A DNA stretch of 64,000 bases from an uncultured Candidatus Saccharibacteria bacterium (GTDB lineage Bacteria; Patescibacteriota; UBA1384; XYA2-FULL-43-10; 1-14-0-10-43-13). Shown piece after piece: positions 1 through 64,000 of this stretch; positions within the stretch are counted from its first letter, which is position 1, and each line of letters starts with the position of its first letter. A model generated the notes under the pieces. That model was not told where the DNA came from and made no database searches. It worked only from the letters and a program-made list of their open reading frames with translations. Location: positions 64,450 through 128,449 of the forward strand of contig CAZVMH010000001.1 of the NCBI GenBank assembly GCA_964628585.1, written 5' to 3'. The translations under genes and the position numbers were made by a program.

Positions 1-58
1 AAAACGATATGGTTACTATACAACTTCTCCACAAAATTGCAAATAAAATATAGCAAAA

Positions 59-85
59 CCCCTCCCCCCGGTCTGGGGGGAGGGG
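59..85 (-). terminator. GC-rich hairpin (11-bp perfect stem cccctcccccc/ggggggagggg, 5-nt loop) at the 3' end of the mtnP operon; on the minus strand it is followed by a U-rich tract (plus-strand A-run 41-58).
   Basis: Perfect inverted repeat read directly from the sequence. It lies immediately downstream of the 96..920(-) stop codon and marks the left edge of the GC-rich island. Confidence 0.6.
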
Positions 86-95
86 CGATTGCGCT

Positions 96-920
96 CTACT
101 TCTTGTAGTACTCGCGGTATGTCTCGGTGCAGTCACATTCGGTCTGTCTGTCGTCCGATAGTGCTGGCAGAACTTTGAGGAGCAGTTCTTTACCGAGCTC
201 GATGTTTCGGTGGAAGATGGGGAGTATCTCTTCCATCTTTCCGGGAGCTATTTGAAGCTCGTGCCGAACGCCAGGGTCGTAGTCCGTGATCATCGCTATG
301 CTTCCGTAGCAGATCCCGAGCATCCTGGCAAAATAGCACTCGGGATACTGTGTCATGTTCACAATGTCCCAGCCATTCCTGATGAAGTAGCTGCTCTCTG
401 CCAGGGTGGAGAACCGAGGTCCCTGAATCACAACCACGGTTTTGTCCTGATGGACCTTAATCCCGAGAAAGTTAGCCTCTTCACTGATCACTCTGCTGAC
501 GGTCGGACAGTAAGGGTTGGCCATGGGAGTGTGAACGACCAGGCCGTCCTGATCGAAGTTATCGTCACGTCCATAGGTTAGATTGACGAACTGACTTGGA
601 ACCACGAAGCTTCCTGGTTCTATCTCCTGCCTCAGGCTTCCGGCGATGCATGTCGCCAGAATCGCATTGACTCCTAAAGACTGGAGTGCAGCGATGTTCG
701 CCATGTATGGGATCCTGTGGGGAGGAATCGAGTGTTCTGGTCCATGTCTGGGCAAGAAGGCGATGGGTACTCCTCCATATCTCCCGAGGATGATTTCATC
801 AGAGGGCAACCCGTACATCGTATTTGGTCGCACCCTGTTATCAACCTCGAGCTCAGGCAGTTTGCATAGCCCCGAGCCACCAATCACTGCGATTCTGGCT
901 TTCTGTGTGCTCAATCTCAT
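96..920 (-). CDS. mtnP: S-methyl-5'-thioadenosine phosphorylase (PNP/MTAP family); also expected to accept 5'-deoxyadenosine
   Basis: 274-aa ORF with the MTAP-type N-terminus ARIAVIGGSGL and strong similarity to MTAP along its length (GPRFST..AES, DIVNMT, GICYGSIAMITDYD). The start overlaps the upstream rSAM gene by 4 bp (translational coupling). Confidence 0.8.
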   Translation of the reverse strand: MRLSTQKARIAVIGGSGLCKLPELEVDNRVRPNTMYGLPSDEIILGRYGGVPIAFLPRHGPEHSIPPHRIPYMANIAALQSLGVNAILATCIAGSLRQEIEPGSFVVPSQFVNLTYGRDDNFDQDGLVVHTPMANPYCPTVSRVISEEANFLGIKVHQDKTVVVIQGPRFSTLAESSYFIRNGWDIVNMTQYPECYFARMLGICYGSIAMITDYDPGVRHELQIAPGKMEEILPIFHRNIELGKELLLKVLPALSDDRQTECDCTETYREYYKK

Positions 921-2257
921 ACTCCTTTGTCATTCAGCCAGAGAAGATAGTCGAAAGCCTCCTCGGCGAATATGGTTGACGCTAGGTCCTGTTCCATATA
1001 GTCGCCAGAAAGCTCAATGTTGTTCCATGCACAACCGCCTCCGCAAAGGCTTTTGGCATCTAATTCATCGTATGCCGGGTTGAAGATTGGCAGGCGTTGT
1101 CTCCATTGCTGGGCAGTCTCCGACTGCCAGATCCTGAAGTTCGTGCCTACCAGTTCGGTGACATCTCCCATATCATTGCGGTAGAAAGGACAGTTTGTCA
1201 CTTGACCGTTTGGCTGAACCACAATCTGGCTACCGTAGCAGGTGCAGTCAACGGGGAAGAAGTTCTTGCCCGTGAGACCAGAGTACTTCTTCTCCATCTG
1301 AAACTCAAAGTCGGTCCTGTCCTGATTTTGGAAACCCCTGATCATTGCCTGGGCAGCTTGCCTGTAGAAGGTCTCCGCGTCAACGCCTGGATAATCCGCT
1401 AATGCACGCCCTTTGAGAAGGTTGAAGCCAAACTTCTCGACTCCCAGTTCCACGAGAGTCTGATAGTAGCTATCCACCACCTCGATGTTGTCCGGGGTGA
1501 TGCTGACAGATGCACAGGTTGTAATGTTGTTGCTGACCAGTATCTTTATCGCTTCGATGACCTGATCGGTCGAATTGGTCGGTTGTTGTGCCTGTCGAGC
1601 TCGATTGTGCTTGGCATCAAATCCGTCGATTCCAACCGAAACGATCACGTCATGTTTCTGACACAGACCGATCGTTTTGTCATCAATGAGCAGACCGTTG
1701 GTCGCAATCATCTTTCTGATGCTGCCTGGCAAGAGGCCACCCTGTTGCAGTTCGTGGAGATACTCGAGAGTATTGGTGATAATCGGCATATTCAGCAGCG
1801 GCTCACCGCCGTAGAAGATCACATAATAGTCTCTGTTCTCGTCGTACAGCTCTGCCAGATGTTCTCTCCATAGCCACACTCCTGCTCGAGCATGCGTGTC
1901 GGTCATGTTGATTGGCCCATACTGATCGGCCAAGCTGGGAACCGGGCAGTAGCTACATGCCAGGTTGCAGTGTTGAGCTGTCAAGAGATAAAGGATGATG
2001 GTCTGGTTGAGGTTCTGGTTGGTGCGCTGTTGAACCATCCTCAATTCTGCCTGGTCTTCCTCTTGTCTACTTATCAAAAGTCGTTTCTCCACCAGCACAG
2101 TTGCCAATGGGGAGGCAAAATCCGGGTGTTCCAGAAAGGAATCCCAGGATCTTGCGGTCAGAAAGATCGGCTCGGGGTGCAGTTCGTGAAAGATGGCTAC
2201 ACGGGTCCCTCGCCTGCGCTCCCTGAGGTATTTAGAGAAGAGCAATCTACTGTTCAA
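917..2257 (-). CDS. Radical SAM enzyme with C-terminal SPASM-type auxiliary Fe-S domain (peptide-modifying maturase-like); the ~95-aa N-terminal extension is a possible RiPP-recognition element
   Basis: 446-aa ORF with the canonical CxxxCxxC motif (CNLACSYC). Its C-terminal Cys cluster (CTCYG...CPFY...CGGGCAWNN) is typical of SPASM/twitch domains. It sits immediately downstream of the small Cys-peptide gene. Confidence 0.75.
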   Translation of the reverse strand: MNSRLLFSKYLRERRRGTRVAIFHELHPEPIFLTARSWDSFLEHPDFASPLATVLVEKRLLISRQEEDQAELRMVQQRTNQNLNQTIILYLLTAQHCNLACSYCPVPSLADQYGPINMTDTHARAGVWLWREHLAELYDENRDYYVIFYGGEPLLNMPIITNTLEYLHELQQGGLLPGSIRKMIATNGLLIDDKTIGLCQKHDVIVSVGIDGFDAKHNRARQAQQPTNSTDQVIEAIKILVSNNITTCASVSITPDNIEVVDSYYQTLVELGVEKFGFNLLKGRALADYPGVDAETFYRQAAQAMIRGFQNQDRTDFEFQMEKKYSGLTGKNFFPVDCTCYGSQIVVQPNGQVTNCPFYRNDMGDVTELVGTNFRIWQSETAQQWRQRLPIFNPAYDELDAKSLCGGGCAWNNIELSGDYMEQDLASTIFAEEAFDYLLWLNDKGV

Positions 2258-2344
2258 GGATCCTGATTCCTTTCCTGTTTATTAAAGAACAATGAAACGG
2301 CCCAGCTGGAATAACCTCTCCAACTGGGCCCTGCGTCTTCTTCG

Positions 2345-2536
2345 CTAGCGCGCGGTCTTGCCGAGCTCGGCGAACTCTGCTCTGGTGAGCGTGATCTTGC
2401 CGCCGTGGTCGTCTGTGATCGTGACCTCGCTTGTCTTAATCACCGCCTGCGGGCAACACCCCTGGACACCACACATTGTGACGATCGTCGGATCCGCGTC
2501 TGTTCCGGAACCTTTCCTGTCCTGAAGCTTCTTCAT
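2345..2536 (-). CDS. Small (63 aa) Cys-containing protein, candidate precursor/substrate peptide for the adjacent rSAM-SPASM enzyme (motif TMCGVQGCCPQ)
   Basis: ORF preceded by a strong SD (GGGAGGTG, 7-nt spacing) and a near-consensus promoter. It is the first gene of the operon, directly upstream of the rSAM gene. No TM segment or recognisable enzyme motif. Confidence 0.5.
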   Translation of the reverse strand: MKKLQDRKGSGTDADPTIVTMCGVQGCCPQAVIKTSEVTITDDHGGKITLTRAEFAELGKTAR

Positions 2537-2585
2537 CTTGAATCACCTCCCTTGCCGATGAAGACGGCACCTAATCTCAGATTAC

Positions 2586-2613
2586 ATAATACCACAGTTG
2601 GCTGTACTGTCAA
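2586..2613 (-). promoter_or_regulatory. Sigma70-type promoter (minus strand: TTGACA, 16-nt spacer, TATTAT) driving the peptide/rSAM/mtnP operon
   Basis: Minus-strand TTGACA (plus 2608-2613) and TATTAT (plus 2586-2591) with 16-nt spacing, about 40 nt upstream of the peptide start codon. Confidence 0.55.
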
Positions 2614-2619
2614 CGCCAA

Positions 2620-4302
2620 TCAACAAATATCATTGCCCCTAGGTTTATCGACACCGATACTTTCCAGATACGACTGAAGATCGCTCAGTTCCTTGACTGA
2701 GCCATCCTCGATCATAAATAGCTTGTTGGCGGAGATAGTCTCAAGGAAATGGCGATCATGCGAGACGAAGATCACCGTACCCTTGTAAGTGGAAAGAACC
2801 TTCTCGAGTGCATCTAATGCATCAACATCGAGATGATTAGTTGGCTCATCTAGCACAAGTACATTAGCAGAATTGAGTGAAAAGAGTGACATTGCCAGTC
2901 TGGCCCTTTCTCCAGGACTGATTTCACCAATCTCTTTTGTACTGATTGCTTCTGGTGTGAAGTTGAAGTTGGCCAGGACATGATAGAGCTCGGTTATACT
3001 TGACAAAGAACCGTCTCGAAGGAAATCGAGCACGTTCATGTTCCTTGGCATATCTCCGTGAGTCTGTGTGAGATTGCCGAATACAACCGATGGACTTATC
3101 CTGACTATGCCGCTAATAGGCGACAGTTCTCCGGTAATTGTTCGGAGTAGGGTAGATTTACCCGTTCCGTTTTTCCCGATGAAGCCAATCCTCTGTCCAA
3201 AACCAATCTCAAGAGAAACTGGTTCTAAAGCAAAGCCATCTTTGTAACCCACTACTGCTCGACGAAGACGAATTGCAGTATCTGCTTCGCTATGCTTTGG
3301 CGCTAGGGGAATTATGGTGGGTTCTCTGTCGCGCTTCAGCTTTACGAGTTTGATGCCAGAAATCTGCTGTTCGATTGCCTTTGCTTTGGCCGCCGACTTG
3401 CCAGAACGATCTCTTTGGGCACCGCGAACAAACTTATCGTTGTCGCGAGTATCCTGTCTGCTTCCCTGGTCGCTCCATGACTTGATCTGGCGAGCACTTT
3501 CTTCTAGTCGAACGATCTCGTCTTTTTGTCTTTCGTGTTCTAGCTGGTCTCTTCTCATCTTTGCTAATCTGCGGTCGATATAACAGGAATAGTTACCTGC
3601 GTATTCGACAAGATTGCGATCATACCAATCGATCTCGAAGACCTTGCTCACTATTTTGTCCAAAAAGTAGCGGTCATGAGAAACGATCAAGCAAGCAGCT
3701 TTGCATGAAGACAGAAAAGATTCAAGCCACACGATAGATGGTAAGTCGAGATTGTTGGTTGGCTCATCGAGGAGCAAGACGTCCTTACCTTGAAGGAGTG
3801 TTCCTGCTAGAGCTACCTTGGAGCGCTGACCTCCACTCAATGTTGATATTTGTCGACTTGGTTCAATTCCAGCCAGTCCAAGTCCGGCCAAAACTTTGGC
3901 CATGGTGTGATCAAAGTCGTAGCCATCATTATCCATATAGAGCTGAAGTGTATTGGAATACTCCTCGGCCTTTTCTGGATCATCGAGCTGACCAGCAAGT
4001 ACTTCTAGTTGGTCTTCGAGCTCAGCGATTCCGACAAATTCCTTGAGATACCTCTCTATGGTCAGTCCTGTCTTTCCAAGAACTATCTCCTGAGGAAGGT
4101 AACCTAAGCGCCTTTCGGCACTTATTTGGACGTTGCCAGAATCGGGCTCCTCCAACCCTGCCAAAATCTTAAGCAGGGTAGACTTTCCACTTCCGTTTGA
4201 GCCAACAATTGCCACTTTCTGTCCAAGATTAAGGAAGAAAGAGACATCGACAAGAACATCTTGGCCCGCGTAGGACTTTGAAATGTTGTTAGCTGATATC
4301 AT
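2620..4302 (-). CDS. ABC-F family ATPase (two tandem ABC nucleotide-binding domains, no TM domain; EttA/Uup/YbiT-like translation factor or ARE-type)
   Basis: 560-aa ORF with two Walker A motifs (GSNGSGKST, GKNGTGKST), two LSGGQ signatures and a charged linker between the domains. Confidence 0.8.
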   Translation of the reverse strand: MISANNISKSYAGQDVLVDVSFFLNLGQKVAIVGSNGSGKSTLLKILAGLEEPDSGNVQISAERRLGYLPQEIVLGKTGLTIERYLKEFVGIAELEDQLEVLAGQLDDPEKAEEYSNTLQLYMDNDGYDFDHTMAKVLAGLGLAGIEPSRQISTLSGGQRSKVALAGTLLQGKDVLLLDEPTNNLDLPSIVWLESFLSSCKAACLIVSHDRYFLDKIVSKVFEIDWYDRNLVEYAGNYSCYIDRRLAKMRRDQLEHERQKDEIVRLEESARQIKSWSDQGSRQDTRDNDKFVRGAQRDRSGKSAAKAKAIEQQISGIKLVKLKRDREPTIIPLAPKHSEADTAIRLRRAVVGYKDGFALEPVSLEIGFGQRIGFIGKNGTGKSTLLRTITGELSPISGIVRISPSVVFGNLTQTHGDMPRNMNVLDFLRDGSLSSITELYHVLANFNFTPEAISTKEIGEISPGERARLAMSLFSLNSANVLVLDEPTNHLDVDALDALEKVLSTYKGTVIFVSHDRHFLETISANKLFMIEDGSVKELSDLQSYLESIGVDKPRGNDIC

Positions 4303-4316
4303 CAGTTCTTCCTTTC

Positions 4317-4330
4317 CTCGAAATTTCGAG
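4317..4330. promoter_or_regulatory. Perfect 14-bp palindrome CTCGAAATTTCGAG in the 5' leader of the ABC-F gene, just upstream of its RBS; possible operator or leader hairpin
   Basis: Palindrome read directly from the sequence. Its distal edge is 15 nt from the ABC-F start codon. Confidence 0.3.
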
Positions 4331-4439
4331 AGATGCCACGCTCTTGCGAGTCGTCAAGCAATGTTAACATAATATTTATTTAATTACAACACAAAATAAA
4401 GAATATTGCTATACTTTACGATAAGCATTTTTTAGAAAA

Positions 4440-4979
4440 TTATTCCAATACGTGATTGAGGATCTTTTTAACAGTTTCTTCAGGAGATAGAGTGCTATCA
4501 TCGATTACAAAAGAGTCGACAAAGGGGACGGTTTTGTCTGTTTTATGTTTAGCCTCAATGTTTTCTAATATATTTTTGTCGGTTAATTTCTTAAACTCTT
4601 TTCTTGAAGGCAAGTTTAAGCGTTTTAATTGTTCTTCTTTGGAACATTCCAGCTTAACAAAAACTGTTTTACCTGTTTTATTGATATTTATCATTTTCTT
4701 TATGAAGTCATCATCATATTTTCCCTCAAAAGTTTCAAGACCGTAGGCGTAAGTCATAATCAGACCGGACAACTTATTTTTTACACATAGCTCAATTATT
4801 TGAAGTCGTATGCTGGTCGCGAGTTCGGAATATTGTATTGTTCCTGACTCAAAAATAGAACCAGCCAAATCGGCGGTCAGGTGATTGTGAAATAATTTGT
4901 AACCAGTTTTGTCTTGGAGTGCTTTTGCAACGGTATATTTACCGGTTGCTGGGGCTCCATAAATAAATATCAATTCCAT
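4440..4979 (-). CDS. P-loop NTPase / small-molecule kinase-like protein (TmrB / AAA_33-like)
   Basis: 179-aa ORF with an N-terminal Walker A motif (GAPATGKYT). Its size and layout resemble P-loop kinases such as TmrB or CPT. AT-rich gene. Confidence 0.5.
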   Translation of the reverse strand: MELIFIYGAPATGKYTVAKALQDKTGYKLFHNHLTADLAGSIFESGTIQYSELATSIRLQIIELCVKNKLSGLIMTYAYGLETFEGKYDDDFIKKMININKTGKTVFVKLECSKEEQLKRLNLPSRKEFKKLTDKNILENIEAKHKTDKTVPFVDSFVIDDSTLSPEETVKKILNHVLE

Positions 4980-4998
4980 ACAATTTTTATACCATTTA

Positions 4999-6546
4999 TT
5001 ATAATTGTTGTCTATCTATCTTGCGTTCTGTTAAACTAAAAGCGGACAGTATTAGAAGGATAAGAAAGATGAGAACAAATAAGAGAGCAGTTGGAATTAT
5101 AACAAAAGATGGTAAAATACTTCTTTTTAGGCGAGTCAAAGACAACGAAGAATATTTTTCTGGACTATTTTTTATATCTTCAATTAGCTCTTTCCAGTTT
5201 GTCCACTTCCAGTCGGAAGCTTCTTCGGGGTTTAATTCTGGTTCTTTATCGTATCTTCCGACAAAAACATGATCGTATTCGTATTCAGTTAACTTTCCCA
5301 AATTTGCTTTGTAAGTGAAAGAAAAGGTCTCTTTTAGCTCGGTATCTAAACCCATCTCTTCTTTTAATCTTCGGTGGGCCACATCAACAGTCTCTTCGCT
5401 TGGCGCCGGGTGACTGCAACAGGTATTGGTCCACAAGCCAGGAGAGTGATATTTTTCATCTGCTCGTTTTTGCAACATCAACTCGTCTTTCGAATTGAAA
5501 ACAAAGATTGAAAAACATCGGTGCAGTTTTCCATCTCGATGAACTTGCATCTTTTCTCCCGTCCCGATTTCCCTGTCATTCTCATCAACCAAGATTATGT
5601 CGTTCATTTTTAGTATTCTCCGCTTTGAAAAAATACCTGTGAATATTGGGACAGGCAGAAGAGCGAATCCTGCTTGAATTGGACTCCAGCCCAAAGTATT
5701 TTGGAGGAAGAAGGTAAGAACAAAAGACATGCCAATTACAGAAACCATTACAATAAAACTTATTATGTTTGAGGCGGTAAAGGTTTGATTCTGGAAGAGA
5801 TGAAAATCAAGCAGAGAATTTTTTAATCGCTTCTGGTAATAGTAAAGGGCTACCAAAAATAGAAAACCTAAAATCAGAAACAGTTTATTGATTTGTGATA
5901 ACGATAGGGCGATAGTAACAAGTCCAAGAGCAAGAAGCGCCACACTACCATAATCGAGTTTAATTTCTTTATTAGCTGGTAGATCTGGAATATATTTGGA
6001 TGAAATGATTAAGCCTACAATGACAAGTGGAACATTAATTAAAAATAATAAGTGCCAGCCGTAAAACTGACCAATATTAATATTTGACAACATTCCGCCA
6101 ATAATGGGACCGACTAACATACCAGCGGCAAATGTTCCAGCGGTTACAGCAAAAGCTTTCTCTCGTTCTTTCCAGAGATGGGCAATAATTGCCATTGGCA
6201 TAGTATATAGAATAGCAATCGAAATACCTTGGACTGCACGTAATGCAATCATTATTTCAATATTACTGATAAACCCGAGCACTAAAGACGATAGTCCGAA
6301 AAGAGATAGGCCCCAAATATACAATTTTTTAGGTCCAATTTTGTCACCCAATTTGCCCATAAAAATCAAAAAAATTATCAAGGCAAGGGTGAGGGCATTT
6401 GGTATCCATTGGGTGAGAGAAATAGGAATATCTAATGTAGAAGTGATTTTTGGCAAAGCAACATTTAACCCCGTGCTGTCTATGGCACCGAGAAGGTCGG
6501 CAGTTGCAACAGCAACAAGAATAAGGGTTAAATTATTTTTTTTCAT
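4999..6546 (-). CDS. Chimeric protein: an N-terminal MFS (DHA2-like) transporter half of ~8 TM segments, a type-1 isopentenyl-diphosphate isomerase (NUDIX) domain, and a C-terminal TM helix
   Basis: Residues ~1-310 are hydrophobic helices with MFS motifs (GKLGDKIGPKK loop). Residues ~315-480 match IDI type 1 (NTCCSHP, E-rich NUDIX box, W..W). The last 40 aa form a TM helix. The ORF is continuous. Confidence 0.6.
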   Translation of the reverse strand: MKKNNLTLILVAVATADLLGAIDSTGLNVALPKITSTLDIPISLTQWIPNALTLALIIFLIFMGKLGDKIGPKKLYIWGLSLFGLSSLVLGFISNIEIMIALRAVQGISIAILYTMPMAIIAHLWKEREKAFAVTAGTFAAGMLVGPIIGGMLSNINIGQFYGWHLLFLINVPLVIVGLIISSKYIPDLPANKEIKLDYGSVALLALGLVTIALSLSQINKLFLILGFLFLVALYYYQKRLKNSLLDFHLFQNQTFTASNIISFIVMVSVIGMSFVLTFFLQNTLGWSPIQAGFALLPVPIFTGIFSKRRILKMNDIILVDENDREIGTGEKMQVHRDGKLHRCFSIFVFNSKDELMLQKRADEKYHSPGLWTNTCCSHPAPSEETVDVAHRRLKEEMGLDTELKETFSFTYKANLGKLTEYEYDHVFVGRYDKEPELNPEEASDWKWTNWKELIEDIKNSPEKYSSLSLTRLKRSILPSFVIIPTALLFVLIFLILLILSAFSLTERKIDRQQL

Positions 6547-7345
6547 CAGGTGTAAGCATTAAGTTTGGGTCAAACATTACATATTCAGGGGCAACCTTGA
6601 CTGGTAATCCCAGCGCGACTCTTTTAGCTGCAATTACTGTCAAGGCCGAAAGAATATATGACGCAGAGACTGGCTGTGGGAAGTGCGGGAGTTTTCCTTC
6701 AGTAAATTCCATTGCAATTTTTTGAACATATGGAGGCATAATTTTTACAAAGAATTCAATGAATTTCTCAAATGCAACTACATTATCAACTTTGTCCATT
6801 GGGGTTTTAGGGTCTAGGCCAATCATTTTTTCATAAGAAATTGAATCAGGAGTAAATACTTGTATCATAGCCCCCCAACCAACATCGGTAGGCTGAATCA
6901 CGGATTTCTTATACTTCTGTGCCGCTCTATGCATTGCCAACACTGCTATTGCAGCATCGGGGTCAATTGTGTCAATTACAATGTCGGACTTTCTTACAAG
7001 CCTTTCTGCGTTTTTTGCATCAACAAAAATCGGGAACTTCTTAATCTTTGCATGGGGATTAATTGCTCTAATTTTACGAGCCAGGGCATCAACTTTAAAT
7101 TTTCCAACATCACGCCACGTGTACCCCTGCCGGTTATTGTTAGAAATTTCGATCGTATCGCCATCGACTAATATAAACCTTTCGAATCCAATACGAGTAG
7201 CAGAGAGTGCAACTTGAGAACCGACACCGCATCCAGCAATTAAGAGTGTTGTGTCGCTAATTTTTTGCTGTTCTTCTTCTGTTAACAGCCCTAGATTCCG
7301 AGAATGATGTTCTTTTTGAAAGAGTTCTTTATCAATCTTTGGCAT
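6533..7345 (-). CDS. ThiF/MoeB/TcdA-family E1-like adenylyltransferase; no C-terminal CxxC motifs, closest in layout to tRNA t6A dehydratase TcdA/CsdL
   Basis: 270-aa ORF with a Rossmann GxGxxG (IAGCGVGSQ) and a DGD..E..SNNNRQ motif typical of E1-like enzymes. It overlaps the downstream gene by 14 bp. Confidence 0.65.
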   Translation of the reverse strand: MPKIDKELFQKEHHSRNLGLLTEEEQQKISDTTLLIAGCGVGSQVALSATRIGFERFILVDGDTIEISNNNRQGYTWRDVGKFKVDALARKIRAINPHAKIKKFPIFVDAKNAERLVRKSDIVIDTIDPDAAIAVLAMHRAAQKYKKSVIQPTDVGWGAMIQVFTPDSISYEKMIGLDPKTPMDKVDNVVAFEKFIEFFVKIMPPYVQKIAMEFTEGKLPHFPQPVSASYILSALTVIAAKRVALGLPVKVAPEYVMFDPNLMLTPDEKK

Positions 7346-7435
7346 GATGTTTTTTATAAATAATTAGATAGCATAAATTTATCACTATCGGTCTACAAAA
7401 GCAATGAAATCGCGTTCATTGTTGATATCTTAGTG

Positions 7436-7464
7436 TTGACGAAAAATATCTGGCTTGTTAGAAT
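7436..7464 (+). promoter_or_regulatory. Sigma70-like promoter (TTGACG, 17-nt spacer, TAGAAT)
   Basis: -35 at 7436-7441 and -10 at 7459-7464, inside the 358-bp intergenic region upstream of 7704(+). Confidence 0.45.
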
Positions 7465-7470
7465 AGCTAA

Positions 7471-7640
7471 GTCGCTCAAAATGCTAGCCACTGACGACTC
7501 GGCGCCATTGGTGCTAGAAATATATCGGTCATCTGACCAAAAATGGCATGCTGAATTCATCAGTGTGCCATTTTCGTTATGCAAGATTTAGTTTTTTTGT
7601 AGAACAAAATAAGGGGCACTTACGAGCGCGCCTTATTTAA
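7471..7640 (+). ncRNA. Candidate small RNA or structured 5' leader (~170 nt) lying between the predicted promoter and a GC-hairpin plus U-tract
   Basis: An extended hairpin AAATGGCA-tgCTGAattcaTCAGtg-TGCCATTT is followed by a T-run. A second hairpin (AAGGGGCAC...GCGCGCCTT) is followed by TTTAAATATTTGTTTG. The region has no convincing ORF; the 63-aa antisense ORF 7393..7584 looks spurious. Confidence 0.25.
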
Positions 7641-7703
7641 ATATTTGTTTGTTTGTGGTACATTATTGGTGCTAGGATTTAATTAATTAAGCATAATAAA
7701 ACT

Positions 7704-8453
7704 ATGATCACTCAAATTTGTGGAAAGAAGAGAGCAGTATTATTTCCTGCCAAATCACAATCAGATAAATTCGTCCTGTTCTTAACTGGTTTCCCAAAAT
7801 ATCCCGCATCCAACAACTTTATCGATTTTTTTGTTGAGAATAATTACAACGTGATTTGCCCTCTCTACACGGGAACTTTTGATAGTATGGGAGATTTTTC
7901 GATTAGTAATTGTATTGAGGATGTTAGGGATTGGTTTAACTTTATTAAAAAGGGAGAGTATTTTTTTGGGCCTCAAAGGCCAAAGCAAGAGATTGAAGCA
8001 TCGGAGATAGTGTTTTTCTCTCACAGTTTCGGCTCCTACATTTTGGACTTGGCACTTCGAAAATATGATTTTGAAGGTGTTGAAAAAACGATGTTTGTTT
8101 CTCCTCTTAGTAGGCCCAACAATCATCAAACTCAAGAAAGTGGTAAAATCTCCAAAACGACTGAAGAAATGGTGGCTCGGAACTATCCTCTTTCCTATAG
8201 ATTTGGAAATAAATCAGAATTTTTTGGCGAAATTGCTGGAGACGTGATCAATCCATTGTCTTCAGAAAAAATTAAGTCTAGCAAATTGAAAGCACTCGTA
8301 CTGGTCGGAGACCAAGATCAGGTGACACCAAAGGAAATGGCCACATCTTTGGCCCAAGATTATCCGGGGAGCACTCTGAAAATTATTGGCGGCGGCCATT
8401 CTTCATCGATTGATTTTGTGGCGGCCTCCAAGTTAATCGAAGAATTTATATAA
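7704..8453 (+). CDS. Alpha/beta-hydrolase fold esterase/lipase-like protein
   Basis: 249-aa ORF with a nucleophile-elbow pentapeptide HSFGS (GxSxG) and a C-terminal GGGHSS motif consistent with the catalytic His region. Confidence 0.55.
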   Translation: MITQICGKKRAVLFPAKSQSDKFVLFLTGFPKYPASNNFIDFFVENNYNVICPLYTGTFDSMGDFSISNCIEDVRDWFNFIKKGEYFFGPQRPKQEIEASEIVFFSHSFGSYILDLALRKYDFEGVEKTMFVSPLSRPNNHQTQESGKISKTTEEMVARNYPLSYRFGNKSEFFGEIAGDVINPLSSEKIKSSKLKALVLVGDQDQVTPKEMATSLAQDYPGSTLKIIGGGHSSSIDFVAASKLIEEFI

Positions 8454-8478
8454 TATAATTTAAATTGTAACATAAAAG

Positions 8479-8504
8479 AAAGGCGTTGCTCTCGCAACGC
8501 CTTT
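8479..8504. terminator. Bidirectional intrinsic terminator hairpin (11-bp perfect stem AAAGGCGTTGC/GCAACGCCTTT, loop TCTC) between the convergent hydrolase and tyrS genes
   Basis: Perfect inverted repeat with a U-rich flank on the plus side. It sits 26 bp after the 7704..8453 stop codon and 29 bp after the tyrS stop codon. Confidence 0.65.
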
Positions 8505-8532
8505 CGGTGTGTTTTCCTCCCTTTGATTCTGG

Positions 8533-9726
8533 CTACTTGAGCCTGATTTGGGCGAACTTGATCTTTCCTGCCCGCAAAATGCAGTCGTGGGTGATCATGT
8601 AGCCGATGTCAGACACTTTCTCGCCATCAATTCGGGCTCCGCCTTGCTCGATGAGGCGCCTGGCGCCGTTTTTCGATTCGGCGAACCCAATTGTTGTCAG
8701 TACATCTACGATGTTTGCCGGACTAATCGCATAGGTCGGCATGCTCTCTGGCGTTTTCCTCTCCTGGAAAACCCGATTGAACTCATCCGCAGCCTTCTGG
8801 GCAATTACGGATCCGTGAAGGTCAGCGACAATCTCAATCGCTAGCGCGAGTTTGATGTCGCGGGGATTAGCCTTTCCCGATTTCATGTCGAGTTCAGATT
8901 TCTCGATGGTTTTGCGCGGTATCCGCGTCAAATGAATCAGGTATGGCACTATCATGTCGTCCGACATGCTCATGAGTTTTCCGAGCATATCGTTGGGGCT
9001 GTCGGTCAGGTTGATGGTGTTGCCCCAGGACGAGCTCATCTTCCTTCCGTCCAAGCCATTGATCAGAGTTGTCATGATCAGGGCTTGGGGCTTTGCTTGG
9101 TGGGCGCGTTGTATCTCTCGGCCTGCCAGCATGTTAAATCTCTGGTCAGTACCACCAACCTCAATGTCAGCGCTAAGGTAAAGCGAGTCGTACCCCTGCA
9201 TTATGGGGTAAACCATTTCTCTGACCGAGACCCTCTTGCCCTCTTGGAGCCTCTTGGCGATGTTAGATCTCGCCGAAAACTCCGCTAGGGTGAATAAGTT
9301 GGTCAGTGCCAGGAAACGACCGAAGTCCATCTGGCTCCACCAAGACTTATTGTAATGGACTTCAGTCTTCGCGAGATCTAGTATCTGCCCAATCTGCTGG
9401 GTATATGTCCGCATATTGGTTGCGACTACATCTGCGGATACTGCAGGACGCTCGCTCTCTTTGTCGCTCGTGTCGCCAATCTCGGCCGTGAAGTCTCCTA
9501 TAATCAGGACTATCTGGTGGCCAAGCTTCTGCAGATCACGCAAGAGCATAATCGGGATAGCCCTTCCAAGATGAATGTTCTCGCTGGTTGGATCGGTGCC
9601 CCACTTAATCCTTAGGGGCGGGCCACTTAGAAGGTCAACCATGCTGGTATCGGAGATGATCTCTTGGATGTGTCCCCGGTCGAGCAGTTCTGTTACGGCG
9701 GAAACTCTTTTGGCGTGATTCATCAC
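8533..9726 (-). CDS. tyrS: Tyrosyl-tRNA synthetase (class I; degenerate HIGH = IHLG, KMSKS = KMSSS, C-terminal S4-like domain)
   Basis: 397-aa ORF with DPTS..IHLG, GGTDQ and GRKMSSS motifs and a C-terminal GARRLIEQGGARIDGEKV S4 motif. The gene is GC-rich (about 52% GC). Confidence 0.8.
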   Translation of the reverse strand: MMNHAKRVSAVTELLDRGHIQEIISDTSMVDLLSGPPLRIKWGTDPTSENIHLGRAIPIMLLRDLQKLGHQIVLIIGDFTAEIGDTSDKESERPAVSADVVATNMRTYTQQIGQILDLAKTEVHYNKSWWSQMDFGRFLALTNLFTLAEFSARSNIAKRLQEGKRVSVREMVYPIMQGYDSLYLSADIEVGGTDQRFNMLAGREIQRAHQAKPQALIMTTLINGLDGRKMSSSWGNTINLTDSPNDMLGKLMSMSDDMIVPYLIHLTRIPRKTIEKSELDMKSGKANPRDIKLALAIEIVADLHGSVIAQKAADEFNRVFQERKTPESMPTYAISPANIVDVLTTIGFAESKNGARRLIEQGGARIDGEKVSDIGYMITHDCILRAGKIKFAQIRLK

Positions 9727-10514
9727 ATACTCCTTTTCGCGGTGACGATGTCACCTATTCTGAATGGACTTGAGGTAGTTGTGAGCTTGCGCACACAGCC
9801 TACTTCAGCAAGTCCTAGCGAGCTACCCTTGTAGATTGCCCAGGTGCTGTCTGGCAGGTTCTTCATGGCGTGTGAGAAGGTAACAACTTGCCAATCGTTG
9901 CCGTTGATGGCCAACTGCAACTTCTCTCCCTCGGCTAAGCTAGGGGGGAGTAACATCTTTACCTTAGCAACGCCGAAGTTGTCAATATGAACGATTGTGC
10001 CGTCAGCGATCTCTAACCGTGTAAGGCGGTTGGGATCAAACTTGCATTTGTATCCGTTAAGATTGGCCATACTGGCCACCTTGACCGCCTCTGGTGCGTG
10101 GAAATACTTACCACCGAAGGAAATGAACTGAACGCCATCAAGTCCTTCGGATGAATACTCGTACACTTCGCTCAGACCGAAATCGTCCAGTAGCCAGCTT
10201 AAGGCGCCGGTGTTTTCGGCCACAAATCGAATTCCGTTCTGGGTCCGGCCAACAAGCCGGGCTCGATTTGCGCGGGCAGTAGGTAGAGCGTTAGCTACAA
10301 TCAGTAAGACAGTGCTTAACGGATCGCAACTTTCTGCTAGTAGGCGAACCAGAAAGGCGCAATTGATGGTCGAGAATTCTTTGCAGTTGACGAACGGGTC
10401 GATTACTACTTTGTCTTCTTGGCCTAGCGCGTTTATGGTTCGATTGAGCGTCGCATGCAGTTCGTTGCTTGCGACATCGGTGCAATCGGTGAACGTTAGG
10501 ATTCTTGATTTCAT
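9723..10514 (-). CDS. SAM hydroxide adenosyltransferase family protein (DUF62 / fluorinase-chlorinase-like fold)
   Basis: A D-x-FG motif (IVHIDNFGVA) in the C-terminal domain and an N-terminal TDxxD-containing segment. The likely true start is 10514, where an AGGAGG SD lies 7 nt upstream; the longer ORF reaches 10583. Moderate similarity only. Confidence 0.5.
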   Translation of the reverse strand: MKSRILTFTDCTDVASNELHATLNRTINALGQEDKVVIDPFVNCKEFSTINCAFLVRLLAESCDPLSTVLLIVANALPTARANRARLVGRTQNGIRFVAENTGALSWLLDDFGLSEVYEYSSEGLDGVQFISFGGKYFHAPEAVKVASMANLNGYKCKFDPNRLTRLEIADGTIVHIDNFGVAKVKMLLPPSLAEGEKLQLAINGNDWQVVTFSHAMKNLPDSTWAIYKGSSLGLAEVGCVRKLTTTSSPFRIGDIVTAKRSM

Positions 10515-10533
10515 CTGGTTGCCTCCTTGTGGT

Positions 10534-11478
10534 CTACTCGAACACGGACACCTCATAAACACGGTCGTCGGCAGAGAAATCATATGTATCGATAATCTTA
10601 CCGCTCCAGTCTAGCTGAAGTATGCGATGGTTGTCGGCGTCAGCTGCAAAGATAGTATCGTCTTTTTGGCAGTGTATCGCGTCCTGAACCCAGGACATGC
10701 CGAGGTCTGCGCCCAACTCTTGCGTAAGCTCAAGCTGGTCGTTTAAGACCATGATCGTATTAGCAGACGTGTTGCAGAGAAGGTGCCTTCCTGCTCCTGC
10801 GTCTTTCAGGTTGTGGGGATTCTTGAGTCCCCTTAGCACAACCTGAATTGTGTCGGCTTCCTTGTCAATCAGTACAAGCTCGCCCGGATGGAAAAGTGTT
10901 GCCACGATTTTGCTTTCTTTTTCATCCACGTAGCGACAGTAATTGACGTGAGTCGTCTGGTGCAAGGAGGGGTATTCAACTCCCTGGTGTTTTGTCTCTC
11001 GATCAACGATCCTTTCGCCTCCGAGTTGATCTGACTTGTACCCATGCTCGGTAAACAAAAACGAGTAGATCGTTTTTCCAGAAGAGTCGACTTCTACTAT
11101 TGCATCGGTACCAGTGCTGGCTACCATCCAGCCAGAGCTAGTTTTTACCAAAGAATGTGGCTTGTTGAACAAGTCGTTATCTATGGTCGTCAAGATAGCC
11201 TTCTGGGATAACGATATTGCCAATATAGCACCGCTCCTAAGCGTGTTGGCCATCAACAAATCGTTAGATGCACGATAGGTTCCCGTGGGGCACTCGACTG
11301 TCATGCTCCAGGCGATTTTCTTTGTTGCCCAATCAATGATGTCTATACGGCCACCAAGTCTTTTCACGAAAGGCTTGTCGCTTCCTCTCTTTCCTTCGCT
11401 CATCAAAACGGAGTGTCTAGCCCAATGTCTCTTGAGCTGGTCGAAGTCTGTTGACAGATACGATGCCAATAAAAACAT
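10534..11478 (-). CDS. Hypothetical protein, possibly beta-propeller-like; function unknown
   Basis: 314-aa ORF in the GC-rich island, in an operon with the DUF62 gene and tyrS. No confident motif. Confidence 0.4.
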   Translation of the reverse strand: MFLLASYLSTDFDQLKRHWARHSVLMSEGKRGSDKPFVKRLGGRIDIIDWATKKIAWSMTVECPTGTYRASNDLLMANTLRSGAILAISLSQKAILTTIDNDLFNKPHSLVKTSSGWMVASTGTDAIVEVDSSGKTIYSFLFTEHGYKSDQLGGERIVDRETKHQGVEYPSLHQTTHVNYCRYVDEKESKIVATLFHPGELVLIDKEADTIQVVLRGLKNPHNLKDAGAGRHLLCNTSANTIMVLNDQLELTQELGADLGMSWVQDAIHCQKDDTIFAADADNHRILQLDWSGKIIDTYDFSADDRVYEVSVFE

Positions 11479-11490
11479 GTTTCTCCCTTC

Positions 11491-12135
11491 CTATCGACTT
11501 TCATTTATTGCATCAAGGACATCGGGGGATAGTTGTCTTAGCGCCACGCTCTCGTGTTCAAAATCGGTCTTGACCGTGAAACTGGCCGTAACAATTGCGC
11601 TTAGCGGATCGGACGATATGTTGCGATGCAGCGCAACGATAGCTTGAGCAAATTGTGGAATTATTATCGCTTGAGTCCCAACTAATCGGGCTTGCTCGAA
11701 TGCAAATAATTCCGCAGATGTGTGGAGACATTCGGATACAGGTATCGTTGTCTGGCCGCTCACAGTCTTCTTCTCGGGAAGGCATTTCACAAATTCACGA
11801 AAAGTAATGCGTTCCAGCATTGCGATTACTCCCCGCAGATATTCAGAAGATGTCATTGCAGCGCTCATTAGATGCACTGACGAATATAGTCCCGATATAG
11901 CAGAAAAAAACTCGCGGTTGAGCTCTTCTTGCTCTATGGCCGACCGTCCGAAGACTGCCATCGGCAGATAGTCATCCACAAAGATGCTGGGCTTTCTATA
12001 AGTGCAGATCTCAGACAATACTGAGTGCATTAGAAAACCAGGACCTGGTGGTCGGTTCGCCCACAGGACGATCCCGAAGGGGTGTTCAACACTGATCGGA
12101 CCCATGAATCCCTTGATATAGTCCCCAATTTTCAC
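11491..12135 (-). CDS. Hypothetical protein
   Basis: 214-aa ORF with GC-rich coding statistics and the same orientation as its neighbours. No recognisable motif. Confidence 0.4.
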   Translation of the reverse strand: MKIGDYIKGFMGPISVEHPFGIVLWANRPPGPGFLMHSVLSEICTYRKPSIFVDDYLPMAVFGRSAIEQEELNREFFSAISGLYSSVHLMSAAMTSSEYLRGVIAMLERITFREFVKCLPEKKTVSGQTTIPVSECLHTSAELFAFEQARLVGTQAIIIPQFAQAIVALHRNISSDPLSAIVTASFTVKTDFEHESVALRQLSPDVLDAINESR

Positions 12136-12241
12136 GTCATTTCCTCCAGTAATGTCAAAGAGCCTTGTCGAGAAACCAACGATTTACGATGGTCATTGCA
12201 ACGGCTAGTTATAACACCCACAAGCTGGGCCTGTCAAGCAA

Positions 12242-12469
12242 ATGTGCTGGCTCACCACTTTTCTAATAGCAGGATTTGTGTTATTGTGGATGCGAAGCAT
12301 TGTTGTTCGAAAGGAGAAAGCGGTGAGACTCGCAAAAAGGACCCTAATCGCGGTTTCTGTCCTAGCTGTTGTTATCTTGGGGGTATACTATGCAGGAGTA
12401 TTGAACTGCAATACCCCAGAGAACGCAGCGATGTACACCCGTGTCGTTCATAGCATGGGCGTGCAGTAA
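12242..12469 (+). CDS. Possible small two-TM membrane protein (75 aa)
   Basis: ORF with two hydrophobic helices. No SD could be identified, so it is questionable. Confidence 0.25.
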   Translation: MCWLTTFLIAGFVLLWMRSIVVRKEKAVRLAKRTLIAVSVLAVVILGVYYAGVLNCNTPENAAMYTRVVHSMGVQ

Positions 12470-12508
12470 CTTAGCCTGTCGCTCAAACTAGAGTAATAGG
12501 GAACCAGT

Positions 12509-12540
12509 CGTTTCAGGGGCGTGATTACGCCCCTGAAACG
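12509..12540 (+). terminator. Strong hairpin (14-bp perfect stem CGTTTCAGGGGCGT/ACGCCCCTGAAACG, loop GATT) at the right boundary of GC island 2
   Basis: Perfect inverted repeat. No U-tract follows; the next gene's RBS (AAGGAA) and ATG do. It could be a terminator, an RNA-stability element or an island-boundary element. Confidence 0.4.
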
Positions 12541-12557
12541 AAGGAACATATAGAATT

Positions 12558-13232
12558 ATGACAAATTTCATTAAAAAAGAATCTGCACATTATGATTTTT
12601 TCTTTTTTCCAGATTCGCTGGCCGAAAAGGAAATTGATAAAATTATAAAAATCCAGGAATCGGCTTACGCCAAAATTTTGGAATTTTTGGGTGTGGAAAA
12701 TAATCGAAAGATTAATTACTTTCTATATCCATCAAACACAGTTAAAGGTAAAATAATGGGTGACGACGGTAATGGAAATGCCGACCCTAAAAAGTTTGAA
12801 GTGCATGCTGTTTATAACGAAGATGTCAAATGCATTGGTCCACACGAAGATACCCACCTATTGGCAATACCATTAGGGTTGCCTCCTCAACTTTTTCGTG
12901 AGGGCTTAGCCGAATATATGAGCGAAAAATGGGACAGCAGAAGCCATGCCCAGTGGGCAAGTCAATTTCTGTCTGAAGGAAAATTGCCAAATCTGGAACA
13001 GATTATCGATGATGAAGAGTGGTATGAATGTGACGATCTGGTTGCATATCCATCGGCAGGATCCTTTGTAACCTTTTTAACCACAAAAATTGGCAAAGAA
13101 AAATTTCTTGATTTATATAAAGCACTAAGTCGTGATTTTACTCCAGAAAAGAATAAAGATATTCTCAAAAAAATTACAGGTTCATCAATTTCTGAACTAC
13201 AAAAAGAGTGGGAAATCTTGCTGAAAAGATAG
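12558..13232 (+). CDS. Hypothetical protein with an HExxH motif (GPHEDTHLLA); putative zincin-like metallopeptidase fold
   Basis: 224-aa AT-rich ORF preceded by an RBS. The HEDTH motif is the only recognisable feature. Confidence 0.4.
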   Translation: MTNFIKKESAHYDFFFFPDSLAEKEIDKIIKIQESAYAKILEFLGVENNRKINYFLYPSNTVKGKIMGDDGNGNADPKKFEVHAVYNEDVKCIGPHEDTHLLAIPLGLPPQLFREGLAEYMSEKWDSRSHAQWASQFLSEGKLPNLEQIIDDEEWYECDDLVAYPSAGSFVTFLTTKIGKEKFLDLYKALSRDFTPEKNKDILKKITGSSISELQKEWEILLKR

Positions 13233-13354
13233 TAATTTTCTTATAACTTCTATATTGCTGGACTGTTATTTTATTGTATCAGGGCCATTTTTGTGATACA
13301 AAAAATGTAGTAGTAAAGTACCTGCTTTAGGGCAGAAGACAGGGGGCATCTGAA

Positions 13355-13801
13355 TTGAGGAGAAATCTGTTTCTTGCAGTAGTGCTCGTAGTTGTGATGC
13401 TAATGCTGGTCGGCTGCGGCGGTGGAGGCGGAGGGGGCTCGAATCCTCCGGGAAACCTGAACAAAGATGTGATCAAGGGAAAGATCACAGGCAACTGGGC
13501 GGGGGCGACCAATCTTGTAGTGCACTTTTACTACATTGATGATTGGGGACACGCCCAGACAGTTGCGACAGCAAACGTGAACCCAGATGGATCTTACCAG
13601 ATCACGATTCCACAGTCGGCAGAAGTGATCGGCGAGTACTACTCGCTCAATCTGTGGCGCGGTTCTATCTACGCGGGATCTGGCAAGGGTCTGTTTAGCT
13701 ACTTTGGGACCAATGATATTTGGCGCTGGGCAGAGGACGCATTTTCGCCAGACATCCCGATATCTGGACGTCAGTTCGACATTGAGTACTGGTCGCCGTA
13801 G
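13355..13801 (+). CDS. Lipoprotein (signal peptide with lipobox LVGC followed by a Gly8-Ser linker); function unknown
   Basis: N-terminal MRRNLFLAVVLVVVMLMLVGCGGGGGGGSNPPG. Short GC-rich gene. Confidence 0.55.
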   Translation: MRRNLFLAVVLVVVMLMLVGCGGGGGGGSNPPGNLNKDVIKGKITGNWAGATNLVVHFYYIDDWGHAQTVATANVNPDGSYQITIPQSAEVIGEYYSLNLWRGSIYAGSGKGLFSYFGTNDIWRWAEDAFSPDIPISGRQFDIEYWSP

Positions 13802-13827
13802 GGAAGGCGACAACGTTGTCATCATAG

Positions 13828-13857
13828 TTGGCGGCCGCATATTTGCGCGGCCGCCAA
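13828..13857 (+). terminator. GC-rich hairpin (11-bp stem TTGGCGGCCGC/GCGGCCGCCAA, 8-nt loop) 27 bp after the lipoprotein stop codon, followed by a T-rich tract
   Basis: Perfect inverted repeat that happens to contain two NotI-like GCGGCCGC sites. It marks the right edge of GC island 3. Confidence 0.55.
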
Positions 13858-13866
13858 TTGAATATT

Positions 13867-13895
13867 TTGACCTGGTTTAGAAATCATTATATAAT
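13867..13895 (+). promoter_or_regulatory. Sigma70-like promoter (TTGACC, 17-nt spacer, TATAAT) for the sortase gene; the predicted TSS coincides with the ATG, implying a leaderless mRNA
   Basis: -35 at 13867-13872 and -10 at 13890-13895. The start codon is at 13902, 7 nt after the -10. Confidence 0.45.
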
Positions 13896-13901
13896 GTTAC
13901 T

Positions 13902-14606
13902 ATGATAAAGATTGAGGATATTAGCCCGTCTAAAAGGATAGCCATTTTTGTGGTTTTGATGTTTGGCGTGGTTTACGGTGCTTATTGGTACTTATTTCAT
14001 CCCATCCCGGTTAAGGTTGCTGCTTCGGGTAGTGATGAGGTCATTATTGTGGTTCGAGACCAGTCAGTACCGACCCAACAATACGAGACTACGACAAATT
14101 ATGCCTTGATAAAGGACTACTTAAGTAATGCAGCCAGTTCACTAAAAGGCAAAGACACGAAACAAAATCCTGCAAACTATCTAATTATCGATAAAATTGG
14201 TGTTTCAGCTCCTTTAGAATCTGTTGGTTTTGATAAAGATGGCAACATGGCTACCCCTTCTGGACCAAACGTGGTGGCTTGGTACAGCCAGGGTGCCAAA
14301 ATTGGTTCTGTTGGAAATGCAGTTATTTCTGGTCACAAAGATACTACAAAAGGCAAAGCCGTTTTTTATCGATTGGGTGAACTTACCGTTGGAGACAAGG
14401 TCTTAGTTACCGACAGTACAGGTAAAGGTTATCAATATACAGTCGACTCTAAAAATAGCTATCCGAAAGATAATTTTCCCGCCAAAGAGATATTTTCAAA
14501 CGGGACTTCTGCCAGGCTTAATCTTGTAACTTGTTCTGGAACCTATGATAAGAATGCTAGATCATATAGCCACAGATTGGTAGTTTCAGCAGTATTGGCA
14601 AAGTAA
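13902..14606 (+). CDS. Sortase-family transpeptidase
   Basis: 234-aa ORF with an N-terminal TM anchor, the catalytic His in ISGHKD, the active-site Cys in the LVTC motif (TLxTC) and a conserved Arg (SHRLVV). Confidence 0.8.
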   Translation: MIKIEDISPSKRIAIFVVLMFGVVYGAYWYLFHPIPVKVAASGSDEVIIVVRDQSVPTQQYETTTNYALIKDYLSNAASSLKGKDTKQNPANYLIIDKIGVSAPLESVGFDKDGNMATPSGPNVVAWYSQGAKIGSVGNAVISGHKDTTKGKAVFYRLGELTVGDKVLVTDSTGKGYQYTVDSKNSYPKDNFPAKEIFSNGTSARLNLVTCSGTYDKNARSYSHRLVVSAVLAK

Positions 14607-14623
14607 ATTTTATATTAGATATG

Positions 14624-14657
14624 AAAAAACAGCGCATATTTCAGGCTGTTTTTTTGC
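14624..14657. terminator. Bidirectional intrinsic terminator (stem AAAAAACAGC/GCTGTTTTTT with an extra T-run) between the convergent sortase and vWA genes
   Basis: Inverted repeat with U-tracts on both strands. Confidence 0.6.
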
Positions 14658-14700
14658 ATATATTATCTACCAGACTACTTAACTATTGATACATAAACTC

Positions 14701-16269
14701 TTATCTTCCCGTTTTTGGTGGTCCAGCTGGAATGACTGAAACAGAAGCGTTGCCAGCTGCTGAAACCGAAGCATTACCAAATGCGGTGACGGTTTGGTTG
14801 TTATAGTAACCAGTTACGGTAGCATTGCTAGTCATACTCGAAGTTACCTGACGCTGACATGTATATCGCCAAGTCTCGGAATTTTGGAGTTTTGAATCAC
14901 TATTTGTGTCGCCACTTTTATAAGTAACAGGAGAACACTGAGTATCGGTAACATTAACTTGCTCAAGTTCGGTATTACTAGGGTTTACTATAGTATAGGT
15001 AAACACAACCAAGCCACCTCCAATTGGAACGCCAGTTGGACTGGCCGTAACTGTTATGCCTATTTGAGGAGTCGTAGCTTTATTAATAAAAACACAGTAT
15101 GCATTACTAGATAGAGTTATTGGGATATTACTAATTGTATTTGTAATAAGATTAAAATTCCCTACGCTGGAACCATTTTGCTGACACTCCGCCGATTCCA
15201 ATGTATATCCAGTTTTTGGTGTTTCTGTAATTGAATAACTTCCTACGTCTAACTCAGTATATTGGAAAAGGCCTGTTGTGGTTGTCGTCTGACCGGTAAT
15301 AGATGAAGGTCCAGACAGATCAAAACCATATCCTGTCAAAAGTGCGTTCTCAATGCCACCATCGATATCTGCGTCACCATCACCGTCGGTGTCAATCTGA
15401 GCTTGAACCACGATTGCATCGTTGCACATTGAACTATAGAGTGTTGTAAGATTTGTGCCCAAGTTGTCGAAGTCGGAAGAAATTATGTCTGTACTTAAGG
15501 TAATGGGATCAGGGTCTGGCGAAACACTGTTTCCGATAACTTGTTTGAAGTTATCTATGTTGGCGTCAGCGCTAATAGCAAGCCCTAAAATCTTAATATT
15601 TTCTGCTTGTATTTCATCGGCCATTTCGGCGGCGTGTTGAACAGCCGTTGTCCCACCTGGATCACTTACGATAGCTACCGAAATAAGATCATCGACTTGT
15701 GTAATCTCGTCATAATAATTTGGTTGTCCGTCGGATGCAAAGATAATCAAATCTCTTTTTGCCGAGCGGTTGTTTACTGAATCGAAAGTATCTTTTGCAT
15801 TATACAATGCGTCATCCCAGTTCGTTCCGTCTTCTTCCGGCACTGTTGCGGCATCAATACTATTTTTAATCAATTCTGGCGTAGTACTTGGTGAAAATTC
15901 TAATACAGTAGAGGCAAAATTTCCGAAAGTGACTAAGGCAAATTGGGTCGGGGTAGAAGCAAATGAATCAACAAGATTCTTCAGAGCTGTTTTCATAATT
16001 ACTCTTTCGCCGTCAGTCATACTTCCCGTCATATCCATTACAAGAGTAATATCCATTCCGCATGTATTTACCGAATTTACGGTTGGGGCACCAGCGCCAG
16101 TAGGAGCCGGCGAAGATCCACCCTCAGGAACAAAATAGGGTGCATCAGCCGATATTCTAAAATCAATTGTTTTATTACTTCTAAGCCAAACAAACCCACC
16201 CAGGACTAGTACAAAAACAAGAGTTAGGGGTGCAACTATTTTTAATCTTCGATTAAAGTTCATAGACAA
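14701..16269 (-). CDS. Surface protein with an N-terminal signal-anchor, a von Willebrand factor A domain (MIDAS DMTGSM) and Ser/Thr-rich beta-repeat (Cna-B/DUF11-like) domains, ending in PAGPPKTGR; probable sortase substrate or adhesin
   Basis: 522-aa ORF with DITLVMDMTGSMTDGE (DxSxS-type MIDAS) and repetitive T/S/N-rich segments. It lies adjacent to and convergent with the sortase gene. Confidence 0.6.
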   Translation of the reverse strand: MSMNFNRRLKIVAPLTLVFVLVLGGFVWLRSNKTIDFRISADAPYFVPEGGSSPAPTGAGAPTVNSVNTCGMDITLVMDMTGSMTDGERVIMKTALKNLVDSFASTPTQFALVTFGNFASTVLEFSPSTTPELIKNSIDAATVPEEDGTNWDDALYNAKDTFDSVNNRSAKRDLIIFASDGQPNYYDEITQVDDLISVAIVSDPGGTTAVQHAAEMADEIQAENIKILGLAISADANIDNFKQVIGNSVSPDPDPITLSTDIISSDFDNLGTNLTTLYSSMCNDAIVVQAQIDTDGDGDADIDGGIENALLTGYGFDLSGPSSITGQTTTTTGLFQYTELDVGSYSITETPKTGYTLESAECQQNGSSVGNFNLITNTISNIPITLSSNAYCVFINKATTPQIGITVTASPTGVPIGGGLVVFTYTIVNPSNTELEQVNVTDTQCSPVTYKSGDTNSDSKLQNSETWRYTCQRQVTSSMTSNATVTGYYNNQTVTAFGNASVSAAGNASVSVIPAGPPKTGR

Positions 16270-16350
16270 ATAAAAAATTATTACTAATAATCACATTATA
16301 CCAATTCTAATTAAGTAAACGCAATTGTCATTTATAAAAATAATTTTTTA

Positions 16351-17181
16351 TTGAGAACAAAGTTAAAAAAATATATAATGAGTACAATGAAAAAATATTG
16401 GCTTTATTTTTCAACGGCTTTTAGGGCAGAATCTGCCTACAAAGCCGATTTTCTATTCTCGATAATAATAAATCTGGTCTATTTTTTTATTTATTTTACG
16501 ATTTGGAAAACAATTTATACCAATGGAGGTATTGATCAGATTAGTTCATATACTCTTGGTAGTACAATTACATACTATTTTATTAGTAATCTTATTTTTC
16601 AAACTGATCCAAGCAATTTTATTTACTTAGGATGGGATATCTGGGAGGGGAACCTAACAAACGATTTAATCAAACCATATAGTATTAAAATAATTGAGAT
16701 TTTAATCTCTTTAGCTGACGTTGCAATTAACTTTCTTCTATATCTACCAATTGCAGCTGCTATTATAGTAATCTTTTATCAATATCTTCAATTTCCGACT
16801 GCTCTGACTTTCGTTTACTTTATTATTGCTTTTTTACTTTCAATTTTACTAATGCTTTCAATAGGATTGTTCTTACATAGCATGAATTTCTTTTTTGGGG
16901 ACCAAGAGGCCAATATTGGTCTAGCAAACTACATAATATTCTTTTTTGCTGGTGCGTTCTTCCCGCTTGCTTTTTTGCCACAAAAAATTGGGGCAATAAT
17001 TAATCTTTTGCCTTTTAAATATTTATTTAATACCCCAATCAATATCTTTTTAGGTAAAATGTCTCATACTGAAATTATGTCTTCTTTTGCAGGAGCATTG
17101 CTTTGGATACTGATATTCTATTTTGCATTTAACTTTTTGTTCAATAAAGGTATAAAGAGATATTCGGGAGTAGGAAAATGA
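16351..17181 (+). CDS. ABC-2 family transporter permease (integral membrane protein)
   Basis: 276-aa ORF with about six predicted TM helices, upstream of a second permease and an ABC ATPase. Confidence 0.55.
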   Translation: MRTKLKKYIMSTMKKYWLYFSTAFRAESAYKADFLFSIIINLVYFFIYFTIWKTIYTNGGIDQISSYTLGSTITYYFISNLIFQTDPSNFIYLGWDIWEGNLTNDLIKPYSIKIIEILISLADVAINFLLYLPIAAAIIVIFYQYLQFPTALTFVYFIIAFLLSILLMLSIGLFLHSMNFFFGDQEANIGLANYIIFFFAGAFFPLAFLPQKIGAIINLLPFKYLFNTPINIFLGKMSHTEIMSSFAGALLWILIFYFAFNFLFNKGIKRYSGVGK

Positions 17182-17969
17182 AAAAATATTTTAAAGTTTT
17201 TTGGATAATAGTTGTAAATTCTATCAAGCGTGACAAATTGGTACCGGGTGCTGTTTTTGCAAATCTTGTTGGCGAGTTGCTTGAAATATCAATCACAATA
17301 ATATTTTTTAATATCATTTTTTCCAATACTAAAACATTTGGCGACTGGACATTTTATCAAACTTTATTTTTATATGCCTATACCAGAACAGTAACCTCAA
17401 TAAGTGCTGCTATAACTCGAGGAGGTACTAAAGATTTGGCTAATAAATTAATTCGCAGAGGCGAACTTGATTTTTTACTCACTAAGCCCCTAGAGTCGTT
17501 TCTCTCTGTTTTATTAAAAAGACCTAGACCATATGTCATTTTAAATACTCTTTTCTTTATTATGCTTGGCTCCTATTCAATACTTAAAGGGGGAATCCAA
17601 ATATCTTTTGCTGGAGTGTGTTTTTTAATTTTTCTAACAATTTTTAGTGTCGTATTGATTTCTTTTTTACGACTTTTAACAGTAATTCCAGTGTTTTGGT
17701 TTATTAGACTCTGGGCAATACAAGATGTTTTAAACAAATTTGTTCAATTTATGCGTTACCCAGCAAAAGTTTTTGCTCTGCCACTTCGAATCGGTCTTTT
17801 TGTGGTTTTGCCCGTCTTGGCTGCTTCCTATATTCCAGCTTCAATTTTTGTAATAGGGTTTAATTGGCTTCAAGCATTGTATTTAATGATTATTACTTAT
17901 ATTTTTGTTATAATAACTAAAGCATTTTGGAAAGCGGGATTAAAAAAATATGGGAGCGCTTCGTCGTAA
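17178..17969 (+). CDS. ABC-2 family transporter permease (second subunit)
   Basis: 263-aa polytopic membrane protein. The ATGA start/stop overlaps the previous gene, and the ABC ATPase gene follows. Confidence 0.55.
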   Translation: MKKYFKVFWIIVVNSIKRDKLVPGAVFANLVGELLEISITIIFFNIIFSNTKTFGDWTFYQTLFLYAYTRTVTSISAAITRGGTKDLANKLIRRGELDFLLTKPLESFLSVLLKRPRPYVILNTLFFIMLGSYSILKGGIQISFAGVCFLIFLTIFSVVLISFLRLLTVIPVFWFIRLWAIQDVLNKFVQFMRYPAKVFALPLRIGLFVVLPVLAASYIPASIFVIGFNWLQALYLMIITYIFVIITKAFWKAGLKKYGSASS

Positions 17970-17986
17970 AAATATTTTATAAAGAT

Positions 17987-18943
17987 ATGAAAATAATTGA
18001 AGCAAAAAACATAACAAAAACTTTTACCAAATCAAAATTCAACTGGAAAAATTTTGATTTTGAAAAATCTGACAAAGATGCAGTAAAAAATTTAAGCGTC
18101 GAAATTGAAGAGGGCGAATTTATTGGTTTTTTAGGTCCAAATGGGGCCGGTAAGACTACATTTTTAAAAATGCTTTCTGGTATTCTCTTCCCCACATCGG
18201 GAGAAGCAACTGTTTTTGGCTTCGTTCCCTGGGAGAGAGATTTTAATTATTTGAAACAGATGGGAATTGTAATGGGACAAAAAAATCAGCTTTGGTGGGA
18301 CTTGCCAGCAATAGATTCATACAATTTGCTCAAAGCAATATATGATATTAAAGAAAAAGATTACAAAAATAATTTAGACATGTTTGTAGAAGCCTTAGAT
18401 ATGAAGCATCTTTTAGTAAAAAGACTGAGGGAGATGTCTTTGGGTGAACGAATGAAATGCGAACTAACCGCATCTTTTTTGCACGATCCAAAGGTAATAT
18501 TTTTAGATGAACCAACAATTGGACTGGATGTTGTATCAGCCCAATCAATCAGGAAGTTTCTAAAAACCATTAATAAAGAAAAGAAAAGCACAATTATTTT
18601 AACGAGTCATTATATGGGTGACATTGAAGAACTTTGCAAACGAGTAGTAATTATTAATGAAGGTGAAAAAGTATTTGACGGTGAGTTAAGTAAATTAAAA
18701 GAAAAATATTCTCCTGAAAAGAAAATTGAAATATATCTAAATGGTTTGGAAGATAAAAAAAAGTTTGCTCAGATTAAATGCAATAAAAAAATCCGAGAAA
18801 ATATTGGGTTGATTAGGGCCGAAAAGAATGAAATTGGTCGTATTGTCAAAGAAGTCTTTGAAAGATTTGAACCTGAAAATATTAATATTTCTGATCCTGA
18901 TGCGGAAGAAGTAATTACAAAAATTTTTAAAGAACAAAAATAG
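17987..18943 (+). CDS. ABC transporter ATP-binding protein
   Basis: Walker A (GPNGAGKTT), signature (LSLGE) and Walker B (IFLDEPTIGLD) motifs. The likely start is MKIIEAKNITKTF at 17987; the longer ORF begins at 17927. Confidence 0.75.
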   Translation: MKIIEAKNITKTFTKSKFNWKNFDFEKSDKDAVKNLSVEIEEGEFIGFLGPNGAGKTTFLKMLSGILFPTSGEATVFGFVPWERDFNYLKQMGIVMGQKNQLWWDLPAIDSYNLLKAIYDIKEKDYKNNLDMFVEALDMKHLLVKRLREMSLGERMKCELTASFLHDPKVIFLDEPTIGLDVVSAQSIRKFLKTINKEKKSTIILTSHYMGDIEELCKRVVIINEGEKVFDGELSKLKEKYSPEKKIEIYLNGLEDKKKFAQIKCNKKIRENIGLIRAEKNEIGRIVKEVFERFEPENINISDPDAEEVITKIFKEQK

Positions 18944-19023
18944 TTTTATCTCGTTCATATCAGCCATTTTAAACCATAAAGTGCTCTTTTATCTTAAGCT
19001 TAATTTTGATAATATGAAGTTAG

Positions 19024-22000
19024 ATGTTTAAAAAAGTTGATCCAAAATTGAATCTTCCTGAAGAAGAGGAGAAAGTTCTTAGGTTCTGGGATGAAAACGG
19101 AATTTTTGAGAAGTCTCTCGAAAAAGATAGCCCAAAAGGCAACTTTGTTTTTTATGAGGGCCCTCCGACTGCAAATGGTCATCCTGGTATTCACCATGTG
19201 GAGGCTCGTTCTTTTAAAGATCTTTTTTGTCGTTACAAAACAATGCAGGGCTATTATGTAAAACGAAAAGCTGGTTGGGACACACATGGTTTGCCGGTTG
19301 AATTGCAGGTAGAAAAAGAACTTGGTATTTCTGGCAAGGGTCAGATTGAAACACTTGTTCCTGGCGACAAGAAAGCTTCGATTGAAAAATTTAACAAACT
19401 CTGCAGGGAATCGGTTTGGAAGTTTAAGGGCGAGTGGGAGGAAATGACAGAGCGCATGGCCTATTGGGTAGATATGAATCACCCTTACATTACATATGAT
19501 GCAAACTATATTGAGAGCATTTGGAATATAATGTCTGAGATTGATAAAAAAGGACTTCTATATCGTGGTCACAAGGTCGTGCCATATTGTAATCGTTGCG
19601 GAACTACTCTTTCATCGCATGAAGTAGCACAGGGGTACAAAAATATCGAAGAAGAATCTGTACATATAGTATTAAAGTCAAAAAAAGATCCTGCAATTAA
19701 ATTCTTGGTTTGGACTACGACTCCATGGACGCTGGCAGGCAATGCAGCGATAGCAGTAAATCCTAAGATCGTTTATAGCTTATTGCAGATAGCAGATAGC
19801 AATTCAAAAATTGTTATGGCAAAGAACAGAATAGGTGGTGTTTTAAAAAATATCGATTACAAGGTTATCGAAGAGTTTTCAGGTGAAGAGTTTGTCAGAA
19901 AATACTCTACCGGTGGACAAGATTATGAGCCAATCTACCCAGATGGTGAAAAGTTTGTCGAAGGTGGAGAAAAGTCATACAAAATCATACTTGCCAATTA
20001 TGTTTCTGATTCAGATGGAAGTGGCATAGTTCATATTGCTCCAGCTTTTGGGCAAGATGACTATGTTTGGGGTTATCAAAAAAATCAAATCAAAGTTTTA
20101 AAAACTGTCGACGAAAAGGGGACAGAGCTTGCTGGAGCGGGCAAAGGTAGTTTTGTTAAGAAAGCCGATACCGAAATAAAAGCAGACTTAGAGAAACGAG
20201 AAATTTTATTTAAAACTGAAAAAGTTAAGCACGACTATCCGTTTTGCTGGCGTTGCGACTCCCCTCTTTTATATTTTGCTCGTGACTCTTGGTATATTGC
20301 CTCAAGCAAAATTAAAAACGAACTAGTTGCGAACAACGAACACATTAACTGGAATCCCGCCTACTTGAAGCATGGCCGTTTTGGTAATTGGCTCCAGAAT
20401 ATTGAAGACTGGGCCATCTCACGCGACCGATACTGGGGGACTCCACTTCCTGTCTGGAACTGCCAAAAATGTACCAAGAAAAAAGTGGTGGGTGATTTTA
20501 TGGATTTTAACAAAAGCAAAAATGAAACTATTACAAAACTTATTTTTGTTCGACACGGCGAATCAGAAACTAATGTAGGACATTTCAATTCAATATTACA
20601 CGACAAATGGGGGTTAACTACGCTTGGTAGAACACAAGCCGAGGCTGTTGCCGAAGACCTAAAAGATATTCAGGTTGACGCACTCCTTGTCTCGCCAGTT
20701 TTACGCGCTAAGGAAACAGCCAAGATTATTGAAAATAAGATTGGAATAAAATCTGAAGAAGATGCCCTTATTTCCGAATATGATTTTGGAGAATGGTGTG
20801 AAATAAGTAGAGAAGAACGCCTAAAACTTGAAGAATATAAAAGATACAAAGCAGTAACAACGCTCGAAGAAAAGTATCAATTCAAGCTAGGTGGTGCTGA
20901 GTCAAGAAAAGACGTTGTAACACGTGTAAAAACCTTTCTAGATAAGATTATGAAAAAGTACGAAGGCAAAACTATTGTGGTGGTCAGCCATGGCGGAATT
21001 TTAGCTGCTATTATGAAAAATATTGCCGATATATCCTTAGAAGAATATGATCATGTTGAAGACCATGTTTTACAGGGTCAACCGCATATTCGATATATTA
21101 ACTCAAGGGGCAAGCTTTTTGATCCGCATAAACCATATATTGACGAAATTACTTTTGATTGCGAATGCGGTGGAGAAATGGTTCGAACGCCCGAAGTGCT
21201 AGATGTTTGGCTTGATTCCGGCACTATGCCTTTTTCTCAATACCATTTTCCATTTATTAATAATACTCTTCTCAGAGAGCAATTTCCGGCCGACTTTATA
21301 TCTGAAGCGGTTGACCAAACCAGAGGTTGGTTCTGGACCCTTCTTGCCATTTCAACAATTCTTAAAGGCGAGTCGCCATACAAGAACGTTATCTCCTTGG
21401 GTCATGTTTTGGATGAAAAAGGCAAGAAGATGTCAAAGTCTTTGGGCAATATCATTTTCCCAATGCAAGCATTCGATAAATATGGTGCCGACATTATTAG
21501 ATATTATTTCTTCTGTGTTAATGGACCAGGTGAACCAAAACTCTTTTCTGACAAAGAAGTTACTTCATTATCGAGAAATTTATTCTTAACACTTTGGAAC
21601 GTTTTTTCATTCTTTATTACTTATGCTTCAATTGATAATTTCGAACCAAAGGAAAATATTGAACGCAAAAATATTTTGGATCGATGGGTATTGGCTAAAT
21701 TTAATAAACTGGTTGAAGAAGTAAATGAAGGATTAGACCACTACGATACTTTCAAACCAAGTAACTTAATAATTGAATTTGTCGGTGAACTTTCAACTTG
21801 GTATGTAAGACGATCAAGAAGAAGATTCTGGAAGAGTGAGAACGATAGTGATAAAATTGAAGCTTTTCAAACTTTGTATGAAATTATCATACAACTAGCA
21901 AAGTTGCTGGCACCGTTCACTCCGATGTTTGCTGAAACCATTTATTCTTATTTGCGAACCGAGAAAGATCCAATTTCAATTCACCTAACCGATTATCCAA

Positions 22001-22515
22001 AACCGGTAAAAATGGATGATTTAGTAATTAAAGAAATGGATACGGCCAGAAAGATTGTAGAGGCTGGTCTGTCAAAAAGAGCAAGTGCAGGGATTAAAGT
22101 TCGTCAACCTTTAAGCAAATTAACTTACAATGGTAGTAAATTAGATTCCGAATTAGAAACAATCATTGCCGAAGAAGTAAATGTGAAGTCTGTAGAAAAC
22201 GACTCAAAAATCACAGAGGTAATAATCGACACAGAAATTTCTCCAGAACTGAAAATGGAAGGGACTGCCAGAGAGATAATCCGAAACATCCAATCGCTAC
22301 GAAAGAAGACAGGTTTTGAAGTTGAAGACAGGATCGGTATGGTCTATCAAACAGAATCAAAATTTCTAGCAGATACTCTGGAAAAATTTGAAGAAGTAAT
22401 TAGCAAAGAAATTTTAGCCAAATCGATCAAATCTGGTAAATTAAAATCCGAAGGGACAGAAGAATTCACCATCGATGGCGAGAAAATTCAGATTGGAATT
22501 AACAAAAATAATTGA
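19024..22515 (+). CDS. ileS: Isoleucyl-tRNA synthetase, type 2 (Thermus/eukaryote-like), with a ~190-aa histidine-phosphatase (PGAM-like) domain inserted between the two halves of the zinc knuckle
   Basis: IleRS type-2 motifs PPTANGHPGIHH and KKMSKSLGN, an editing-domain motif GSGIVHIAPAFGQDDY, and a Zn knuckle C480QKC...C713EC. Between the knuckle halves sits a complete histidine-phosphatase domain (IFVRHGESETN, VSPVLRAKET, VVVSHGGI). Total length is 1163 aa. Confidence 0.85.
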   Translation: MFKKVDPKLNLPEEEEKVLRFWDENGIFEKSLEKDSPKGNFVFYEGPPTANGHPGIHHVEARSFKDLFCRYKTMQGYYVKRKAGWDTHGLPVELQVEKELGISGKGQIETLVPGDKKASIEKFNKLCRESVWKFKGEWEEMTERMAYWVDMNHPYITYDANYIESIWNIMSEIDKKGLLYRGHKVVPYCNRCGTTLSSHEVAQGYKNIEEESVHIVLKSKKDPAIKFLVWTTTPWTLAGNAAIAVNPKIVYSLLQIADSNSKIVMAKNRIGGVLKNIDYKVIEEFSGEEFVRKYSTGGQDYEPIYPDGEKFVEGGEKSYKIILANYVSDSDGSGIVHIAPAFGQDDYVWGYQKNQIKVLKTVDEKGTELAGAGKGSFVKKADTEIKADLEKREILFKTEKVKHDYPFCWRCDSPLLYFARDSWYIASSKIKNELVANNEHINWNPAYLKHGRFGNWLQNIEDWAISRDRYWGTPLPVWNCQKCTKKKVVGDFMDFNKSKNETITKLIFVRHGESETNVGHFNSILHDKWGLTTLGRTQAEAVAEDLKDIQVDALLVSPVLRAKETAKIIENKIGIKSEEDALISEYDFGEWCEISREERLKLEEYKRYKAVTTLEEKYQFKLGGAESRKDVVTRVKTFLDKIMKKYEGKTIVVVSHGGILAAIMKNIADISLEEYDHVEDHVLQGQPHIRYINSRGKLFDPHKPYIDEITFDCECGGEMVRTPEVLDVWLDSGTMPFSQYHFPFINNTLLREQFPADFISEAVDQTRGWFWTLLAISTILKGESPYKNVISLGHVLDEKGKKMSKSLGNIIFPMQAFDKYGADIIRYYFFCVNGPGEPKLFSDKEVTSLSRNLFLTLWNVFSFFITYASIDNFEPKENIERKNILDRWVLAKFNKLVEEVNEGLDHYDTFKPSNLIIEFVGELSTWYVRRSRRRFWKSENDSDKIEAFQTLYEIIIQLAKLLAPFTPMFAETIYSYLRTEKDPISIHLTDYPKPVKMDDLVIKEMDTARKIVEAGLSKRASAGIKVRQPLSKLTYNGSKLDSELETIIAEEVNVKSVENDSKITEVIIDTEISPELKMEGTAREIIRNIQSLRKKTGFEVEDRIGMVYQTESKFLADTLEKFEEVISKEILAKSIKSGKLKSEGTEEFTIDGEKIQIGINKNN

Positions 22516-22546
22516 TATCGAACGTAAGTTTGGGCATAATCAAATT

Positions 22547-23935
22547 ATGGAGATGAAACTTTTCAATACATTGGGACGCAAACAGGAAATCTTTAAGCCG
22601 ATCAAAAAAAATGAAGTCGGTATTTATTCCTGTGGCCCAACAGTTTATTGGAACCAGCACATCGGAAACATGTATGCCTACGTTGAGTGGGATTTGCTTA
22701 ATCGAACTCTAAAATATCTTGGCTATAAAACAACCTGGGTCATGAATATTACTGATGTAGGCCATTTAACTTCAGACGAAGACACCGGAGAAGACAAACT
22801 GGAAAAGGGCGCCAAGAGCGAGGGGATCTCTGTCTGGAAGATCGCCGATAAATATATTGGTCAATTTAAGGAAAGCATGAATCTTCTTAATATTAAAGAA
22901 CCAGACGAATTGCCTCGAGCAACAGACCATATTGCAGAACAAATCAAGATGATAGAGGAGATGGAAAAAAGAGGCTTTACCTATAAAACTAAAACAGGAA
23001 TTGTTTTTGATACTTCTAAATTCCCTGATTATGCCAAGTTTGCCAATTTAAATCTTGAGGAACAAAAAGCTGGCTCTCGTGTCGAAGTAGATGAGGAAAA
23101 GAAGAATCCTTGGGATTTTTTGCTCTGGATTACAAATCAGCCAAATCATGTAATGCAATGGGATTCACCTTGGGGCAAGGGCTTCCCTGGCTGGCATATT
23201 GAATGTACAGCCATGTCAACAAAGTATCTTGGCAATAAATTTGATATTCATACTGGTGGTAAAGAACATATCCCAGTTCATCATACCAACGAAATTGCTC
23301 AGGCTTACGGAGCTTTTGGCGAGCAGACAGCCAACTATTGGCTTCACAACGAGTGGGTTACCTTTGGTGGAGATAAAATCGCAAAGAGTGCTGGCAGTGC
23401 AATTTTAATTACAGATTTAGAGGAAAAGGGGTTCTCTCCGCTTTCTTATCGATATTTGATTATGACCTCACATTACCGGACCGGTTTAAATTTTACCTGG
23501 GAAAGCTTGGAGAGTGCACAAATCGCTCTAAATCGATTAAAAAATTCAATTAAAAAACTTCAGGAAGCATCAAACGATAATATCAAATCCAATCCAAAGG
23601 AAGACATAAACTGGGATGCAAAGTTCAAAAATGCGATCGCAGACGATCTGGGCACTCCACAAGCCATTGCAATTTTATGGGACATGTTAAAAGGGGATAT
23701 GAGCGCCAAAGAAAAAATCGAATTAGTGGCAAAGTGGGATAAAGTCTTCGGGCTAGACTTGTTAGAAATCAAAAAAGAAGAAATACCTGCCGAAGTATCC
23801 GAATTGGCTAAAGAACGCGCCAATGTCAGAAAAGAGAAAGCTTGGCAAAAGTCAGATGAACTAAGAGATAAAATATCGGAACTAGGTTACGAGGTGATAG
23901 ACACTTCAAGAGGATTCGAAATTAGAAAGAAATAA
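22547..23935 (+). CDS. cysS: Cysteinyl-tRNA synthetase
   Basis: The N-terminus MEMKLFNTLGRKQEIF..CGPTVYWNQHIGN (HIGH region) and a KIAKSAG (KMSKS-like) motif. The start could be 22547 or 22553; the longer ORF from 22475 overlaps ileS. Confidence 0.8.
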   Translation: MEMKLFNTLGRKQEIFKPIKKNEVGIYSCGPTVYWNQHIGNMYAYVEWDLLNRTLKYLGYKTTWVMNITDVGHLTSDEDTGEDKLEKGAKSEGISVWKIADKYIGQFKESMNLLNIKEPDELPRATDHIAEQIKMIEEMEKRGFTYKTKTGIVFDTSKFPDYAKFANLNLEEQKAGSRVEVDEEKKNPWDFLLWITNQPNHVMQWDSPWGKGFPGWHIECTAMSTKYLGNKFDIHTGGKEHIPVHHTNEIAQAYGAFGEQTANYWLHNEWVTFGGDKIAKSAGSAILITDLEEKGFSPLSYRYLIMTSHYRTGLNFTWESLESAQIALNRLKNSIKKLQEASNDNIKSNPKEDINWDAKFKNAIADDLGTPQAIAILWDMLKGDMSAKEKIELVAKWDKVFGLDLLEIKKEEIPAEVSELAKERANVRKEKAWQKSDELRDKISELGYEVIDTSRGFEIRKK

Positions 23936-23949
23936 CGAAAGGACATAGC

Positions 23950-24951
23950 ATGAAAAAAGTCATACTTACAGGCGACAGACCAACTGGAAAACTTCATCTA
24001 GGACATTTTATAGGCTCCCTTCAAAATAGAGTAAAACTTCAGGACGAATATGAGGAGTATATTCTTATCGCAGATATGCAAGCTCTGACTGACAATGCTG
24101 AAAATCCAGAAAAAGTTAGTAGCAATATTTTAGAGGTTGTCTTAGATTATTTGGCAGTTGGAATTGACCCAGATAAAGCCACGATCTGTCTTCAATCAGA
24201 GCTGCCAGCGCTTGCAGAGTTAACAATGTACTATTTAAATCTTGTTACATTGGCTCGTCTGCAAAGGAATCCAACAGTAAAAGATGAAATGAAGCAAAAA
24301 GGTTTTGAGGCCAATGTTCCGGTCGGTTTTTTAACTTACCCTATTAGTCAAGCAGCCGATATTACTGCTTTTAAAGCCGGTTTTGTTCCAGTGGGAGAAG
24401 ATCAGGTACCCGTTTTAGAACAGACGAACGAGATAGTTAAAAAATTTAATGCTAGTTATAAGACAGATGTTTTAGTTGAATGCGAGCCAATTTTGTCGAA
24501 GGTTGGAAGACTTCCTGGCACAGATGGCAGTGCTAAGATGAGCAAGTCACTAGAAAATTGCATTTATCTTTCTGACTCTGATGAGGAAATAAAGAAAAAG
24601 GTAATGAGCATGTACACAGATCCTGCCCATATCAAAGCAGAAGATCCAGGCAAGATTGAAGGTAACACAGTGTTCATTTATCTTGATGCCTTTGATCTAG
24701 AGAAAGAGGCAGTACAAAAACTAAAAGAACAATATCAAAAAGGTGGCTTAGGCGACGTGGCGGTTAAAGAAAGATTGGTTGGCGTATTGCAGAATCTAAT
24801 TAAACCAATTAGAGAAAGAAGAGAAGCGCTAGCAAAAGATCCTAAAAAAATAATGGAAATTGTTAAAGCCGGTACGATAAAAGCGCAAAAAGTGACCGAA
24901 GTAACTCTCGAAGAGGTCAAAAAGGCAATGAAATTAAACTATTTTAACTAA
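23950..24951 (+). CDS. trpS: Tryptophanyl-tRNA synthetase
   Basis: 333-aa ORF with ILTGDRPTGKLHLGHFIG (HIGH) and KMSKSLEN (KMSKS) motifs and TrpRS-like length. Confidence 0.85.
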   Translation: MKKVILTGDRPTGKLHLGHFIGSLQNRVKLQDEYEEYILIADMQALTDNAENPEKVSSNILEVVLDYLAVGIDPDKATICLQSELPALAELTMYYLNLVTLARLQRNPTVKDEMKQKGFEANVPVGFLTYPISQAADITAFKAGFVPVGEDQVPVLEQTNEIVKKFNASYKTDVLVECEPILSKVGRLPGTDGSAKMSKSLENCIYLSDSDEEIKKKVMSMYTDPAHIKAEDPGKIEGNTVFIYLDAFDLEKEAVQKLKEQYQKGGLGDVAVKERLVGVLQNLIKPIRERREALAKDPKKIMEIVKAGTIKAQKVTEVTLEEVKKAMKLNYFN

Positions 24952-24952
24952 T

Positions 24953-27151
24953 ATGAAACAGTTCGAAAAAACCTGGCAACACGATAAATTTGAAGAAAAA
25001 ATATACTCTGATTGGGAAAAATCGGGATTTTTTCGGCCAGAATACAGAATACAGAATACAGATAACAGTAAAACTGAACTTCAATATGATCGTGAAAAAG
25101 ACGGGAATCCTTTTGTTATTGCAATGCCACCACCAAATGTTACGGGTAAACTTCACCTGGGTCATTCACTGGTGTTAACACTTGAAGACATTATGATTCG
25201 GTTTCATAGAATGAAAGGGCAGCCTTCTCTTTGGATTCCTGGGATGGACCACGCTGGTATTGCGACCCAAACGGTGGTAGATAAAGCATTAAAGAAAAAA
25301 GGCATCAACAAAAACGATCTTGGACGCGAAAAGTTTATTGAGGAAGTTTGGAAATGGAAAAAGGAATATGGCGACATTATTCTAGAACAGACTCGCAAAA
25401 TGGGTGCCTCCTGTGACTGGTCGCGTGAACGATTCACTATGGATGAGGGATTATCAAATTCTGTAAAAGTAGCTTTTGTTGATTTCTATAAAAAAGGTTT
25501 AATCTATCGCGGTGAATACGTTGTGAACTGGTGTCCTAGATGCCAAACTGCCATTGCTGACGACGAAGTAGAACATATTGAGCAAAAAACCAAGCTTTAC
25601 TATTTTAAGTATGACAAAAATTTCCCAATCACCATTGCCACAACCAGACCAGAAACAAAGTTGGGCGATGTTGGGGTGGCGGTTAATCCAAATGATAAAA
25701 GATACAAAAATTACATCGGTAAAAAATTCGAAGTAAATATTGACGGCGTAAAGCGAAAGATTCTTGTTTTTGGCGATAGATCGGTAGATGAAAAATTTGG
25801 CACAGGCGCCGTTGGCGTAACTCCGGCCCACTCACTTATCGACTGGAAAATGGCAGAGGAGAACAAACTTCCCGTAATAAAAGTTATAGACAAATATGGC
25901 AAAATGACCGAGGAGGCAGGTAAATACGCAGGACTTAAAGCAAAAGAAGCGGGCGATAAATTAGTTGAATATTTTAAAGCAAATGGTCTTCTAGAAAAAG
26001 AAGAAGACTACGACAACAATCTTTCCACCTGTTATAGATGCAACACCGCCATTGAACCAATTCCTTCACTCCAATGGTTTGTAAAAATGAAACCTTTGGC
26101 CGAAAAGGCCAAAGGGGCGGTTAAATCCGGGCAAATTAAAATAATTCCAGAGCAGTATGAAAAAGTATACTTTCACTGGATGGACAATATCCGAGACTGG
26201 TGTATCTCGCGGCAACTTTGGTGGGGACATCAAATTCCAGTTTGGTATAAAGGCAAAGAAGTTTATTGCGGACTGGAAGCTCCAAAAGGAAACGGTTGGG
26301 AGCAGGATCCGGATGTTTTAGACACCTGGTTCTCGTCTGGTCTCTGGCCGTTTTCGACATTGGGTTGGCCCGATAAAACAAAAGATTACAATTACTTTTT
26401 TCCGAACACTGTAATGGAAACGGGAAAAGACATTCTTTTTTTCTGGGTTGCTAGAATGATTATGATGAGTTTGGAACTAACCGGCAAGATTCCGTTTGAA
26501 ACAGTTTATTTGCATGGTATGGTTCAAGATGAGCATAACAAGAAAATGAGCAAATCCTCTGGCAATGCTCTTGACCCACTGACGCTGATTGAAAAATATG
26601 GCACAGACGCAATTAGAATGTCCTTGGTTGTTGGGGCGACTCCTGGCCAGAATATTGCCATGAGCGACGCAAAGATTAAAGGCTACAGAAATTTCTCCAA
26701 TAAAATATGGAATGCCTCACGTTTTGTAACACTTAGAGTTTCAGAGGGCGATCTGCAGGCAGGTGAAGTTGGTCCTCAAAAAATTGAAAACCTAAATATT
26801 GATGCCAAAACATTGACCGAAGCAGACAAAGAAATTTTGTCTTTGCATAAAGAAATCGTTTCGGCCGTAACAGAAAAAATCGAAAAGTTTCGTTTCTCGC
26901 AAGCGGGCGAAGAGCTTTACGAATATTTCTGGCATCAATTTTGTGATATTTACATCGAAAAAGCAAAATTACAGCTTGAAGGAGAAAATAAGGAAAATAC
27001 TAAAAAGATTTTAATTAAAATACTATCAGAATCACTTGCCATGCTTCACCCTTTCGTACCATTTGTTACAGAAGCGGTCTGGCAAGAACTCCGCGAAATT
27101 TACCCAAAACTTTCAAAATCAATAATGATCTCTAGCTGGCCCAATATTTAA
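24953..27151 (+). CDS. valS: Valyl-tRNA synthetase (short form, 732 aa, lacking the C-terminal coiled-coil)
   Basis: PPPNVTGKLHLGH, the editing-domain motifs TTRPETKLGD and GTGAVGVTPAHSLID, and KMSKSSGN. An in-frame tandem heptamer (gaataca)x3 lies near the 5' end. Confidence 0.8.
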   Translation: MKQFEKTWQHDKFEEKIYSDWEKSGFFRPEYRIQNTDNSKTELQYDREKDGNPFVIAMPPPNVTGKLHLGHSLVLTLEDIMIRFHRMKGQPSLWIPGMDHAGIATQTVVDKALKKKGINKNDLGREKFIEEVWKWKKEYGDIILEQTRKMGASCDWSRERFTMDEGLSNSVKVAFVDFYKKGLIYRGEYVVNWCPRCQTAIADDEVEHIEQKTKLYYFKYDKNFPITIATTRPETKLGDVGVAVNPNDKRYKNYIGKKFEVNIDGVKRKILVFGDRSVDEKFGTGAVGVTPAHSLIDWKMAEENKLPVIKVIDKYGKMTEEAGKYAGLKAKEAGDKLVEYFKANGLLEKEEDYDNNLSTCYRCNTAIEPIPSLQWFVKMKPLAEKAKGAVKSGQIKIIPEQYEKVYFHWMDNIRDWCISRQLWWGHQIPVWYKGKEVYCGLEAPKGNGWEQDPDVLDTWFSSGLWPFSTLGWPDKTKDYNYFFPNTVMETGKDILFFWVARMIMMSLELTGKIPFETVYLHGMVQDEHNKKMSKSSGNALDPLTLIEKYGTDAIRMSLVVGATPGQNIAMSDAKIKGYRNFSNKIWNASRFVTLRVSEGDLQAGEVGPQKIENLNIDAKTLTEADKEILSLHKEIVSAVTEKIEKFRFSQAGEELYEYFWHQFCDIYIEKAKLQLEGENKENTKKILIKILSESLAMLHPFVPFVTEAVWQELREIYPKLSKSIMISSWPNI

Positions 27152-27175
27152 AATAGACCAAAGGAATTATCGGAG

Positions 27176-27865
27176 GTGTTAATGATAGGCATGAAACCTG
27201 GACCGGAAGTTGGAGGAGAATATAAATATTTAACAAACAGAACAGATAGAGAGGCAATTTTTGATTGTACTAAAAATTTAGTTGAATATGTTTATAACAA
27301 TCAAATTCCTCATATTGTATTATTTGATCGAAGTGCAAGACCGATGAGTACTGCAATATTGAAATATTGGATGGAAACTTATCCAAATGATCCTCGACCA
27401 GAGATAGAATTTATCAATCCTGATGGTTTTCGTGATTTTGCCTTTTATAGACAAAAAGATGCTGATTTAGAGAGTCATAAGAACGTTGTGAAGCAAGAAT
27501 TTGTACAAAATTACCCAAAATTAATGGCGGACAGAGATAAATCGATTTTACTTTTTGATGTTTGTATACATTCAGGCGATACAATGGAGCCAGTTGTTAT
27601 TGCTCTTAAAGAATTCGGCTTTACAAATTTAATAATTGGTTCGGCTAAATCTGAAGATATGGGATCGGCAGTTACACCAGATGTCACATTCATTGATGAA
27701 TCTCAGAGTCTGTGTGAACCTTTCCCTCAAAGCGTAGTTGAGAAAACAAACGATAGTGTTCACACCAAGAGACGGGTTGCAAATAGCCAATTTCTAAAAG
27801 AGGCTCGTGGTGCTAGACAGGAGATTAAACAAATGATTGAAGAAGGTACTGATAAAACCATATAG
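27176..27865 (+). CDS. Phosphoribosyltransferase-domain protein (PRT type I fold), function unknown
   Basis: 229-aa ORF with a PRPP-binding-like motif (ILLFDVCIHSGDTM) and a good SD (GGAGGTG). Confidence 0.45.
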   Translation: MLMIGMKPGPEVGGEYKYLTNRTDREAIFDCTKNLVEYVYNNQIPHIVLFDRSARPMSTAILKYWMETYPNDPRPEIEFINPDGFRDFAFYRQKDADLESHKNVVKQEFVQNYPKLMADRDKSILLFDVCIHSGDTMEPVVIALKEFGFTNLIIGSAKSEDMGSAVTPDVTFIDESQSLCEPFPQSVVEKTNDSVHTKRRVANSQFLKEARGARQEIKQMIEEGTDKTI

Positions 27866-27901
27866 AAATGATTTTTCTAGCAATTTTCGATTTCGTTTTT
27901 G

Positions 27902-27930
27902 TTGACTTTATTTTTATTGGTGGTTACTAT
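27902..27930 (+). promoter_or_regulatory. Sigma70-like promoter (TTGACT, 17-nt spacer, TACTAT) upstream of purF
   Basis: -35 at 27902-27907 and -10 at 27925-27930. purF starts with GTG at 27988, preceded by an AGGAGG SD. Confidence 0.45.
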
Positions 27931-27987
27931 CTAAGTAACGGGTCTTAAGTAAAAAAGATTAAGCAAACCAAAACCTAGGAGGCAAAT

Positions 27988-29523
27988 TTGTGTGGAATAT
28001 TCGGAACTATTTGCTGTAATAAAGATTGTCAAAACTCTCTAAATACCGCTAGCATGACATACAGGGGGTTAACGGGACTTCAACATAGAGGTCAAGAAGC
28101 GGCTGGAATTTCTGTAAGCAATGGGAAAGAAATATTCACAAAAAAAGGTTCAGGCTGGGTTTCTCATGTTTTTAATAAAAAAATATTAGAGAAGATGGAG
28201 GGAAATTTAGCGATTGGTCATAACAGATACGGTACGACAGGTGGCTCTACTGAAAAAAATGCTCAACCTTTCTATAAAAAAGAAAATTACGAATTAGCAT
28301 TGGCTCACAATGGGAACTTGGTTAATAGCCATGCTCTGCGACAGGAGCTAGAAAAAGAAGGGGCACATTTCGATTCAACCACTGATTCAGAAGTCATAAC
28401 AGAAATGATTGCTCGATCAAAAAAACCTACAATTGAAAAAGCAGTTATAGATGTATGCACCAAGATTCGTGGTGCATATTCTTTATTAATCCTCACAAAA
28501 AACAAAATTATTGCCGTCCGCGATCCGCACGGTATCCGTCCTCTTTCTCTTGGTTATAAAGGAAATCAGAACAGTCCAGATTTTTATTTTTTAGCTTCAG
28601 AAACTGCTGCTTTCAATGTGACTGGATCTCATTATATTCGCGAAATTCAGCCAGGTGAGGTTCTTTCTATAAGTCCACAAGGTAGAAGATCATTTAGACT
28701 TCCTGAAGAAGCAAATCTTAAACTTTGTATTTTCGAACTGATATATTTAGCTCGACCAGATAGTATATTTCATATCACTAAACCAGACGGTAAAACTATT
28801 CCAATCGGCGTTCATCAGGCCAGATTGAATATGGGCGCGCAGTTGGCAGAGGAAAATATTGCAGATAAAGGATTCGATATGGTCGCACCGGTTCCAGACT
28901 CGGGCAACCCAGCTGCAATTGGTTTTGCCAAAGAGAGTAAAATTCCTTTTGGTCAGGCTTTTACGCGTGACAGATACTATGCCGAAAGAACATTTATTAA
29001 CCCAGATCAAGATTCGAGGAAAGAGGGAGTTCTTCAGAAACTTTTTCCGCTTACCGATCAACTTTACAATGTGCGAATGGTCTTAGTTGAGGACTCCATA
29101 GTTCGCGGAACAACACTTGGTGTTTTGGTTCGAACAGCAAAAGAAGCAGGTGCTTGTGAAGTACATGCTAGAATTTCTTCTCCGCAATATCGTAATCCTT
29201 GCCATTTAGGAATTGACACTCCAGAAAAAGAAAAATTAATAGCAGCTAATATGGACGACGAAGAGATTGCTGAATATGTTAGTGCTGATAGCGTGAAATT
29301 CCTCTCGCTAGAAGGACTCATAAAAGCGCTCGGCATACCAAAAACTTGCTTCTGTTGTGCTTGCTTTGATGGTAAATATCCAGTCGAACCAGAGGAAGAA
29401 GAAAAAGGTAAGTTTATTCTTGAGAAAAAATCAAAAGATATAACATTAAAATCATCAGTCCAAGAGCCACAAAATCTAGAACAAAAAGGTACAAAAAAAT
29501 CCCCCCAACCTGTATTATTTTAA
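27988..29523 (+). CDS. purF: Amidophosphoribosyltransferase (glutamine-PRPP amidotransferase; Ntn-hydrolase Cys2, PRTase domain, C-terminal 4Fe-4S Cys cluster)
   Basis: An N-terminal (M)CGIFG, type-II glutamine amidotransferase and PRT motifs, and a C-terminal CFCCAC...DGKYP segment. Confidence 0.8.
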   Translation: MCGIFGTICCNKDCQNSLNTASMTYRGLTGLQHRGQEAAGISVSNGKEIFTKKGSGWVSHVFNKKILEKMEGNLAIGHNRYGTTGGSTEKNAQPFYKKENYELALAHNGNLVNSHALRQELEKEGAHFDSTTDSEVITEMIARSKKPTIEKAVIDVCTKIRGAYSLLILTKNKIIAVRDPHGIRPLSLGYKGNQNSPDFYFLASETAAFNVTGSHYIREIQPGEVLSISPQGRRSFRLPEEANLKLCIFELIYLARPDSIFHITKPDGKTIPIGVHQARLNMGAQLAEENIADKGFDMVAPVPDSGNPAAIGFAKESKIPFGQAFTRDRYYAERTFINPDQDSRKEGVLQKLFPLTDQLYNVRMVLVEDSIVRGTTLGVLVRTAKEAGACEVHARISSPQYRNPCHLGIDTPEKEKLIAANMDDEEIAEYVSADSVKFLSLEGLIKALGIPKTCFCCACFDGKYPVEPEEEEKGKFILEKKSKDITLKSSVQEPQNLEQKGTKKSPQPVLF

Positions 29524-29540
29524 TTTATCCAATAGTACTA

Positions 29541-29725
29541 ATAGTCTCTTATTTTAGCTTCAAAAGCTTTTTCTATAGAACTAATTATTTTTTCAACAAT
29601 TTCTTCGGCTTCTTTGTCGGTCAGAGTTTTTGATTCAGCTTGAAGATAAATGTGGTAAGCTACATTCTTTTTGTCTTCGCCAAATTTGTCGGAGGCGAAC
29701 TCATCGAACAATTCAACTCGGTTTA
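29541..29725 (-). pseudogene. Orphan duplicate of the pheT 3' end (~170 bp; encodes an in-frame remnant ...EEIVEKIISSIEKAFEAKIRDY* with its own stop codon); repeat copy A
   Basis: A 104-bp core (29590-29693) is 100% identical to 31364-31467 inside pheT. The flanks are about 75-80% identical, with conservative codon changes (ALDAKIRNY to AFEAKIRDY). Confidence 0.6.
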
Positions 29726-29776
29726 TGATATTTGGCTGATCTAAGAATTATGCCCAGAGAATACTCATATCAATTT

Positions 29777-31306
29777 TTAATCCGGCCAGTCCATTCCGGC
29801 CCAGCCATAATCATTTTTAAACATGTTTTTAACACATTGACTTGATTTCAAATATATATTCCTAATGTCTTCACCAGTTTTGTGATATTCTTGTTGGGCA
29901 TTAACAAACTCTCTTGAACAAGAAGGGTTTGGATCAGAATCATGGACATAGACAACTGTTCCGATTGATGTTAAATTAAAAAGTTTTTTGGCATCATGGT
30001 CAACAAGTCCTATACATCCAGCAGTTCCCATTCCCGCGGCATGAAAACCGTAATTGCCTACAAAGTTTTGCCAGTAAGGCATATCCATCTGCCAGATTGA
30101 AGAAAACCGATGTTCTGCTTTAGATAAAATTCTATAAGTGCCCGATGGTGCGTTGTCATCATAACCTCCATCCATAAAGCGAGTGTTGAAAATTATTACA
30201 TTATTTTTATCTACCATGACGACTTTATGTGCAAAAAGATCAACATCAATATATGCCTCATGAAATCTGCCAGTGGTGCTAAAATTGATAGTAGAAACGG
30301 GAAGTGGAATTGTCACATCACTTTTAGTAATATTATCCATAATTAACTGTGAAGTTTTTAAAATATCAAGAGCTTTCCCAACTCTTCCATTCTGAATGAC
30401 AGCATTGCTTACATAATCAATCCTTTTGTCTATAACACTGACATTATTTTGACTCGCGATAGTACTTGAATATATTTTGATTTTTTCAATATCAAAATAA
30501 GGTTCGTAGTTCTTGGTTTTATCGAACGATAGCCACGAAAGAAGATTTGTTTTTGTGACAGGGATGATTTTTGATTCGTAACTTAGTTTGATATTTCTGT
30601 TTGAGAGAGCAAGAGCTTTTTCTAGGCCAGGGGTCAGGTCGCTAATAACTAGTAATGGTTTTTCTTCATCAAGCGGAATATTTAATTCTTCAGTTTGTTT
30701 ACTATAAAATCCTTGATAAATTTTGTCATATAAACTTTCAATATTGATACGATATCCGATTTCCTCTGGTTTAATAGAAATTTTATCACCGTCGATAACG
30801 AAACTTGCATCAATAGATGATTTCTCAAATTCATTTTTGATTGTATCCAAAAAAGCATTTCTTGTGTTGTCAATAATAATTGGTTTTGGTTGAACATCTT
30901 TACCTTTGAATACGATTTTATAAAAATCAATTATTCCAGCAATACTGTTGGTCCGGCCCAAATTATAAGTTTCATTTAAAGAAGCAGAATTATCAATTAA
31001 AAAACCTGTGCCAAAATAGGTCGATTTGAAAATCTTGTCATTTGCTTTAAAAGTTATCTCATTCTTTAGTAATATTTCGTTTTGTTCCGAAATAATCTGA
31101 TCTGCTTCACTTTTGGTCTTGCCAGAGAGTTCGATGCCCGAATACTTAATGTTGTTTATTATTTTGTCTTTATAAAAATAACGGTAGGCCAAAACAAAAG
31201 AGACTGATAATATGAAGAGAACTACCAAAATGGCAACCGTATAAATCAATGGCTTTAATATTTTTGAGAAATTATTCACATCTATATTATATATTTTTTG
31301 AACCAT
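29777..31306 (-). CDS. L,D-transpeptidase (YkuD) domain protein with an N-terminal TM anchor
   Basis: 509-aa ORF with the catalytic motif FHAAGMGTAGCIGL (H..G..C) near the C-terminus and an N-terminal signal-anchor. It sits 5 bp downstream of pheT on the same strand. Confidence 0.65.
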   Translation of the reverse strand: MVQKIYNIDVNNFSKILKPLIYTVAILVVLFILSVSFVLAYRYFYKDKIINNIKYSGIELSGKTKSEADQIISEQNEILLKNEITFKANDKIFKSTYFGTGFLIDNSASLNETYNLGRTNSIAGIIDFYKIVFKGKDVQPKPIIIDNTRNAFLDTIKNEFEKSSIDASFVIDGDKISIKPEEIGYRINIESLYDKIYQGFYSKQTEELNIPLDEEKPLLVISDLTPGLEKALALSNRNIKLSYESKIIPVTKTNLLSWLSFDKTKNYEPYFDIEKIKIYSSTIASQNNVSVIDKRIDYVSNAVIQNGRVGKALDILKTSQLIMDNITKSDVTIPLPVSTINFSTTGRFHEAYIDVDLFAHKVVMVDKNNVIIFNTRFMDGGYDDNAPSGTYRILSKAEHRFSSIWQMDMPYWQNFVGNYGFHAAGMGTAGCIGLVDHDAKKLFNLTSIGTVVYVHDSDPNPSCSREFVNAQQEYHKTGEDIRNIYLKSSQCVKNMFKNDYGWAGMDWPD

Positions 31307-31311
31307 AGAAT

Positions 31312-33561
31312 CTAATAGTTTCGGATTTTTGCGTCGAGAGCTTTTTCTATAGAGCTAATAATCTTTTCAACAATTTCTTCGGCTTCTTTGTCGGTCAGAG
31401 TTTTTGATTCAGCTTGAAGATAAATGTGGTAAGCTACATTCTTTTTGTCTTCGCCAAATTTGTCGGAAGCGAACTCATCAAAAAGTTCGACTCTATTAAT
31501 TAGTTCCGATTCTTCATATATCAAATTTGTAATTTTGTCTGCTTCAACACTGGCGTCGACGATAAAAGCGACGTCTCGAGTAATGGATGGGTATTTTGAA
31601 ACGGCTCGGTAATGAATTTGTTTGTCAGAAAGTGTGAGCTCAATATTATCTTTATTAATTTTTGAGTTCTTATTAATATCATCAATTTTGATCTCAAAGG
31701 TATAGGTGACCGGTTTTTTGATTTTAAATTTAAGCAGATCATCTCGAGAAAGTTCGTTAACTTGAATATCAAGATCCAATTTCAATTTATCTTTCAAATT
31801 AGAAATAGCAGATTCGATTTCTTTTTTGGCGTTCTTTCCGCTTGAGGCAAGGGCCAAATGGGCTTCTTCGGAGCTGGTTGTGAAAACATTGCCAATTTCG
31901 AAGATTAAAACTGGGTCAAAAATCGGATTTTTGGCAACGGCTTTCAAAAGTGAAGGCAATAAAAATTTTCGCAGATATTTATTTTCTGGTTGAACTGGAT
32001 TAGCAACTTCTAATAGATCGGTTTTGTCTAATTTAAGCGCTTCCAAGTCGGCTTCGCTTAAAAACGAATAAGTGTTAACTTCAGAAAAGCCGGCCTCAAC
32101 TAAAACATCTTTCATGTGCTCTTTAAAATGGTAAATTCCACTTTTTGGCTTTTCTGTCTTTGGTGTCTCAACCTTGGCAATATTATTCAAATCAAATATT
32201 CGCCCAATTTCCTCGGCCAAATCTTGCCAGATGGTAACATCATGACGCCATGAAGGGGCTTGAACCATATTATCTTTCAGTACGAAGCCCAAGTTTTCAA
32301 GATATTTCTTGGCGTCAGCCTCTTTGATGTCTGTTCCAAGTAAATTATTAATGCGCTCCAATTCAAATGGAACCCAAGTGTTTTCATAAGTGCTAGCAAT
32401 ATTTGTTTTCTTTCCAGTAATTTTCCCACCACAGAGTTCAACTATCAGACTAGTCGCTTTGTCTAAGGCTTTCTCGGTCATCTCAGGGTCAATTCCTCTT
32501 TCAAAACGGTAGCTAGCTTCAGTTGCCAGCCCCAACTTTTTAGCAGTTTGGCGAATATTTACAGGATTAAATTCAGCAGATTCCAAAATTATCGAAGTTG
32601 TGTTATCGTCAACTTCAGAATTTAGTCCACCCATAACACCAGCTAGCGCAACGGCTTTTTCTGGATCGGCAATCACGAGCATTTCTTCACTCAAAATTCG
32701 TTTCTCATTATCAAGAGTGATAAATTCTTCATCTTTTTTGGCTTCTCGAACAACAATATTGTTATCAGATATTTTCTTGGCATCAAAAGCATGAAGGGGT
32801 TGGCCTAAATCAAACATTATGTAGTTGGTGATATCTACCAAATTATTGATCGATTTTCCGTCCATTGCCTCAATTTTTTTGACTAGCCAGTCAGGAGAAG
32901 GACCAATTTTAATATCAGAAATGGTGATTCCACAGTAGCGAGGACATTTTTCAGGAGATAAAATTTCAATTAAAAAGTCAGAATCCTTGTCATCGATTTT
33001 CGGAATATCAAGATCCAATTTCTTGTCCAATACGGCTGAAAGTTCTCGCGCCATACCAACATGCGAAAGACAATCGCCACGATTTGGCGTGATTTCAAGG
33101 TCAAAAATTGCATCGCTATCGAGTAGATCGACAACTGATTTGCCCAACGGTGTATTGGCGGGCAATTGCATTATGCCTTCGTGATTTTCGGAAATGCCGA
33201 GTTCCTTTTCACTGCAAAGCATGCCGAAGGATTTTTCACCTCGGATCAAAGCTTCTTTTATCTCAAAATCAGAAAATTTAGTACCAATCTTGGCTAGTGG
33301 CACAATCTGATCGACAGCAATATTTGGGGCGCCACAGACAATATTAAATTCTTCTTTGCCGTCGGTAACCCTGGCAAGTTGAAGTTTGTCGGCATTAGGA
33401 TGTTTTTTGACTTCTAAAATTTTTACGGCGACAACTTTTTTGTCAATTTTGCCCAAAACTTCATCTACTAGAGAGCCTGAAAAAGTCAAAAGATCGGCAA
33501 TCTCTTCGTTTGATTTATCTGTCTTAACATATTCAGTTAACCAACTTCGTAATATCTTCAT
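31312..33561 (-). CDS. pheT: Phenylalanyl-tRNA synthetase beta subunit
   Basis: 749-aa ORF with the N-terminus MKILRSWLTEYV and PheT-like B3/4, B5 and FDX-ACB segments. It is coupled to pheS through an ATGA overlap. Its 3' end contains repeat copy B (31331-31500). Confidence 0.85.
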   Translation of the reverse strand: MKILRSWLTEYVKTDKSNEEIADLLTFSGSLVDEVLGKIDKKVVAVKILEVKKHPNADKLQLARVTDGKEEFNIVCGAPNIAVDQIVPLAKIGTKFSDFEIKEALIRGEKSFGMLCSEKELGISENHEGIMQLPANTPLGKSVVDLLDSDAIFDLEITPNRGDCLSHVGMARELSAVLDKKLDLDIPKIDDKDSDFLIEILSPEKCPRYCGITISDIKIGPSPDWLVKKIEAMDGKSINNLVDITNYIMFDLGQPLHAFDAKKISDNNIVVREAKKDEEFITLDNEKRILSEEMLVIADPEKAVALAGVMGGLNSEVDDNTTSIILESAEFNPVNIRQTAKKLGLATEASYRFERGIDPEMTEKALDKATSLIVELCGGKITGKKTNIASTYENTWVPFELERINNLLGTDIKEADAKKYLENLGFVLKDNMVQAPSWRHDVTIWQDLAEEIGRIFDLNNIAKVETPKTEKPKSGIYHFKEHMKDVLVEAGFSEVNTYSFLSEADLEALKLDKTDLLEVANPVQPENKYLRKFLLPSLLKAVAKNPIFDPVLIFEIGNVFTTSSEEAHLALASSGKNAKKEIESAISNLKDKLKLDLDIQVNELSRDDLLKFKIKKPVTYTFEIKIDDINKNSKINKDNIELTLSDKQIHYRAVSKYPSITRDVAFIVDASVEADKITNLIYEESELINRVELFDEFASDKFGEDKKNVAYHIYLQAESKTLTDKEAEEIVEKIISSIEKALDAKIRNY

Positions 33562-33563
33562 AA

Positions 33564-34346
33564 TTAAAATTGCTTAAGGAATCTTAAGTCACCGCTCTTA
33601 AAAAGACGAATTTCTTTAATACCGTATTTGATCATGATGGCTCGTTCAATGCCGGGACCAAAAGCGTAACCAGAATATTCATTCGAATCAATTCCCATAT
33701 TTTCTATAACTTTAGGGTGAACCATACCAGCGCCACCTAACTCAAACCATTTGCCACGGAATTTCATCTCAAATTCGATTGAAGGTTCGGTAAAAGGAAA
33801 GTGGTGAGGACGAAATCGTAAAATGGTGTCTTCTCCGAGCAATTCTTTATATAGTTTTTCCAAAATATCGAAAAGCTGTCCCATCGAGACTTTTTTATCA
33901 ATATAAAGACCCTCAATCTGCATGAAGGTATTTTCGTGTCCAGAATCGGTTGCTTCATTTCTATAACATACACCGGGTACGATAACTTTGATTGGTGGCT
34001 TATGACTTTCGCCATATTTTACCTGCGAGTTGGAAGTTTGAGTTCGAAGTAACCTGCCATCGGTTAGCCAAAAGGTATCCTGAACATCTCGAGATGGGTG
34101 ACTAGCAGGCACATTGAGCGCATCAAAGTTGTACCATTCAGTATCAACTTCTGTTCCCTCATAAACGTCAAAACCGTAGCGTTCAAAAAAAAGCACCGCT
34201 TGGCGAATTGCACTAGTAATCGGATGTAAATTTCCCTTAATCATTACTATTATAGTAACAAAAGTTTGTGCTAAGTTCAATTGAGGTATTGCATTAATAT
34301 AGTAGAAGGCATATTTTGAAACTAATGAGGGAAAGAATAAAGACAA
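33564..34346 (-). CDS. pheS: Phenylalanyl-tRNA synthetase alpha subunit, N-terminally truncated (catalytic core only; the probable true start is MIKGNLHPITS at 34244, giving ~226 aa)
   Basis: Class II motifs: GNLHPIT (motif 1 region), FDALNVPASHPSRD, and the motif 2 and 3 regions (FRPHHFPFTEPS, GFAFGPGIERAIM). The first 34 aa of the long ORF are hydrophobic non-protein-like sequence. Confidence 0.8.
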   Translation of the reverse strand: MSLFFPSLVSKYAFYYINAIPQLNLAQTFVTIIVMIKGNLHPITSAIRQAVLFFERYGFDVYEGTEVDTEWYNFDALNVPASHPSRDVQDTFWLTDGRLLRTQTSNSQVKYGESHKPPIKVIVPGVCYRNEATDSGHENTFMQIEGLYIDKKVSMGQLFDILEKLYKELLGEDTILRFRPHHFPFTEPSIEFEMKFRGKWFELGGAGMVHPKVIENMGIDSNEYSGYAFGPGIERAIMIKYGIKEIRLFKSGDLRFLKQF

Positions 34347-34927
34347 TTTTAACGCTTTTAATAATAATTTGTTCCATTGGGGCGATTGTTCAGTTCATTT
34401 TAATATGTAAAAACAACTTAACGTCACCGGAAAATTTAGTTAGTGAAAAAACTTATAATATTGAAATTGGTACTAAGTTTATAAAGTTTAAAATAGAAAC
34501 CTATTCCGATGCCGAAGGATTCAGTTCTTATATTATAAAAAAGAATTTTACTCATGTCGAAAAGTTAAAACTATCTGGTTTTGAACATGATATAAATTTT
34601 TATAAAGAACGATCGGTGAATTTGGATGGGCAAGAATTATTACTACTTTTCGGGGATGTTGGGGTTCATGCCCAAAATATTCAAGTCGTGAATTTTATGG
34701 ACAATAAAATCAAAGCAGTAAAAATTGAAGAAAATAAAAATCTTTTAGATAATATAATGACAGACGTACCAAATTTCATAATTGAAGATAATATGAAGAT
34801 CTTAACAATTGATCTGCGGGATTATGACAAAGATCCAACCATGTTCTCTAAAAAGAATGTTTATAAGTGGCAAAACGGACGGTTTGTTTTTGACAGAGCT
34901 GAAGATTTCTCATATAATGAAGAGTGA
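34316..34927 (+). CDS. Hypothetical membrane-anchored protein
   Basis: 203-aa AT-rich ORF with an N-terminal TM helix (ILTLLIIICSIGAIVQFILI). Confidence 0.4.
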   Translation: MKLMRERIKTILTLLIIICSIGAIVQFILICKNNLTSPENLVSEKTYNIEIGTKFIKFKIETYSDAEGFSSYIIKKNFTHVEKLKLSGFEHDINFYKERSVNLDGQELLLLFGDVGVHAQNIQVVNFMDNKIKAVKIEENKNLLDNIMTDVPNFIIEDNMKILTIDLRDYDKDPTMFSKKNVYKWQNGRFVFDRAEDFSYNEE

Positions 34928-34945
34928 AGTTAATCAAAGGAGAAA

Positions 34946-35386
34946 ATGAAAACACATCATAAGTCTTTCATTCTAACTCTCGCAGTTGTGGTTTTTATGG
35001 GTCTTTTGGGGGTGTTTTTGCTCGGTAGGGGAAATGCTGGTGGTGATAAAAAGGTGGCTGAAAACAGTGAGGGGGACGTTGCTGGAGCCACAACAATTGG
35101 AGGAGACGATTATCTGGCTAATTTGGCCAAGAGCTTGCGTGATCAGGGAGCTGTTCTCTATGGCTCTTACTTGAGTCCAGAAACAAATGAACAAAAAGAA
35201 ATGTTTAAGGAGTCTGCCTCCACCCTTGACTATGTCGAGTGCGATGCTGCAGGTCCTGACGCTAATCCAGATGAGTGTATTGCTCAAAAAATTGAAACTT
35301 ATCCAACTTGGGTTTTTGAGGGAACACAGTATAAAGATGTTCAGGAGCTAAGTACTTTAGCTCAAATGATTGGTTTTTCTGAGTAA
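34946..35386 (+). CDS. Hypothetical secreted or membrane-anchored protein, possibly with a thioredoxin-like fold
   Basis: 146-aa ORF with a signal-anchor, paired cysteines (CDAAGPDANPDEC) and a cis-Pro-like YPTW segment. Weak assignment. Confidence 0.35.
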   Translation: MKTHHKSFILTLAVVVFMGLLGVFLLGRGNAGGDKKVAENSEGDVAGATTIGGDDYLANLAKSLRDQGAVLYGSYLSPETNEQKEMFKESASTLDYVECDAAGPDANPDECIAQKIETYPTWVFEGTQYKDVQELSTLAQMIGFSE

Positions 35387-35537
35387 ATTCTTGTTTGTGC
35401 CTGCGGATAACTCAAAACAATTATTATTTAAAAATTTTAATTCAAAAATATTTAGAAATTATTACCTTTATAGGACTATTAAATTTTACTCTCAAGCACA
35501 ATAAGAGAAAATTAATTTTTCATGAGCTCAAAAAGGC

Positions 35538-35566
35538 TTGACATGAGAGGGTGCCACTCTTAAAAT
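35538..35566 (+). promoter_or_regulatory. Consensus sigma70 promoter (TTGACA, 17-nt spacer, TAAAAT)
   Basis: -35 at 35538-35543 and -10 at 35561-35566, about 70 nt upstream of the small zinc-ribbon gene. Confidence 0.5.
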
Positions 35567-35637
35567 GTATAGGAGGGATAATATAAATGAATTTGATTAA
35601 TAAATAATTAACTACATTTGAGAGGAGGTGAAATAAC

Positions 35638-35781
35638 ATGGAAGCATACTGCGTTAAGTGCAAAGCTAAAAAAGAAATGAACAGCCCAGAAGCTGTTACT
35701 ATGAAAAACGGCAAGCCAGCTACAAAGGGAACCTGCCCAGATTGTGGCACAGGAATGTACAGAATTGGTAAAGCTGCTTAG
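35638..35781 (+). CDS. Small zinc-ribbon protein (47 aa; CxxC-X23-CxxC)
   Basis: MEAYCVKCKAKKEMNSPEAVTMKNGKPATKGTCPDCGTGMYRIGKAA. It has a strong SD (GAGGAGGTG, 7-nt spacing) and a consensus promoter. It is below the 60-aa cutoff of the ORF track. Confidence 0.55.
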   Translation: MEAYCVKCKAKKEMNSPEAVTMKNGKPATKGTCPDCGTGMYRIGKAA

Positions 35782-35859
35782 GGATATATATTCAAAAAGT
35801 TTTTGTTTTTGGTAAAAAATGTCTAAAATCGTTTTGGTTGAGGGCATTTTTTATACACA

Positions 35860-35888
35860 TTGAAAATTTAGGCATTTTAGAATATAAT
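35860..35888 (+). promoter_or_regulatory. Sigma70-like promoter (TTGAAA, 17-nt spacer, TATAAT) upstream of the sugar-transferase gene
   Basis: -35 at 35860-35865 and -10 at 35883-35888. Confidence 0.45.
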
Positions 35889-35903
35889 TCATATTAACTT
35901 ACT

Positions 35904-37328
35904 ATGAAAAAGTCAGAACTTTTTTTTGCGTTCTTATTACTTCCCGTAGATGTCGGAATGATATTCTTATCATTCATTTTGGCATATCAAATTCGCGTCA
36001 GCCTTCTTGATGTTCTCCCTGCTCTTTCCGATATTACACTTAAGCAATATTTGCACTATTCTCTTATAATTATGCCTATTTGGATTGCCCTCTTTGCTCT
36101 AAATGGACTTTACTATAGGAGAGCAACAGGTGGAGTTTTTCGTGAATTTTATAAAGTTTTGTCTGCTTCTTCTACCGCGATGCTTTTTTTGGTTGTTTTA
36201 TTCTTTTTTTCTAAAACAGTTTTTTTCTCAAGATTAATTCTTATCTTTACCTGGGTTTTGAGTATATTTCTAATCTGTACTGGCCGAATTATTCTTAAAT
36301 TAACACAACGCTATCTTCTCCGTTTCGGAATAGGCCGGAGGAATCTGCTTTTAATAGGTGACAATCAAACTTCAGAAACAGTCTGTAAAACGGTGTCTAG
36401 AAACCCAAGTTTTGGTTATGAGGTAATTGGAATTCTAAATGGCGAATCAAAACTAAGTAAATTTGGTCTAAATGTAATTGGACCAGTATCCGATCTTCTT
36501 AAAAAAATTCGCCAATACCATATTGATGAAATTGTTATGACTGATATAAATTTATCAAAAACAAAGATTTTAGAGATTATTCAAACTTGTTCCGACACAA
36601 AAACGGCTTTCAAATATATCCCTGACACTTTCTCCTTGATGACTTTCAATGTAACTTCTGGGCTTCTCGGTTCAATCCCTGTAATGGAACTAAAATCTAT
36701 CCCGTTAGATGGCTGGGGCAGAATTGTTAAAAGATTAATTGATGTTGTTTTTTCTGCAATTTTACTTATTATTACCTCGCCCATTATGTTAATTGTCGCA
36801 ATATTAGAAAAACTGACTTCGCCTGGCCCAATTTTTTACAAACATGAAAGAATTGGCCGTGACGAAAAAGTTTTTAATTTTTACAAATTCCGTTCAATGT
36901 ATATTGATAAATGTGACTTTAAGGGCGGTGTTTTTTGGAGCACAAAAGCAGATGAAACAACTAGAATTACACCGCTCGGGCGAATTCTGCGAAAGACCAA
37001 TATAGATGAACTGCCACAGTTCTGGAATATCTTGATTGGTGACATGAGTCTTATTGGCCCAAGACCGGAACTTCCAAAACACGTACAAAGATTCGAAAAA
37101 GAAATTCCTGACTATTTTAAACGTCACAAAGTAAAGGCTGGTTTAACTGGTTGGGCTCAGGTAAACGGTTTGAAGGGTGATACCTCAATTAAAGAACGCG
37201 TACGATATGATATTTATTATATCGAAAATTGGTCATTGTGGTTTGATTTAAAAATTACTTTTAAGACCGTAGCATTGATAATTTATGAAATATTTGGCGG
37301 AAAATATGAATATCGCACTCGTCCATGA
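35904..37328 (+). CDS. Polyprenyl-phosphate sugar phosphotransferase (bacterial sugar transferase family, WbaP/PglC-like initiating enzyme)
   Basis: 474-aa ORF with an N-terminal multi-TM region and a C-terminal sugar-transferase domain (KRLIDVVFSAILLIITSPIML...ERIGRDEKVFNFYKFRSM...PGLTGWAQV). Confidence 0.75.
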   Translation: MKKSELFFAFLLLPVDVGMIFLSFILAYQIRVSLLDVLPALSDITLKQYLHYSLIIMPIWIALFALNGLYYRRATGGVFREFYKVLSASSTAMLFLVVLFFFSKTVFFSRLILIFTWVLSIFLICTGRIILKLTQRYLLRFGIGRRNLLLIGDNQTSETVCKTVSRNPSFGYEVIGILNGESKLSKFGLNVIGPVSDLLKKIRQYHIDEIVMTDINLSKTKILEIIQTCSDTKTAFKYIPDTFSLMTFNVTSGLLGSIPVMELKSIPLDGWGRIVKRLIDVVFSAILLIITSPIMLIVAILEKLTSPGPIFYKHERIGRDEKVFNFYKFRSMYIDKCDFKGGVFWSTKADETTRITPLGRILRKTNIDELPQFWNILIGDMSLIGPRPELPKHVQRFEKEIPDYFKRHKVKAGLTGWAQVNGLKGDTSIKERVRYDIYYIENWSLWFDLKITFKTVALIIYEIFGGKYEYRTRP

Positions 37329-38400
37329 TTGGATTACCAATGTGGCTGGAGCCGAGAGAGTGGTTTTAGAAATTAATAAAATCTATCCTCGCGCACCAAT
37401 TTTTACCTCTGTTTTTGATACTAAAAAGGCTAAGCCTTTTTCTAAACTTGATGTTAGGCCTTCTTTCTTGCAAAAATTTCCTCTCGTTAAATCAAAAAGA
37501 GAACTTTTGATTCCCCTGACTCCCTTTGCTTTTGAACAAATTGATCTTTCAAAGTTTAATCTAGTTATCTCAAGTACAACTATGGCGGCAAAAGGAGTTT
37601 TAACTAAACCCGAAGCAATTCATATCTGCTATTGTCATACTCCTGCAAGGTATCTGTGGGAACCTGGAATAGATCCACGCGCGAGCAAAGGTTTTCTTTC
37701 TCCGCTCAAAAAAGGTGTTTCTCGCAGAATGCGAATTTGGGATAAGGTGGCAGCCGATAGAGTTGATTATTTTATCGCCAACTCAAATTATATAGCGCAA
37801 CGAATTAAAAAATATTATGACAGAGATTCAATAGTTGTTTATCCTCCAGTTAACGTAAATCGTTTTAAGGTGGCAGTTAAAAAAGAGATTGGCGATTACT
37901 TTCTTTTTGTCTCAAGATTGGTGGCATATAAGAAATGCGATATTATCATAGAAGCTTTTAATGATTTAGGCTTGCCTCTAAAAATTATTGGCCAAGGATC
38001 GGAGAAAAAACGTCTTACAAAGTTGGCAAAATCAAATATCGAATTTTTAGGGCATCTATCAGACGAGGACATTGCAAATTATTATGCCAAAACTAAAGCT
38101 TTTGTTTTTGCAGCCGAAGAAGATTTTGGTATTGTCCCGGTTGAGGCAATGGCAGCTGGACGGCCTGTAATTGCTTTTAATGGTGGGGGAGTGCGTGAAA
38201 CAGTCATTGATAAAAAAACAGGTATTCTTTTTGACGAACAAACACCACAATGCATTGTAGATGCAGTTAAAAAATTTAATCCAAATGATTTTGATCCAAT
38301 GGTGATTCGAAGGCAAGCTGAGAAATTTAGTAATGAGAGATTCAAAAAAGAGTTTAAAAATGCGATAGATGATATATTAAAGAAAGAGGGTAAAAAGTAG
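37306..38400 (+). CDS. Glycosyltransferase family 4 (GT-B fold)
   Basis: An N-terminal IALVHDWITNVAGAERVV motif and a C-terminal E-x7-E-like region (FVFAAEEDFGIVPVEAMAAGRPVIA). Confidence 0.7.
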   Translation: MNIALVHDWITNVAGAERVVLEINKIYPRAPIFTSVFDTKKAKPFSKLDVRPSFLQKFPLVKSKRELLIPLTPFAFEQIDLSKFNLVISSTTMAAKGVLTKPEAIHICYCHTPARYLWEPGIDPRASKGFLSPLKKGVSRRMRIWDKVAADRVDYFIANSNYIAQRIKKYYDRDSIVVYPPVNVNRFKVAVKKEIGDYFLFVSRLVAYKKCDIIIEAFNDLGLPLKIIGQGSEKKRLTKLAKSNIEFLGHLSDEDIANYYAKTKAFVFAAEEDFGIVPVEAMAAGRPVIAFNGGGVRETVIDKKTGILFDEQTPQCIVDAVKKFNPNDFDPMVIRRQAEKFSNERFKKEFKNAIDDILKKEGKK

Positions 38401-38417
38401 GTTGTTCAGGAGGTGGG

Positions 38418-40559
38418 TTGGGTTTTGTTGATGGCATTCGACCAAAAAAACGAAAAGAAGATTCTGGAAGGGAACCGATTTTTTCGGAGTTAATTACTAA
38501 TTCAGATCTTGAAGATAAGCATGAAGAGAGACTACTAAGACTTGGTGATAAGATTCACCAAGAAGTTTTTCGTATTCCAAACAAAAGAGAAATAATTTTT
38601 TCTTCTCGAAAAAAAGTAGGTAATTTTTTTCAAAACTCTCACTTTCCAAAATTTTCAGTAAAGAGCACATTTGTTTTGCTGATGATTGGAATGCTAACTC
38701 TTATTTCTTTAGCCAAAATTCAATCAGTAAAGGCTCAAACAAATCAATTGTCAGAAGAAGCACAGTCTCATTTGGAAAAAGCTTTCTTTGAAATAGAGGC
38801 AGGAGATTTAGCTAAATCCTTGGACGAGGCCAACCTAGCTAAAGATAAAATCGAAGAAATGAAAATGCTAGCCCAAGCGTATGGTCAGGATATTCAATAT
38901 TTTCGTTTGACTCCTTTTAAAAACTCTAAACTTTCGGCGGATGAGCGTCTTTTGGATGCCTCATACAATATAATAAACACAATGACCAGTTTTAATAAGA
39001 CGATTGCACAATCAACTGGTAGTGAAGAAGGTTTTTTAAATAAAAGTTCAAATTATATTCTTAATTTAGAAAAGACCGGTCAGGAAATCAGCGGGGTTCT
39101 AGATGAGAGCCACAAGAAGCTATTGCAGTCAAAGAGCGACTTGGAGAAAATTTGTGATTCGCTTGACTCGAGTAAACAGGAAAATGTTGATAAAGCACTT
39201 GCTGTAATAGACAAAAGTCTCAATTCTATTAGTTTTTTTGGAACATTAGTTAGTCGAGATTTACCCTGGCTTTCTGGCGCAGATGGCACAGATAAGAAGC
39301 TCTTAATATTATTTCAAAATAATGCCGAACTTCGTGGAGGAAGCGGTGGTTCACTTGGTTCTTTTGGCACAGCTCACTTCTCTGAAGGAAAACTAAAAAA
39401 CATTGATTTTGGTAAAAATATATATAAACTTGATAAGCCTTTTGCAGCTTCAACTCACATTGAGCCTCCAGAGATTATCAAATTTCTAAATCCAAACTGG
39501 GTTATGAAAGACTCCGGATGGGCCGTAGATGGACCAGAATCAAGCAAAACGATTTTAGATTTTTATAAAAAGGAAACGGGCGAAACTATTGATGGTATAA
39601 CTATGATAGACACCACAGCAATTGTTTCGCTTTTAAAAGTGATTGGCCCAATAGATATGACAAAGTATGATAAAAGTATAACTGCCGAAAACTTTAGACC
39701 AGAATTAGAAAATGAAGTTCATGAATCATATTTCGACAAGCCAGAAAATTTAATTGAAAATGAACCAAAAAGAATCATTAGTGATATGATGCCCATTTTT
39801 ATTGAAAAAGTTCTTTCTGGTTTGAGCGACACCAATTCAGCAAAAATTCTTGCCTCGTTGTCTAATTCCTTATCTCAGAAAGATATAACTTTTTATTTTA
39901 CAAAAGAAGATTTTCAGCAGAATATTGAAAAGTTAAACTATTCTGGTTCTGTTTTACCCTCCATTGGAGACTATCTATATATTAACAATTCAAATATTGC
40001 TGGGCAAAAAAGCAGTTTAAGCGTTGAAGAAACAGTAAAACTAACTGTTGATATTTCAGCAAACGGAAAGATAACAGATAGTATAAACCTACAACGCAAT
40101 CATAAGGGCAAGGACGAACTTCCAGATGGCATTAATAGAAACTTTGTTCGTCTGCTTCTACCGGAAAATTCAAGTATTTTATCATTCACTCCGGTGACTG
40201 GTAGTTTTGAACAAATGGGGGATCAGGGTTACAAAAATAATTCTCCTTACTGGAATGGAACTGAAGCAGGAAAATCTGTCCTCAACTTTTGGATGACGAC
40301 TAATCCCGGTCAAAAAAGTGAACTCAATTTATCATATGAACCAAACTATAAAGTAGATACATCCAAAGATTTTACATATAATCTGGCTGTTCAAAAACAA
40401 CCGGGCGCTAACCCCGATAATTTAAATGTTACAATTAAATTCCCAGAAGGTTTTACGCCAGCAAATGTAAAAAATTATGATTCTAGAAAACATGAAATTA
40501 ATTTAACTTTTTATCTAGATCAAGACAAAACCTACAAAATCCAGTTTAAGAAAGACTGA
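38418..40559 (+). CDS. Large hypothetical protein, DUF4012-like (commonly linked to polysaccharide loci), with an N-terminal TM
   Basis: 713-aa ORF with a TM helix near residue 85 and a central FQNNAELRGGSGGSLGSFG motif. Confidence 0.45.
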   Translation: MGFVDGIRPKKRKEDSGREPIFSELITNSDLEDKHEERLLRLGDKIHQEVFRIPNKREIIFSSRKKVGNFFQNSHFPKFSVKSTFVLLMIGMLTLISLAKIQSVKAQTNQLSEEAQSHLEKAFFEIEAGDLAKSLDEANLAKDKIEEMKMLAQAYGQDIQYFRLTPFKNSKLSADERLLDASYNIINTMTSFNKTIAQSTGSEEGFLNKSSNYILNLEKTGQEISGVLDESHKKLLQSKSDLEKICDSLDSSKQENVDKALAVIDKSLNSISFFGTLVSRDLPWLSGADGTDKKLLILFQNNAELRGGSGGSLGSFGTAHFSEGKLKNIDFGKNIYKLDKPFAASTHIEPPEIIKFLNPNWVMKDSGWAVDGPESSKTILDFYKKETGETIDGITMIDTTAIVSLLKVIGPIDMTKYDKSITAENFRPELENEVHESYFDKPENLIENEPKRIISDMMPIFIEKVLSGLSDTNSAKILASLSNSLSQKDITFYFTKEDFQQNIEKLNYSGSVLPSIGDYLYINNSNIAGQKSSLSVEETVKLTVDISANGKITDSINLQRNHKGKDELPDGINRNFVRLLLPENSSILSFTPVTGSFEQMGDQGYKNNSPYWNGTEAGKSVLNFWMTTNPGQKSELNLSYEPNYKVDTSKDFTYNLAVQKQPGANPDNLNVTIKFPEGFTPANVKNYDSRKHEINLTFYLDQDKTYKIQFKKD

Positions 40560-40662
40560 ATATTCGTTTTTGCTATTACTCAAGTCTTGTCTTGAATTGG
40601 TCCGCATGATACAATGAGTGGGCATAAGGCAAGTGGAGGGGCTATTCACTGATTTTTTATTG

Positions 40663-42759
40663 ATGGAGAAAAATATGGTAGGGAAAGAAGAAAAGATCGT
40701 GTCATCGAACGAATATGATGCTTCAAAAATTACAGTTCTAGAGGGATTAGCGCCGGTTAGAAAAAGACCTGGCATGTACATTGGAGGAACTGGAGTAGAT
40801 GGACTTCATCACTTAATTTGGGAAGTCATTGATAACTCAATAGATGAGGCAATGGCTGGTTTTTGTAATAAAATTTTAATTACGTTGCATAAGGACGGTT
40901 CAGTCTCTGTTGATGATAATGGTCGCGGAATTCCTGTTGATGTTGTAAAAGCGACTGGTAAGTCTGCTCTTGAAACTGTTCTAACTGTTTTGCATGCTGG
41001 TGGTAAGTTTGGTGATGGTGGATACAAAGTTTCAGGTGGTCTTCATGGTGTTGGTGTTTCTGTTGTAAACGCATTGAGTACCTGGGTAAAGGCTGAGGTA
41101 AGAAAAAGCGGGAAATTATATTTTCAACAGTACGATAGAGGTGTAGCCAAGGAAGATATTAAAATTATTGGCGAGGCAGATTCAACTGGTACTAAAATTA
41201 CTTTTTTACCCGATCCGGAAATTTTTAGTGATACTACTTTTTCGTATGCAACAATTTTAAATCATTGTCGCCAACAGACCTACTTAACTAAAGGCGTGAT
41301 GATTACAATTAATGATGAGAGAGATGAAGGTGGTGTATCTAAAACTGAAACCGACACTGTTTTAACTAAAGAATCAGAACCCAATATCGAAACCGATACT
41401 GAAGAAGACAGTGACCATACTGGACGTGGTTCTTTGAGTGAAGAGGAAAAGGAATCCGCAAAAGAAAAGATTGGACATCAATCATACTCATTCTATTTTG
41501 AAGGTGGAATTTCCTCATATGTTCGCCATATAAACAAAAACCGCGAAGCCCTAATTGACCCACCAATGTATGTGGAGCGTGAGTTAAATTCGGTTGTGGT
41601 GGAACTTTCACTTGCTTACACGAACGATTTTAAAGAGCACACTTACACTTTTGCCAATAATATCAACACGGCTGAAGGCGGGACGCATCTAACAGGTTTT
41701 AAGACTGCATTAACACGTGCCATCAATGATTATGCCAAAAAACATTCTATTGTTGAAAAGGGCACAACCCTAACGGGTGAAGACGTTCGAGAAGGTCTAA
41801 CCTGTATACTTTCGATAAAATTGGCAGAACCACAGTTTGAAGGCCAGACAAAAGCTAAACTTGGTAACACAGAAGTTCGTTCCATTGTTGAAACAGTCAC
41901 AGCTTCAGCTTTGGGTGAATATATGGAAGAACATCCAAATGAAGCAAAAAAAATCATTGAAAAGTGTTCTTTATCTGCTAGAGCTCGTATGGCCGCCCGC
42001 GCCGCCCGAGATACTATTATAAGGAAAGGCGCACTCGAAGGAATGACATTACCTGGTAAGTTAGCAGATTGTTCTTCTCGCGACTCAAGTAAAACTGAAA
42101 TTCATATAGTAGAGGGAGACTCAGCTGGTGGTTCAGCCAAGCAGGGACGAGATAGAAGTTTTCAGGCCATTTTACCACTTCGAGGAAAAATTTTAAATGT
42201 AGAACGAGCCAGACTTGATCGAATGCTTACATCAGACGAAATAAAAGCGTTAATTGTTGCACTTGGTATCGGCATTGGCGAAGAAATTAATTATGCAAAA
42301 TTACGTTATGATCGCATTATTATTATGACAGATGCAGATGTAGATGGTGCCCACATTCGCACTTTGCTTTTGACTTTCTTTTTCCGTAATTTTCCAGAGT
42401 TAATTGAAAAAGGTCATGTTTATATTGCTCAGCCACCTCTTTTCTCTGTGGCAAAGGGCAAAGAAAAGCTTTGGGTCTACTCCGATAAAGAGCGTGATGA
42501 GGCCGTTGTTAAACTAAAGAAGGGCAACGAAGAAGCTGGTGGAATTATGATACAACGATTTAAAGGTTTGGGTGAAATGAACCCTACACAGCTTTGGGAT
42601 ACTACAATGAATCCAGAAAACAGAATTCTGCTGCAGGTTAATGTGGGTGACGCGGAAAGAGCAGACGAGATCTTTTCAATGCTAATGGGCGATCAGGTTG
42701 CCCCTCGAAAGAAGTTTATTCAAACTAGAGCAAAATCAGTTAAGAATTTGGATACTTAA
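40663..42759 (+). CDS. gyrB: DNA gyrase subunit B (with an acidic insertion of ~60 aa)
   Basis: GHKL ATPase motifs (GLHHLIWEVIDNSIDE, GGLHGVG), a TOPRIM domain (EGDSAGGS, DADVDGAHI) and a C-terminal QRFKGLGEM segment. The likely start is MEKNMVG at 40663. Confidence 0.85.
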   Translation: MEKNMVGKEEKIVSSNEYDASKITVLEGLAPVRKRPGMYIGGTGVDGLHHLIWEVIDNSIDEAMAGFCNKILITLHKDGSVSVDDNGRGIPVDVVKATGKSALETVLTVLHAGGKFGDGGYKVSGGLHGVGVSVVNALSTWVKAEVRKSGKLYFQQYDRGVAKEDIKIIGEADSTGTKITFLPDPEIFSDTTFSYATILNHCRQQTYLTKGVMITINDERDEGGVSKTETDTVLTKESEPNIETDTEEDSDHTGRGSLSEEEKESAKEKIGHQSYSFYFEGGISSYVRHINKNREALIDPPMYVERELNSVVVELSLAYTNDFKEHTYTFANNINTAEGGTHLTGFKTALTRAINDYAKKHSIVEKGTTLTGEDVREGLTCILSIKLAEPQFEGQTKAKLGNTEVRSIVETVTASALGEYMEEHPNEAKKIIEKCSLSARARMAARAARDTIIRKGALEGMTLPGKLADCSSRDSSKTEIHIVEGDSAGGSAKQGRDRSFQAILPLRGKILNVERARLDRMLTSDEIKALIVALGIGIGEEINYAKLRYDRIIIMTDADVDGAHIRTLLLTFFFRNFPELIEKGHVYIAQPPLFSVAKGKEKLWVYSDKERDEAVVKLKKGNEEAGGIMIQRFKGLGEMNPTQLWDTTMNPENRILLQVNVGDAERADEIFSMLMGDQVAPRKKFIQTRAKSVKNLDT

Positions 42760-42761
42760 TT

Positions 42762-45743
42762 ATGAATGAAGATAATTTGGAAAAAGATATGGAAGAAGAA
42801 AGCAACGATCAGCCAGAAATGGTTGATGGTCTTGATGTGGATGCTGAGGAATCAACAGAAGACATTGAAGAGACATCTCAGGAATCAGGATCTGATTCCG
42901 ACAATGACAATGATCATGCGGATGAGCTAGCGAGTGATCCAATTGTGGTTGAAGAAACATTTGTGCAGGATGTTGGGCATTTGCATTCACGAGACCTTCG
43001 TCTTGAAATGGAAACCTCCTATCTTGATTATGCAATGAGCGTTATTGTTTCTCGTGCCCTTCCTGATGTTAGAGATGGCCTGAAACCAGTTCATCGTCGA
43101 GTTCTTTATGCAATGTATTCAACTGGACTTCACCATAATGTTAAATATCGTAAATCTGCCAAAGTTGTCGGTGAAGTTATTGGTAATTTTCATCCTCATG
43201 GTGACGTAGCCGCTTACGATACTTTGGTGAGAATGGCTCAAGATTTCTCGATGCGTTATCCAATGGTAGATGGTCAGGGTAATTTTGGCTCAATGGATGG
43301 GGATTCTGCTGCTGCTATGCGGTACACAGAATGTCGAATGTCTTCTATTGCTGGAGAAATGCTCCAAGATATTGATAAAGATACAGTTGATTGGCAGGAC
43401 AACTATGATGGTACAACACAGGAGCCTAAGGTTTTGCCTGCTCGTGTCCCCCAGCTTCTCTTAAATGGCACAATGGGTATTGCAGTTGGAATGGCTACCA
43501 ATATTCCACCTCACAATCTTGGCGAACTTTGTCATGGTGTTATGGCCCTTATTGATAATCCAGAAGCAACAGTAGATGATTTGATGGAATTTGTAAAAGG
43601 ACCAGATTTCCCAACTGGCGGCAATATTTACAATACTGAAGATATAAAACTTGCTTACGCTACAGGTAAAGGCAAGATTATGATGCGGGCAAAGGCCGAA
43701 ATTGAGGAAACAAAAAGAGGATATCGCATCATAATATCAGAAATTCCATATCAGGTGAACAAAGCCACCATGATTGAAAAGATTGCTGATCTGGTCAAAA
43801 ATAAAAAGATTGATGGTATTTCAGATCTTCGCGATGAATCTGACAGGAAAGGCGTTAGAGTAGTAATAGAATTGAAATCAAGTTCGTATCCAAAGAAAGT
43901 TTTGAATCGTCTTTTTGAACTGACTCCAATGCAGACTGCTTTTCATGTTAATATGCTTGCTTTGACACCAGAACTTGAACCAAGAGTAATGACCCTAAGG
44001 GATGTTTTGCTTCACTATATAGATCACAGAAAGATTGTAATAGCTAGAAGAAGTGAGTTTGAATTAAAAAAAGCTAAAGACAGAGCACATATTTTAGAGG
44101 GGCTAAGAATTGCTCTTGATCAAATTGATAAAATCATAAATACAATTCGCGCTTCAGCAAATAAGGAAGAGGCAAAAAAAAATTTAATGTCTGGTTTTTC
44201 ATTATCAGACAAACAGACAGATGCAATTTTAGAGATGCGTCTTTCGGCATTGGCTGCACTTGAGCGAAAAAAAATTGAAGACGAATACAACGAGATGCTA
44301 AAGAGAATAGCGTTTTTGGAAGATATTTTAGCTCATCCTGAAAAGATTTTGGGGCTAATTAAAAAAGATTTAAATGAAGTTGTCGATAAATTTGGTGATG
44401 AAAGAAGAACAACTATTATCCCACATGCTTTAGGTGATTTTTCAGCCGAAGATCTAATTCCAAATCAGTCTGTAATAGTAGCTCTTTCTCGTGGTAATTA
44501 CATTAAGAGACAGGAAGTTGACACTTATAGAAAACAAACGCGAGGTGGCATTGGAGTGGTTGGAATGACAACAAAAGAGGAAGACATTGTTGATCATTTG
44601 GTTTGTGCTAACACGCATGATGACATTTTCTTATTTACAAATAAGGGCAGGGTTTTTAAGAGTAAAGTATATGAACTGCCAGTTTCTGGTCGTCAATCTA
44701 AGGGAACACCGGTAATAAATATTGTTCAGATCGCTTCTTCGGAAAAAGTAACTGCGCTTTTAACTGTAGCCAAAAATGACAATGGTGATAAATACTTTGT
44801 TATGGGTACAAAAGATGGTCAGATTAAAAAGACAGAAATTGAAAAGTATGAAAATATAAGAAAAACTGGAATTATTGCCATGGGGCTCAAGGGAACAGAT
44901 GAATTAAAGTGGGTAAAAACTTCAGTTGGAGATGATGTAATTGTTGAGGTCTCTCAAAAAGGTCAAGCAATTTGCTATCCAGAAACAGATGTTCGTCCAA
45001 TGGGCCGAAGCGCTAGCGGTGTAACTGGAATGAGGATGAAAAGTGGCGACCAAGTAATGGCAATGGAAGTGATTCCAAAGAGCTTGGCAGGATTTGAATC
45101 AAATAGTCGGGGTGCAGACATGCTAGTCGTTCTTGAAAATGGTTTTGGCAAACGAACAATGCTTAAGAATTTCCATCTACAAAAACGGGGCGGAATGGGC
45201 ATTAAAGCAGCTAATTGCACACCCAAAACCGGTAATTTAATTGGTATTCATGTCACCTATAATGACCTGGGAGACGTTATTCTTGCTTCAGAAAAAGGCC
45301 AATTTATCAGAATGGAATTAAATAAAATCAAACGGCTTGGACGAGATACACAGGGTGTAACTTTAATGCGTCTTAAAGACAACGATAAGGTTTCATCTGT
45401 TGCAATCATAATGCCAGATGAAAATAAATCAGAAAATAAAGAAATTCCAAAGGATCAACCTAAAGAGATTAAGACCAAAAAAGAAGATTCTGATGTAAAA
45501 AGCAAACTCAAAAATAGGCCACCTTTAGAGCCAATAAAAGTACATTTTTATGAAAAAGAAGGAGATGAGGATTCGAAAGATATAGAAAATGAGAAGCAAG
45601 GTGAGAAATTTCATATTAAATCATACAAACATGAAACAGGCGTAGAAGATACTTCTCAAGAAGAAACCAAAGACGATACCCCCAAAAATCCTCCAATTCA
45701 AAAAGACACAGTTAATTATTGGGGCGGGAACAAACATAAGTAG
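42762..45743 (+). CDS. gyrA: DNA gyrase subunit A, with a ~70-aa acidic N-terminal extension and a long Lys/Glu-rich C-terminal tail
   Basis: AMSVIVSRALPDVRDGLKPVHRRVLYAM, the active-site Tyr region (AAMRYTE) and C-terminal beta-pinwheel repeats. Confidence 0.85.
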   Translation: MNEDNLEKDMEEESNDQPEMVDGLDVDAEESTEDIEETSQESGSDSDNDNDHADELASDPIVVEETFVQDVGHLHSRDLRLEMETSYLDYAMSVIVSRALPDVRDGLKPVHRRVLYAMYSTGLHHNVKYRKSAKVVGEVIGNFHPHGDVAAYDTLVRMAQDFSMRYPMVDGQGNFGSMDGDSAAAMRYTECRMSSIAGEMLQDIDKDTVDWQDNYDGTTQEPKVLPARVPQLLLNGTMGIAVGMATNIPPHNLGELCHGVMALIDNPEATVDDLMEFVKGPDFPTGGNIYNTEDIKLAYATGKGKIMMRAKAEIEETKRGYRIIISEIPYQVNKATMIEKIADLVKNKKIDGISDLRDESDRKGVRVVIELKSSSYPKKVLNRLFELTPMQTAFHVNMLALTPELEPRVMTLRDVLLHYIDHRKIVIARRSEFELKKAKDRAHILEGLRIALDQIDKIINTIRASANKEEAKKNLMSGFSLSDKQTDAILEMRLSALAALERKKIEDEYNEMLKRIAFLEDILAHPEKILGLIKKDLNEVVDKFGDERRTTIIPHALGDFSAEDLIPNQSVIVALSRGNYIKRQEVDTYRKQTRGGIGVVGMTTKEEDIVDHLVCANTHDDIFLFTNKGRVFKSKVYELPVSGRQSKGTPVINIVQIASSEKVTALLTVAKNDNGDKYFVMGTKDGQIKKTEIEKYENIRKTGIIAMGLKGTDELKWVKTSVGDDVIVEVSQKGQAICYPETDVRPMGRSASGVTGMRMKSGDQVMAMEVIPKSLAGFESNSRGADMLVVLENGFGKRTMLKNFHLQKRGGMGIKAANCTPKTGNLIGIHVTYNDLGDVILASEKGQFIRMELNKIKRLGRDTQGVTLMRLKDNDKVSSVAIIMPDENKSENKEIPKDQPKEIKTKKEDSDVKSKLKNRPPLEPIKVHFYEKEGDEDSKDIENEKQGEKFHIKSYKHETGVEDTSQEETKDDTPKNPPIQKDTVNYWGGNKHK

Positions 45744-45771
45744 CTCTCAAATTGCTTTTTAACAAATTTTA

Positions 45772-47664
45772 TTGTATTATTTTAGCATGCCTAGAAACCC
45801 AAAACGAAAACTTAGCAAGAAAGAACAAAAAGCAATCGACAAGAATGTTCTTTTGCCAATAAAACAAACAGCAAAAGAAGAGAAAATAGAAAAGAAAAAA
45901 ACTGTTTTATTGCCAGAAGTCGTCTCTGTCAAAGATTTTGCTGACAAAACCAATTTGCCAGTTACGAAAATTATTACCGAACTAATGAAAAACGGCGTAT
46001 TGGCCAACATTAATCAAACCATCGATTTCGATACAGCTGCTATTATTGGAGATGAATTAAATCTTAATATTGAAAAAGAGCAAATTGGCGAAGAAAAATC
46101 AGAAATAGAAGTAAAAGAATCTCTTTCTAAAGAAGCAAATCTTAAAACAAGACCACCAATAGTAACAATTTTAGGGCATGTAGATCACGGCAAAACGTCT
46201 CTTTTGGATTACATTCGTAAAGCTCATGTTGCTTCAGGCGAATCTGGTGGGATAACTCAACATATTTCAGCTTATCAAATTACACTAGAAAAATTAAAAG
46301 CGACAAAAATTAAACATAGAACCATTACTTTTATTGATACGCCTGGCCACGCCGCTTTTTCTGCTATGAGAGAACATGGAGCTGCGATCACAGATATTGC
46401 CGTTATTATTGTTGCGGCAAATGACGGTGTCAAACCACAGACAATCGAGGTTATTAAATCGGCACAGGGAAGTAACGTTCCAATAATAATTGCTATTAAT
46501 AAAGTAGATTTGCCAGAAGCCGATGTAATGAAAACAAAACAACAATTGGCAGAATATGAACTTGTTCCAGAAGAGTGGGGCGGAAAAACAGTTATGGTGG
46601 AAGTTTCAGCCAAGACAGGCAAAGGAGTGGACGATTTATTGGAAATGATATTACTTCAGGCCGATATGATGGATTTGAAGGCAGATGAAAGCTCAAAAGC
46701 GGTTGGAGTTGTAATTGAATCACAAATGCAAAAAGGCAAAGGTGCTGTTGCAATGGTATTGGTAGAAAACGGAACATTAAATCAAGGTGATGCAGTTGCA
46801 ATTGGTGCAAGTTTTGGTCGAGCAAGAATTCTGGAAAACTTTAAGGGAGAAAATATTAAATCGGCTCTACCAAGCACTCCAGTCCGAATTGCTGGGCTTA
46901 AATCTTCTCCTGAGTTTGGTGACAAACTAGTTGTTTTTGATTCGGAAAAGGAAGCCAAAGAAGCTGCATCAAAAAATTTGACCACATTACCTTCAGTCCA
47001 AATGGCAACAGCAAAAAGAATGTCAGAAGACGGAGAAGATAATTCTGAAATTCTAGAATATAGAGTCATTTTAAAAGCAGATGTTAAGGGTTCGCTTGAA
47101 GCGATTAAAAAATCTTTATCAGAGATTAGAAGCACCGATATCAATTTAAAGATTATTTCTGAAGGGATTGGAGCTATTTCAGAATCAGATATTACTCTAG
47201 CTAAAGCTTCTAGAACAACCGTTATTGGATTTCGAGTAAAGGTGCTTGGGGCGGCTAGAAAAATTGCCGAAACTGAAAATATTAAACTTAAAACTTTTGA
47301 TATTATTTATGAGCTAATAGATCATATTCGTTTTGAAATGGCTGAGATGTTGCCACCAGAAATTATTGAAGAGGAATTGGCAAGCGGTACGGTCCTTGCT
47401 ATTTTCCGTGATGATAGAAAAGGTTTTGTTGCTGGCGGTAAAGTTGAATCAGGTGTCATTTCTCTTAATGACAAAATTAAATTTTATCAAAATGAGAATG
47501 AAAAATATCGTGCTACGGTACTTTCGTTGAGGAAGGAAAAGGGCGAAGCTAAAGAAGTAAATTCTGGCTCCGAATGTGGTTTCGGTTTGCCTCCTTTCTC
47601 CAAAGTCTCTGTTGGCGACAAATGGGTTGCCTTTAAGACAATTGAGAAAAAAAGATCGCTATAA
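45772..47664 (+). CDS. infB: Translation initiation factor IF-2
   Basis: A G-domain (GHVDHGKTSLLD, DTPGH, NKVD) followed by the IF-2 beta-barrel domains. Confidence 0.85.
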   Translation: MYYFSMPRNPKRKLSKKEQKAIDKNVLLPIKQTAKEEKIEKKKTVLLPEVVSVKDFADKTNLPVTKIITELMKNGVLANINQTIDFDTAAIIGDELNLNIEKEQIGEEKSEIEVKESLSKEANLKTRPPIVTILGHVDHGKTSLLDYIRKAHVASGESGGITQHISAYQITLEKLKATKIKHRTITFIDTPGHAAFSAMREHGAAITDIAVIIVAANDGVKPQTIEVIKSAQGSNVPIIIAINKVDLPEADVMKTKQQLAEYELVPEEWGGKTVMVEVSAKTGKGVDDLLEMILLQADMMDLKADESSKAVGVVIESQMQKGKGAVAMVLVENGTLNQGDAVAIGASFGRARILENFKGENIKSALPSTPVRIAGLKSSPEFGDKLVVFDSEKEAKEAASKNLTTLPSVQMATAKRMSEDGEDNSEILEYRVILKADVKGSLEAIKKSLSEIRSTDINLKIISEGIGAISESDITLAKASRTTVIGFRVKVLGAARKIAETENIKLKTFDIIYELIDHIRFEMAEMLPPEIIEEELASGTVLAIFRDDRKGFVAGGKVESGVISLNDKIKFYQNENEKYRATVLSLRKEKGEAKEVNSGSECGFGLPPFSKVSVGDKWVAFKTIEKKRSL

Positions 47665-47788
47665 AATTATCAGTTTTCTTTAATAGAATGTCATATTAAT
47701 CGCATAAACAATTAGATTAATACAGATGTCAATGATTGACTCATAAATTAGTAATAGTGTATTCTTTAATAAACTGATAGATTTATGA

Positions 47789-50700
47789 TTGTGGGGAGGG
47801 ATTTTGCTTAGACGCCTACAACTTTGGCTTTCTACTTTACCAAAAAAGAAACTAGTTGGTCTTTTTAGTGTCTTCGTCTTTGTTCTAGTATTGGGAGCAT
47901 ACTTCATATATCAAAAATTCTCTGCCGATGAATTTATTGATACCCGTATGAACATATCTGGACGGGTTTTTGATGCCGATGCAAAAACGTCTCTTGCTGG
48001 AGTCAAAGTCTCATTCATATCAAGAAATTACGACGGTCTTGGCACAACTCCAGCACCCCTTGAGTATACTTCTGACGCACTGGGTGCTTTTAATGTTACT
48101 CTACCAGATGAAGTAACCTATGATCTGGTTCTTTTTGAAAAAGAAGGCTACTTTGATATTGAGGGTACATATGCCTTAGAATCGGCCACTTCGGAGCCAA
48201 AAGAAGTAACACTTGCTATTACCATGAAACCAGGTTTTGGCAGGGAAAATGTACATCTGCAGACCATTATGCCAAAATGGAATCTAATATCTTCTCCTCT
48301 TGTTCCAGAAGACAGCAATCCAGCAAGCTTTTTTACCTATTACAGCGTAGCTGAAGATAACCTAAATATTAAAAAAAGCCAGCTTAATCTCACCGATAGC
48401 AACAAAGATACCGAGCTTTATCGTTGGGAAAACGCCAATCAGGGATTAAAAGTATATGATCAATGGTCTTCTGATGATTTTGGTCCAATAGAAGCCGGTG
48501 CCGGATATTGGCTCGAATACAAGGGCGAAACACCCAAAACTATTGTTATGCGAGGTAAACAGGAGAACTCTCTTCCAAACGGCACCTTTAATATTGCTAA
48601 AGCAGGTTGGGCGCTGATTGGTCTGCCTACCATAAATCAAATGCGAATGTCCGAGATCGGAATTGAAAAAGATGGCCAGCTAATGACCATTAATGAAGCT
48701 TTTGGAAAAGGAGAAGTAGAAGAGATATATTATTGGGATAATGGTAACCAAGGACTTTTAAACTACAACGATTGGTCAGGCGAAGAAGCTCTAGCTGAAG
48801 TCGGTTCTGGCTACTGGATAAAGACCAAAAATGATAATACAAAAATCTTTACAGGTCAGACTTTTATTGGTCATATGCAAACACCTAACGGCATCCCACT
48901 CCCGGGTGTCAATATCGGCTTTATGGCAGATAGCACCAACACCTACAACCCTAGCCAGCTTGCCACAACTGACGCAAATGGCAACTTTTCAATGACCAAT
49001 CTTAATCCTGCCTACAAATGGATTACGATACAAAAAAATGGTTATGTAAAAATTGAAGCTACAGTTACTACCAAAGAATCCGCGACGCAATATCTTGGTG
49101 GTCTAAACTTTCTTCTAGAGCCAGGTGAGGGAACGAAATATGTTCAAATTGTCCCGCTTAAAAAGGATCAAAAAACTAATTTCGGACTCTCAATCATACC
49201 TAGTAGCAGTACCACTCTTAATACAATTGTAAAAGAGGGCGATAATTATGTACAAAAACCACTCCAAGACCAAATCTCTGCCTTCGAGCTTTCAAAAGAA
49301 GAATTCATCCCAATGGAAGCAGATAAATTTACTAACTCTGATGGTGATCAACTAACACAGGAATTAACTGGTTCAACCTCAGGATCTATAGATAGTAATA
49401 CTTATATATTTGGTGGTATCGACAAAGCAACCAATAAGCCGACTGACATGATCTCATACTATGACCCGGTTTCCCAATCAATTAATACACTAAATACGAA
49501 GTTGCCAAAACCACTAACCGGAGCAGGAAGCTTTACTCTGCCGGGGGAAAATACAATTATCATCTTTGGCGGAGCTACTACTGACAGTCAAAAATCTGAT
49601 TCCATTTATGCTTTATCAACCGACAATGACACAATCAACCGAATCGGCTCTACTCCTGCACACGAACGGTACCAAGTTGTTAATGTAGATGGTAATTTAG
49701 TTCTAATTGGTGAGGATTCCAATGCCGTTACTGTACATCTTCTAAATCTAAAGTCTCTGACTCAACAGATTAAATCAGGCAACTGTCTTGTTAAAGATGC
49801 CACCTGTAGCCTCAACCTGGTCTCGAGCCCCTGGGCCCCAACAACAAAAATCGGTATCGGTTCAACTCCGTATTACAAAAATGGCAAACTATACTTTTTT
49901 GGTGGTGTAAAAAATGGTAATCCAGTTAATTCGATTTATGCTGTTCCAACCAACCCAATGCCAACAAATGATTCTTCTCTAAATCAATTGTCCCAAACCC
50001 TGCCTTACCCCGTAGCATATTCTTCATCCCTAGCCCTGTCTGACTCAAGTAAACTCTATCTAATGGGTGGAAAATCAGAGAATGGCGATCTAACCGATAA
50101 GATAACAGCTATTTCGTTTGCAGATCCCAGCAATATTGGTGTTTCTCAGATTGACCACAAATTGTCCAGACCGTCGGGCGATGTTGCTTTCAGCGCAGAT
50201 GCTTGGGATAATCTTCATGTCTTTTCCTCTTCAGCCTATACTGAACCAGATATTACCATAAATGAAAACGGAGATATTAATGAAGGTGAAGTTCCAGAGA
50301 TAAAATACAATCAAGTTATCTCTCCTAACTCTTCACTTAAACCGGGTCAGGTCTATTCTATTACCCCTTCTTCTTCATATGCTTTAGTAATCGTCTCATC
50401 TGTTGATTCGCCAGAAAGACCTCTTGATTTTGAGACTGCCAGTTTGCCAACCCAATCTTTTATGGTTTCTAAACCAAACAGTGAATACTTTATTACTTCT
50501 TCTTCATTAGGAGAAGAACCCTTAAAACATTACAAGTTTACTTTTGAAGGAGAAGAATACAATCTCAAGCAAGCTGCTGAACAAAATCTCATTAATTCAA
50601 AAATCAAGATTGATGATAGAGAAATTGATCTTGCCAGTCTACCAACACAAGACTTAAGCAAAACATATGTCTCACCGGGCAGTGTACTGTCTTTTACCGA

Positions 50701-52789
50701 CAAAGCAGACATGTATGTTACACGTGATTACGACGATTTAGAGCCTGCTTACTCAACAGGTTATATGCTAATTGACGAACTAGTCAAAGGTCTCAAAACA
50801 GAAGGTCTAAATGATGTCCAGGTTGACGATATACTCAATTTACTCAATAATTGTACCCCAAGCTTCTTTGATCGTCGTTCCGGTGATGCAGAGAGAGAGG
50901 AATGTCTAAATTCATTAGAAGAACCACGTAGTTTTAGGACTGAAGATGTTTTTGCACCGGTAAGTGCAGAGAAGCCAGAGAAAGGTTTAGCGAAGGCAAA
51001 CCCTTTGGTTAAGGGGGCTGAAGCAATCAGCGTAGGAAAGCTTTGGGACAAGGCAAAAGGGGCAGTGCTTACTACTACCCGAACTGTAAAAGCGGTTTTT
51101 GGTCCTGATTACAATGTTGAAAGAGATACAAAACGATTTGTCGAAAAATGGAATGAGCCACACAAAAAAGCCCGAACTGCATATCTGATTAAGGACCTTG
51201 GTCATGAGAAAAGACTTTCTATGTGGTACAGCTATTACATTGAAACACAGGAAAACCATTTAAAATTTTATTTTGACAAGCGATTTAAATACAAAAACGC
51301 AAGATACAACAATCCCTTTTATTACAAAAGGTTTTGGTTTACTGGAACAACTTTAAGCGGTCGTTATGACAATTTTGATAAGGATCCAGCCAATGCATGG
51401 TACACAAGCAAAAAATTAGACTATCTCTATGCCTTTTTCTGGCCAGATCTAAAGAAGAATCGTTATCAAGCAGAGTTTACTCCAGAAGAAAGGAGTCGTT
51501 TAGAGATGATAGTTAAAACAATGAAGAAGGAAAAGCTTAACCTTGTGCCGGTCTATGACAATGACGCAATTCGTGACGAAACTGGAGAGCTTGCAATTAA
51601 CTGGATAATTATGCCGATGGCCTTGAACTTTACTTCTAAGACTGTTATTGGTAGTTTGATCGGGGCTGTCGAATCTAGGCTGACTACACAAACGACTAGA
51701 GGGTTAATAAAAGAGCTTGCCACACTTACTAAAATAGAAAAAACCATGCCTAAAGTAGTACAGGCCACAAAAGTAGACCTCGATCTGGCACTTCGTTCTG
51801 AGGCAAAGAGGAGTGTTTCGGCAGGAGTTGGAAAATCCTTATTCGAACGTTTCATTTCAGACGAATTTAGACCCCATACGCCAACAATGTCAAGACTGGG
51901 AGGTTTGGGTGATGACTTTTTTTGGAAACCAATGAAGATAGGGGAACCCGGAGTGCCTACGGAATATACTGCACTTGAATCTTATTATCAAACATTATTA
52001 ATAAACAAAAGGGCTGTTGAATGGGGAGAGAAAATGGTGGTTGAAGAGGCTCCCATCTATAAAGCCATAATTTCGACAATGGAAGGCAAAGGGCATGAAA
52101 ACGATGTTGTTCAATATTCTACTTACGAATTAGCTCATCTTTTAAGAAATACCGGGAAGTTTCATCCGTCACCTGGTAGTGAGAACGTATTGGCAACCTA
52201 CAATAGCTGTGGAGACAATTTATTTCCGCAAATACGTGTGACTGACCAGTATCTGGATGATTATTTGTTTGAACAAGTTATGACACATGAGGATGCACAC
52301 TGGCTTCAGGGAGGTTATAGTCTTAGCGATAGAATTATAGATGCTGGTGGTGCCTGTAGTTTTGCTGCAATTGATGAATCTCTCGCAGAGATTGTCAGTC
52401 AATTAAATTTTCAAAAAATGCATCCTGACATACCAGTGCCCAGTTATAGTTATCCGGAATCAGTTAATATTATGAAGGCGCTAATAAGAGCATATGAAAG
52501 GAAATTAAGGAGGGAGGCCCTCCCGGGTCAGGTGATTACTTATGAAGAGGCAGCTTGGAAATTATTTATTGAAAATAATCTAAAAGGAAATTACTATTTT
52601 GATACTATATTTCTTAGGGAAGCAATTAGAACCAGTGCAGGGGCAATGAAGTCTAACTCTTTGTATTCAGAAGCTATACAAAAAACATGTTTAGCCGACT
52701 TCGTGGCTACAACCCCGGAAGAAATCAGCAGGTCAAATCAAATGGTACAAGCAAGATTGGCCGAAATTGAATTATTTTTTCCTGAGTAA
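47789..52789 (+). CDS. Giant (1666 aa) membrane-anchored extracellular protein with an N-terminal signal-anchor, carboxypeptidase-regulatory-like and Kelch/beta-propeller-like repeats, and a ~650-aa C-terminal domain carrying an HExxH motif (MTHEDAHW)
   Basis: TTG start followed by a TM helix (LVGLFSVFVFVLVLGAYFIY). It has repetitive beta-rich segments (GRVFDADAKTSLAGVKV...; GNFSMTNL...) and Kelch-like segments (IFGGID..., IIFGGAT...). The C-terminal region is novel. Confidence 0.6.
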   Translation: MWGGILLRRLQLWLSTLPKKKLVGLFSVFVFVLVLGAYFIYQKFSADEFIDTRMNISGRVFDADAKTSLAGVKVSFISRNYDGLGTTPAPLEYTSDALGAFNVTLPDEVTYDLVLFEKEGYFDIEGTYALESATSEPKEVTLAITMKPGFGRENVHLQTIMPKWNLISSPLVPEDSNPASFFTYYSVAEDNLNIKKSQLNLTDSNKDTELYRWENANQGLKVYDQWSSDDFGPIEAGAGYWLEYKGETPKTIVMRGKQENSLPNGTFNIAKAGWALIGLPTINQMRMSEIGIEKDGQLMTINEAFGKGEVEEIYYWDNGNQGLLNYNDWSGEEALAEVGSGYWIKTKNDNTKIFTGQTFIGHMQTPNGIPLPGVNIGFMADSTNTYNPSQLATTDANGNFSMTNLNPAYKWITIQKNGYVKIEATVTTKESATQYLGGLNFLLEPGEGTKYVQIVPLKKDQKTNFGLSIIPSSSTTLNTIVKEGDNYVQKPLQDQISAFELSKEEFIPMEADKFTNSDGDQLTQELTGSTSGSIDSNTYIFGGIDKATNKPTDMISYYDPVSQSINTLNTKLPKPLTGAGSFTLPGENTIIIFGGATTDSQKSDSIYALSTDNDTINRIGSTPAHERYQVVNVDGNLVLIGEDSNAVTVHLLNLKSLTQQIKSGNCLVKDATCSLNLVSSPWAPTTKIGIGSTPYYKNGKLYFFGGVKNGNPVNSIYAVPTNPMPTNDSSLNQLSQTLPYPVAYSSSLALSDSSKLYLMGGKSENGDLTDKITAISFADPSNIGVSQIDHKLSRPSGDVAFSADAWDNLHVFSSSAYTEPDITINENGDINEGEVPEIKYNQVISPNSSLKPGQVYSITPSSSYALVIVSSVDSPERPLDFETASLPTQSFMVSKPNSEYFITSSSLGEEPLKHYKFTFEGEEYNLKQAAEQNLINSKIKIDDREIDLASLPTQDLSKTYVSPGSVLSFTDKADMYVTRDYDDLEPAYSTGYMLIDELVKGLKTEGLNDVQVDDILNLLNNCTPSFFDRRSGDAEREECLNSLEEPRSFRTEDVFAPVSAEKPEKGLAKANPLVKGAEAISVGKLWDKAKGAVLTTTRTVKAVFGPDYNVERDTKRFVEKWNEPHKKARTAYLIKDLGHEKRLSMWYSYYIETQENHLKFYFDKRFKYKNARYNNPFYYKRFWFTGTTLSGRYDNFDKDPANAWYTSKKLDYLYAFFWPDLKKNRYQAEFTPEERSRLEMIVKTMKKEKLNLVPVYDNDAIRDETGELAINWIIMPMALNFTSKTVIGSLIGAVESRLTTQTTRGLIKELATLTKIEKTMPKVVQATKVDLDLALRSEAKRSVSAGVGKSLFERFISDEFRPHTPTMSRLGGLGDDFFWKPMKIGEPGVPTEYTALESYYQTLLINKRAVEWGEKMVVEEAPIYKAIISTMEGKGHENDVVQYSTYELAHLLRNTGKFHPSPGSENVLATYNSCGDNLFPQIRVTDQYLDDYLFEQVMTHEDAHWLQGGYSLSDRIIDAGGACSFAAIDESLAEIVSQLNFQKMHPDIPVPSYSYPESVNIMKALIRAYERKLRREALPGQVITYEEAAWKLFIENNLKGNYYFDTIFLREAIRTSAGAMKSNSLYSEAIQKTCLADFVATTPEEISRSNQMVQARLAEIELFFPE

Positions 52790-52799
52790 AGGATTGCTT

Positions 52800-53663
52800 A
52801 TGATGAATGATGAATTCTCCATGAACCCGATTGAACAGGCTTTTTCAACTGAAAATAGTCAGGAAATTATGGATTTGTGGAAGCAGAGCACCGAACTTCA
52901 AGAGGAGATTATTCCTAATCTTGTTATTATAAATAACATTACAAACAGACAACGTCTCATTGGGTTTTTTAAAGATAGGTTTCCCCAAACATCCGATAAA
53001 GAAAAAAACAATATCTTGGTTGCCTTATCAAAAATTTGTTACAGAGATCCTGAACTTCAATCTGATATAATAAAATATATTGGGAGTATGCCAAAAGAGC
53101 ATCCAGAACTAAATCAAACAGTTATTAACTGCTTAAAAGACATTAGTTCAAGTCTGGTTTATGGTTACGAAACCGAACTTAATAGAGATGGAGAATTTCC
53201 AACCAAAATATCTGAAAATTTGAATCAAATATTTTCTTATCTAATACAATTTGCTGATGGTGATTACGGCGATCAAATAAAAATGAATGCGCTACAGGAT
53301 ATTTTTCGTTATAAATTTGTTCATCAGGAGGATCATTTGGTGTCGGTACTTAAAAAACTTATAGAAACTGGTAGTCCGGAGCTTAGCACCTATGCTTTTT
53401 CGGAATTAGCGGGAATTGTTGATTCAAGTGACGGTTATTATAAAAAAGCACTTAAAAATGAAATTGAAAAATTGGATCCAAAAAATTGTCCAAAAGATGA
53501 CCTATTAAGATTAATTATTATTCTTAATCATACTGGTGACTCTAGCCATATACCATTTCTTGAAGATTTAAAAAATAAGTATTTTCTTGGAGACAATGAA
53601 TGTACTTATTATATTGATCACGCTATAAAAGCTATAAAATTAAGGGGGGCAAATGAAACATAA
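52800..53663 (+). CDS. Hypothetical all-alpha (HEAT/ARM-like) cytoplasmic protein immediately downstream of the giant protein
   Basis: No TM segment and helical-repeat composition. The start at 52800 has an AAGGA SD; the longer ORF from 52767 overlaps the giant gene. Confidence 0.45.
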   Translation: MMNDEFSMNPIEQAFSTENSQEIMDLWKQSTELQEEIIPNLVIINNITNRQRLIGFFKDRFPQTSDKEKNNILVALSKICYRDPELQSDIIKYIGSMPKEHPELNQTVINCLKDISSSLVYGYETELNRDGEFPTKISENLNQIFSYLIQFADGDYGDQIKMNALQDIFRYKFVHQEDHLVSVLKKLIETGSPELSTYAFSELAGIVDSSDGYYKKALKNEIEKLDPKNCPKDDLLRLIIILNHTGDSSHIPFLEDLKNKYFLGDNECTYYIDHAIKAIKLRGANET

Positions 53664-55962
53664 ATTTTTTTCAATTATGATCGGGTTTTTTTTGATAGCC
53701 AATATGTTTAATTTTGATTTTGCTTATGCTGTAGAACAACAACCCGTACCAACTCCTGAAATTACAGTTGACCAGTTGGGAGTAACAGATAAAACTGTCG
53801 GAACAATTGTACGCTGGACAATACCAGATGATGCTCCTCCTGAATTTTATGGCTTTATCTTAGAAAAGAAAATTCCCAATGGCGATAGGATTGAGATAGT
53901 AAACTATTACCCCGATGATTTAAATGATTTTGGTTATTATATGGACGATTATGTTGATCTGGGGAAGACTTACACCTATTACATTCGGGCGTATGTTCGT
54001 TCGTCAAATAATCCCGATGAGAGATACCATCGTTCTGACTGGGCAGAAAAAACAATTACTTTAGAGCCGATCAAATTTGCGAATGTGGTAGTTACGACTA
54101 CGAATACTGAAGCAAAAATTACTTGGGCATCGGACTACGAACTTGACTGTAAAATCGAATATGGTCTTTCAACGGAATATGGTACGTCAAAAGAGGAAAA
54201 TCAGGTTGACGATAGCAACCATATTGATCATACGGCCGCTCTTAGCAACTTAACCCCTGATACAACGTATCATTATAAAATTGTCGGGAATGAGATCGAC
54301 GACGAATCATCCATTATTGAATCTGCAGATTTTTCTTTTAAAACGAAAGGCGGTTCGGTAGATATTCTTAATCATACGGGCAGTTGGGTTGGTAATTATA
54401 AAGCAGAGGTTTCCTTTGCTTCAAATAAAACTGTCACAGCAGAAGTTATGATTGAAAAAGACGGTGACATTGAATCCAGACAAACTCATAACTTTTCCGC
54501 TGGAACAACTTTTTCTCATCAATTTGATGTATACGACCAGACTGAATATAATTATTATGTTTCAATTTCTGAAGAGGGGGAAGACCCTTCAATTGATGGC
54601 GCACAGGGAAAATTTACTACCCCACCTGTAGTTATTTCTGATGCGAGAATCATTCAAGACGGACAAAATTATAATGTTTTGTGGAACACGGATATCCCAG
54701 CAAGGAGTAAAATTGTCTATAAATGTTCTTTTGAAGAACTAAAGATGGGAGAGAAAATTGACGATAACTTTTCTTTGAATCATTCCATAACAATAAACAA
54801 AAGTGATCTCGAAATATTTGAAACCGGAGGAATATATTATGTTACTGTTTACGCTTATGGTAACAGCAATAATGAAAAAGTTGCTTACGCTGGTGAAATC
54901 TATTTTATTCCATTGGAAATATCACTTGCTAGCGCTACGCCCATTCTAGTTAATACGGCAACACTTGAATATGATGTTGTTTTTACATGGAGAACATCTC
55001 TTTCTGCTACTGGCACAGTTTTATTTTCAGGAACTACTCCAGGAACAGTATCATGTCTAAACTCGGATACGGTCTGTTCAGCGACTGCAAGAAATCTTAA
55101 AAGAGGAGCATATCAGTTCACAATTACTGCTACGAGTGAAAATAATGAGACAGAAACCTATGAGGCTGAGTTTCAGATTGGTGACGACCAAAAATATGTA
55201 ATAGTAACTTTTATCAGCGATGACGGAAATAACACGAATTTTTATTGGCATACTTATCCTGAAAATTTAATAATAGATAGCGCGACATTAAGAGGACGAG
55301 CAGAAACGGAAGCTACCAATCCTAGTACGGGCAATCTTCAGCAATATACTGCTTGTCCGATAAGTACAGTTTTCTCCGGTGATGGGCATGGAACCTTGTC
55401 TGTGGGCAGTCTCTGTGCTGGTCAGTACAGATTTTGGGGTGAAGCCAAAACAGATGCAACCACCATTCCAATCAGTTTTGCAGGGGAGGAAGCAACTTGC
55501 TATAGTTCTGGCGGTTACGGAGGAAGTTGCCCTAATCAGTTTGGTAAAACTTTTAGTTTTGGAGTTGCAGAAAAATCTTATAGCTCACCGGTTTTTAGTG
55601 GGTATGAACATAAATTTTCAAGATCACTAGCCTTTCCTTGGCAGTGGTCTGAATCATGGGAAAGTATGATTTCAGTATTTAGATATAGTAGCATTAATAA
55701 TTATAGTTATGCCATACTTAGGCCCGCAATAAGTATTTTTTCAGCAACTGTTCCCGTTGGATCGCCTCCAACAGATACGGTTATATTTGATCAGCTGTAT
55801 AATCAAATTCAATATGATGACACAATACCTTCATATAGTAGAATGCTTCATTCCGGCGAAACGGTATATGGACCACCTTATCCAAATTGTCCCGGCTCAG
55901 TTCAGTCCGTATATTCTTGGCCGTCCGGGTCGCAAAATCTATGTTCTTTTACTTGGCCGTAA
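53653..55962 (+). CDS. Secreted protein with a signal peptide and multiple fibronectin type III-like / Ig-like beta-sandwich domains
   Basis: 769-aa ORF with the N-terminal signal MKHKFFSIMIGFFLIANMF and repeated FN3-like segments (KTYTYYIRA, TTYHYKIV, GIYYVTVYA). Confidence 0.5.
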   Translation: MKHKFFSIMIGFFLIANMFNFDFAYAVEQQPVPTPEITVDQLGVTDKTVGTIVRWTIPDDAPPEFYGFILEKKIPNGDRIEIVNYYPDDLNDFGYYMDDYVDLGKTYTYYIRAYVRSSNNPDERYHRSDWAEKTITLEPIKFANVVVTTTNTEAKITWASDYELDCKIEYGLSTEYGTSKEENQVDDSNHIDHTAALSNLTPDTTYHYKIVGNEIDDESSIIESADFSFKTKGGSVDILNHTGSWVGNYKAEVSFASNKTVTAEVMIEKDGDIESRQTHNFSAGTTFSHQFDVYDQTEYNYYVSISEEGEDPSIDGAQGKFTTPPVVISDARIIQDGQNYNVLWNTDIPARSKIVYKCSFEELKMGEKIDDNFSLNHSITINKSDLEIFETGGIYYVTVYAYGNSNNEKVAYAGEIYFIPLEISLASATPILVNTATLEYDVVFTWRTSLSATGTVLFSGTTPGTVSCLNSDTVCSATARNLKRGAYQFTITATSENNETETYEAEFQIGDDQKYVIVTFISDDGNNTNFYWHTYPENLIIDSATLRGRAETEATNPSTGNLQQYTACPISTVFSGDGHGTLSVGSLCAGQYRFWGEAKTDATTIPISFAGEEATCYSSGGYGGSCPNQFGKTFSFGVAEKSYSSPVFSGYEHKFSRSLAFPWQWSESWESMISVFRYSSINNYSYAILRPAISIFSATVPVGSPPTDTVIFDQLYNQIQYDDTIPSYSRMLHSGETVYGPPYPNCPGSVQSVYSWPSGSQNLCSFTWP

Positions 55963-55977
55963 TAAGAGGAAAGTATA

Positions 55978-56661
55978 ATGAAAAAATCAATTAAAACTTT
56001 CGGAATTATTTTTATTGCAATTGTATTATTGGGAACCATATTGTTTTTCTTAAACAGATTAAACGAGTCACGTCTTCAGAAAGCAAGCAAAGCCGTTTGG
56101 GAGCAATTTTTAACCAAAACAGGGCAAGAAAAACATTCGTTTGGTTGCAATGTTAATGTTATTGCAAAAGAAAAAGGTAAGGAAAAATATACACAAAATA
56201 TTAATACCGGTTATCAAGAAGACTCAAAGCTAAAAGGCACATATCAATTCAAAAACGATAAACTAACAATTGAAAAACAATTTATTACCTTGGGGGACAT
56301 TACTTATTCAGAAGAGGGAAAAGATAAAAAATGGTTTATTTGGGCTACCAAATCATATCCAGAGTCCAAATACTACACGCCCAAACAAATAGTCGAGGCA
56401 CTAGACATGTCAAGTATTCGATTTGATAATAGAAAAAAGGGCTTGTTTTTTTATCATGGGTATTTAAAAACTCCAATTGAAAATGATGATTTAGGTATTG
56501 CCTCAATAAAAATTGTAGTTGACGGAAAAGATAAATTTATTAAACAGATCGAGCTGGTTGGCAGACAAAATAACATTATAATAACTAAAAAAGTTACATT
56601 TTCAGATTATGACAAAGTGTTTGATATTAACAAACCGGACGATAAAGATATTGTTAAATAA
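55978..56661 (+). CDS. Hypothetical membrane-anchored or lipoprotein-like protein
   Basis: 227-aa ORF with an N-terminal TM (FGIIFIAIVLLGTILFFL). Confidence 0.4.
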   Translation: MKKSIKTFGIIFIAIVLLGTILFFLNRLNESRLQKASKAVWEQFLTKTGQEKHSFGCNVNVIAKEKGKEKYTQNINTGYQEDSKLKGTYQFKNDKLTIEKQFITLGDITYSEEGKDKKWFIWATKSYPESKYYTPKQIVEALDMSSIRFDNRKKGLFFYHGYLKTPIENDDLGIASIKIVVDGKDKFIKQIELVGRQNNIIITKKVTFSDYDKVFDINKPDDKDIVK

Positions 56662-56683
56662 TTTTAATAGTCGTGTATAAAAA

Positions 56684-56857
56684 ATGAGCAAAAGGACAAT
56701 TGTAAAACACAAAAAGTCTTACTATGCCGAAAGAGATGCCAAGGGTCGGTTTGTTAGCTTTTCAAACATTGGCAAATCTATTGCCGAAGATTCTCGGACT
56801 AAGGCTAAGAAAAAGGTCAAACCTGGTCATGGTCATGAAGGAGATTTGAAGAAATAA
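56684..56857 (+). CDS. Possible small basic protein (57 aa)
   Basis: MSKRTIVKHKKSYYAERDAKGRFVSF...KKKVKPGHGHEGDLKK. Lys-rich, with no clear SD; below the ORF-track cutoff. Confidence 0.25.
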   Translation: MSKRTIVKHKKSYYAERDAKGRFVSFSNIGKSIAEDSRTKAKKKVKPGHGHEGDLKK

Positions 56858-56885
56858 AATAATGATTTATGAAGACAAAATCATT

Positions 56886-56914
56886 TTGCAAATTTTAGCG
56901 TTGTAGAGTAATAT
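56886..56914 (+). promoter_or_regulatory. Sigma70-like promoter (TTGCAA, 17-nt spacer, TAATAT)
   Basis: -35 at 56886-56891 and -10 at 56909-56914, upstream of the small membrane ORF and cdaA. Confidence 0.4.
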
Positions 56915-56948
56915 GTAAATACCAACAAGGTAGTAAAGAAATATAGTT

Positions 56949-57116
56949 ATGAATTCAAAAATGAAATGGGTATTATTCTTGATAATCTTAATTGCAATTG
57001 TAATCTTGTGCTTAAGAATATTTAGTCAGGAAGATGACTGGGTTTGTCAAAGAGGAGAATGGGTAAAACATGGCAATCCTACGGAAGCGATACCAAACCG
57101 ACAATGCCTCAAATAG
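56949..57116 (+). CDS. Possible small membrane-anchored protein (55 aa) with a paired-Cys extracytoplasmic tail
   Basis: MNSKMKWVLFLIILIAIVILCLRIFSQEDDWVCQRGEWVKHGNPTEAIPNRQCLK, downstream of a predicted promoter. Confidence 0.3.
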   Translation: MNSKMKWVLFLIILIAIVILCLRIFSQEDDWVCQRGEWVKHGNPTEAIPNRQCLK

Positions 57117-57180
57117 CATGACTCATACGAATAGCGAATTTTACTAATAACGAATAACGAATAAATAAGTAGGGGATAAA

Positions 57181-57993
57181 TTGGACGCTCTAAGTGGAAA
57201 AGTTCAAGGGATAGCCGAACGCTCTAGTTATTTTTTTAGTGATATAAAAATAAATTTCAATCTTCTCTCAGTTGTTGACGTTTTAATTGTTGCTTTTTTG
57301 TTGTATTGTGTCTATATCTTCCTAAAAGAAACAAGGGCGATGCGAATTTTATATGGCCTTTTGCTCATTGTAATATTAATGGCACTAGGAAAATTACTTG
57401 ATCTGGTGCTACTTAATTGGATACTTCGTAGCTTTGCCACAGCATTAATTGTCGCTATTCCAATTGTGTTTCAACCGGAGCTTCGAACGGCATTAGAGAA
57501 ACTTGGCAGAACAAAATTTCTTGGAGAACTCGCTTTTTCAAAAGAAGAATATGATAGTTCTCTTGGAAAGATTATCAATGCAGTCTTACTCTTATCGCAG
57601 AGAAAAACAGGAGCTCTCATAGTCTTACGCCGTCAGAACGGATTAAGAGATTATATTGAGAATGGTATTAAGATAAATGCCACAATTTCTACAGAAATGT
57701 TACTATCTATATTCTATCCCAAATCACCGCTTCATGACGGTGCAGCAATTATTGAAAATAATAAAATAGTTTCGGCCTCTTCAACTCTACCAGTTTCACA
57801 GCAAACACTAAGTCAAAACTTAGGCACAAGGCACAAGGCCGGGCTTGGGATAACTGAGGATTCTGATGCGATTTCAATTATTGTTTCTGAAGAAACAGGC
57901 GGTATTTCCGTTGCCGTTGGGGGTAAATTAGAAACAAAGATCTCTGAAGAGAGGTTAAAGAATAGATTAACAGCACTGTTACGTCAAAAGTAA
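57181..57993 (+). CDS. cdaA: Diadenylate cyclase (c-di-AMP synthase), membrane-anchored CdaA type
   Basis: Three N-terminal TM helices plus a DAC domain (LHDGAAII, GTRHKAGLGITE, SEETGGIS). Confidence 0.85.
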   Translation: MDALSGKVQGIAERSSYFFSDIKINFNLLSVVDVLIVAFLLYCVYIFLKETRAMRILYGLLLIVILMALGKLLDLVLLNWILRSFATALIVAIPIVFQPELRTALEKLGRTKFLGELAFSKEEYDSSLGKIINAVLLLSQRKTGALIVLRRQNGLRDYIENGIKINATISTEMLLSIFYPKSPLHDGAAIIENNKIVSASSTLPVSQQTLSQNLGTRHKAGLGITEDSDAISIIVSEETGGISVAVGGKLETKISEERLKNRLTALLRQK

Positions 57994-58010
57994 TTTAAAT
58001 ATATTAGTGT

Positions 58011-59231
58011 ATGCTTAAAAAATTACTAAAAAATCCCGGTATTAAAGTATTCTGTCTACTTGTGGCGGCTGTTTTATGGTTATATGTTGTGGCTGGTCAG
58101 AATACAGTAGGCAAATATCCTGGCTCAATCAAGATAAAAGCGATTAATGTTCCTTCCGGTTATGAGGCAATTTACGATATTAAAAGCGTTGATATAAAAA
58201 TATTAGCTGAACCGAGCATTTGGAAGAAGCTCTCTGTTGATTCGTTTTCTGCCTATGTAGATCTTTCTGGTCGAACTGGGGGCACCTATGAAATTCCAGT
58301 TACAGTTAATTGCTCAGTAGTGGGCGTATCAATAGTACAAAAAGATCCAGATCAAATTATTGTAAGGTTAGAAGAACTTATTACCAAGGAAGTTGATATT
58401 CAACCGAAAATTGAAGGTTCGGCTGGAGAAGGATTGATTGCGGGGTCTGTTGCCTTAGAACCTAGCAGAACAACTATTCGTGGCCCAAGAAGCATTATCA
58501 ATAGTATCTCTGAGGCAAACGCAGTAATTAAGTTAAATGGCGAGAAAGATTCTTTTGAGCGCGTAACCACCATATCTGCATTTAATGAGAATGGAATATT
58601 AATAAAAATTATTGAGTTCGTACCTTCCGAAACAAAAGCAAAGGTATCAATTGTAAAGGGCTCCAATAACAAAACGGTGGGTATTAAGGTTGTGACGAGT
58701 GGCCAACCTAAAGCGGGCTTTTACGTTTCAAATATATCTGTTACTCCAAACACAGTTGATATTGTTGGTCAATCGAGTGTACTTTCTTCTACTACATACA
58801 TTGAAACTTCAATTATTGACATTAATCAGATGGAGAGCAACCTTGATAAAGAAGTTATCTTAAATGTAAAAAACGGCATAGCTCTTCAAACCGGATCTCC
58901 TACAAAAGTAAGGGTAAAAATTGTTCTAAGTAAGGCAAATGTTTCTAGGGAGATGACAGCAACAATTAATCCTCAAAATTTACCTGCTGGCTATAGTATT
59001 ACTGGATATAGTACGACTCAAGTTAAAGTGGTTTGTTTTGGTCCTAGCGACATCATCTCTGACCTAAGAGATACCGATGTAGTATTAAATTTAAATTTTA
59101 GTGGTAAAAATATTACTGAAAATAATACTACGATTAATTTTGATCTCGCTTCGACTAGCTTTAGTGTCCCAGAAAAGGTAAATGTTGGCACGTTTTTACC
59201 CTCTTCTCTCTCAGTTAATCTATCTAAATAA
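58011..59231 (+). CDS. cdaR: CdaA regulatory protein CdaR (YbbR-domain repeats)
   Basis: 406-aa ORF with an N-terminal TM and repeated YbbR-like beta domains, immediately downstream of cdaA. Confidence 0.7.
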   Translation: MLKKLLKNPGIKVFCLLVAAVLWLYVVAGQNTVGKYPGSIKIKAINVPSGYEAIYDIKSVDIKILAEPSIWKKLSVDSFSAYVDLSGRTGGTYEIPVTVNCSVVGVSIVQKDPDQIIVRLEELITKEVDIQPKIEGSAGEGLIAGSVALEPSRTTIRGPRSIINSISEANAVIKLNGEKDSFERVTTISAFNENGILIKIIEFVPSETKAKVSIVKGSNNKTVGIKVVTSGQPKAGFYVSNISVTPNTVDIVGQSSVLSSTTYIETSIIDINQMESNLDKEVILNVKNGIALQTGSPTKVRVKIVLSKANVSREMTATINPQNLPAGYSITGYSTTQVKVVCFGPSDIISDLRDTDVVLNLNFSGKNITENNTTINFDLASTSFSVPEKVNVGTFLPSSLSVNLSK

Positions 59232-59307
59232 TTATTATAGAGGCAGATAATTTTATAAAATCCCTTTTTGTATTGACATGGTAAAAGCTACCCTGTAACA
59301 TATCTAA

Positions 59308-60441
59308 TTGTGGCGCGATAAGGCATCACAAATTATTATGGCATTATTTGACGAAATTGAACCTCCGTCGTCTCAAAATAGTGAGACGCACGAGAAAATA
59401 AAAAAATTATCCTCTAAAAAAAACAAATACCATTTTTACATAAATAGTAAATTATTCTCAGCTTTTGAGACATGGAATAAATTCGCAGAAACACTGAATA
59501 ATTTTTTTGTTGGACTCAAATTTGTTTTATCAAGCGGGAAATTCCTCCCCCACATTATTTTGCTTTTAATGGGAGCGATTGTTGGTGTAACGAATATTAC
59601 TCAAAAAAATGCAGCCAAGGCTTATTTTGAAGAAATTGTTACTGTTAATCCTAATATTAGCTTTGCTGTAAATGAAAGCGTCGCACAATATACTCCGATT
59701 ATTAAAAATAGCCAAAATATGCTTCGATCTTCATTGCTTGCCTCAAATATGTCAGATGGCTTTGTTGCCACTAATGCAACCGTTGCAACCGAACAAACTG
59801 CTACAGAAGAGCCAGCTGTTTTGGCTTCAAATGATCAGCAATCAGTTGACTATATTGTTCAAAACGGTGACACTTTAAGTGGTTTAGCCATGAAATATGA
59901 TGTAAAAGTTGCCTATTTGAAATATGTTAATAATCTCGATAATGAGAATTTGATTAAACCTGGTGTGAAACTAAAGATTCCATCAAAAGACTATTCTGTT
60001 TCATCTGCAGCAATTGCCAAAAAAGAAAAAGAGAGAAAGGCAAAGCTTGCCGCCGCTAATAGGAACACGACTACCAGAAGCGGAAGTACAATTACCGGGA
60101 GGGCTTCTTCTGTTAATCGAACTCCCGGTGCAAAAATTAATGGTTACCCCTACGGATGGTGCACATATTATGTTGCTACTCGAAGGTATGTCCCTTCAAG
60201 CTGGGGAAATGCCAGAAGTTGGCTCTCTTCTGCCAAAAGGGCGGGTTATGCCACTGGTAGCGAACCTGCTGCAGGTGCGATTGTAGTTACCTCTGAATCC
60301 GGCTGGGGCCATGTTGCCTATGTTGAAAGTGTAAATGGCGGAACTATTACGATCTCTGAAATGAACTACGAAGGTTGGGGAGTTACTTCTAGAAGAACAA
60401 TTTCAGCTAATGGAGGAGTTGTTCGTGGTTATGTTTATTAA
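59308..60441 (+). CDS. Peptidoglycan hydrolase with LysM and C-terminal CHAP domains
   Basis: LysM (DYIVQNGDTLSGLAMKYDVKVAYL) and CHAP (Cys in GYPYGWCTYYV; His in GWGHVAYVE). Confidence 0.75.
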   Translation: MWRDKASQIIMALFDEIEPPSSQNSETHEKIKKLSSKKNKYHFYINSKLFSAFETWNKFAETLNNFFVGLKFVLSSGKFLPHIILLLMGAIVGVTNITQKNAAKAYFEEIVTVNPNISFAVNESVAQYTPIIKNSQNMLRSSLLASNMSDGFVATNATVATEQTATEEPAVLASNDQQSVDYIVQNGDTLSGLAMKYDVKVAYLKYVNNLDNENLIKPGVKLKIPSKDYSVSSAAIAKKEKERKAKLAAANRNTTTRSGSTITGRASSVNRTPGAKINGYPYGWCTYYVATRRYVPSSWGNARSWLSSAKRAGYATGSEPAAGAIVVTSESGWGHVAYVESVNGGTITISEMNYEGWGVTSRRTISANGGVVRGYVY

Positions 60442-60549
60442 GTAAATACCTTTCTTATTGCTATGTTAAAAATTGTTAAATGTATTATTGCCTAGCAATT
60501 TTTTTGTAAAACTATTGTATAATAAAATTAATTAACAAAGGAGCTATTA

Positions 60550-61305
60550 ATGGAAGATAAATTTCGCAAATTGCGTACAATGAACATCTGGGCCATGTTC
60601 TTGCATTTGATCTCAGGTATTTTGATGGTCGTGCTGTCAACCAACTTAAAAGTGCCTGTCACGGCCTCGTTCTTAAAATTTGATGCTTTGACTCAAACTC
60701 TTGTGCCAGAATTAAGTACACTGTTTTCAATTAAGCTCGGTTTACTTGTTTCATCATTTCTTTTTATGTCAGCAATTGCTCATTTTATGATCGCTTTTCC
60801 ATTTAACAAATTTTATAACAACAATCTTAAAAGTCACATCAACATTGCTCGTTGGATAGAATATGCATTTTCTTCATCGGTAATGATAGCGGTAATATCA
60901 TTATTGGTGGGGATTAGTGATATTGCAACTTTAATAGTTATCATGTTCTTAAACGCAATGATGATTTTGTTTGGCTGGATGATGGAGCTTCACAACCAAA
61001 CTACAGAGAAAACTAACTGGACATCCTTTATTTTTGGTTGTTTTGCTGGAATTGGCCCATGGATAGCCATTGCTATCTATCTTGCTAGCCCAGGGAGTAC
61101 TTCGAATCCTCCGACTTTTGTTTATTGGATCTTCTTTTCGATTTTTATCTTTTTCAATATTTTTGCCATCAATCAGGTTCTCCAATACAAAAAAGTCGGC
61201 AAGTGGAAGGATTACCTATATGGAGAGAGAGTATACATCATATTATCTCTTGTAGCCAAATCACTTCTTGCCTGGCAAGTTTTTGCTGGAACCTTGAGGC
61301 CATAA
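60550..61305 (+). CDS. Heliorhodopsin-like 7TM retinal protein
   Basis: 251 aa with seven predicted TM helices. A Lys sits in TM7 (SLVAKSLLAWQ) and a Glu in TM3 (RWIEYAFSSSVM). ILFGWMME and GPWIAIAIYLASPGSTS segments resemble heliorhodopsins as I recall them (the 48C12 family). Confidence 0.65.
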   Translation: MEDKFRKLRTMNIWAMFLHLISGILMVVLSTNLKVPVTASFLKFDALTQTLVPELSTLFSIKLGLLVSSFLFMSAIAHFMIAFPFNKFYNNNLKSHINIARWIEYAFSSSVMIAVISLLVGISDIATLIVIMFLNAMMILFGWMMELHNQTTEKTNWTSFIFGCFAGIGPWIAIAIYLASPGSTSNPPTFVYWIFFSIFIFFNIFAINQVLQYKKVGKWKDYLYGERVYIILSLVAKSLLAWQVFAGTLRP

Positions 61306-61322
61306 CTCTACATAAAAGAAAA

Positions 61323-61346
61323 AGGGCTCCGGCCAGATCCGGGGCC
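61323..61346 (-). terminator. GC hairpin (GGGCTCCGG/CCGGGGCCC with one G-U) between the convergent heliorhodopsin and 61349..61729 genes; the U-tract is on the minus strand
   Basis: Inverted repeat followed on the minus strand by TTTTCTTTTAT. Confidence 0.5.
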
Positions 61347-61348
61347 CA

Positions 61349-61729
61349 CTAATCTTGGTTATACCAGGGGAGTTCTTTGCCGAAGACTCTTTCGCCGTCG
61401 GCGATCATACGGGCGCTTTTGCGCCTGATTTTCTCGTGCTCATCGACTCTTTGGCCGACCCACACGATCGAACCCTCAAGAAGCTCTCCTAGCAGGTTAT
61501 TCTGCTTGATAGTGTACTTGGCCATTGGGATAGCCAAGTACGTCCTGACCCTGCTGTTTCTGCAGCAATCCATGGTTGGGACTTCAAACCGAAATACCTG
61601 CCCTTTGGTAGTGCGAGCAGTGAACTGCTCCCACGTACCCGTAACGCTTCCTTTTCGCGGAGCAGACATGCTCCTCACTCCCTTCATTTTTGATACATCA
61701 ACAATATCACAAAAATGACAAAAAGTCAA
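61349..61729 (-). CDS. Hypothetical protein in a GC-rich islet
   Basis: 126-aa ORF (TTG start in the track; an internal Met start is possible). About 55% GC against the AT-rich surroundings. No recognisable motif. Confidence 0.35.
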   Translation of the reverse strand: MTFCHFCDIVDVSKMKGVRSMSAPRKGSVTGTWEQFTARTTKGQVFRFEVPTMDCCRNSRVRTYLAIPMAKYTIKQNNLLGELLEGSIVWVGQRVDEHEKIRRKSARMIADGERVFGKELPWYNQD

Positions 61730-61801
61730 TATATAGCCAACTATTTAACAATAATTCGTAAAGTGTTATGATTTTACTAAAGCAATAAAACAAGGATAAT
61801 T

Positions 61802-62302
61802 ATGGCAAGATATGAAGCAAAAACAGAAGAAAATAAATGCGTTTTCTGTGAGATTATAGCTGGAAGAATCTCAGCAAATATCTATTGGCAAGATGATGAA
61901 TTTCTGGCATTTTTATCAATTGATCCAAACACAGAGGGCTTCACTTGTGTCGTGCCAAAAAAACATTACAAGTCGGATGTAATGAAAATGTCAGATGACG
62001 TTCTAGGACGATTTATCGTTGCAAGTAAAAAAGTCTCAAAAGTTTTAGAAGATTATTTCGCTGATGTTGGCCGAGTAGGAGCGGTTATTGAAGGTCTTGG
62101 AATTGATCACGCACACATTAAACTTGTTCCAATGCACGGCACGGAATATTTAAAAAGAGGCGAATGGAAACAAAATTTGAGCGGAAAAGAGTTTTGGTTC
62201 CCAAAATATGAAGGCTGGATCTGTTCCGGAGGAGGGCCAAAAGCTGATGTCGAAAGCCTACAAAAACTAGGCGATGGGCTCAAAAAATTCCAGGAAAGTT
62301 AA
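61802..62302 (+). CDS. HIT-family (histidine triad-like) protein
   Basis: An N-terminal CVFCEII and a His-rich motif GIDHAHIKLVP. HIT-like, but the triad is not canonical. Confidence 0.5.
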   Translation: MARYEAKTEENKCVFCEIIAGRISANIYWQDDEFLAFLSIDPNTEGFTCVVPKKHYKSDVMKMSDDVLGRFIVASKKVSKVLEDYFADVGRVGAVIEGLGIDHAHIKLVPMHGTEYLKRGEWKQNLSGKEFWFPKYEGWICSGGGPKADVESLQKLGDGLKKFQES

Positions 62303-62417
62303 CGGCATGCCTGCCGGCGGGAAAGTTCAAAATAGACCGACAAAAAGATTTATTTTAATTCATATTAAATAATTGTTTTGGTAAATTAGTAATAAGAATC
62401 ATTAACGAAAGGTTTTT

Positions 62418-62627
62418 ATGATTATTGGACTATTTTTAATTATAATGGGCGTGCTTTGGGTTCTCACAAATGCAGGCGTTATCTCGGCCAATATGGAGGA
62501 TTTTATTTGGCCAATAGTTTTAATTGCTATTGGTGGTCAAATTCTTTTTGACCATTATCGCAAAGGCTCCAAAGTGGCCCCCTTCGGGGCCGGCAAAGAT
62601 TGTTGCAAACCTAAAGAAGATAAATAG
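62418..62627 (+). CDS. Small membrane protein (69 aa)
   Basis: Two hydrophobic helices and a C-terminal CCKPKEDK tail. Confidence 0.35.
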   Translation: MIIGLFLIIMGVLWVLTNAGVISANMEDFIWPIVLIAIGGQILFDHYRKGSKVAPFGAGKDCCKPKEDK

Positions 62628-62630
62628 TAT

Positions 62631-63134
62631 ATGAAGCCATTTACGCCTCAGATTACAAAAATTAAAGATCGAAAAGTTGTCACTGTTACATCTCTTGGTG
62701 ATCCTAATACTGTAATGGAGCCGTTCATGAAGGCACTCTATGGTGCCGTCTATTGGGCTAAAATGAAGGTGTACAAACCAAAGGGCATTAAGATGGAGCT
62801 TGGCAAGCTTTCGGCTTTCTGGCCAGATGCTCACTTGAAGCCCAAAAGCGAGTGGACAGGCATTTGGGGCGTGCCGGTGCCAGATTATGTGACCGAAAAA
62901 GATATTACTCAGAAAGATCCAAAGATTAAAGCTAAAGTCGCAGTCTGGAAGGGTGGAGAGTGTGCTGAAGTTTTATACATCGGCACTTACGCAGACGAAG
63001 GCCCAACGATTCAAAAGTTGCATGAATTTATCAAAGAATCGGGTTACAAGATGACTGGTATGCACGAAGAAGAATATCTAACTAAACCCGGCCCAAAAGC
63101 CAAAACTATTATTCGGTACTTAATTAAGAAATAA
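62631..63134 (+). CDS. GyrI-like small-molecule-binding domain protein (effector-binding fold)
   Basis: 167 aa. Its size and a C-terminal ...HEEEYLTKPGPKAKTIIRYLIKK are typical of GyrI-like/SOUL-type proteins. Moderate. Confidence 0.4.
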   Translation: MKPFTPQITKIKDRKVVTVTSLGDPNTVMEPFMKALYGAVYWAKMKVYKPKGIKMELGKLSAFWPDAHLKPKSEWTGIWGVPVPDYVTEKDITQKDPKIKAKVAVWKGGECAEVLYIGTYADEGPTIQKLHEFIKESGYKMTGMHEEEYLTKPGPKAKTIIRYLIKK

Positions 63135-63143
63135 GAAGAAAAA

Positions 63144-63461
63144 ATGCCAAAAACAAAACTAGAGAAATGGGCAATGTGGCTTGGTCTTCTTCCTTTTTTT
63201 AGCGGGCCAATTTTAGGGATTTCAGCAGCTCTGGTTGTGCCATTAATTTCTCGAACAACTAGTGAAAAAGTCGCCTCGACGATTGGCTTTAGCCTTGGGA
63301 TAGGATTGATTGTTCTAACTATTACTGCCTTTGTTTTGAATATTCTCGTCTACCGTACAGGCAATCGTTCTTTGTCAATGTGGATTGGACTGATCCCCTC
63401 AATTTTGGCTCTACTTTTTTGGATATTTATGATTGTTGGTGAATTTGCCTTTCCGCACTAA
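63144..63461 (+). CDS. Hypothetical membrane protein (3 TM)
   Basis: 105-aa ORF with predicted TM helices. Confidence 0.35.
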   Translation: MPKTKLEKWAMWLGLLPFFSGPILGISAALVVPLISRTTSEKVASTIGFSLGIGLIVLTITAFVLNILVYRTGNRSLSMWIGLIPSILALLFWIFMIVGEFAFPH

Positions 63462-63600
63462 ATAATAAATACCACTAGTTATTATCCTCGCGGTATTTAT
63501 TTAGAGCACCTATATCCAGATATAAAAACCGAACAAAACACGAACTTATCCACAAGCTCGGGCGTCTTGTAGCTTTGTGTATATGTGATATTATAAAACT

Positions 63601-64000
63601 ATGGAAAACAAAGCGATCGATACTCAAAAATTGGATGCACTGATTGATAAAAAAGCTGTTATAGGCGAAATACTCAAATCCCAAGACTTGCTTGGCACTT
63701 TTGGCCTTGCTGAATTTTTAGACACAGAAGACATCAAATACTTCGAGTCACTCGATATTTTCAAGGAGGGTGATAGCATTTATATTAATTGCCCCATTAC
63801 CAAGAAACCACGAATTGTCAAATCTTCTAAAAAAGGCTGTCCGGAAGAAATTATCAGACAACTTTATCTCATAAAATTAATAAAGCATTACGGTTATCCA
63901 GTTTCTAGAATCGAAATTGAGCGCCCTGTCACTTTTGGCAGAGAAAAAAGTAAAAGAGACGACATTGTTGTTTATCGAACCGATTCAAAAGAAGAAGAAT
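63601..64000 (+). CDS. Partial ORF (runs off the window end) with an HsdR_N-like / restriction-endonuclease-like N-terminal domain
   Basis: An open frame from ATG 63601 to the window end. The segment CPEEIIRQLYLIKLIKHYGYPVSRIEIERPVTFGREKSKRDDIVVY resembles the type I restriction R-subunit N-terminal (Mrr-cat-like) domain. It is preceded by a TTGTAG/TATTAT promoter-like sequence. Confidence 0.35.
   Translation, partial: MENKAIDTQKLDALIDKKAVIGEILKSQDLLGTFGLAEFLDTEDIKYFESLDIFKEGDSIYINCPITKKPRIVKSSKKGCPEEIIRQLYLIKLIKHYGYPVSRIEIERPVTFGREKSKRDDIVVYRTDSKEEE

Follow-up and report, generated by a model that had tools for sequence, protein, structure and literature searches.

A Compositional Mosaic of GC-Rich Operons in AT-Rich Patescibacterial DNA

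The window examined here, a contiguous stretch of 64,000 nucleotides, carries sharply bounded GC-rich islands embedded in AT-rich DNA. We lean toward the view that this pattern is a true mosaic on one Patescibacteria (CPR) chromosome, wherein old operons of GC-type composition, whose ancestry lies within the phylum, owe the upkeep of their GC excess to a process linked to recombination. Four self-contained transcription units (the lipoprotein gene, the ABC-F gene, the tyrS operon, and a peptide-rSAM-MTAP operon) share a signature that comprises codon choice, use of Arg for Lys, biased dinucleotides, and terminators formed by strong GC hairpins, with native-type AT-rich genes between the units. 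The units most likely derive from a GC-richer Patescibacterial gene pool and, at least for the tyrS operon, would be old residents rather than fresh imports.

Sharply Bounded GC-Rich Islands

A sequence-only reading of this DNA described abrupt switches in GC content at gene ends. These switches are real, and likelihood segmentation places edges at the ends of genes or operons (change points 2571, 4359, 8481, and 13855). The segments have the following GC contents.

1-58: 0.259
59-4302, island 1 plus the ABC-F gene: 0.500
4303-8478, AT-rich block: 0.371
8479-12540, island 2: 0.498
12541-13320, between islands 2 and 3: 0.346
13321-13860, island 3: 0.537
13861-64000, downstream backbone: 0.369

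Across 1-kb windows of the backbone (14-64 kb), GC content averages 0.369 (sd 0.029) with a maximum of 0.420. The contrast is greatest at codon position 3, where GC content (GC3) is 0.47-0.77 for island genes, 0.45 for the ABC-F gene, 0.30-0.37 for inter-island genes, and 0.23-0.44 for 33 backbone genes. Within the islands, C3 and G3 are each approximately twofold higher in every codon family, and island proteins have an R/(K+R) ratio near 0.5, versus 0.2-0.35 for those of the backbone. The GC-normalised dinucleotide distance (delta*) to the backbone, for which backbone chunks give a reference of 48 +/- 18, is 154-173 for island 1, 107 for island 2, and 15 for the inter-island block. The island genes thus differ from the backbone in codon, Arg/Lys, and dinucleotide usage, which supports the assignment of a foreign-type composition. 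The AT-rich block between the islands cannot be told from the backbone by composition. Non-coding DNA inside the islands of the window is also raised in GC content (0.47-0.48), a feature that block import would explain equally well.

Most of the gene labels assigned earlier hold (MTAP-like phosphorylase, radical SAM/SPASM, ABC-F, MFS+NUDIX, ThiF, and TyrS), with DUF62 being a weak match (E = 4e-4). The ABC-F gene had been counted as fully GC-rich, but its GC content of 0.46 is intermediate.

The possibility that the window is a chimeric metagenomic assembly, joining DNA of organisms that differ in GC content, was also raised in that reading. Nothing more than the composition itself favors this explanation, and it is refuted. 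All five boundaries are traversed at 99.9-100% identity by contigs that two pipelines (JGI and Logan) produced from over 10 further samples (n = 8 at 4303, at least 5 at 8479, 5 each at 12540 and 13320, and 1 at 13860), and a 21-kb contig from a second strain holds the entire mosaic. The islands are present in all sampled strains at ~99.9% identity. Variation between strains is found in segment 5635-7190, inside the AT-rich block, and the strain recombination tract that we observed likewise lies in this block and not in any island.

Island Edges and Terminators

Island edges fall together with stop codons and terminators. The three edge hairpins reported previously (59-85, 12509-12540, and 13828-13857) are present and strong (-34, -30.2, and -28.9 kcal/mol). 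Two additional strong hairpins, at 8478-8505 and 2299-2330, were also observed. The structures are as follows.

58..86, minus strand: intrinsic terminator of the peptide-rSAM-MTAP operon and left edge of island 1; 12-bp stem, 10 of its pairs being GC, followed by a T-rich tail
2299..2330, minus strand: hairpin in the gap between the peptide and rSAM genes; 13-bp stem (-28.2 kcal/mol, z = -4.7)
8478..8505, unstranded: bidirectional terminator of the convergent hydrolase and tyrS genes and edge of island 2; 12-bp stem, T-tailed in both directions (-22.7 kcal/mol, z = -5.2)
12508..12541, plus strand: hairpin after a small ORF and right edge of island 2; perfect 15-bp stem
13825..13860, plus strand: terminator of the lipoprotein gene, closing island 3 on the right; 14-bp stem followed by a T-rich tail (-28.9 kcal/mol, z = -4.8)

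The first of these lies 10 nt past the mtnP stop codon (-34 kcal/mol, z = -6.0), and beyond it GC content falls to 0.28-0.46 in strain contig L008. The hairpin at 12508..12541 corresponds to inverted repeat I20 (100% complementary; -30.2 kcal/mol, z = -7.1); it has no T tail, and would presumably still act as a terminator. A promoter-like site for a sortase gene (13867-13895) follows the terminator of the lipoprotein gene. Terminator-like sites number 26 in the region from 1 to 16.5 kb compared to 14.8 expected, and 13 versus 14 from 16.5 to 36.5 kb. No integrase, tRNA, or direct or flanking repeat was found at the islands. Each island forms a transcription unit, and the hairpins at the edges are accordingly ordinary intrinsic terminators of operons rather than insertion scars.

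Island 1, the ABC-F Gene, and Island 3

Island 1 and the adjoining ABC-F gene contain the following features, all on the minus strand.

96..920, minus strand: MTAP-like (PNP_UDP_1) phosphorylase; GC 0.53, GC3 0.63; Pfam PNP_UDP_1 1e-38
917..2257, minus strand: radical SAM/SPASM peptide-maturase-like enzyme; GC 0.51, GC3 0.62
2345..2536, minus strand: 63-aa Cys-rich peptide; GC3 0.77, the top value in the window
2620..4302, minus strand: ABC-F (ribosomal-protection-like) ATPase, a separate unit; GC 0.46, GC3 0.45

The phosphorylase scores 245-264 bits against the NCBIfam MTAP models, which is under their equivalog cut-offs. The rSAM enzyme matches Pfam Radical_SAM (1e-15) and SPASM (8e-4), and its best NCBIfam matches are RiPP maturases, none of which reaches its cut-off. 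Among its 380 homologues, those with names are from Patescibacteria, and the best non-self match is 52% identical. Because no closer match exists, lateral gain of island 1 is still plausible. The peptide gene, which is preceded by a promoter-like site (2613-2586), likely encodes the substrate of the rSAM enzyme. Its motif CG..GCCP(E/Q)...DDxGGK is kept in ORFs of 62-65 aa upstream of the rSAM gene in two other loci (L106 and L107), where the peptide ORFs have GC3 values of 0.86 and 0.76, respectively, and where an MTAP-like gene again follows the rSAM gene. The cassette is widespread in Patescibacteria.

This arrangement resembles radical SAM/SPASM RiPP cassettes of the ranthipeptide, SCIFF, and FibroRumin type, in which a small Cys-rich peptide gene immediately precedes a SPASM-type rSAM gene and a hairpin separates the two. 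In contrast, no curated family cut-off is reached here, the peptide is not hypervariable but conserved, and the MTAP-like phosphorylase is a fixed third gene.

The ABC-F protein scores 425 bits against NCBIfam ribo_prot_ABC_F (cut-off 380). Among the loci fetched, its relatives at ~40% identity occur only in Patescibacteria loci of 0.49-0.56 GC.

Island 3 consists of a single gene, and is separated from island 2 by another.

12558..13232, plus strand: AT-rich hypothetical gene, 224 aa; GC 0.36, GC3 0.30
13355..13801, plus strand: orphan lipoprotein gene (island 3); GC 0.53, GC3 0.60

The hypothetical protein has no family match and one 38% identical relative, in a Patescibacteria locus. Besides its signal peptide and lipobox, the lipoprotein has a run of Gly, which comprises seven residues after the lipobox Cys rather than the eight previously counted. 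At E < 1e-30, its only homologues among 1.84 billion representatives searched are those of its own cluster; other matches are weak and fall on repeats within giant proteins. No orthologous locus of island 1 or island 3 was found in a close relative.

The tyrS Operon and Its Relatives

Island 2 and the AT-rich block beside it contain the following features.

4303..8478, unstranded: native-type AT-rich block; GC 0.371, delta* 15
4440-4979: kinase-like gene, in this block
4999-6546: MFS+NUDIX fusion, in this block
6533-7345: ThiF, in this block
7704-8453: alpha/beta hydrolase, in this block
8533..12135, minus strand: clade-specific four-gene operon; GC 0.48-0.52
8533-9726, minus strand: TyrS, which passes the TIGR00234 cut-off
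9723-10514, minus strand: DUF62-like
10534-11478, minus strand: hyp314, predicted beta-propeller
11491-12135, minus strand: hyp214
12242..12469, plus strand: small GC-rich ORF within island 2, hydrophobic product of 48-75 aa; GC 0.47, GC3 0.53

The identical gene order hyp214-hyp314-DUF62-like-TyrS is found in L021, L102/L103, L104/L105, and the P0002 contig. The hyp314 family, which the structure model (pLDDT 90) indicates is a beta-propeller, comprises no more than 13 clusters in a set of 5.8 billion proteins and is confined to the tyrS-operon clade. The small ORF has an AAAGGAG-like ribosome-binding site and is called as a gene in strain contig L018, and the relatives have no such ORF upstream of their operons.

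Relatives whose TyrS proteins are 57-68% identical carry both the operon and the same AT-rich hydrolase gene, which adjoins tyrS in every relative with DNA (L021, L102, and L104; DNA covers only four lineages, two of them close to each other). In each, the operon exceeds its surroundings by +0.07 to +0.13 GC with the same sharp step, which spans the operon from its first start codon to its last stop codon; the offset is less clear-cut in L021, where the local background is uneven (0.27-0.45 GC). The difference in GC content between tyrS and its flank is +0.154 in the window compared to +0.002 +/- 0.032 across a set of 53 further Patescibacteria loci. When the window is compared with L021, identities are similar for the module (58-71%), the hydrolase (63%), and TrpRS (68%), and the four-taxon topologies of the module genes and the hydrolase agree. 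Judged from these sequence comparisons, the tyrS operon and the hydrolase gene are co-inherited and were adjacent before the split from these relatives.

Lateral replacement of aminoacyl-tRNA synthetase genes is a known phenomenon, and two features recall it. Composition sets tyrS apart from the other six synthetase genes of the window. In contig c4787, where a DDE transposase gene is located beside tyrS, TyrS is 80% identical to that of the window compared to 64% for its neighbor hyp314 (residual +0.12, or 3.5 sd), a gene-specific affinity to one relative that speaks for exchange between lineages. However, this TyrS is of the Patescibacterial type (with ~50% identity to TyrS of Moranbacteria and Parcubacteria), its named homologues are from Patescibacteria, and three clade-specific genes accompany its gene. 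The homologues of TyrS, rSAM, and hyp314 point to no donor from outside the Patescibacteria.

Age of the GC Excess

When fourfold sites of the window and L021 are compared, the identity for TyrS is 0.291 versus 0.287 for random sites, and about 0.29 versus 0.27 for four genes pooled. GC4 values in the window and L021 are 0.64 and 0.67 for TyrS, and 0.35 and 0.24 for the hydrolase. Moreover, the modules of the four lineages are more alike (delta* 34-91) than each is to its own flanks (115-187). Given that fourfold sites are randomised yet GC4 remains high in both TyrS genes, the GC excess of the operon is shown to be a steady state rather than an unameliorated relic, provided that fourfold sites are neutral and that the module descended vertically. 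If the excess is at steady state, a GC-ward process must persist, and we infer that such a process, confined to the operon, is continuing. This upkeep is most likely linked to recombination, through repeated allele replacement from GC-richer kin and/or GC-biased gene conversion, and less likely reflects selection on the GC content of transcripts.

Alternative Explanations

The sequence-only reading proposed repeated horizontal import from higher-GC donors, which the results support only in part. The foreign-type composition on which it was based stands, but island 2 is co-inherited with saturated synonymous sites. We therefore regard several independent, fairly recent acquisitions, wherein the GC excess is DNA that has yet to ameliorate, as unlikely, despite the atypical composition, amino-acid usage, and dinucleotide signature. 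Several features of island 1 favor such an event: it contains GC-rich non-coding DNA, an orthologue of more than 52% identity was found nowhere, so that the island is apparently missing from the nearest sequenced relative, and the cassette has a GC content of 0.53-0.60 in genomes of ~0.49. A survey also reports many genomic islands in Patescibacteria, with donors mostly within the phylum and an enrichment for translation genes (PMC12455944). However, the boundary of island 2 is unchanged in relatives with saturated synonymous sites, no donor-like close homologue of any island exists among 5.8 billion proteins, no integrase, tRNA, or direct repeat accompanies the islands, and all sampled strains have them in nearly identical form.

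It is improbable that the operons are instead relics of an ancestral genome of ~50% GC that lag behind a backbone drifting AT-ward. The GC-type Arg/Lys usage of all 14 of the 14 clade TyrS proteins would be expected from such an origin, and the variation in module GC content among lineages (0.40-0.50) resembles stages of decay. In contrast, codon and amino-acid usage is of the AT type in the hydrolase and TrpRS, which are co-inherited, and randomised fourfold sites allow no lag without an operon-specific force. Also quite improbable is expression-linked codon selection, in which the islands would be very highly expressed and codons ending in G or C would be optimal. This is consistent with the confinement of the GC step in relatives to the span from the first start to the last stop codon, with the top GC3 rank, in three lineages, of the peptide gene that is probably most expressed, and with the matching GC3 rank order of module genes in the window and L021. 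However, GC3 is only 0.25-0.38 in the genes for IF-2, GyrA/B, pilin, and six other aminoacyl-tRNA synthetases in the window, and the shift affects all codon families, G3 and C3 alike, together with replacement of Lys by Arg.

Comparison With Known Systems

The islands of the window share several features with the surveyed genomic islands of Patescibacteria (PMC12455944), including sharp bounds, deviant GC, codon, and dinucleotide usage, within-phylum ancestry, and translation-related genes (here TyrS and ABC-F). Unlike those, the islands described herein are GC-rich in an AT-rich host and lack mobility genes, a tRNA site, and repeats, and one keeps its position and GC excess across relatives despite saturated divergence instead of being a sporadic recent insertion.

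The earlier import proposal has the amelioration model as its framework, but here the excess persists even though fourfold sites are randomised between lineages. In that model, by Lawrence and Ochman, foreign DNA reportedly starts at donor composition and converges to that of the host at the pace of synonymous turnover. GC-biased gene conversion and selection on GC in bacteria are GC-ward forces tied to recombination, which can hold GC content above mutational equilibrium (PMC4450053, PMC2936529). For the window, the implied logit offset in GC3 is calculated to be ~0.5-1.2. Reported effects of these forces are modest and gene-wise, and we know of no described GC3 step of 0.15-0.27 that is limited to one operon beside a normal neighbor.

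The tyrS operon is still GC-rich in distant relatives, and so its composition is not the outcome of simple recent gene import.

Composition of the islands

The DNA belongs to a Patescibacterium, and the sequence-only reading had described it as GC-rich islands set in AT-rich DNA. Its gene identities were largely upheld by domain and family searches, and its segmentation is borne out by the GC content of each segment:

1-58: AT-rich, GC 0.259
59-4302: island 1 (peptide-rSAM-MTAP triplet and ABC-F), GC 0.500
4303-8478: inter-island AT-rich block, GC 0.371
8479-12540: island 2 (tyrS operon), GC 0.498
12541-13320: AT-rich, GC 0.346
13321-13860: island 3 (lipoprotein), GC 0.537
13861-64000: backbone, GC 0.369

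The backbone carries a run of synthetase genes, gyrA/B, infB, DUF4012 and sortase/pilin genes. Across its 50 kb, GC content in 1-kb windows has a mean of 0.369 with an sd of 0.029 and a maximum of 0.420, so that the islands are 4-5 sd away from the backbone. The change points given by likelihood segmentation are 2571, 4359, 8481 and 13855.

The contrast between islands and backbone is mainly synonymous. Codon usage, which had been proposed as a check on the mosaic, differs between island and backbone genes at third positions in every codon family, with C and G each about twofold more frequent at this position in the islands (C/G of 0.36/0.28 in island 1 and 0.32/0.25 in island 2, versus 0.15/0.14 in the backbone).

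GC content at third codon positions (GC3)
MTAP-like, 0.63; rSAM, 0.62; 63-aa peptide, 0.77
ABC-F, 0.45
Four tyrS-operon genes, 0.47-0.65
Lipoprotein, 0.60
Inter-island genes, 0.30-0.37
Backbone genes (n=33), 0.23-0.44

Other measures agree that the island composition is of a foreign type in several respects. Arg is at least as frequent as Lys in island proteins, and Lys is two to seven times as frequent as Arg in backbone proteins, among them six other synthetases. By Karlin's GC-normalised dinucleotide distance (delta*), island 1 is 154-173 and island 2 is 107 from the backbone, compared with 48 +/- 18 for 4-kb chunks of backbone and only 15 for the inter-island AT-rich block. Spacers have a GC content of 0.47-0.48 within islands versus 0.15-0.34 elsewhere. 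Expression-linked codon bias does not explain this pattern, because the housekeeping genes infB and gyrA/B and the other synthetase genes in the window have low GC3, and because the shift affects every codon family.

Integrity of the assembly

Misassembly is a tempting explanation for such a mosaic, and a chimeric metagenomic assembly had been offered as the alternative to gene import. For this MAG it is wrong. Independent contigs, found by exact-protein match among other JGI samples and Logan assemblies of separate sequencing runs, reproduce all five junctions at 99.9-100% identity in other samples and from another assembler. Specifically, boundary 4303 is spanned by contigs L008-L015, 8479 by L001, L008 and L018-L020, 12540 and 13320 by L003-L007, and 13860 by L004. 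The window ABC-F and the 274-aa MTAP have no exact-protein match, owing to strain or start-codon differences, and neighbouring genes were used as queries in their place. One 21-kb contig from a second strain (L008) contains the entire mosaic and extends past window base 1, where its GC content drops to 0.28-0.46. In addition, a single 187,319-bp NCBI contig records both island and backbone proteins.

Island edges

Each island is a transcription unit. The three edge hairpins named in the sequence-only reading exist and fold strongly, and two further hairpins were found. All five are located just beyond stop codons, and either are called as terminators or have folding energies of -23 to -34 kcal/mol (z -4.7 to -7.1):

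86-58, - strand: terminator after the MTAP-like gene; GC-rich stem-loop and T-run
2330-2299, - strand: terminator after the peptide gene; GC-rich stem-loop and T-run
8478-8505, both strands: terminator between the hydrolase gene and tyrS; GC-rich stem-loop and T-run
12508-12541, + strand: hairpin after a small + strand ORF; stem present, no T-run
13825-13860, + strand: terminator after the lipoprotein gene; GC-rich stem-loop and T-run

Strong GC hairpins are characteristic of the islands: 1-16.5 kb has 26 terminator-like sites for an expectation of 14.8, and 16.5-36.5 kb has 13 for an expectation of 14. The whole 64 kb has no tRNA gene, a repeat search of the window revealed no direct repeat pair that brackets any island, and no ORF of 1-19 kb has an integrase, transposase or conjugation Pfam domain. 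The hairpins are therefore operon ends rather than insertion scars.

Conservation and age of the tyrS module

Island 2 encodes, all on the - strand, a 214-aa hypothetical protein (hyp214, 11491-12135), a 314-aa hypothetical protein (hyp314, 10534-11478), a DUF62-like protein (9723-10514) and TyrS (8533-9726). The nearest relatives of this TyrS form a small clade (P0001-P0014) at 56-80% identity, and all others are at about 50%. Clade contigs share the gene order of a 214-228 aa gene, a 314-318 aa gene, the DUF62-like gene and tyrS, which is followed in four of five contigs by a convergent gene for a 247-249 aa hydrolase. The hyp314 family comprises 13 clusters among 5.8 billion proteins, every one on contigs of the TyrS clade; its predicted model is a beta-propeller, and a fold search with this model returned generic beta-propeller matches only, with no function. 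The window and L020 have an intact DUF62-like gene, which carries frameshifts at one spot (window 10416-10432) in other strains (a +1 insertion in L008 and L018, a 17-bp deletion in L019), which may reflect ongoing gene loss or a mutable site.

In every relative locus with DNA, all four module genes are elevated in GC content and the hydrolase gene is host-like, with the step running from the first start codon to the tyrS stop codon.

GC content of the tyrS module in relatives
L021: TyrS 68% identical to window; module 0.42-0.51; locus 0.395; hydrolase 0.317
L102: TyrS 58% identical to window; module 0.38-0.43; locus 0.337; hydrolase 0.276
L104: TyrS 57% identical to window; module 0.38-0.42; locus 0.335; hydrolase 0.297

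Elevated GC content is not general to tyrS, because the difference between tyrS and its flanks, which is +0.154 in the window, is +0.002 +/- 0.032 (maximum +0.052) in 53 other Patescibacteria loci; these controls are metagenome-scan relatives at about 50% identity and not clade members. A reverse mosaic, with tyrS about 0.09 lower in GC content than its flanks, is seen in L044, L056 and L059, loci of that metagenome scan from another Patescibacterium.

Every relative and strain compared has island 2, with no patchiness. Between the window and L021, identity is 58-71% across the genes of the module, 63% in the hydrolase and 68% in the backbone TrpRS, and these values point to co-inheritance. 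The topology ((window, L021), (L102, L104)) is recovered for all five genes, the four of the module and the hydrolase. From these comparisons, the tyrS island appears to be old.

A steady-state GC excess

Fourfold-degenerate sites at conserved residues were compared between the window and L021.

Fourfold-site identity, window versus L021
TyrS: observed 0.291, random 0.287
DUF62-like: observed 0.298, random 0.262
hyp314: observed 0.268, random 0.257
hyp214: observed 0.341, random 0.251

Fourfold sites are randomised between the two lineages: once pooled, the residual identity amounts to no more than about 0.08 out of a possible 0.73. Even so, GC content at these sites (GC4) is 0.64 in the window and 0.67 in L021 for TyrS, and 0.35 and 0.24 for the hydrolase. 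Under a simple relaxation model, this residual implies that no more than about one-third of any initial compositional deviation would survive. For a present deviation of about 0.3, the ancestral GC4 would then have to exceed 1, which it cannot.

This calculation makes one ancient import, still in the course of ameliorating, untenable. A genome-wide GC-rich ancestor is likewise untenable: the hydrolase and TrpRS were co-inherited, and their codon and amino-acid usage is of the AT type. It might also be supposed that one large island was later split by an AT-rich insertion; this is rejected because the AT-rich hydrolase gene adjoins tyrS in relatives (four of five contigs). The GC excess of the tyrS module is instead a steady state. 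In dinucleotide signature the modules of the four lineages are closer to each other (delta* 34-91) than to their own flanks (115-187). By our own calculation, the GC3 offset of the module in logit terms is about 0.5-1.2 in each host, which is the size of a weak population-scaled bias.

The GC state of individual genes also differs between the two lineages elsewhere: TrpRS (L021 13330-14340, window 23950-24951) is 68% identical, with a fourfold GC content of 0.62 in L021 and 0.28 in the window.

Islands 1 and 3

Island 1 contains a peptide-rSAM-MTAP triplet, a conserved Patescibacterial cassette that also occurs in L106 and L107 (Uhrbacteria MAG), where its GC content is 0.53-0.60 in genomes of about 0.49. 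Its identities to the window are 45-53%, similar to that of TyrS (50%). The rSAM gene is preceded by a Cys-rich ORF of 62-65 aa in each of the window (2345-2536), L106 (2239-2436) and L107 (9736-9924). These ORFs share the motif CG..GCCP(E/Q)...DDxGGK(I/V)xLT, match no curated family, and are always followed by genes for the rSAM/SPASM enzyme and an MTAP-like phosphorylase. The rSAM enzyme scores 58.5 bits for Radical_SAM (cut-off 29.5) and 20.0 bits for SPASM (cut-off 21.5), and is far below the cut-offs of all NCBIfam maturase models. Because its best match outside the species is only 52% identical, the nearest sequenced relative apparently lacks an orthologue. Judged from these sequence comparisons, lateral gain of island 1 by the window lineage is plausible.

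The ABC-F gene is a separate unit of intermediate GC content, whose relatives at about 40% identity occur, among the fetched loci, only in GC-rich Patescibacteria. Apparent ABC-F to TyrS synteny in two GC-rich loci (L060 and L087) was discounted, as gene order and intervening genes differ. The island 3 lipoprotein is an orphan. In the mid-GC Patescibacteria represented by L106 and L107, GC3 looks bimodal gene by gene (about 0.33-0.45 versus 0.57-0.86), and parts of the phylum may commonly have compositional mosaics at operon scale.

Homologue searches found no donor for the islands. Named TyrS and rSAM homologues come from Moranbacteria, Parcubacteria, Uhrbacteria, Pacebacteria and Minisyncoccales. 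A TyrS scan of genome contigs gave a sole match, at 44% identity in a Chloroflexia MAG, which says nothing about a donor, and scans of viral contigs with hyp314 and rSAM were negative, with no sign of phage carriage. Repeated import from higher-GC donors, as initially proposed, is only partly supported: the composition is foreign-type and gain of island 1 is plausible, but island 2 is apparently old and at steady state.

What may maintain the GC excess

Two classes of process remain, one linked to recombination and the other involving selection on nucleotide content. Across eight lineages, TyrS and hyp314 identities are strongly correlated (r = 0.91). The outlier is the pair of the window and c4787, the contig with the closest TyrS relative, at 80% for TyrS versus 64% for hyp314 (residual +0.12, 3.5 sd), and the excess is spread over the whole gene. 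This TyrS-specific incongruence favours exchange. On c4787, alone among the contigs of relatives, a DDE transposase gene occupies the place where the hydrolase gene normally sits, and tyrS is the most GC-rich module gene in all four lineages. We therefore rank recombination-linked maintenance first; it would involve the replacement of alleles by those of GC-richer relatives, gene conversion with a GC bias, or both. Only about nine SNPs separate strains within the islands, and these cannot be polarised as AT->GC or GC->AT.

We tentatively propose, as a possibility somewhat short of probable, that in this Patescibacterial clade the GC content of certain operons has its own stable equilibrium, which is delimited by the operon and lies well above the genome's. 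Such operons would never ameliorate. A GC-ward force acting locally would keep them at this level over saturating evolutionary distances; it would be either biased gene conversion in cassettes prone to recombination or selection acting on the GC content of transcripts.

Other features of the window

Six synthetase genes (IleRS, CysRS, TrpRS, Val/LeuRS-like, PheS and PheT) are unusually dense within about 15 kb (19024-34346), 10 kb from the tyrS gene of island 2. The IleRS-like synthetase (1163 aa, 19024-22515) has a His_Phos_1 domain at residues 506-678, between the catalytic-domain halves, and a class I synthetase of L106 (6444-9692) has the same insertion architecture. A heliorhodopsin gene is present at 60550-61305 (Pfam E = 1e-100), and native AT-rich sortase and VWA/SpaA-type pilin genes (13902-16269) directly follow island 3.

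Within the inter-island block, the ORF from 4999 is a fusion of an N-terminal MFS half and a NUDIX/IDI-like domain. Strains L008 (5666-6731) and L018 have, in place of window 5635-6805, an unrelated segment of 1065 bp with a response-regulator-like fragment, and in them the NUDIX gene is separate (202 aa). The adjacent ThiF segment (6805-7190) is about 15% divergent between strains and looks like a recombination tract.

Implications for compositional islands

Atypical GC content is a standard flag of recent horizontal transfer, including in surveys of Patescibacteria. The islands described here, as expected of horizontally acquired DNA, deviate from their host in composition. Unlike a classical genomic island, they are accompanied by no mobility genes and no tRNA or repeat insertion site, and island 2 is not patchy among relatives. 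They are alike in appearance to the compositional islands of Patescibacteria that have been attributed to transfer, mostly within the phylum, and that are enriched in translation genes (PMC12455944).

Island 2 contradicts the expectation of amelioration: it was apparently inherited with a compositionally normal neighbour, and it has kept its GC excess after complete turnover of synonymous sites. If the excess is indeed maintained, then island callers that rely on composition would report too much recent transfer in these genomes, and the amelioration clock would fail locally. The module would also be a tractable system in which to measure a GC-ward force local to particular genes in bacteria, and the convergent hydrolase gene would provide a built-in control. 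If the GC-equilibrium reading is true, compositional islands in such genomes would be unreliable markers of recent transfer.

What the first reader, a model, noticed from the sequence alone, without database searches (positions are those of the whole stretch)
96..2613. Promoter-driven operon of a small Cys peptide, an rSAM-SPASM enzyme and MTA/5'-dAdo phosphorylase: candidate RiPP-like system with built-in by-product disposal
A near-consensus promoter (TTGACA-16-TATTAT) and strong SD precede a 63-aa ORF (MKKLQDRKGSGTDADPTIVTMCGVQGCCPQAV...). It is immediately followed by a radical-SAM enzyme with a SPASM-type auxiliary cluster domain and a ~95-aa N-terminal extension (possibly a RiPP recognition element). 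The third gene is translationally coupled (4-bp overlap) and encodes an MTAP-family phosphorylase. MTAP-family enzymes are known to phosphorolyse 5'-deoxyadenosine, the obligatory rSAM by-product. The architecture looks like a self-contained peptide-modification module (sactipeptide/ranthipeptide-like or a Cys-modifying maturase). The whole operon sits on a GC-rich island bounded by hairpins, which suggests horizontal acquisition. The peptide's CGxxGCC motif does not match any precursor family I can name.
Basis: partly seen in the sequence, partly recalled or inferred. Interest (0 to 1): 0.7.

Follow-up and report, generated by a model that had tools for sequence, protein, structure and literature searches.

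The report
Peptide-modifying operon with ribosome-protection gene
This is a real, horizontally mobile gene cassette of uncultured "candidate phyla radiation" bacteria in which a radical-SAM enzyme probably modifies a small three-cysteine protein. The cassette also carries its own by-product-clearing enzyme and an antibiotic-resistance-type ribosome factor, which hints that the product acts on ribosomes.

Summary
- promoter 2613..2586
- strong Shine-Dalgarno (SD) site
- 63-aa Cys protein, 2345-2536
- hairpin, 2330..2299
- 446-aa radical-SAM (rSAM) enzyme, 917-2257
- MTAP-type phosphorylase, 96-920, overlapping the rSAM gene by 4 bp
- terminator, 86..58

The trio is conserved. In 48 non-redundant genome loci, mostly Patescibacteria/CPR, the small protein and the MTAP each accompany the rSAM in 47.

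The rSAM matches no named family. It is modelled with an N-terminal RRE-like domain and has only one auxiliary-cluster Cys set, so it is Twitch-like rather than full SPASM.

- It shares the GC-rich island and is adjacent in 34 of 39 informative loci.
- Its linker has the length of the VmlR/ARE linker.
- Its closest relatives elsewhere sit beside a second, unrelated rSAM + Cys-peptide pair, once together with an Erm methyltransferase.

Caveat: the small protein belongs to a wider uncharacterised family with stand-alone phage members that keep the Cys motif.

Best reading: an uncharacterised RiPP-like cassette of substrate, maturase, 5'-deoxyadenosine disposal and ribosome-protection-type immunity. 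The chemistry and the target are inferred. New variant of a known kind; interest about 0.6.

The parts
2620..4302 (-). ABC-F ATPase, 560 aa, two ABC domains and no membrane domain. Its extended inter-domain linker is VmlR/ARE-like. Fourth conserved member of the cassette.
   Evidence: NCBIfam ribo_prot_ABC_F NF000355 scores 425 bits (cut-off 380). With the linker alone (residues 180-380), the best PDB matches are VmlR, VmlR2, VgaA-LC, LsaA and MsrE; the VmlR alignment is contiguous and of equal length. Against YheS there are about 27 extra residues at the linker tip. The gene lies inside the GC island. It is adjacent to the triad in 34 of 39 informative loci.
2586..2613 (-). Sigma-70-like promoter TTGACA-16-TATTAT with a TG extended -10, upstream of the small gene.
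   Evidence: 11 of 12 matches, the best site in 4.6 kb. It starts 7 nt after the ABC-F stop codon.
2543..2551 (-). Shine-Dalgarno sequence GGGAGGTGA, 6 nt upstream of the ATG of the small gene.
   Evidence: Read directly from the sequence.
2345..2536 (-). Small protein, 63 aa. Variable N-terminal tail, then a conserved domain with the motif LCGvQGCCPtV...vIxDDxGGkVxLTxxeW. Presumed substrate of the rSAM.
   Evidence: Lies directly upstream of the rSAM in 47 of 48 loci. About 66 cluster representatives were found. C22, C27, C28, D43 and G45 are invariant. The AF2 model is beta4-alpha with pLDDT 84. No Pfam, NCBIfam or PHROG family matches.
2299..2330 (-). 13-bp hairpin followed by a T-rich tract, between the small gene and the rSAM gene. 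Probably a partial terminator or attenuator that sets a precursor-to-enzyme expression ratio.
   Evidence: MFE -28.7 kcal/mol, z = -3.6. An equivalent GC-rich hairpin plus U-tract occurs in most orthologous loci despite sequence divergence.
917..2257 (-). Radical-SAM enzyme, 446 aa. It has an N-terminal RRE-like domain (about residues 1-87), the CX3CX2C motif (C97, C101, C104) and a truncated SPASM / Twitch-like C-terminal domain (C338, C340, C356, C409).
   Evidence: Pfam Radical_SAM 58.5 bits; SPASM 20.0 bits, below the 21.5 threshold. The best NCBIfam match is FibroRumin TIGR04136, 125 bits against a cut-off of 400. Invariant Cys. AF2 pLDDT 92 with beta3-alpha3 at the N-terminus. Foldseek finds TigE, CteB, anSME, ChlB, SkfB and SuiB.
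96..920 (-). MTAP-family phosphorylase, 274 aa, translationally coupled to the rSAM by a 4-bp overlap.
   Evidence: PNP_UDP_1 133.6 bits. MTAP equivalog models score 245-264 bits, just under their cut-offs of 275-306. The closest PDB entries are archaeal MTAP II and human MTAP. The motifs GGSG, RHG, NMT..PE and TDYD are retained. Present in 47 of 48 loci, mostly overlapping or within 20 nt of the rSAM stop codon.
58..86 (-). Intrinsic terminator, a 12-bp stem with 10 GC pairs plus a T-tract. It ends the operon and marks the edge of the GC island.
   Evidence: GC falls to background right after it in L003.

Best explanation
This is a mobile four-gene cassette.

1. The 63-aa protein is made from its own strong promoter and SD. 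It is probably made in excess over the enzymes, because a hairpin/U-tract follows its stop codon.
2. The radical-SAM enzyme binds it through an N-terminal RRE-like domain and modifies the three-cysteine loop (C22, C27, C28). It uses 5'-deoxyadenosyl-radical chemistry with one auxiliary Fe-S cluster. Candidate reactions are a Cys-derived thioether cross-link, for example to the neighbouring invariant Asp pair, or Cys oxidation.
3. The translationally coupled MTAP-type phosphorylase removes the inhibitory by-product 5'-deoxyadenosine and recovers adenine.
4. The VmlR-like ABC-F acts at the producer's ribosome as target protection, or as a sensor, against the mature product. That product would therefore act on the large ribosomal subunit.

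Shown here: gene order, conservation, domain identities, the fold models and the ABC-F association.

Inferred: that the small protein is the substrate (my estimate 0.7), that the MTAP's role is by-product disposal (0.6), that the ABC-F gives immunity against a ribosome-directed product (0.4), and the actual chemistry (unknown).
For: - The triad is conserved in 47 of 48 non-redundant loci spanning many CPR lineages plus two Pseudonocardiales MAGs; one MAG each is labelled 'Bacillota' and 'Fibrobacter'.
- The rSAM's only sequence and structure relatives are peptide maturases, and it has an RRE-like N-terminal fold.
- An attenuator-like hairpin recurs after the small gene.
- The MTAP catalytic motifs are intact. 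MTA phosphorylase cleaves 5'-deoxyadenosine, and 5'-deoxyadenosine inhibits rSAM enzymes (PMC8102628).
- The ABC-F lies within the same GC island and is adjacent in 34 of 39 informative loci, in three different arrangements.
- The window's ABC-F groups with the ABC-Fs linked to a second, unrelated RRE-rSAM + GCCxxSCGGSP-peptide pair, not with the other type-A ones. This implies an independent re-association of the triad with an ABC-F.
- In locus L169 that ABC-F overlaps an Erm 23S rRNA methyltransferase gene scoring above its NCBIfam cut-off.
- The linker length and sequence match VmlR and other ARE ABC-Fs. ARE ABC-F linkers are on average about 30 aa longer than EttA's, and AREs occur in antibiotic producers (PMC6723617).
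Against: - The cassette has no leader peptidase and no exporter.
- The small protein is a folded domain conserved along its whole length, not a leader-plus-variable-core precursor.
- Stand-alone phage homologues keep the Cys and DDxGG motifs with no rSAM nearby. The Cys could therefore serve metal binding or structure.
- A folded mini-protein of about 45 aa is not an obvious ligand for the peptidyl-transferase centre or exit tunnel, where ARE ABC-Fs act.
- Over its full length the ABC-F is closest to EttA in the PDB, and no resistance phenotype is known.
- The type-B rSAM systems have no MTAP. Dedicated disposal is therefore not a general need of these organisms.
- Five type-A loci with good flanks have no adjacent ABC-F.
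Confidence: 0.45

Rival explanations
1. The product is an intracellular modified mini-protein with a translation-related or regulatory role, and no antibiotic is involved. The rSAM matures the Cys loop of a small beta4-alpha protein that stays in the cell. This protein works with, or is regulated by, the ABC-F translation factor, for example by binding RNA or ribosomes. The MTAP still clears 5'-deoxyadenosine.
Against: The cassette is rare and patchy: about 50 of 185,579 species genomes, and it crosses phyla. It sits on a GC island. The same ABC-F clade is paired with Erm and with a classical-looking Cys-rich precursor plus a HlyB-type exporter elsewhere. All of this fits an accessory competition or immunity module better than housekeeping.
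Confidence: 0.2
2. The small protein is not the substrate but a stand-alone metal-, Fe-S- or redox-binding accessory, for example an electron donor or chaperone for the rSAM. The real substrate is encoded elsewhere, or is not a peptide from this cassette.
For: The family has about 50 phage-contig members that keep the three Cys and DDxGG with no rSAM, MTAP or ABC-F in the flanks. In phages the loop between Cys1 and the CC pair varies from 3 to 6 residues, as a metal-binding knuckle would tolerate. From my own knowledge, a vicinal Cys pair plus a third Cys 4-5 residues away forms a three-thiolate site in ArsD.
Against: The rSAM has an RRE-like peptide-binding domain, and all its relatives are peptide maturases. 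The small gene comes first in the operon, with its own strong promoter and an attenuator after it. In the rSAM-linked branch the loop length and its Gly residues are fixed (CG-x-x-G/S-CCP), unlike in the phage branch. That pattern suggests constraint imposed by an enzyme. No other candidate substrate is conserved nearby.
Confidence: 0.12
3. The MTAP-type enzyme is a maturation enzyme rather than a scavenger. The rSAM attaches the 5'-deoxyadenosyl group to the peptide, for example at a Cys sulfur, giving a peptidyl analogue of methylthioadenosine. The phosphorylase then removes adenine from the adduct. By analogy, from my own knowledge, MqnE adds the 5'-deoxyadenosyl radical in the futalosine pathway and a nucleosidase then removes the base.
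For: MTAP is invariant in, and translationally coupled within, type-A cassettes (47 of 48). It is absent from the type-B rSAM-peptide systems that share the same ABC-F clade in similar organisms. Its presence therefore tracks this particular chemistry rather than rSAM use in general. MTAP equivalog scores fall slightly below their cut-offs.
Against: The base-, ribose- and phosphate-binding motifs are canonical. Nothing seen here suggests an enlarged 5'-substituent pocket. SPASM/Twitch peptide maturases characterised so far abstract hydrogen and release 5'-deoxyadenosine.
Confidence: 0.07
4. The ABC-F adjacency is inherited synteny with no functional link, and only the three-gene unit is real.
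For: Five type-A loci lack an adjacent ABC-F. One close ABC-F orthologue, in L171, has no rSAM nearby.
Against: There are three different arrangements: downstream on the same strand, upstream on the same strand, and divergent in Actinobacteria. The GC island is shared. The window's ABC-F belongs to the clade linked to type-B systems, so the juxtaposition arose more than once. Eight of nine loci sampled through the ABC-F carry an rSAM-peptide system.
Confidence: 0.1

Closest known systems
Radical-SAM/SPASM-Twitch RiPP maturases with an N-terminal RRE: CteB (SCIFF thioether, PDB 5WGG/5WHY), TigE (8VPO), PapB (ranthipeptide), and QhpD acting on the small QhpC subunit
   Same: The enzyme has a CX3CX2C core and a C-terminal auxiliary-cluster domain. 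Its N-terminal beta3-alpha3 domain is included in the full-length Foldseek alignments to CteB and TigE (TM about 0.7). A small Cys-containing gene lies immediately upstream. From my own knowledge, QhpD likewise cross-links Cys to Asp/Glu in a small protein rather than in a short peptide.
   Different: Sequence scores are far below every family cut-off (FibroRumin 125/400, PapB 102/340, QhpD 73/453, SCIFF 69/425). Only one auxiliary Cys set is present. The partner is a folded beta4-alpha domain of about 45 aa that also has stand-alone phage relatives. MTAP and ABC-F genes are conserved parts of the cassette.
Anaerobic sulfatase-maturating enzyme (anSME, PDB 4K36-4K39)
   Same: It belongs to the same structural group (Foldseek E about 1e-12, TM 0.62-0.64 normalised to the query). 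It acts on a Cys in a C-x-P context, and the small protein here has C27-C28-P29.
   Different: anSME has no RRE and has two auxiliary clusters. Its target motif, CxPxR, is not matched here (the sequence is CCPxV). TIGR03942 scores 84 bits against a cut-off of 349.
ARE-type ABC-F ribosome-protection proteins (VmlR, Vga, Lsa, Msr) and cluster-situated ABC-Fs of antibiotic producers (OleB, CarA, LmrC)
   Same: The protein has two ABC domains and no membrane domain. It passes the NF000355 cut-off. Its linker aligns contiguously with the VmlR ARD at equal length. The gene sits next to biosynthetic-looking genes, and once next to Erm. PMC6723617 and PMC8546547 describe such roles.
   Different: The partner clusters encode rSAM-modified peptides or proteins, not macrolides or lincosamides. 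The hosts are CPR bacteria. None of the specific ARE subfamily models passes its cut-off, and no phenotype is known.
MTA phosphorylase (MtnP/MTAP) in 5'-deoxyadenosine salvage
   Same: The family and catalytic motifs are the same, and the closest structures are archaeal MTAP II and human MTAP. MtnP is the enzyme that cleaves 5'-deoxyadenosine in Synechococcus (PMC8102628).
   Different: Here the gene is translationally coupled to one particular rSAM gene inside a mobile cassette, not placed in a salvage pathway. No isomerase or aldolase of the DHAP shunt is nearby.
DUF397 / BldB-like small proteins of actinomycetes
   Same: They are of similar size. From my own knowledge, they share a loosely similar pattern: C-V-E-V ... 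V-R-D-x-x-x-G-x-x-L-x-F-x-x-x-E-W-x-x-F, with an optional K-x-G-E-F-D tail. Some family members end in similar tails.
   Different: Only 2 of 51 members touch PF04149, at E >= 0.011. Membership is not supported.

Membership tests
Radical SAM superfamily (PF04055) | CX3CX2C motif binding the SAM-cleaving [4Fe-4S] cluster, within a partial TIM barrel | tested here: met
   C97-x3-C101-x2-C104 is invariant in 29 homologues. Pfam scores 58.5 bits against a cut-off of 29.5. The AF2 model has pLDDT 92.
SPASM domain (PF13186) | Seven-Cys motif CX9-15GX4C - gap - CX2CX5CX3C - gap - C, binding two auxiliary clusters | tested here: not met
   Only C340-x10-G351-x4-C356 plus C338 and C409 are invariant; C405 is conserved in only part of the family. 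Pfam scores 20.0 bits, below the 21.5 threshold. This is consistent with a single auxiliary cluster, that is, a Twitch-like domain (inference).
RiPP recognition element (PqqD-like, PF05402) | Three-stranded beta-sheet plus winged-helix domain that binds the precursor | tested here: inconclusive
   There is no Pfam PqqD hit. However, AF2 gives three strands (11-16, 19-24, 31-34) followed by helices before the core. Full-length Foldseek alignments to the RRE-containing CteB and TigE have TM about 0.7. Binding was not tested.
Named rSAM peptide-maturase families (FibroRumin, PapB, nif11, DynA, anSME, QhpD, SCIFF and others) | Score above the NCBIfam equivalog cut-off | tested here: not met
   The best match is TIGR04136 at 125.5 bits against 400. 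All others are lower relative to their cut-offs.
RiPP biosynthetic gene cluster | Precursor gene adjacent to the modifying enzyme | tested here: met
   The small gene lies directly upstream of the rSAM in 47 of 48 loci.
RiPP biosynthetic gene cluster | Leader/core organisation with leader removal and export functions | tested here: not met
   No conserved protease or transporter is present in or next to the cassette. The N-terminal tail is variable, and the conserved part is a folded domain.
Sactipeptide / ranthipeptide | Cys sulfur to alpha-, beta- or gamma-carbon thioether in the product | not testable with these tools
   This needs mass spectrometry or NMR of the modified protein.
MTAP (TIGR01694 / NF005876) | Equivalog score, plus the phosphate-, ribose- and adenine-binding motifs | tested here: inconclusive
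   Scores are 245.1 against 274.85 and 263.9 against 306, just below the cut-offs. The motifs GGSG, RHG, NMT..PE and TDYD are conserved against S. tokodaii MTAP. Substrate range was not tested.
ARE-type ABC-F (ribosomal protection) | Two ABC domains without a membrane domain, joined by an extended linker (ARD) | tested here: met
   ABC_tran is found twice. NF000355 scores 425 bits against 380. The linker aligns end to end with VmlR and has about 27 extra residues compared with YheS.
ARE-type ABC-F (ribosomal protection) | Confers resistance to a ribosome-targeting compound | not testable with these tools
   Only contextual support is available: co-operonic Erm in L169 and association with two rSAM-peptide systems.
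DUF397 (PF04149) | Pfam match | tested here: not met
   2 of 51 members match, with a best E-value of 0.011. The window protein has no hit.
Known anti-phage defence systems (PADLOC) | Match to a system-specific model | tested here: not met
   Only generic rSAM (pVip, 35 bits) and ABC-ATPase similarities were found.

The most novel reading that the evidence does not exclude
The MTAP-type enzyme is a biosynthetic enzyme. The rSAM adenosylates a cysteine (or a derived residue) of the mini-protein, giving a protein-bound analogue of methylthioadenosine. The phosphorylase then strips off adenine, leaving a ribose-1-phosphate-type appendage. The resulting glyco-thioether mini-protein, or a fragment of it, is a ribosome-directed agent, and a VmlR-like ABC-F protects the producer against it. 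This would be a new class of post-translational modification and the first ribosome-targeting natural product assigned to CPR bacteria.
Probability: 0.06. Interest if true: 0.9.

Novelty: new variant of a known kind. Interest (0 to 1): 0.62.

Why it matters
- CPR/Patescibacteria are tiny, mostly uncultured, episymbiotic bacteria that are thought to have almost no specialised metabolism. A conserved, mobile cassette that spends SAM to modify a small protein, and that travels with an antibiotic-resistance-type ribosome factor, suggests they do engage in chemical warfare or in control of translation.
- The recurrent link between one ABC-F clade and two unrelated rSAM + Cys-peptide systems (once together with Erm) is a resistance-guided pointer to possible new ribosome-targeting peptides.
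- It is also a pointer to an ARE-like ABC-F lineage outside the Firmicutes and Actinobacteria.
- The obligatory, translationally coupled MTAP is an unusual case of a radical-SAM gene carrying its own by-product enzyme. It offers a direct test of how 5'-deoxyadenosine is handled in minimal genomes.
- The small protein defines an uncharacterised three-Cys mini-domain that is shared with phages.

Tried and rejected
- **Word-index search with the 63-aa peptide.** It found only a 98%-identical copy. The exhaustive search was needed to find the family.
- **Giant proteins among the peptide hits.** Giant repeat proteins among the peptide hits (P0125, P0127, P0187) matched only through short 'vtItDDnG'-type beta-hairpin repeats of adhesin-like proteins; P0128 gave no domain hit on re-scoring. 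I rejected them as unrelated.
- **DUF397/BldB relationship.** I suspected this from memory, but Pfam does not support it. The PDB profile search found nothing.
- **Defence-system identity.** PADLOC gave nothing specific.
- **RNA elements.** No Rfam family and no tRNA were found in the window.
- **Cassette on phages.** IMG/VR holds no orthologue of the rSAM (best 24% identity) and no exact CGVQGCCP-type motif. Cultured or annotated phage genomes hold no homologue of the phage-type small protein.
- **Literature.** I found no paper describing this cassette or an ABC-F linked to an rSAM RiPP.
- **ABC-F as a plain housekeeping neighbour.** I first suspected this when close orthologues turned up without the cassette. 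I rejected it when those loci proved to carry a different rSAM + Cys-peptide pair.

Full report
**1. What is in the window**

All features lie on the minus strand. Reading 5' to 3' on that strand:
- a 560-aa ABC-F gene (4302..2620)
- seven bases later, a promoter TTGACA-16-TATTAT with a TG extended -10 (2613..2586)
- an SD sequence, GGGAGGTGA
- a 63-aa ORF (2536..2345)
- a 13-bp hairpin followed by a T-rich tract (2330..2299)
- a 446-aa radical-SAM gene with a TTG start (2257..917)
- a 274-aa phosphorylase gene overlapping it by 4 bp (920..96)
- a GC-rich hairpin plus T-tract terminator (86..58)

Pfam confirms Radical_SAM (58.5 bits) and PNP_UDP_1 (133.6 bits).

The GC island is real, at 47-53% against about 36% for the rest of the window. 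It spans all four genes, including the ABC-F. In the near-identical contig L003, which extends beyond the window's edge, GC falls to background immediately after the phosphorylase terminator.

**2. The triad is a conserved unit**

The rSAM has hundreds of full-length relatives at 42-52% identity. Where they are named, the organisms are Uhrbacteria, Pacebacteria and Minisyncoccales.

A scan of one genome per species returned about 50 orthologous loci (35-47% identity). Most are from Patescibacteria/CPR MAGs. Two are from Pseudonocardiales, one is labelled 'Bacillota' and one 'Fibrobacter'.

I scored all six-frame ORFs of these loci with an HMM of the small protein and with the window's proteins. 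Among 48 non-redundant loci:
- The small protein lies directly upstream of the rSAM in 47.
- The MTAP-type gene lies directly downstream in 47. The exceptions are a contig end and one rearranged locus.
- In 43 of 47 loci the MTAP start, taken as the first in-frame start codon, lies between -56 and +19 nt of the rSAM stop; the long overlaps may be overestimates.

Genes outside the cassette differ from locus to locus.

**3. The enzyme**

No named NCBIfam family is reached. The best match is the FibroRumin maturase at 125 bits against a cut-off of 400, followed by PapB, nif11, DynA, anSME, YhhB, QhpD and SCIFF. All of these are peptide- or protein-modifying enzymes.

CX3CX2C (C97, C101, C104) is invariant. 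In the C-terminal part only C338, C340, C356 and C409 are invariant, and C405 is partly conserved. This corresponds to the CX9-15GX4C half of the SPASM motif plus one Cys of the CX3C element. I infer a single auxiliary cluster, that is, a Twitch-like domain. Pfam SPASM is sub-threshold at 20.0 against 21.5 bits.

The AF2 model has pLDDT 92. It places three beta-strands and three helices before the core (residues 11-83), which is the RRE topology. The best full-length structural matches are TigE, CteB, anSME, ChlB, SkfB and SuiB.

**4. The small protein**

The exhaustive search found about 66 cluster representatives, nearly all 45-80 aa. The N-terminal 10-20 residues and the C-terminal tail vary. 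The core motif is v-T-L-C-G-v-Q-G-C-C-P-t-V...v-I-x-D-D-x-G-G-k-V-x-L-T-x-x-e-W, with C22, C27, C28, D43 and G45 invariant.

AF2 predicts a beta-beta-beta-beta-alpha mini-domain (pLDDT 84), with the three Cys in the loop between strands 1 and 2. From the hairpin register, C27/C28 and D42/D43 should lie at the base of the beta2-beta3 hairpin. This is an inference; I could not inspect the coordinates.

A strong GC-rich hairpin followed by a U-tract sits between the small gene and the rSAM gene in most loci, although its sequence differs between them. This fits a need for more of the small protein than of the enzyme.

**5.

Divergent family members sit in phage contexts with no rSAM:
- next to a T4-like major capsid gene (L093)
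- in an array of small phage-type ORFs (L094)

A pattern scan of IMG/VR then recovered 48 viral-contig loci whose small ORFs match the family HMM (E 1e-12 to 1e-19). They keep L-C-x3-6-C-C-P...I-x-D-D-x-G-G-x-V-x-L-T. None has an rSAM, MTAP or ABC-F relative in the flanks held for it. Two of them that I annotated are true phage contigs, with portal and terminase genes or with Bro-N, TnpB and a DNA methylase. IMG/VR holds no orthologue of the rSAM.

The three-Cys motif is therefore intrinsic to a stand-alone mini-domain. In the rSAM-linked branch the loop has a fixed length and fixed Gly residues (C-G-x-x-G/S-C-C-P). In phages it varies. I read that as added constraint from the enzyme. It also keeps the metal-binding or redox-partner rival alive.

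**6. The fourth gene**

An ABC-F gene follows the MTAP gene on the same strand in most loci. In the window and in L087 it precedes the small gene. In the two Pseudonocardiales loci it is divergent. After correcting four cases where stop-to-stop ORFs overlap, it is adjacent in 34 of 39 informative loci.

It passes NCBIfam's 'ribosomal protection-like ABC-F' model, at 425 bits against 380. Over its full length its best PDB match is EttA. The inter-domain region alone (residues 180-380) behaves differently. It matches the ARE proteins VmlR, VmlR2, VgaA-LC, LsaA and MsrE best, and it aligns with VmlR contiguously at equal length. Against YheS there are about 27 extra residues at the linker tip. 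Murina et al. report that ARE linkers are on average about 30 aa longer than EttA's and reach toward the peptidyl-transferase centre (PMC6723617).

**7. Sampling from the ABC-F side**

Close ABC-F relatives (44-51% identity) number about 250, the same order as the rSAM family. Many lie on the same contigs as rSAM hits. I examined nine such loci:
- Two carry the same triad: L087, and L170, which is frameshifted.
- Six carry a different pair on the opposite strand. These are L084, L085 and L089 (near-identical), L086, L088 and L169. The pair is an RRE-rSAM of about 412 aa, unrelated to the window's enzyme, plus a 53-82-aa peptide with a conserved G-C-C-x-x-S-C-G-G-S-P motif.
- One, L171, carries neither.

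In L169 an Erm-type 23S rRNA A2058 methyltransferase gene (NF000499, 233 bits against 212) overlaps the ABC-F start. In L085 a HlyB-type ABC exporter follows.

In an NJ tree the ABC-Fs linked to this second system form one clade, and the window's ABC-F is sister to it. The other triad-linked ABC-Fs form a separate large clade, and the Pseudonocardiales ones lie outside both. The triad has therefore become linked to an ABC-F more than once. Together with the shared GC island, this argues for a functional link.

No MTAP accompanies the second system.

**8. The phosphorylase**

The closest structures are archaeal MTAP II (S. tokodaii, S. solfataricus, A. pernix) and human MTAP. The GGSG, RHG, NMT..PE and TDYD motifs and an archaeal-type C-terminal CxC are retained. 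MTAP equivalog models score just under their cut-offs.

MTA phosphorylase is the enzyme that cleaves 5'-deoxyadenosine in Synechococcus, and 5'-deoxyadenosine inhibits rSAM enzymes (PMC8102628). By-product removal plus adenine salvage is the simplest reading. The absence of MTAP from the sister system leaves some room for a specific chemical role.

**9. Synthesis**

The best-supported model is a mobile four-gene RiPP-like cassette with four parts:
- a substrate mini-protein
- an RRE-bearing Twitch-type rSAM that modifies its Cys loop
- a coupled MTAP that clears 5'-deoxyadenosine
- a VmlR-like ABC-F that protects or monitors the producer's ribosome

Gene content, conservation, domain assignments, fold models and associations are shown. 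The substrate relationship, the chemistry, the role of the MTAP and the ribosomal target are inferred.

The main weaknesses are these:
- There is no protease or exporter.
- The 'precursor' is folded and conserved along its whole length.
- The phage homologues exist without any rSAM.
- It is not obvious how a mini-protein would reach the site where ARE ABC-Fs act.

**10. Comparison and novelty**

It works like an rSAM RiPP or protein-maturation system. The closest in spirit are CteB/SCIFF, PapB and QhpD-QhpC. It fails every named family's cut-off and lacks a full SPASM motif. The conserved MTAP and ARE-like ABC-F modules, and the shared ABC-F clade that serves two unrelated rSAM-peptide systems in CPR bacteria, are not described in the literature I could search. 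I rate it a new variant of a known kind, with interest about 0.6.

Noticed in passing
L088 2809-4274 (-); L085 6735-8216 (-); L086; L169 7737-9323 (-): A second, unrelated rSAM system lies convergent to close orthologues of the window's ABC-F. It consists of an RRE(PqqD)-rSAM of about 412 aa plus a 53-82-aa peptide with a conserved G-C-C-x-x-S-C-G-G-S-P motif. It has no MTAP. L085 adds a HlyB-type ABC exporter.
   Followed up: partly
L169 5096-5995 (+): An Erm-type 23S rRNA (A2058) methyltransferase gene, scoring above the NCBIfam equivalog cut-off, overlaps the start of the ABC-F gene in a CPR MAG contig. This pairs two classic protections of the 50S subunit.
   Followed up: partly
L093, L094, L097-L168 (IMG/VR and ENA contigs): About 50 phage-contig homologues of the small protein carry the motif LC-x3-6-CCP...I.DD.GG.V.LT. 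None has an rSAM, MTAP or ABC-F nearby. In L093 and L109 the gene lies in the head-morphogenesis module, next to the capsid or the portal/terminase genes. PHROGs offers only two weak, function-unknown matches for one member, and annotated phage genomes hold no match.
   Followed up: partly
Intergenic regions after the small gene in L006-L011, L013, L015, L017, L021, L031 and L047: Many orthologous loci have two hairpins after the small gene. The first is short and recurrent (for example CGACATCGTGCACGATGCCG). The second is the long GC-rich terminator-like stem. The window has only the second.
   Followed up: no
window 8500-12100: There is a second GC-rich patch (47-52% against about 36% background). 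It covers the tyrosyl-tRNA synthetase gene (8533-9726, -) and three ORFs with no Pfam match, which suggests a mosaic genome.
   Followed up: no
window 4999-6546 (-): A 515-aa ORF fuses an MFS transporter domain to a NUDIX domain. In the otherwise near-identical contig L003 this region is called differently, as a separate 202-aa NUDIX gene with no MFS gene. This points to local rearrangement or an assembly difference.
   Followed up: no
L032 1864-2688 (-) and 7167-8480 (+): In the Pseudonocardiales version of the cassette, a Cof-type HAD phosphatase gene lies beyond the divergent ABC-F. A 437-aa ORF with no Pfam match starts at the MTAP stop codon. These may be extra members of the cassette in actinomycetes.
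   Followed up: no
P0182 (116 aa): A tandem two-domain variant of the small protein. Its second copy keeps the beta-hairpin/DD/helix part but lacks the CG..GCC motif, which shows that the fold can exist without the three Cys.
   Followed up: no
L171 1-6004: The one close ABC-F orthologue with no rSAM nearby is preceded by three things: a split Rv1355c-like pair (ThiF-type E1 plus Acg-family FMN oxidoreductase), a histidine kinase, and an ORF with a faint Pfam Peptidase_C39 hit that overlaps the ABC-F start.
   Followed up: partly

What the first reader, a model, noticed from the sequence alone, without database searches (positions are those of the whole stretch)
20515..21100. IleRS carries a complete histidine-phosphatase (PGAM-like) domain inserted inside its zinc knuckle
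The ileS ORF (19024-22515) is a type-2 IleRS. In Thermus-like IleRS the two halves of the Zn knuckle (here C480-Q-K-C and C713-E-C) are separated by only ~35 residues. Here they are separated by ~230 residues. The extra residues form a full histidine-phosphatase fold: the catalytic RHG (IFVRHGESETN), a phosphate-binding SPxxRAxET, and the second His in VVVSHGGI. The flanking IleRS segments (WGTPLPVW ... FDPHKPYIDEI..C-E-C..RTPEVLDVWLDSG) are intact and in frame, so this is a genuine domain insertion, not a gene fusion or frameshift. I am not aware of an aminoacyl-tRNA synthetase carrying an internal PGAM-family phosphatase. The domain could act on a phosphorylated nucleotide or tRNA end (2',3'-cyclic or 3'-phosphate), or on aminoacyl-adenylate, Ap4A or ppGpp-like by-products. 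All of these are speculative.
Basis: partly seen in the sequence, partly recalled or inferred. Interest (0 to 1): 0.8.

Follow-up and report, generated by a model that had tools for sequence, protein, structure and literature searches.

The report
Phosphatase domain nested inside isoleucyl-tRNA synthetase
The enzyme that loads isoleucine onto tRNA in this tiny-genome (CPR/Patescibacteria) bacterium has a complete, apparently active phosphatase built into one of its surface loops; the same design recurs in hundreds of related uncultured bacteria, also in the valine enzyme, and no paper found here describes it.

Summary
ORF 19024-22515 (+) is an intact type-2 IleRS of 1163 aa. A ~200-aa histidine-phosphatase domain (Pfam His_Phos_1, E = 3e-35, aa 506-678) sits in frame at the tip of the zinc-binding CP3 hairpin, between C480-x2-C483 and C713-x-C715.

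It is not an artefact and not unique. More than 100 clusters (at 50% identity) of Patescibacteria IleRS carry the module at exactly this point. About 70 ValRS of Gracilibacteria/Peregrinibacteria carry it at the homologous CP3 site.

The catalytic set R510/H511/R561/E585/H656 is intact in 152 of 154 site-1 IleRS modules. dN is low. The IleRS synthetic and editing motifs are invariant. The predicted fold (pLDDT 91-92) matches short phosphatases (CobC, PspA, GpgP), not true phosphoglycerate mutases.

The module is evolutionarily mobile. It is patchy among close relatives, shows at least 4 gain/loss events in this clade, has been replaced between sister genes, occurs in 1-3 copies and at second sites, and has stand-alone homologues just as close.

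Best reading: an active small-substrate phosphomonoesterase hosted by a fully functional synthetase. The substrate is unknown, and coupling to aminoacylation is possible but unproven. No literature on it was found.

The parts
19024..22515 (+). ileS: type-2 isoleucyl-tRNA synthetase, 1163 aa, hosting the nested phosphatase
   Evidence: ORF; TIGR00392 884 bits > 621 cut-off; PDB 8c8w E=5e-248; AF2 model pLDDT 91.4, pTM 0.83
19180..19197 (+). HIGH-type signature (HPGIHH, aa 53-58) of the synthetic site
   Evidence: Translation; H57 and H58 invariant in 78 IleRS with and without insert
19711..19731 (+). Editing-domain (CP1) threonine-rich motif WTTTPWT, aa 230-236
   Evidence: Translation; W230, T231-233, W235, T236 invariant, as are H337 and D346
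20461..20472 (+). First half of the CP3 zinc knuckle, C480-Q-K-C483
   Evidence: Translation; Cys kept in ~84% of 142 insert-bearing sequences; all four Cys present in 118 of 142; in 22 of the other 24 all four are replaced, and two keep two
20473..20514 (+). Native CP3 N-arm (TKKKVVGDFMDFNK, aa 484-497) leading into the insert
   Evidence: Aligns with 'KVVSSLSEVNN' of insert-less orthologues; the W478-to-RHG spacing is 28-32 aa in 130 of 143 sequences
20515..21117 (+). Inserted histidine-phosphatase module, aa 498-698
   Evidence: Absent as one block from insert-less orthologues; Pfam PF00300 aa 506-678 (nt 20539-21057) E=3e-35; pLDDT 88-97 in 10-residue blocks; Foldseek CobC TM 0.84, rmsd 2.0 A
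20551..20559 (+). R510-H511-G512: phosphate-binding Arg and the nucleophilic His
   Evidence: R and H 100%, G 95% conserved in 142 sequences
20704..20706 (+). R561, second phosphate-binding Arg (SPVLRAKET)
   Evidence: 100% conserved
20776..20778 (+). E585, predicted general acid/base (position of E83/E89 in PhoE/dPGM, assigned from memory of those enzymes)
   Evidence: E 90% plus D 9%; invariant in alignment A2 with stand-alone homologues
20989..20991 (+). H656, second catalytic His (VSHGG)
   Evidence: 100% conserved
21118..21168 (+). Native CP3 C-arm (FDPHKPYIDEITFD) and second half of the zinc knuckle, C713-E-C715
   Evidence: D700, H702, P704, D707 90-99% conserved and also present in insert-less IleRS; Cys ~84%
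21427..21441 (+). KMSKS loop, aa 802-806
   Evidence: Translation; K802, M803, S804, K805 invariant

Best explanation
This is a genuine nested-domain protein. A fully functional type-2 IleRS carries a catalytically competent histidine phosphatase of the short PhoE/CobC/PspA-like branch, inserted as an independently folding unit at the tip of the zinc-binding CP3 hairpin. Shown: the architecture; the fold; the integrity and strict conservation of both active sites; purifying selection on the insert; the wide and recurrent distribution in Patescibacteria IleRS and ValRS; and the module's mobility (patchy presence, replacement, tandem copies, second sites, equally close stand-alone genes). Inferred: the module works by the standard two-step mechanism of its superfamily. 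H511 attacks a terminal phosphate held by R510, R561 and H656; E585 protonates the leaving group; the phospho-histidine is then hydrolysed. The substrate is most likely a small phosphomonoester such as a nucleotide or sugar phosphate. I think the phosphatase most likely does the same job as its stand-alone homologues, with the synthetase acting mainly as a permissive, constitutively expressed scaffold. Direct channelling with the aminoacylation site seems less likely. The recurrent choice of IleRS and ValRS keeps a functional link to these two enzymes open.
For: Architecture and fold. Active phosphatase: R510/H511/R561/H656 100%, E585 90% (+9% D), E626/R634 99% in 142 sequences. The R-H-R-E/D-H set is intact in 152/154 site-1 modules, 6/6 second tandem copies and 5/5 site-2 copies, and in 187/191 IleRS modules in the larger set. 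Purifying selection: dN 0.125 in the insert against 0.04-0.06 in the core, pN/pS ~0.15. Functional host: HIGH, KMSKS and editing residues are invariant with or without the insert. Phosphatase rather than mutase: best TM and rmsd to CobC, PspA and GpgP, while dPGMs superpose at ~7 A; dPGM models score far below cut-off. Autonomy: stand-alone 200-aa genes are as close to the insert (42-52%) as inserts of sister IleRS are to each other. Sister genes at 84% core identity differ by presence or absence, with 100/100 bootstrap. P0049/P0051 cores are 82% identical but their inserts only 42%. Copy number is 1-3, and second insertion sites exist. Breadth.
Against: No substrate can be assigned. The domain fails every curated equivalog cut-off: CobC 93-98 bits against 163, PspA 90-95 against 350, archaeal dPGM 86-92 against 225. 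Pure passenger status fits poorly with three observations. Every multidomain host found for this subfamily is a class Ia synthetase (180/180; IleRS or ValRS). The same CP3 tip was colonised separately in IleRS and ValRS. The N-side spacing is tightly fixed. All three hint at a constrained geometry or a functional tie. I could not inspect model coordinates, so the position of the phosphatase pocket relative to the tRNA or ATP sites is unknown. The host census is biased by how the queries were built.
Confidence: 0.6

Rival explanations
1. The phosphatase is mechanistically coupled to the synthetase. It would act on something the enzyme makes or binds. Candidates are a nucleotide by-product or alarmone (Ap4A/Ap3A breakdown products, pAp, pGp or ppGpp-derived nucleotides, AMP), or a 3'-phosphate on damaged tRNA(Ile)/tRNA(Val) that must be removed before charging. 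This would give IleRS and ValRS a built-in clean-up or repair activity.
For: All 180 long hosts of this phosphatase subfamily in my sample are class Ia synthetases. The CP3 tip was taken independently in IleRS and ValRS. N-side spacing is fixed at 28-32 aa. The full-length model has pTM 0.83, suggesting a defined arrangement. Some CPR IleRS also carry a NUDIX domain (P0122) or GNAT domains (P0221). NUDIX plus histidine phosphatase is the pairing of mycobacterial MutT1, a nucleotide-sanitising enzyme (family name seen; its biochemistry is from memory). CobC, the best structural match, acts on a nucleotide-like substrate.
Against: The module is dispensable between near-identical synthetases: P0050 and P0070 share 84% core identity. 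It can be swapped for a 42%-identical copy. It occurs in variable copy number and at other sites. Its substrate-cap region is the most variable part. Equally close stand-alone genes exist. No His_Phos gene lies near ileS in three insert-less relatives. No superfamily member I know of acts on RNA 3' ends (from memory). About a quarter of ValRS copies lack the catalytic Glu.
Confidence: 0.25
2. The domain is the organism's cofactor-dependent phosphoglycerate mutase (a glycolytic enzyme) embedded in IleRS. This would fill a gap in the reduced central metabolism of these bacteria.
For: The superfamily includes dPGM. JGI labels some stand-alone homologues 'probable phosphoglycerate mutase'. The short archaeal dPGM model NF038349 gives 86-92 bits.
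Against: All dPGM models are far below cut-off: NF038349 86-92 bits against 225, TIGR01258 43 against 81.7. dPGM structures superpose at ~7 A rmsd, against 2.0-2.2 A for CobC and PspA. PDB dPGMs match only the two end segments of the domain by sequence. The motif after E585 is Y-D-F-G, not the R-H-Y-G of dPGM (sequence; the dPGM motif is from memory).
Confidence: 0.06
3. The domain is a protein phosphatase (SixA- or PGAM5-like). It would remove phosphate from histidine, serine or threonine on IleRS itself or on a partner protein, as a regulatory switch.
For: SixA model TIGR00249 gives a weak partial match of 31.8 bits. Members of the superfamily do act on proteins (from memory).
Against: The SixA score is well below its cut-off of 74.5 and covers only the first 70 residues. 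The closest folds are small-molecule phosphatases. No kinase or phosphotransfer partner appears in the neighbourhood.
Confidence: 0.05
4. The insert is an inactive structural spacer (a pseudo-enzyme), or an assembly or annotation artefact.
For: In the ValRS lineage, 23 of 88 copies lack the catalytic Glu and 10 also lack the second His, so degeneration does happen elsewhere.
Against: In the window protein and in 187/191 IleRS modules the full catalytic set is intact. dN is low. The same architecture appears in well over 100 independent assemblies from NCBI, JGI, ENA and Logan. The identical protein is in two sources. The reading frame is uninterrupted and GC content is even.
Confidence: 0.03

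Closest known systems
Short histidine phosphatases of superfamily branch 1: CobC alpha-ribazole phosphatase (6e4b, 6nru), PspA phosphoserine phosphatase (4ij5), GpgP Rv2419c (4pza), riboflavin-pathway HFP (9mmh), PhoE (1h2e)
   Same: Same ~200-residue fold: TM 0.75-0.84, rmsd 2.0-3.0 A. Same catalytic Arg-His-Arg-Glu-His set. Sequence E-values down to 4e-16.
   Different: Those are free-standing proteins. Here the domain is nested inside another enzyme. It reaches none of their family cut-offs, so their substrates cannot be transferred to it.
Type-2 IleRS (T. thermophilus 1ile, Priestia IleRS2 8c8w, MupA/MupB-like) and its zinc-binding CP3 subdomain
   Same: Full-length homology (E ~1e-245), the same CP3 C-x2-C ... 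C-x-C knuckle, and the DUF5915 C-terminal domain. CP3 is zinc-binding in T. thermophilus and structurally variable among IleRSs (PMC7191050).
   Different: About 200 extra residues at the hairpin tip. The protein does not meet the MupA/MupB resistance-model cut-offs (816 and 800 bits against 1900).
IleRS with an N-acetyltransferase domain (NCBIfam NF040702, ileS_w_GNAT)
   Same: A curated precedent for an IleRS that hosts an extra enzyme domain. Some CPR IleRS carry both GNAT and the phosphatase (P0221).
   Different: A different guest domain, at a different site in P0221. The window protein scores 299 bits against a cut-off of 1999. No curated model exists for the phosphatase-bearing form, which NCBI's annotation names only 'class I tRNA ligase family protein'.
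Bifunctional proteins with a histidine-phosphatase domain: mycobacterial MutT1 (NUDIX + His_Phos) and Rv2228c-type RNase H/acid phosphatase
   Same: A branch-1 phosphatase joined to a nucleic-acid or nucleotide enzyme. Matches to NF005567 (80-84 bits) and NF052459 (weak) appear. P0122 combines NUDIX and His_Phos within an IleRS.
   Different: Those are end-to-end fusions, not nested insertions. The scores are below their cut-offs (326 and 475). Their biochemistry is cited from memory.
Lineage-specific insertions in the catalytic domain of class Ia synthetases (CP1 editing domain, CP2, CP3, the leucine-specific domain of LeuRS)
   Same: The same principle: the Rossmann fold tolerates large inserted modules in its connective peptides. 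Synthetases are known as preferred insertion hosts (PMC13114784).
   Different: The known inserts serve aminoacylation or editing. This one is a complete enzyme of an unrelated superfamily with its own active site.

Membership tests
Histidine phosphatase superfamily, branch 1 (Pfam PF00300) | Profile score above the curated cut-off | tested here: met
   122 bits (127 for the excised segment) against a cut-off of 21.7, covering profile positions 1-169 of 194
Histidine phosphatase superfamily, branch 1 (Pfam PF00300) | RHG motif with the nucleophilic His, second Arg, second His and acidic proton donor | tested here: met
   R510, H511, G512, R561, E585, H656 are present and 90-100% conserved in 142 homologous inserts and invariant against 43 stand-alone homologues
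Histidine phosphatase superfamily, branch 1 (Pfam PF00300) | Alpha/beta fold of the superfamily | tested here: met
   AF2 model pLDDT 91.6; Foldseek probability 1.00 and TM up to 0.84 to solved members
Histidine phosphatase superfamily, branch 1 (Pfam PF00300) | Phosphatase or mutase activity through a phospho-histidine intermediate | not testable with these tools
   Needs an enzyme assay with the H511A control
Cofactor-dependent phosphoglycerate mutase (dPGM) | Score above the curated cut-off of a dPGM model, and a dPGM-like structure | tested here: not met
   NF038349 86-92 bits against 225; TIGR01258 43 against 81.7; other gpmA models 20-48 against 305-421; rmsd ~7 A to dPGM structures
Alpha-ribazole phosphatase CobC (TIGR03162) / phosphoserine phosphatase PspA (NF045917) | Score above the equivalog cut-off | tested here: not met
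   CobC 92.6-97.9 bits against 162.9; PspA 90-95 against 350. The fold is closest to these, so it resembles them without being a member
Isoleucyl-tRNA synthetase (TIGR00392 equivalog), type 2 | Equivalog score; HIGH and KMSKS signatures; CP1 editing motifs; type-2 C-terminal domain | tested here: met
   884 bits against 621.4; HPGIHH aa 53-58, KMSKS aa 802-806, WTTTPWT aa 230-236, all invariant in the family; DUF5915 at aa 1031-1161; best PDB hits are IleRS2 and T. thermophilus
Isoleucyl-tRNA synthetase (TIGR00392 equivalog), type 2 | Isoleucine-specific aminoacylation of tRNA(Ile) | not testable with these tools
   Inferred from homology and intact motifs only
Mupirocin-resistance IleRS MupA/MupB (NF000257/NF000258) | Score above the exception-model cut-off | tested here: not met
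   800 and 816 bits against 1900
IleRS with GNAT domain (NF040702) | Score above the cut-off; a GNAT domain present | tested here: not met
   299 bits against 1999; no acetyltransferase Pfam hit in the window protein

The most novel reading that the evidence does not exclude
IleRS and ValRS of Patescibacteria are bifunctional by design. The CP3-nested phosphatase (joined in some lineages by NUDIX and GNAT modules) would work on a product or substrate of the synthetase itself. One option is clearing a nucleotide by-product or alarmone made at the active site. Another is removing a 3'-phosphate from damaged tRNA(Ile)/tRNA(Val) before charging. That would make these the first aminoacyl-tRNA synthetases with a built-in phosphatase activity tied to translation quality control or signalling, in organisms that lack most conventional regulators.
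Probability: 0.22. Interest if true: 0.85.

Novelty: new variant of a known kind. Interest (0 to 1): 0.6.

Why it matters
Aminoacyl-tRNA synthetases are among the best-studied enzymes. Their added domains have repeatedly turned out to carry real biology, such as editing, signalling and complex assembly. Here a complete second enzyme, with a strictly conserved active site, sits inside the catalytic domain of an essential synthetase across a large part of the Patescibacteria/CPR radiation. It has been captured separately by IleRS and ValRS at the same structural spot. That makes it a robust and cheap experiment to set up, needing one recombinant protein, one point mutant and one deletion. It gives a natural example of a permissive insertion site (the CP3 tip) for protein engineers. 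It may also help explain how organisms with ~1-Mb genomes organise housekeeping chemistry. On the practical side, the annotation pipeline names these proteins only 'class I tRNA ligase family protein', so ileS or valS can look missing in metabolic reconstructions of these genomes. If the phosphatase turns out to be an unrelated passenger, the finding is still a clear case study of domain mobility, but of moderate interest.

Tried and rejected
- **Misassembly, chimera or frameshift:** rejected. The frame is uninterrupted, GC content is even, the identical protein is in two sources, and more than 100 independent assemblies share the architecture.
- **One-off curiosity:** rejected.
- **Gene fission, or an adjacent stand-alone gene in insert-less relatives:** three loci with ±10 kb of flank show no His_Phos gene.
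- **Pathway hints from neighbours of stand-alone homologues:** the closest ones (P0001, P0175, P0178) lie on contigs of 0.8-1.4 kb with no informative neighbours. P0003 is in an unrelated context.
- **Genome-collection scan for named organisms:** The single-protein scan returned only ordinary IleRS genes hit through the 'DCECGGEM' flank, and not the source genome.
- **AFDB fold search:** the library is not installed.
- **dN/dS:** synonymous sites are saturated (pS 0.57-0.75). Only dN and pN/pS are usable.
- **Model geometry:** I could not read model coordinates, so the distance and orientation between H511 and the synthetic site or tRNA path could not be measured.
- **RNA elements in the window:** no Rfam family and no tRNA gene.
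- **Literature:** nine full-text searches with different wordings found nothing on a phosphatase inside IleRS or ValRS. The library lacks most subscription journals, so absence is not proof.
Full report
**1. The observation**

The window holds an uninterrupted ORF at 19024-22515 (+) of 1163 aa. It is an isoleucyl-tRNA synthetase. The NCBIfam ileS equivalog gives 884 bits against a cut-off of 621. The best solved relatives are the type-2 enzymes Priestia megaterium IleRS2 (8c8w, E = 5e-248) and T. thermophilus IleRS (1ile). The C-terminus is the DUF5915 domain.

Pfam His_Phos_1 (PF00300) matches aa 506-678 at E = 3.3e-35 and splits the tRNA-synt_1 match in two. In the alignment to 8c8w, about 210 residues of the query replace a 19-residue linker between residues 467 and 486. 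GC content is the same in the insert and its flanks.

**2. Where exactly the insert sits**

Published IleRS structures call this region the CP3 subdomain. It connects CP2 to the second half of the Rossmann fold. It carries a zinc-binding motif in T. thermophilus IleRS, and its topology differs between IleRSs (PMC7191050).

Insert-less orthologues read '...C-x2-C-xx-KVVSSLSEVNN|VDPHKPFIDE...C-x-C'. In the window protein the module (aa 498-698, nt 20515-21117) sits exactly at the bar, at the tip of the hairpin. Very distant insert-bearing IleRSs have it at the same point.

Across 205 relatives, the distance between the flanking anchors (YWGxPxP ... DVWxDSG) falls into three classes:

| Anchor-to-anchor length | Proteins | Reading |
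|---|---|---|
| 25-75 aa | 59 | no insert |
| 225-300 aa | 142 | one module |
| 425-475 aa | 4 | two tandem modules |

The four knuckle cysteines are all present in 118 of 142 insert-bearing sequences. In 22 of the other 24 all four are replaced, and two keep two of them. The spacing from W478 to the RHG motif is 28-32 residues in 130 of 143 sequences. Most length variation lies inside the domain's cap region.

**3. Both enzymes look functional**

*The phosphatase.* Conservation across 142 homologous inserts:

| Residues | Conservation |
|---|---|
| R510, H511, R561, H656 | 100% |
| E626, R634 | 99% |
| G512 | 95% |
| E585 | 90% (+9% Asp) |

- The R-H-R-E/D-H set is intact in 152 of 154 site-1 modules, 6 of 6 second tandem copies and 5 of 5 site-2 copies.
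- In the larger set it is intact in 187 of 191 IleRS modules.
- Against the 88%-identical orthologue P0048 (locus L002), dN is 0.125 in the insert and 0.04-0.06 in the core. pN/pS is about 0.15 against 0.07-0.10. Synonymous sites are saturated, so only these ratios are usable.

*The synthetase.* In a 78-sequence alignment of IleRSs with and without the insert, several motifs are invariant:
- the HIGH-type histidines (H57, H58);
- K802-M803-S804-K805;
- the editing motif W230-T231-T232-T233, plus H337 and D346.

*Structure predictions.*
- The full-length AlphaFold2 model has mean pLDDT 91.4 and pTM 0.83, with the insert region at 88-97 in 10-residue blocks.
- The domain-only model has pLDDT 91.6.

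**4. What kind of histidine phosphatase**

- By sequence, the closest solved proteins are PspA phosphoserine phosphatase (4ij5, E = 4e-16), a histidine-family phosphatase of riboflavin synthesis (9mmh), CobC (6nru, 6e4b), PhoE (1h2e) and GpgP (4pz9).
- By fold, CobC is best (TM 0.83-0.84, rmsd 2.0-2.1 Å), followed by PspA (rmsd 2.2 Å) and GpgP. True dPGM mutases superpose at about 7 Å.
- No curated functional model reaches its cut-off: CobC 93-98 bits against 163, PspA 90-95 against 350, archaeal dPGM 86-92 against 225, TIGR01258 43 against 82, SixA 32 against 75.

The domain is therefore a member of the superfamily and of its short phosphatase branch. It is not a dPGM. Its substrate cannot be read from homology.

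**5. It is a widespread, recurrent trait**

- A full-length search returned the identical protein (NCBI and Logan, on a 187-kb contig) and close orthologues with the insert at 61-88% identity.
- It also returned about 40 orthologues of about 960 aa without the insert, at 65-74% core identity.
- It then returned dozens of insert-bearing IleRSs of 1110-1240 aa at about 45% identity.
- Where named, these come from Candidatus Berkelbacteria, Moranbacteria, Uhrbacteria, Nealsonbacteria and Parcubacteria. NCBI calls them 'class I tRNA ligase family protein'.
- An exhaustive HMMER scan of 1.84 billion representatives used the junction-plus-insert segment as query. More than 100 of the best 150 clusters (at 50% identity) align across both flanks and the insert in one stretch, at about position 450-740 of proteins of about 1100-1250 aa.
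- All 180 long proteins in my sample that carry this phosphatase subfamily are class Ia synthetases.
- Two of them are valyl-tRNA synthetases. A follow-up search showed 73 of 120 ValRS relatives with one to three modules, named Peregrinibacteria and Gracilibacteria.
- In ValRS the main insertion point is again just after 'WWGHQIPVW' and before KMSKS, which is the homologous CP3 tip. A minority have a site upstream of WCISR.
- The ValRS modules form their own lineage. In 87 of 88 cases the nearest neighbour is another ValRS module, at about 33% identity to IleRS modules. About a quarter lack the catalytic Glu.
- The window's own ValRS (24953-27151) has no insert.

Other IleRS variants exist:
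- a second module after KMSKS (P0171, P0260, P0275);
- a NUDIX domain at aa 220-338 (P0122);
- GNAT domains (P0221).

**6. The module is evolutionarily mobile**

- In a neighbour-joining tree of the IleRS core with the insert removed, the window's clade contains four separate insert-bearing lineages among about 40 insert-less genes.
- In 100 bootstrap replicates the insert-bearing genes were never monophyletic, and four state changes were always needed.
- P0050 (with insert) pairs with P0070 (without) in 100 of 100 replicates, at 84% core identity.
- The junction in insert-less genes has a uniform length. Many independent deletions would not be expected to leave that. It points instead to exchange of alleles by homologous recombination. 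This is inference.
- Core and module identities correlate overall (Pearson r = 0.64 over 4560 pairs).
- The sister genes P0049 and P0051 are a strong exception: cores 82% identical, modules 42%. P0049's module is closest to the stand-alone gene P0001 at 52%.
- P0001 is a true 200-aa free-standing gene.
- P0001, P0175 and P0178 are as close to the window's module (42-46%) as modules of sister IleRSs are (41-51%).
- They share the clade-specific long cap segment.

**7. How it most likely works**

*Shown:* a functional IleRS hosts a folded phosphatase that is under selection and has a complete catalytic set.

*Inferred from the established mechanism of the superfamily:* H511 attacks a terminal phosphate held by R510, R561 and H656. 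E585 protonates the leaving group. The phospho-histidine is then hydrolysed.

Four things make me think the phosphatase does the same job as the stand-alone enzyme, on a small phosphomonoester, with the synthetase serving mainly as a permissive, constitutively expressed scaffold (confidence about 0.6 for the whole statement):
- equally close stand-alone genes exist;
- the module is dispensable and replaceable between near-identical hosts;
- copy number and insertion site vary;
- the substrate cap is variable.

Three things keep a functional tie to aminoacylation alive (about 0.25):
- IleRS and ValRS are the only hosts seen;
- the same CP3 tip was captured separately in both;
- the N-side spacing is fixed.

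The tie could be clearing a nucleotide by-product or repairing a tRNA 3' end. I could not inspect model coordinates, so the geometry test was not possible.

The remaining readings are unlikely or excluded:
- a glycolytic mutase;
- a protein phosphatase;
- a pseudo-enzyme;
- an artefact.

**8. Novelty**

Nine full-text searches found no description of a histidine phosphatase inside IleRS or ValRS. A 2026 survey of domain insertions mentions synthetases as hosts only for editing domains (PMC13114784).

NCBI has a curated model for IleRS with a GNAT domain (NF040702) but none for this form. The architecture is visible in precomputed Pfam annotations of public proteins. So the finding is undescribed rather than undiscoverable. 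I file it as a new variant of a known kind (a synthetase with an added domain), with interest 0.6.

**9. Limits**

- The trees are distance-based.
- The host census is biased by query design.
- The literature library lacks most subscription journals.
- No enzymology or coordinate-level structural analysis was possible.

Noticed in passing
window 24953-27865 (+): The window's valS is only 732 aa and matches the ValRS profile at positions 1-697 of 860 in one stretch, with no phosphatase insert. The next ORF (27176-27865, 229 aa) has no Pfam or NCBIfam hit. It may be a detached or very divergent C-terminal part of ValRS.
   Followed up: partly
window 4999-6546 (-): An MFS transporter (aa 17-306) is fused to a NUDIX-fold isopentenyl-diphosphate isomerase (NF002995, 155 bits, above its cut-off of 127). 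This is an unusual transporter-enzyme fusion.
   Followed up: partly
window 19024-27151 (+): Four synthetase genes lie head to tail: ileS, cysS (22475-23935), trpS (23950-24951) and valS (24953-27151). pheT is nearby at 31312-33561 (-). The 88%-identical relative L002 also has cysS directly after ileS. Insert-less relatives have a different neighbourhood: an RNase H gene shortly upstream and ftsW/rodA downstream.
   Followed up: partly
P0122 aa 220-338; P0221 aa ~305-413 and ~965-1000 (related proteins, not in the window): Some Patescibacteria IleRS carry, besides the phosphatase, a NUDIX domain or GNAT acetyltransferase domains. IleRS therefore appears to be a general host for small housekeeping-type enzyme modules in this group.
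   Followed up: partly
P0171, P0260, P0275 (IleRS); P0170, P0276, P0318-P0431 (ValRS): Further His_Phos copies occur at a second IleRS site after KMSKS, and as 1-3 copies in the ValRS of Gracilibacteria and Peregrinibacteria, giving proteins up to 1626 aa. In ValRS, 23 of 88 copies lack the catalytic Glu and 10 also lack the second His, so some copies may be inactive.
   Followed up: partly
P0191, P0292, P0211 and about 15 others: Free-standing tandem di-domain proteins of 405-450 aa, made of two intact His_Phos modules, are close relatives of the inserts. In my neighbour-joining domain tree they lie next to the second tandem copies and some of the second-site copies of IleRS, while other second-site copies fall among the first-site inserts.
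   Followed up: no
window 47789-52789 (+): A 1666-aa ORF carries Kelch-repeat and CarboxypepD_reg-like domains. It is probably a large surface protein.
   Followed up: no
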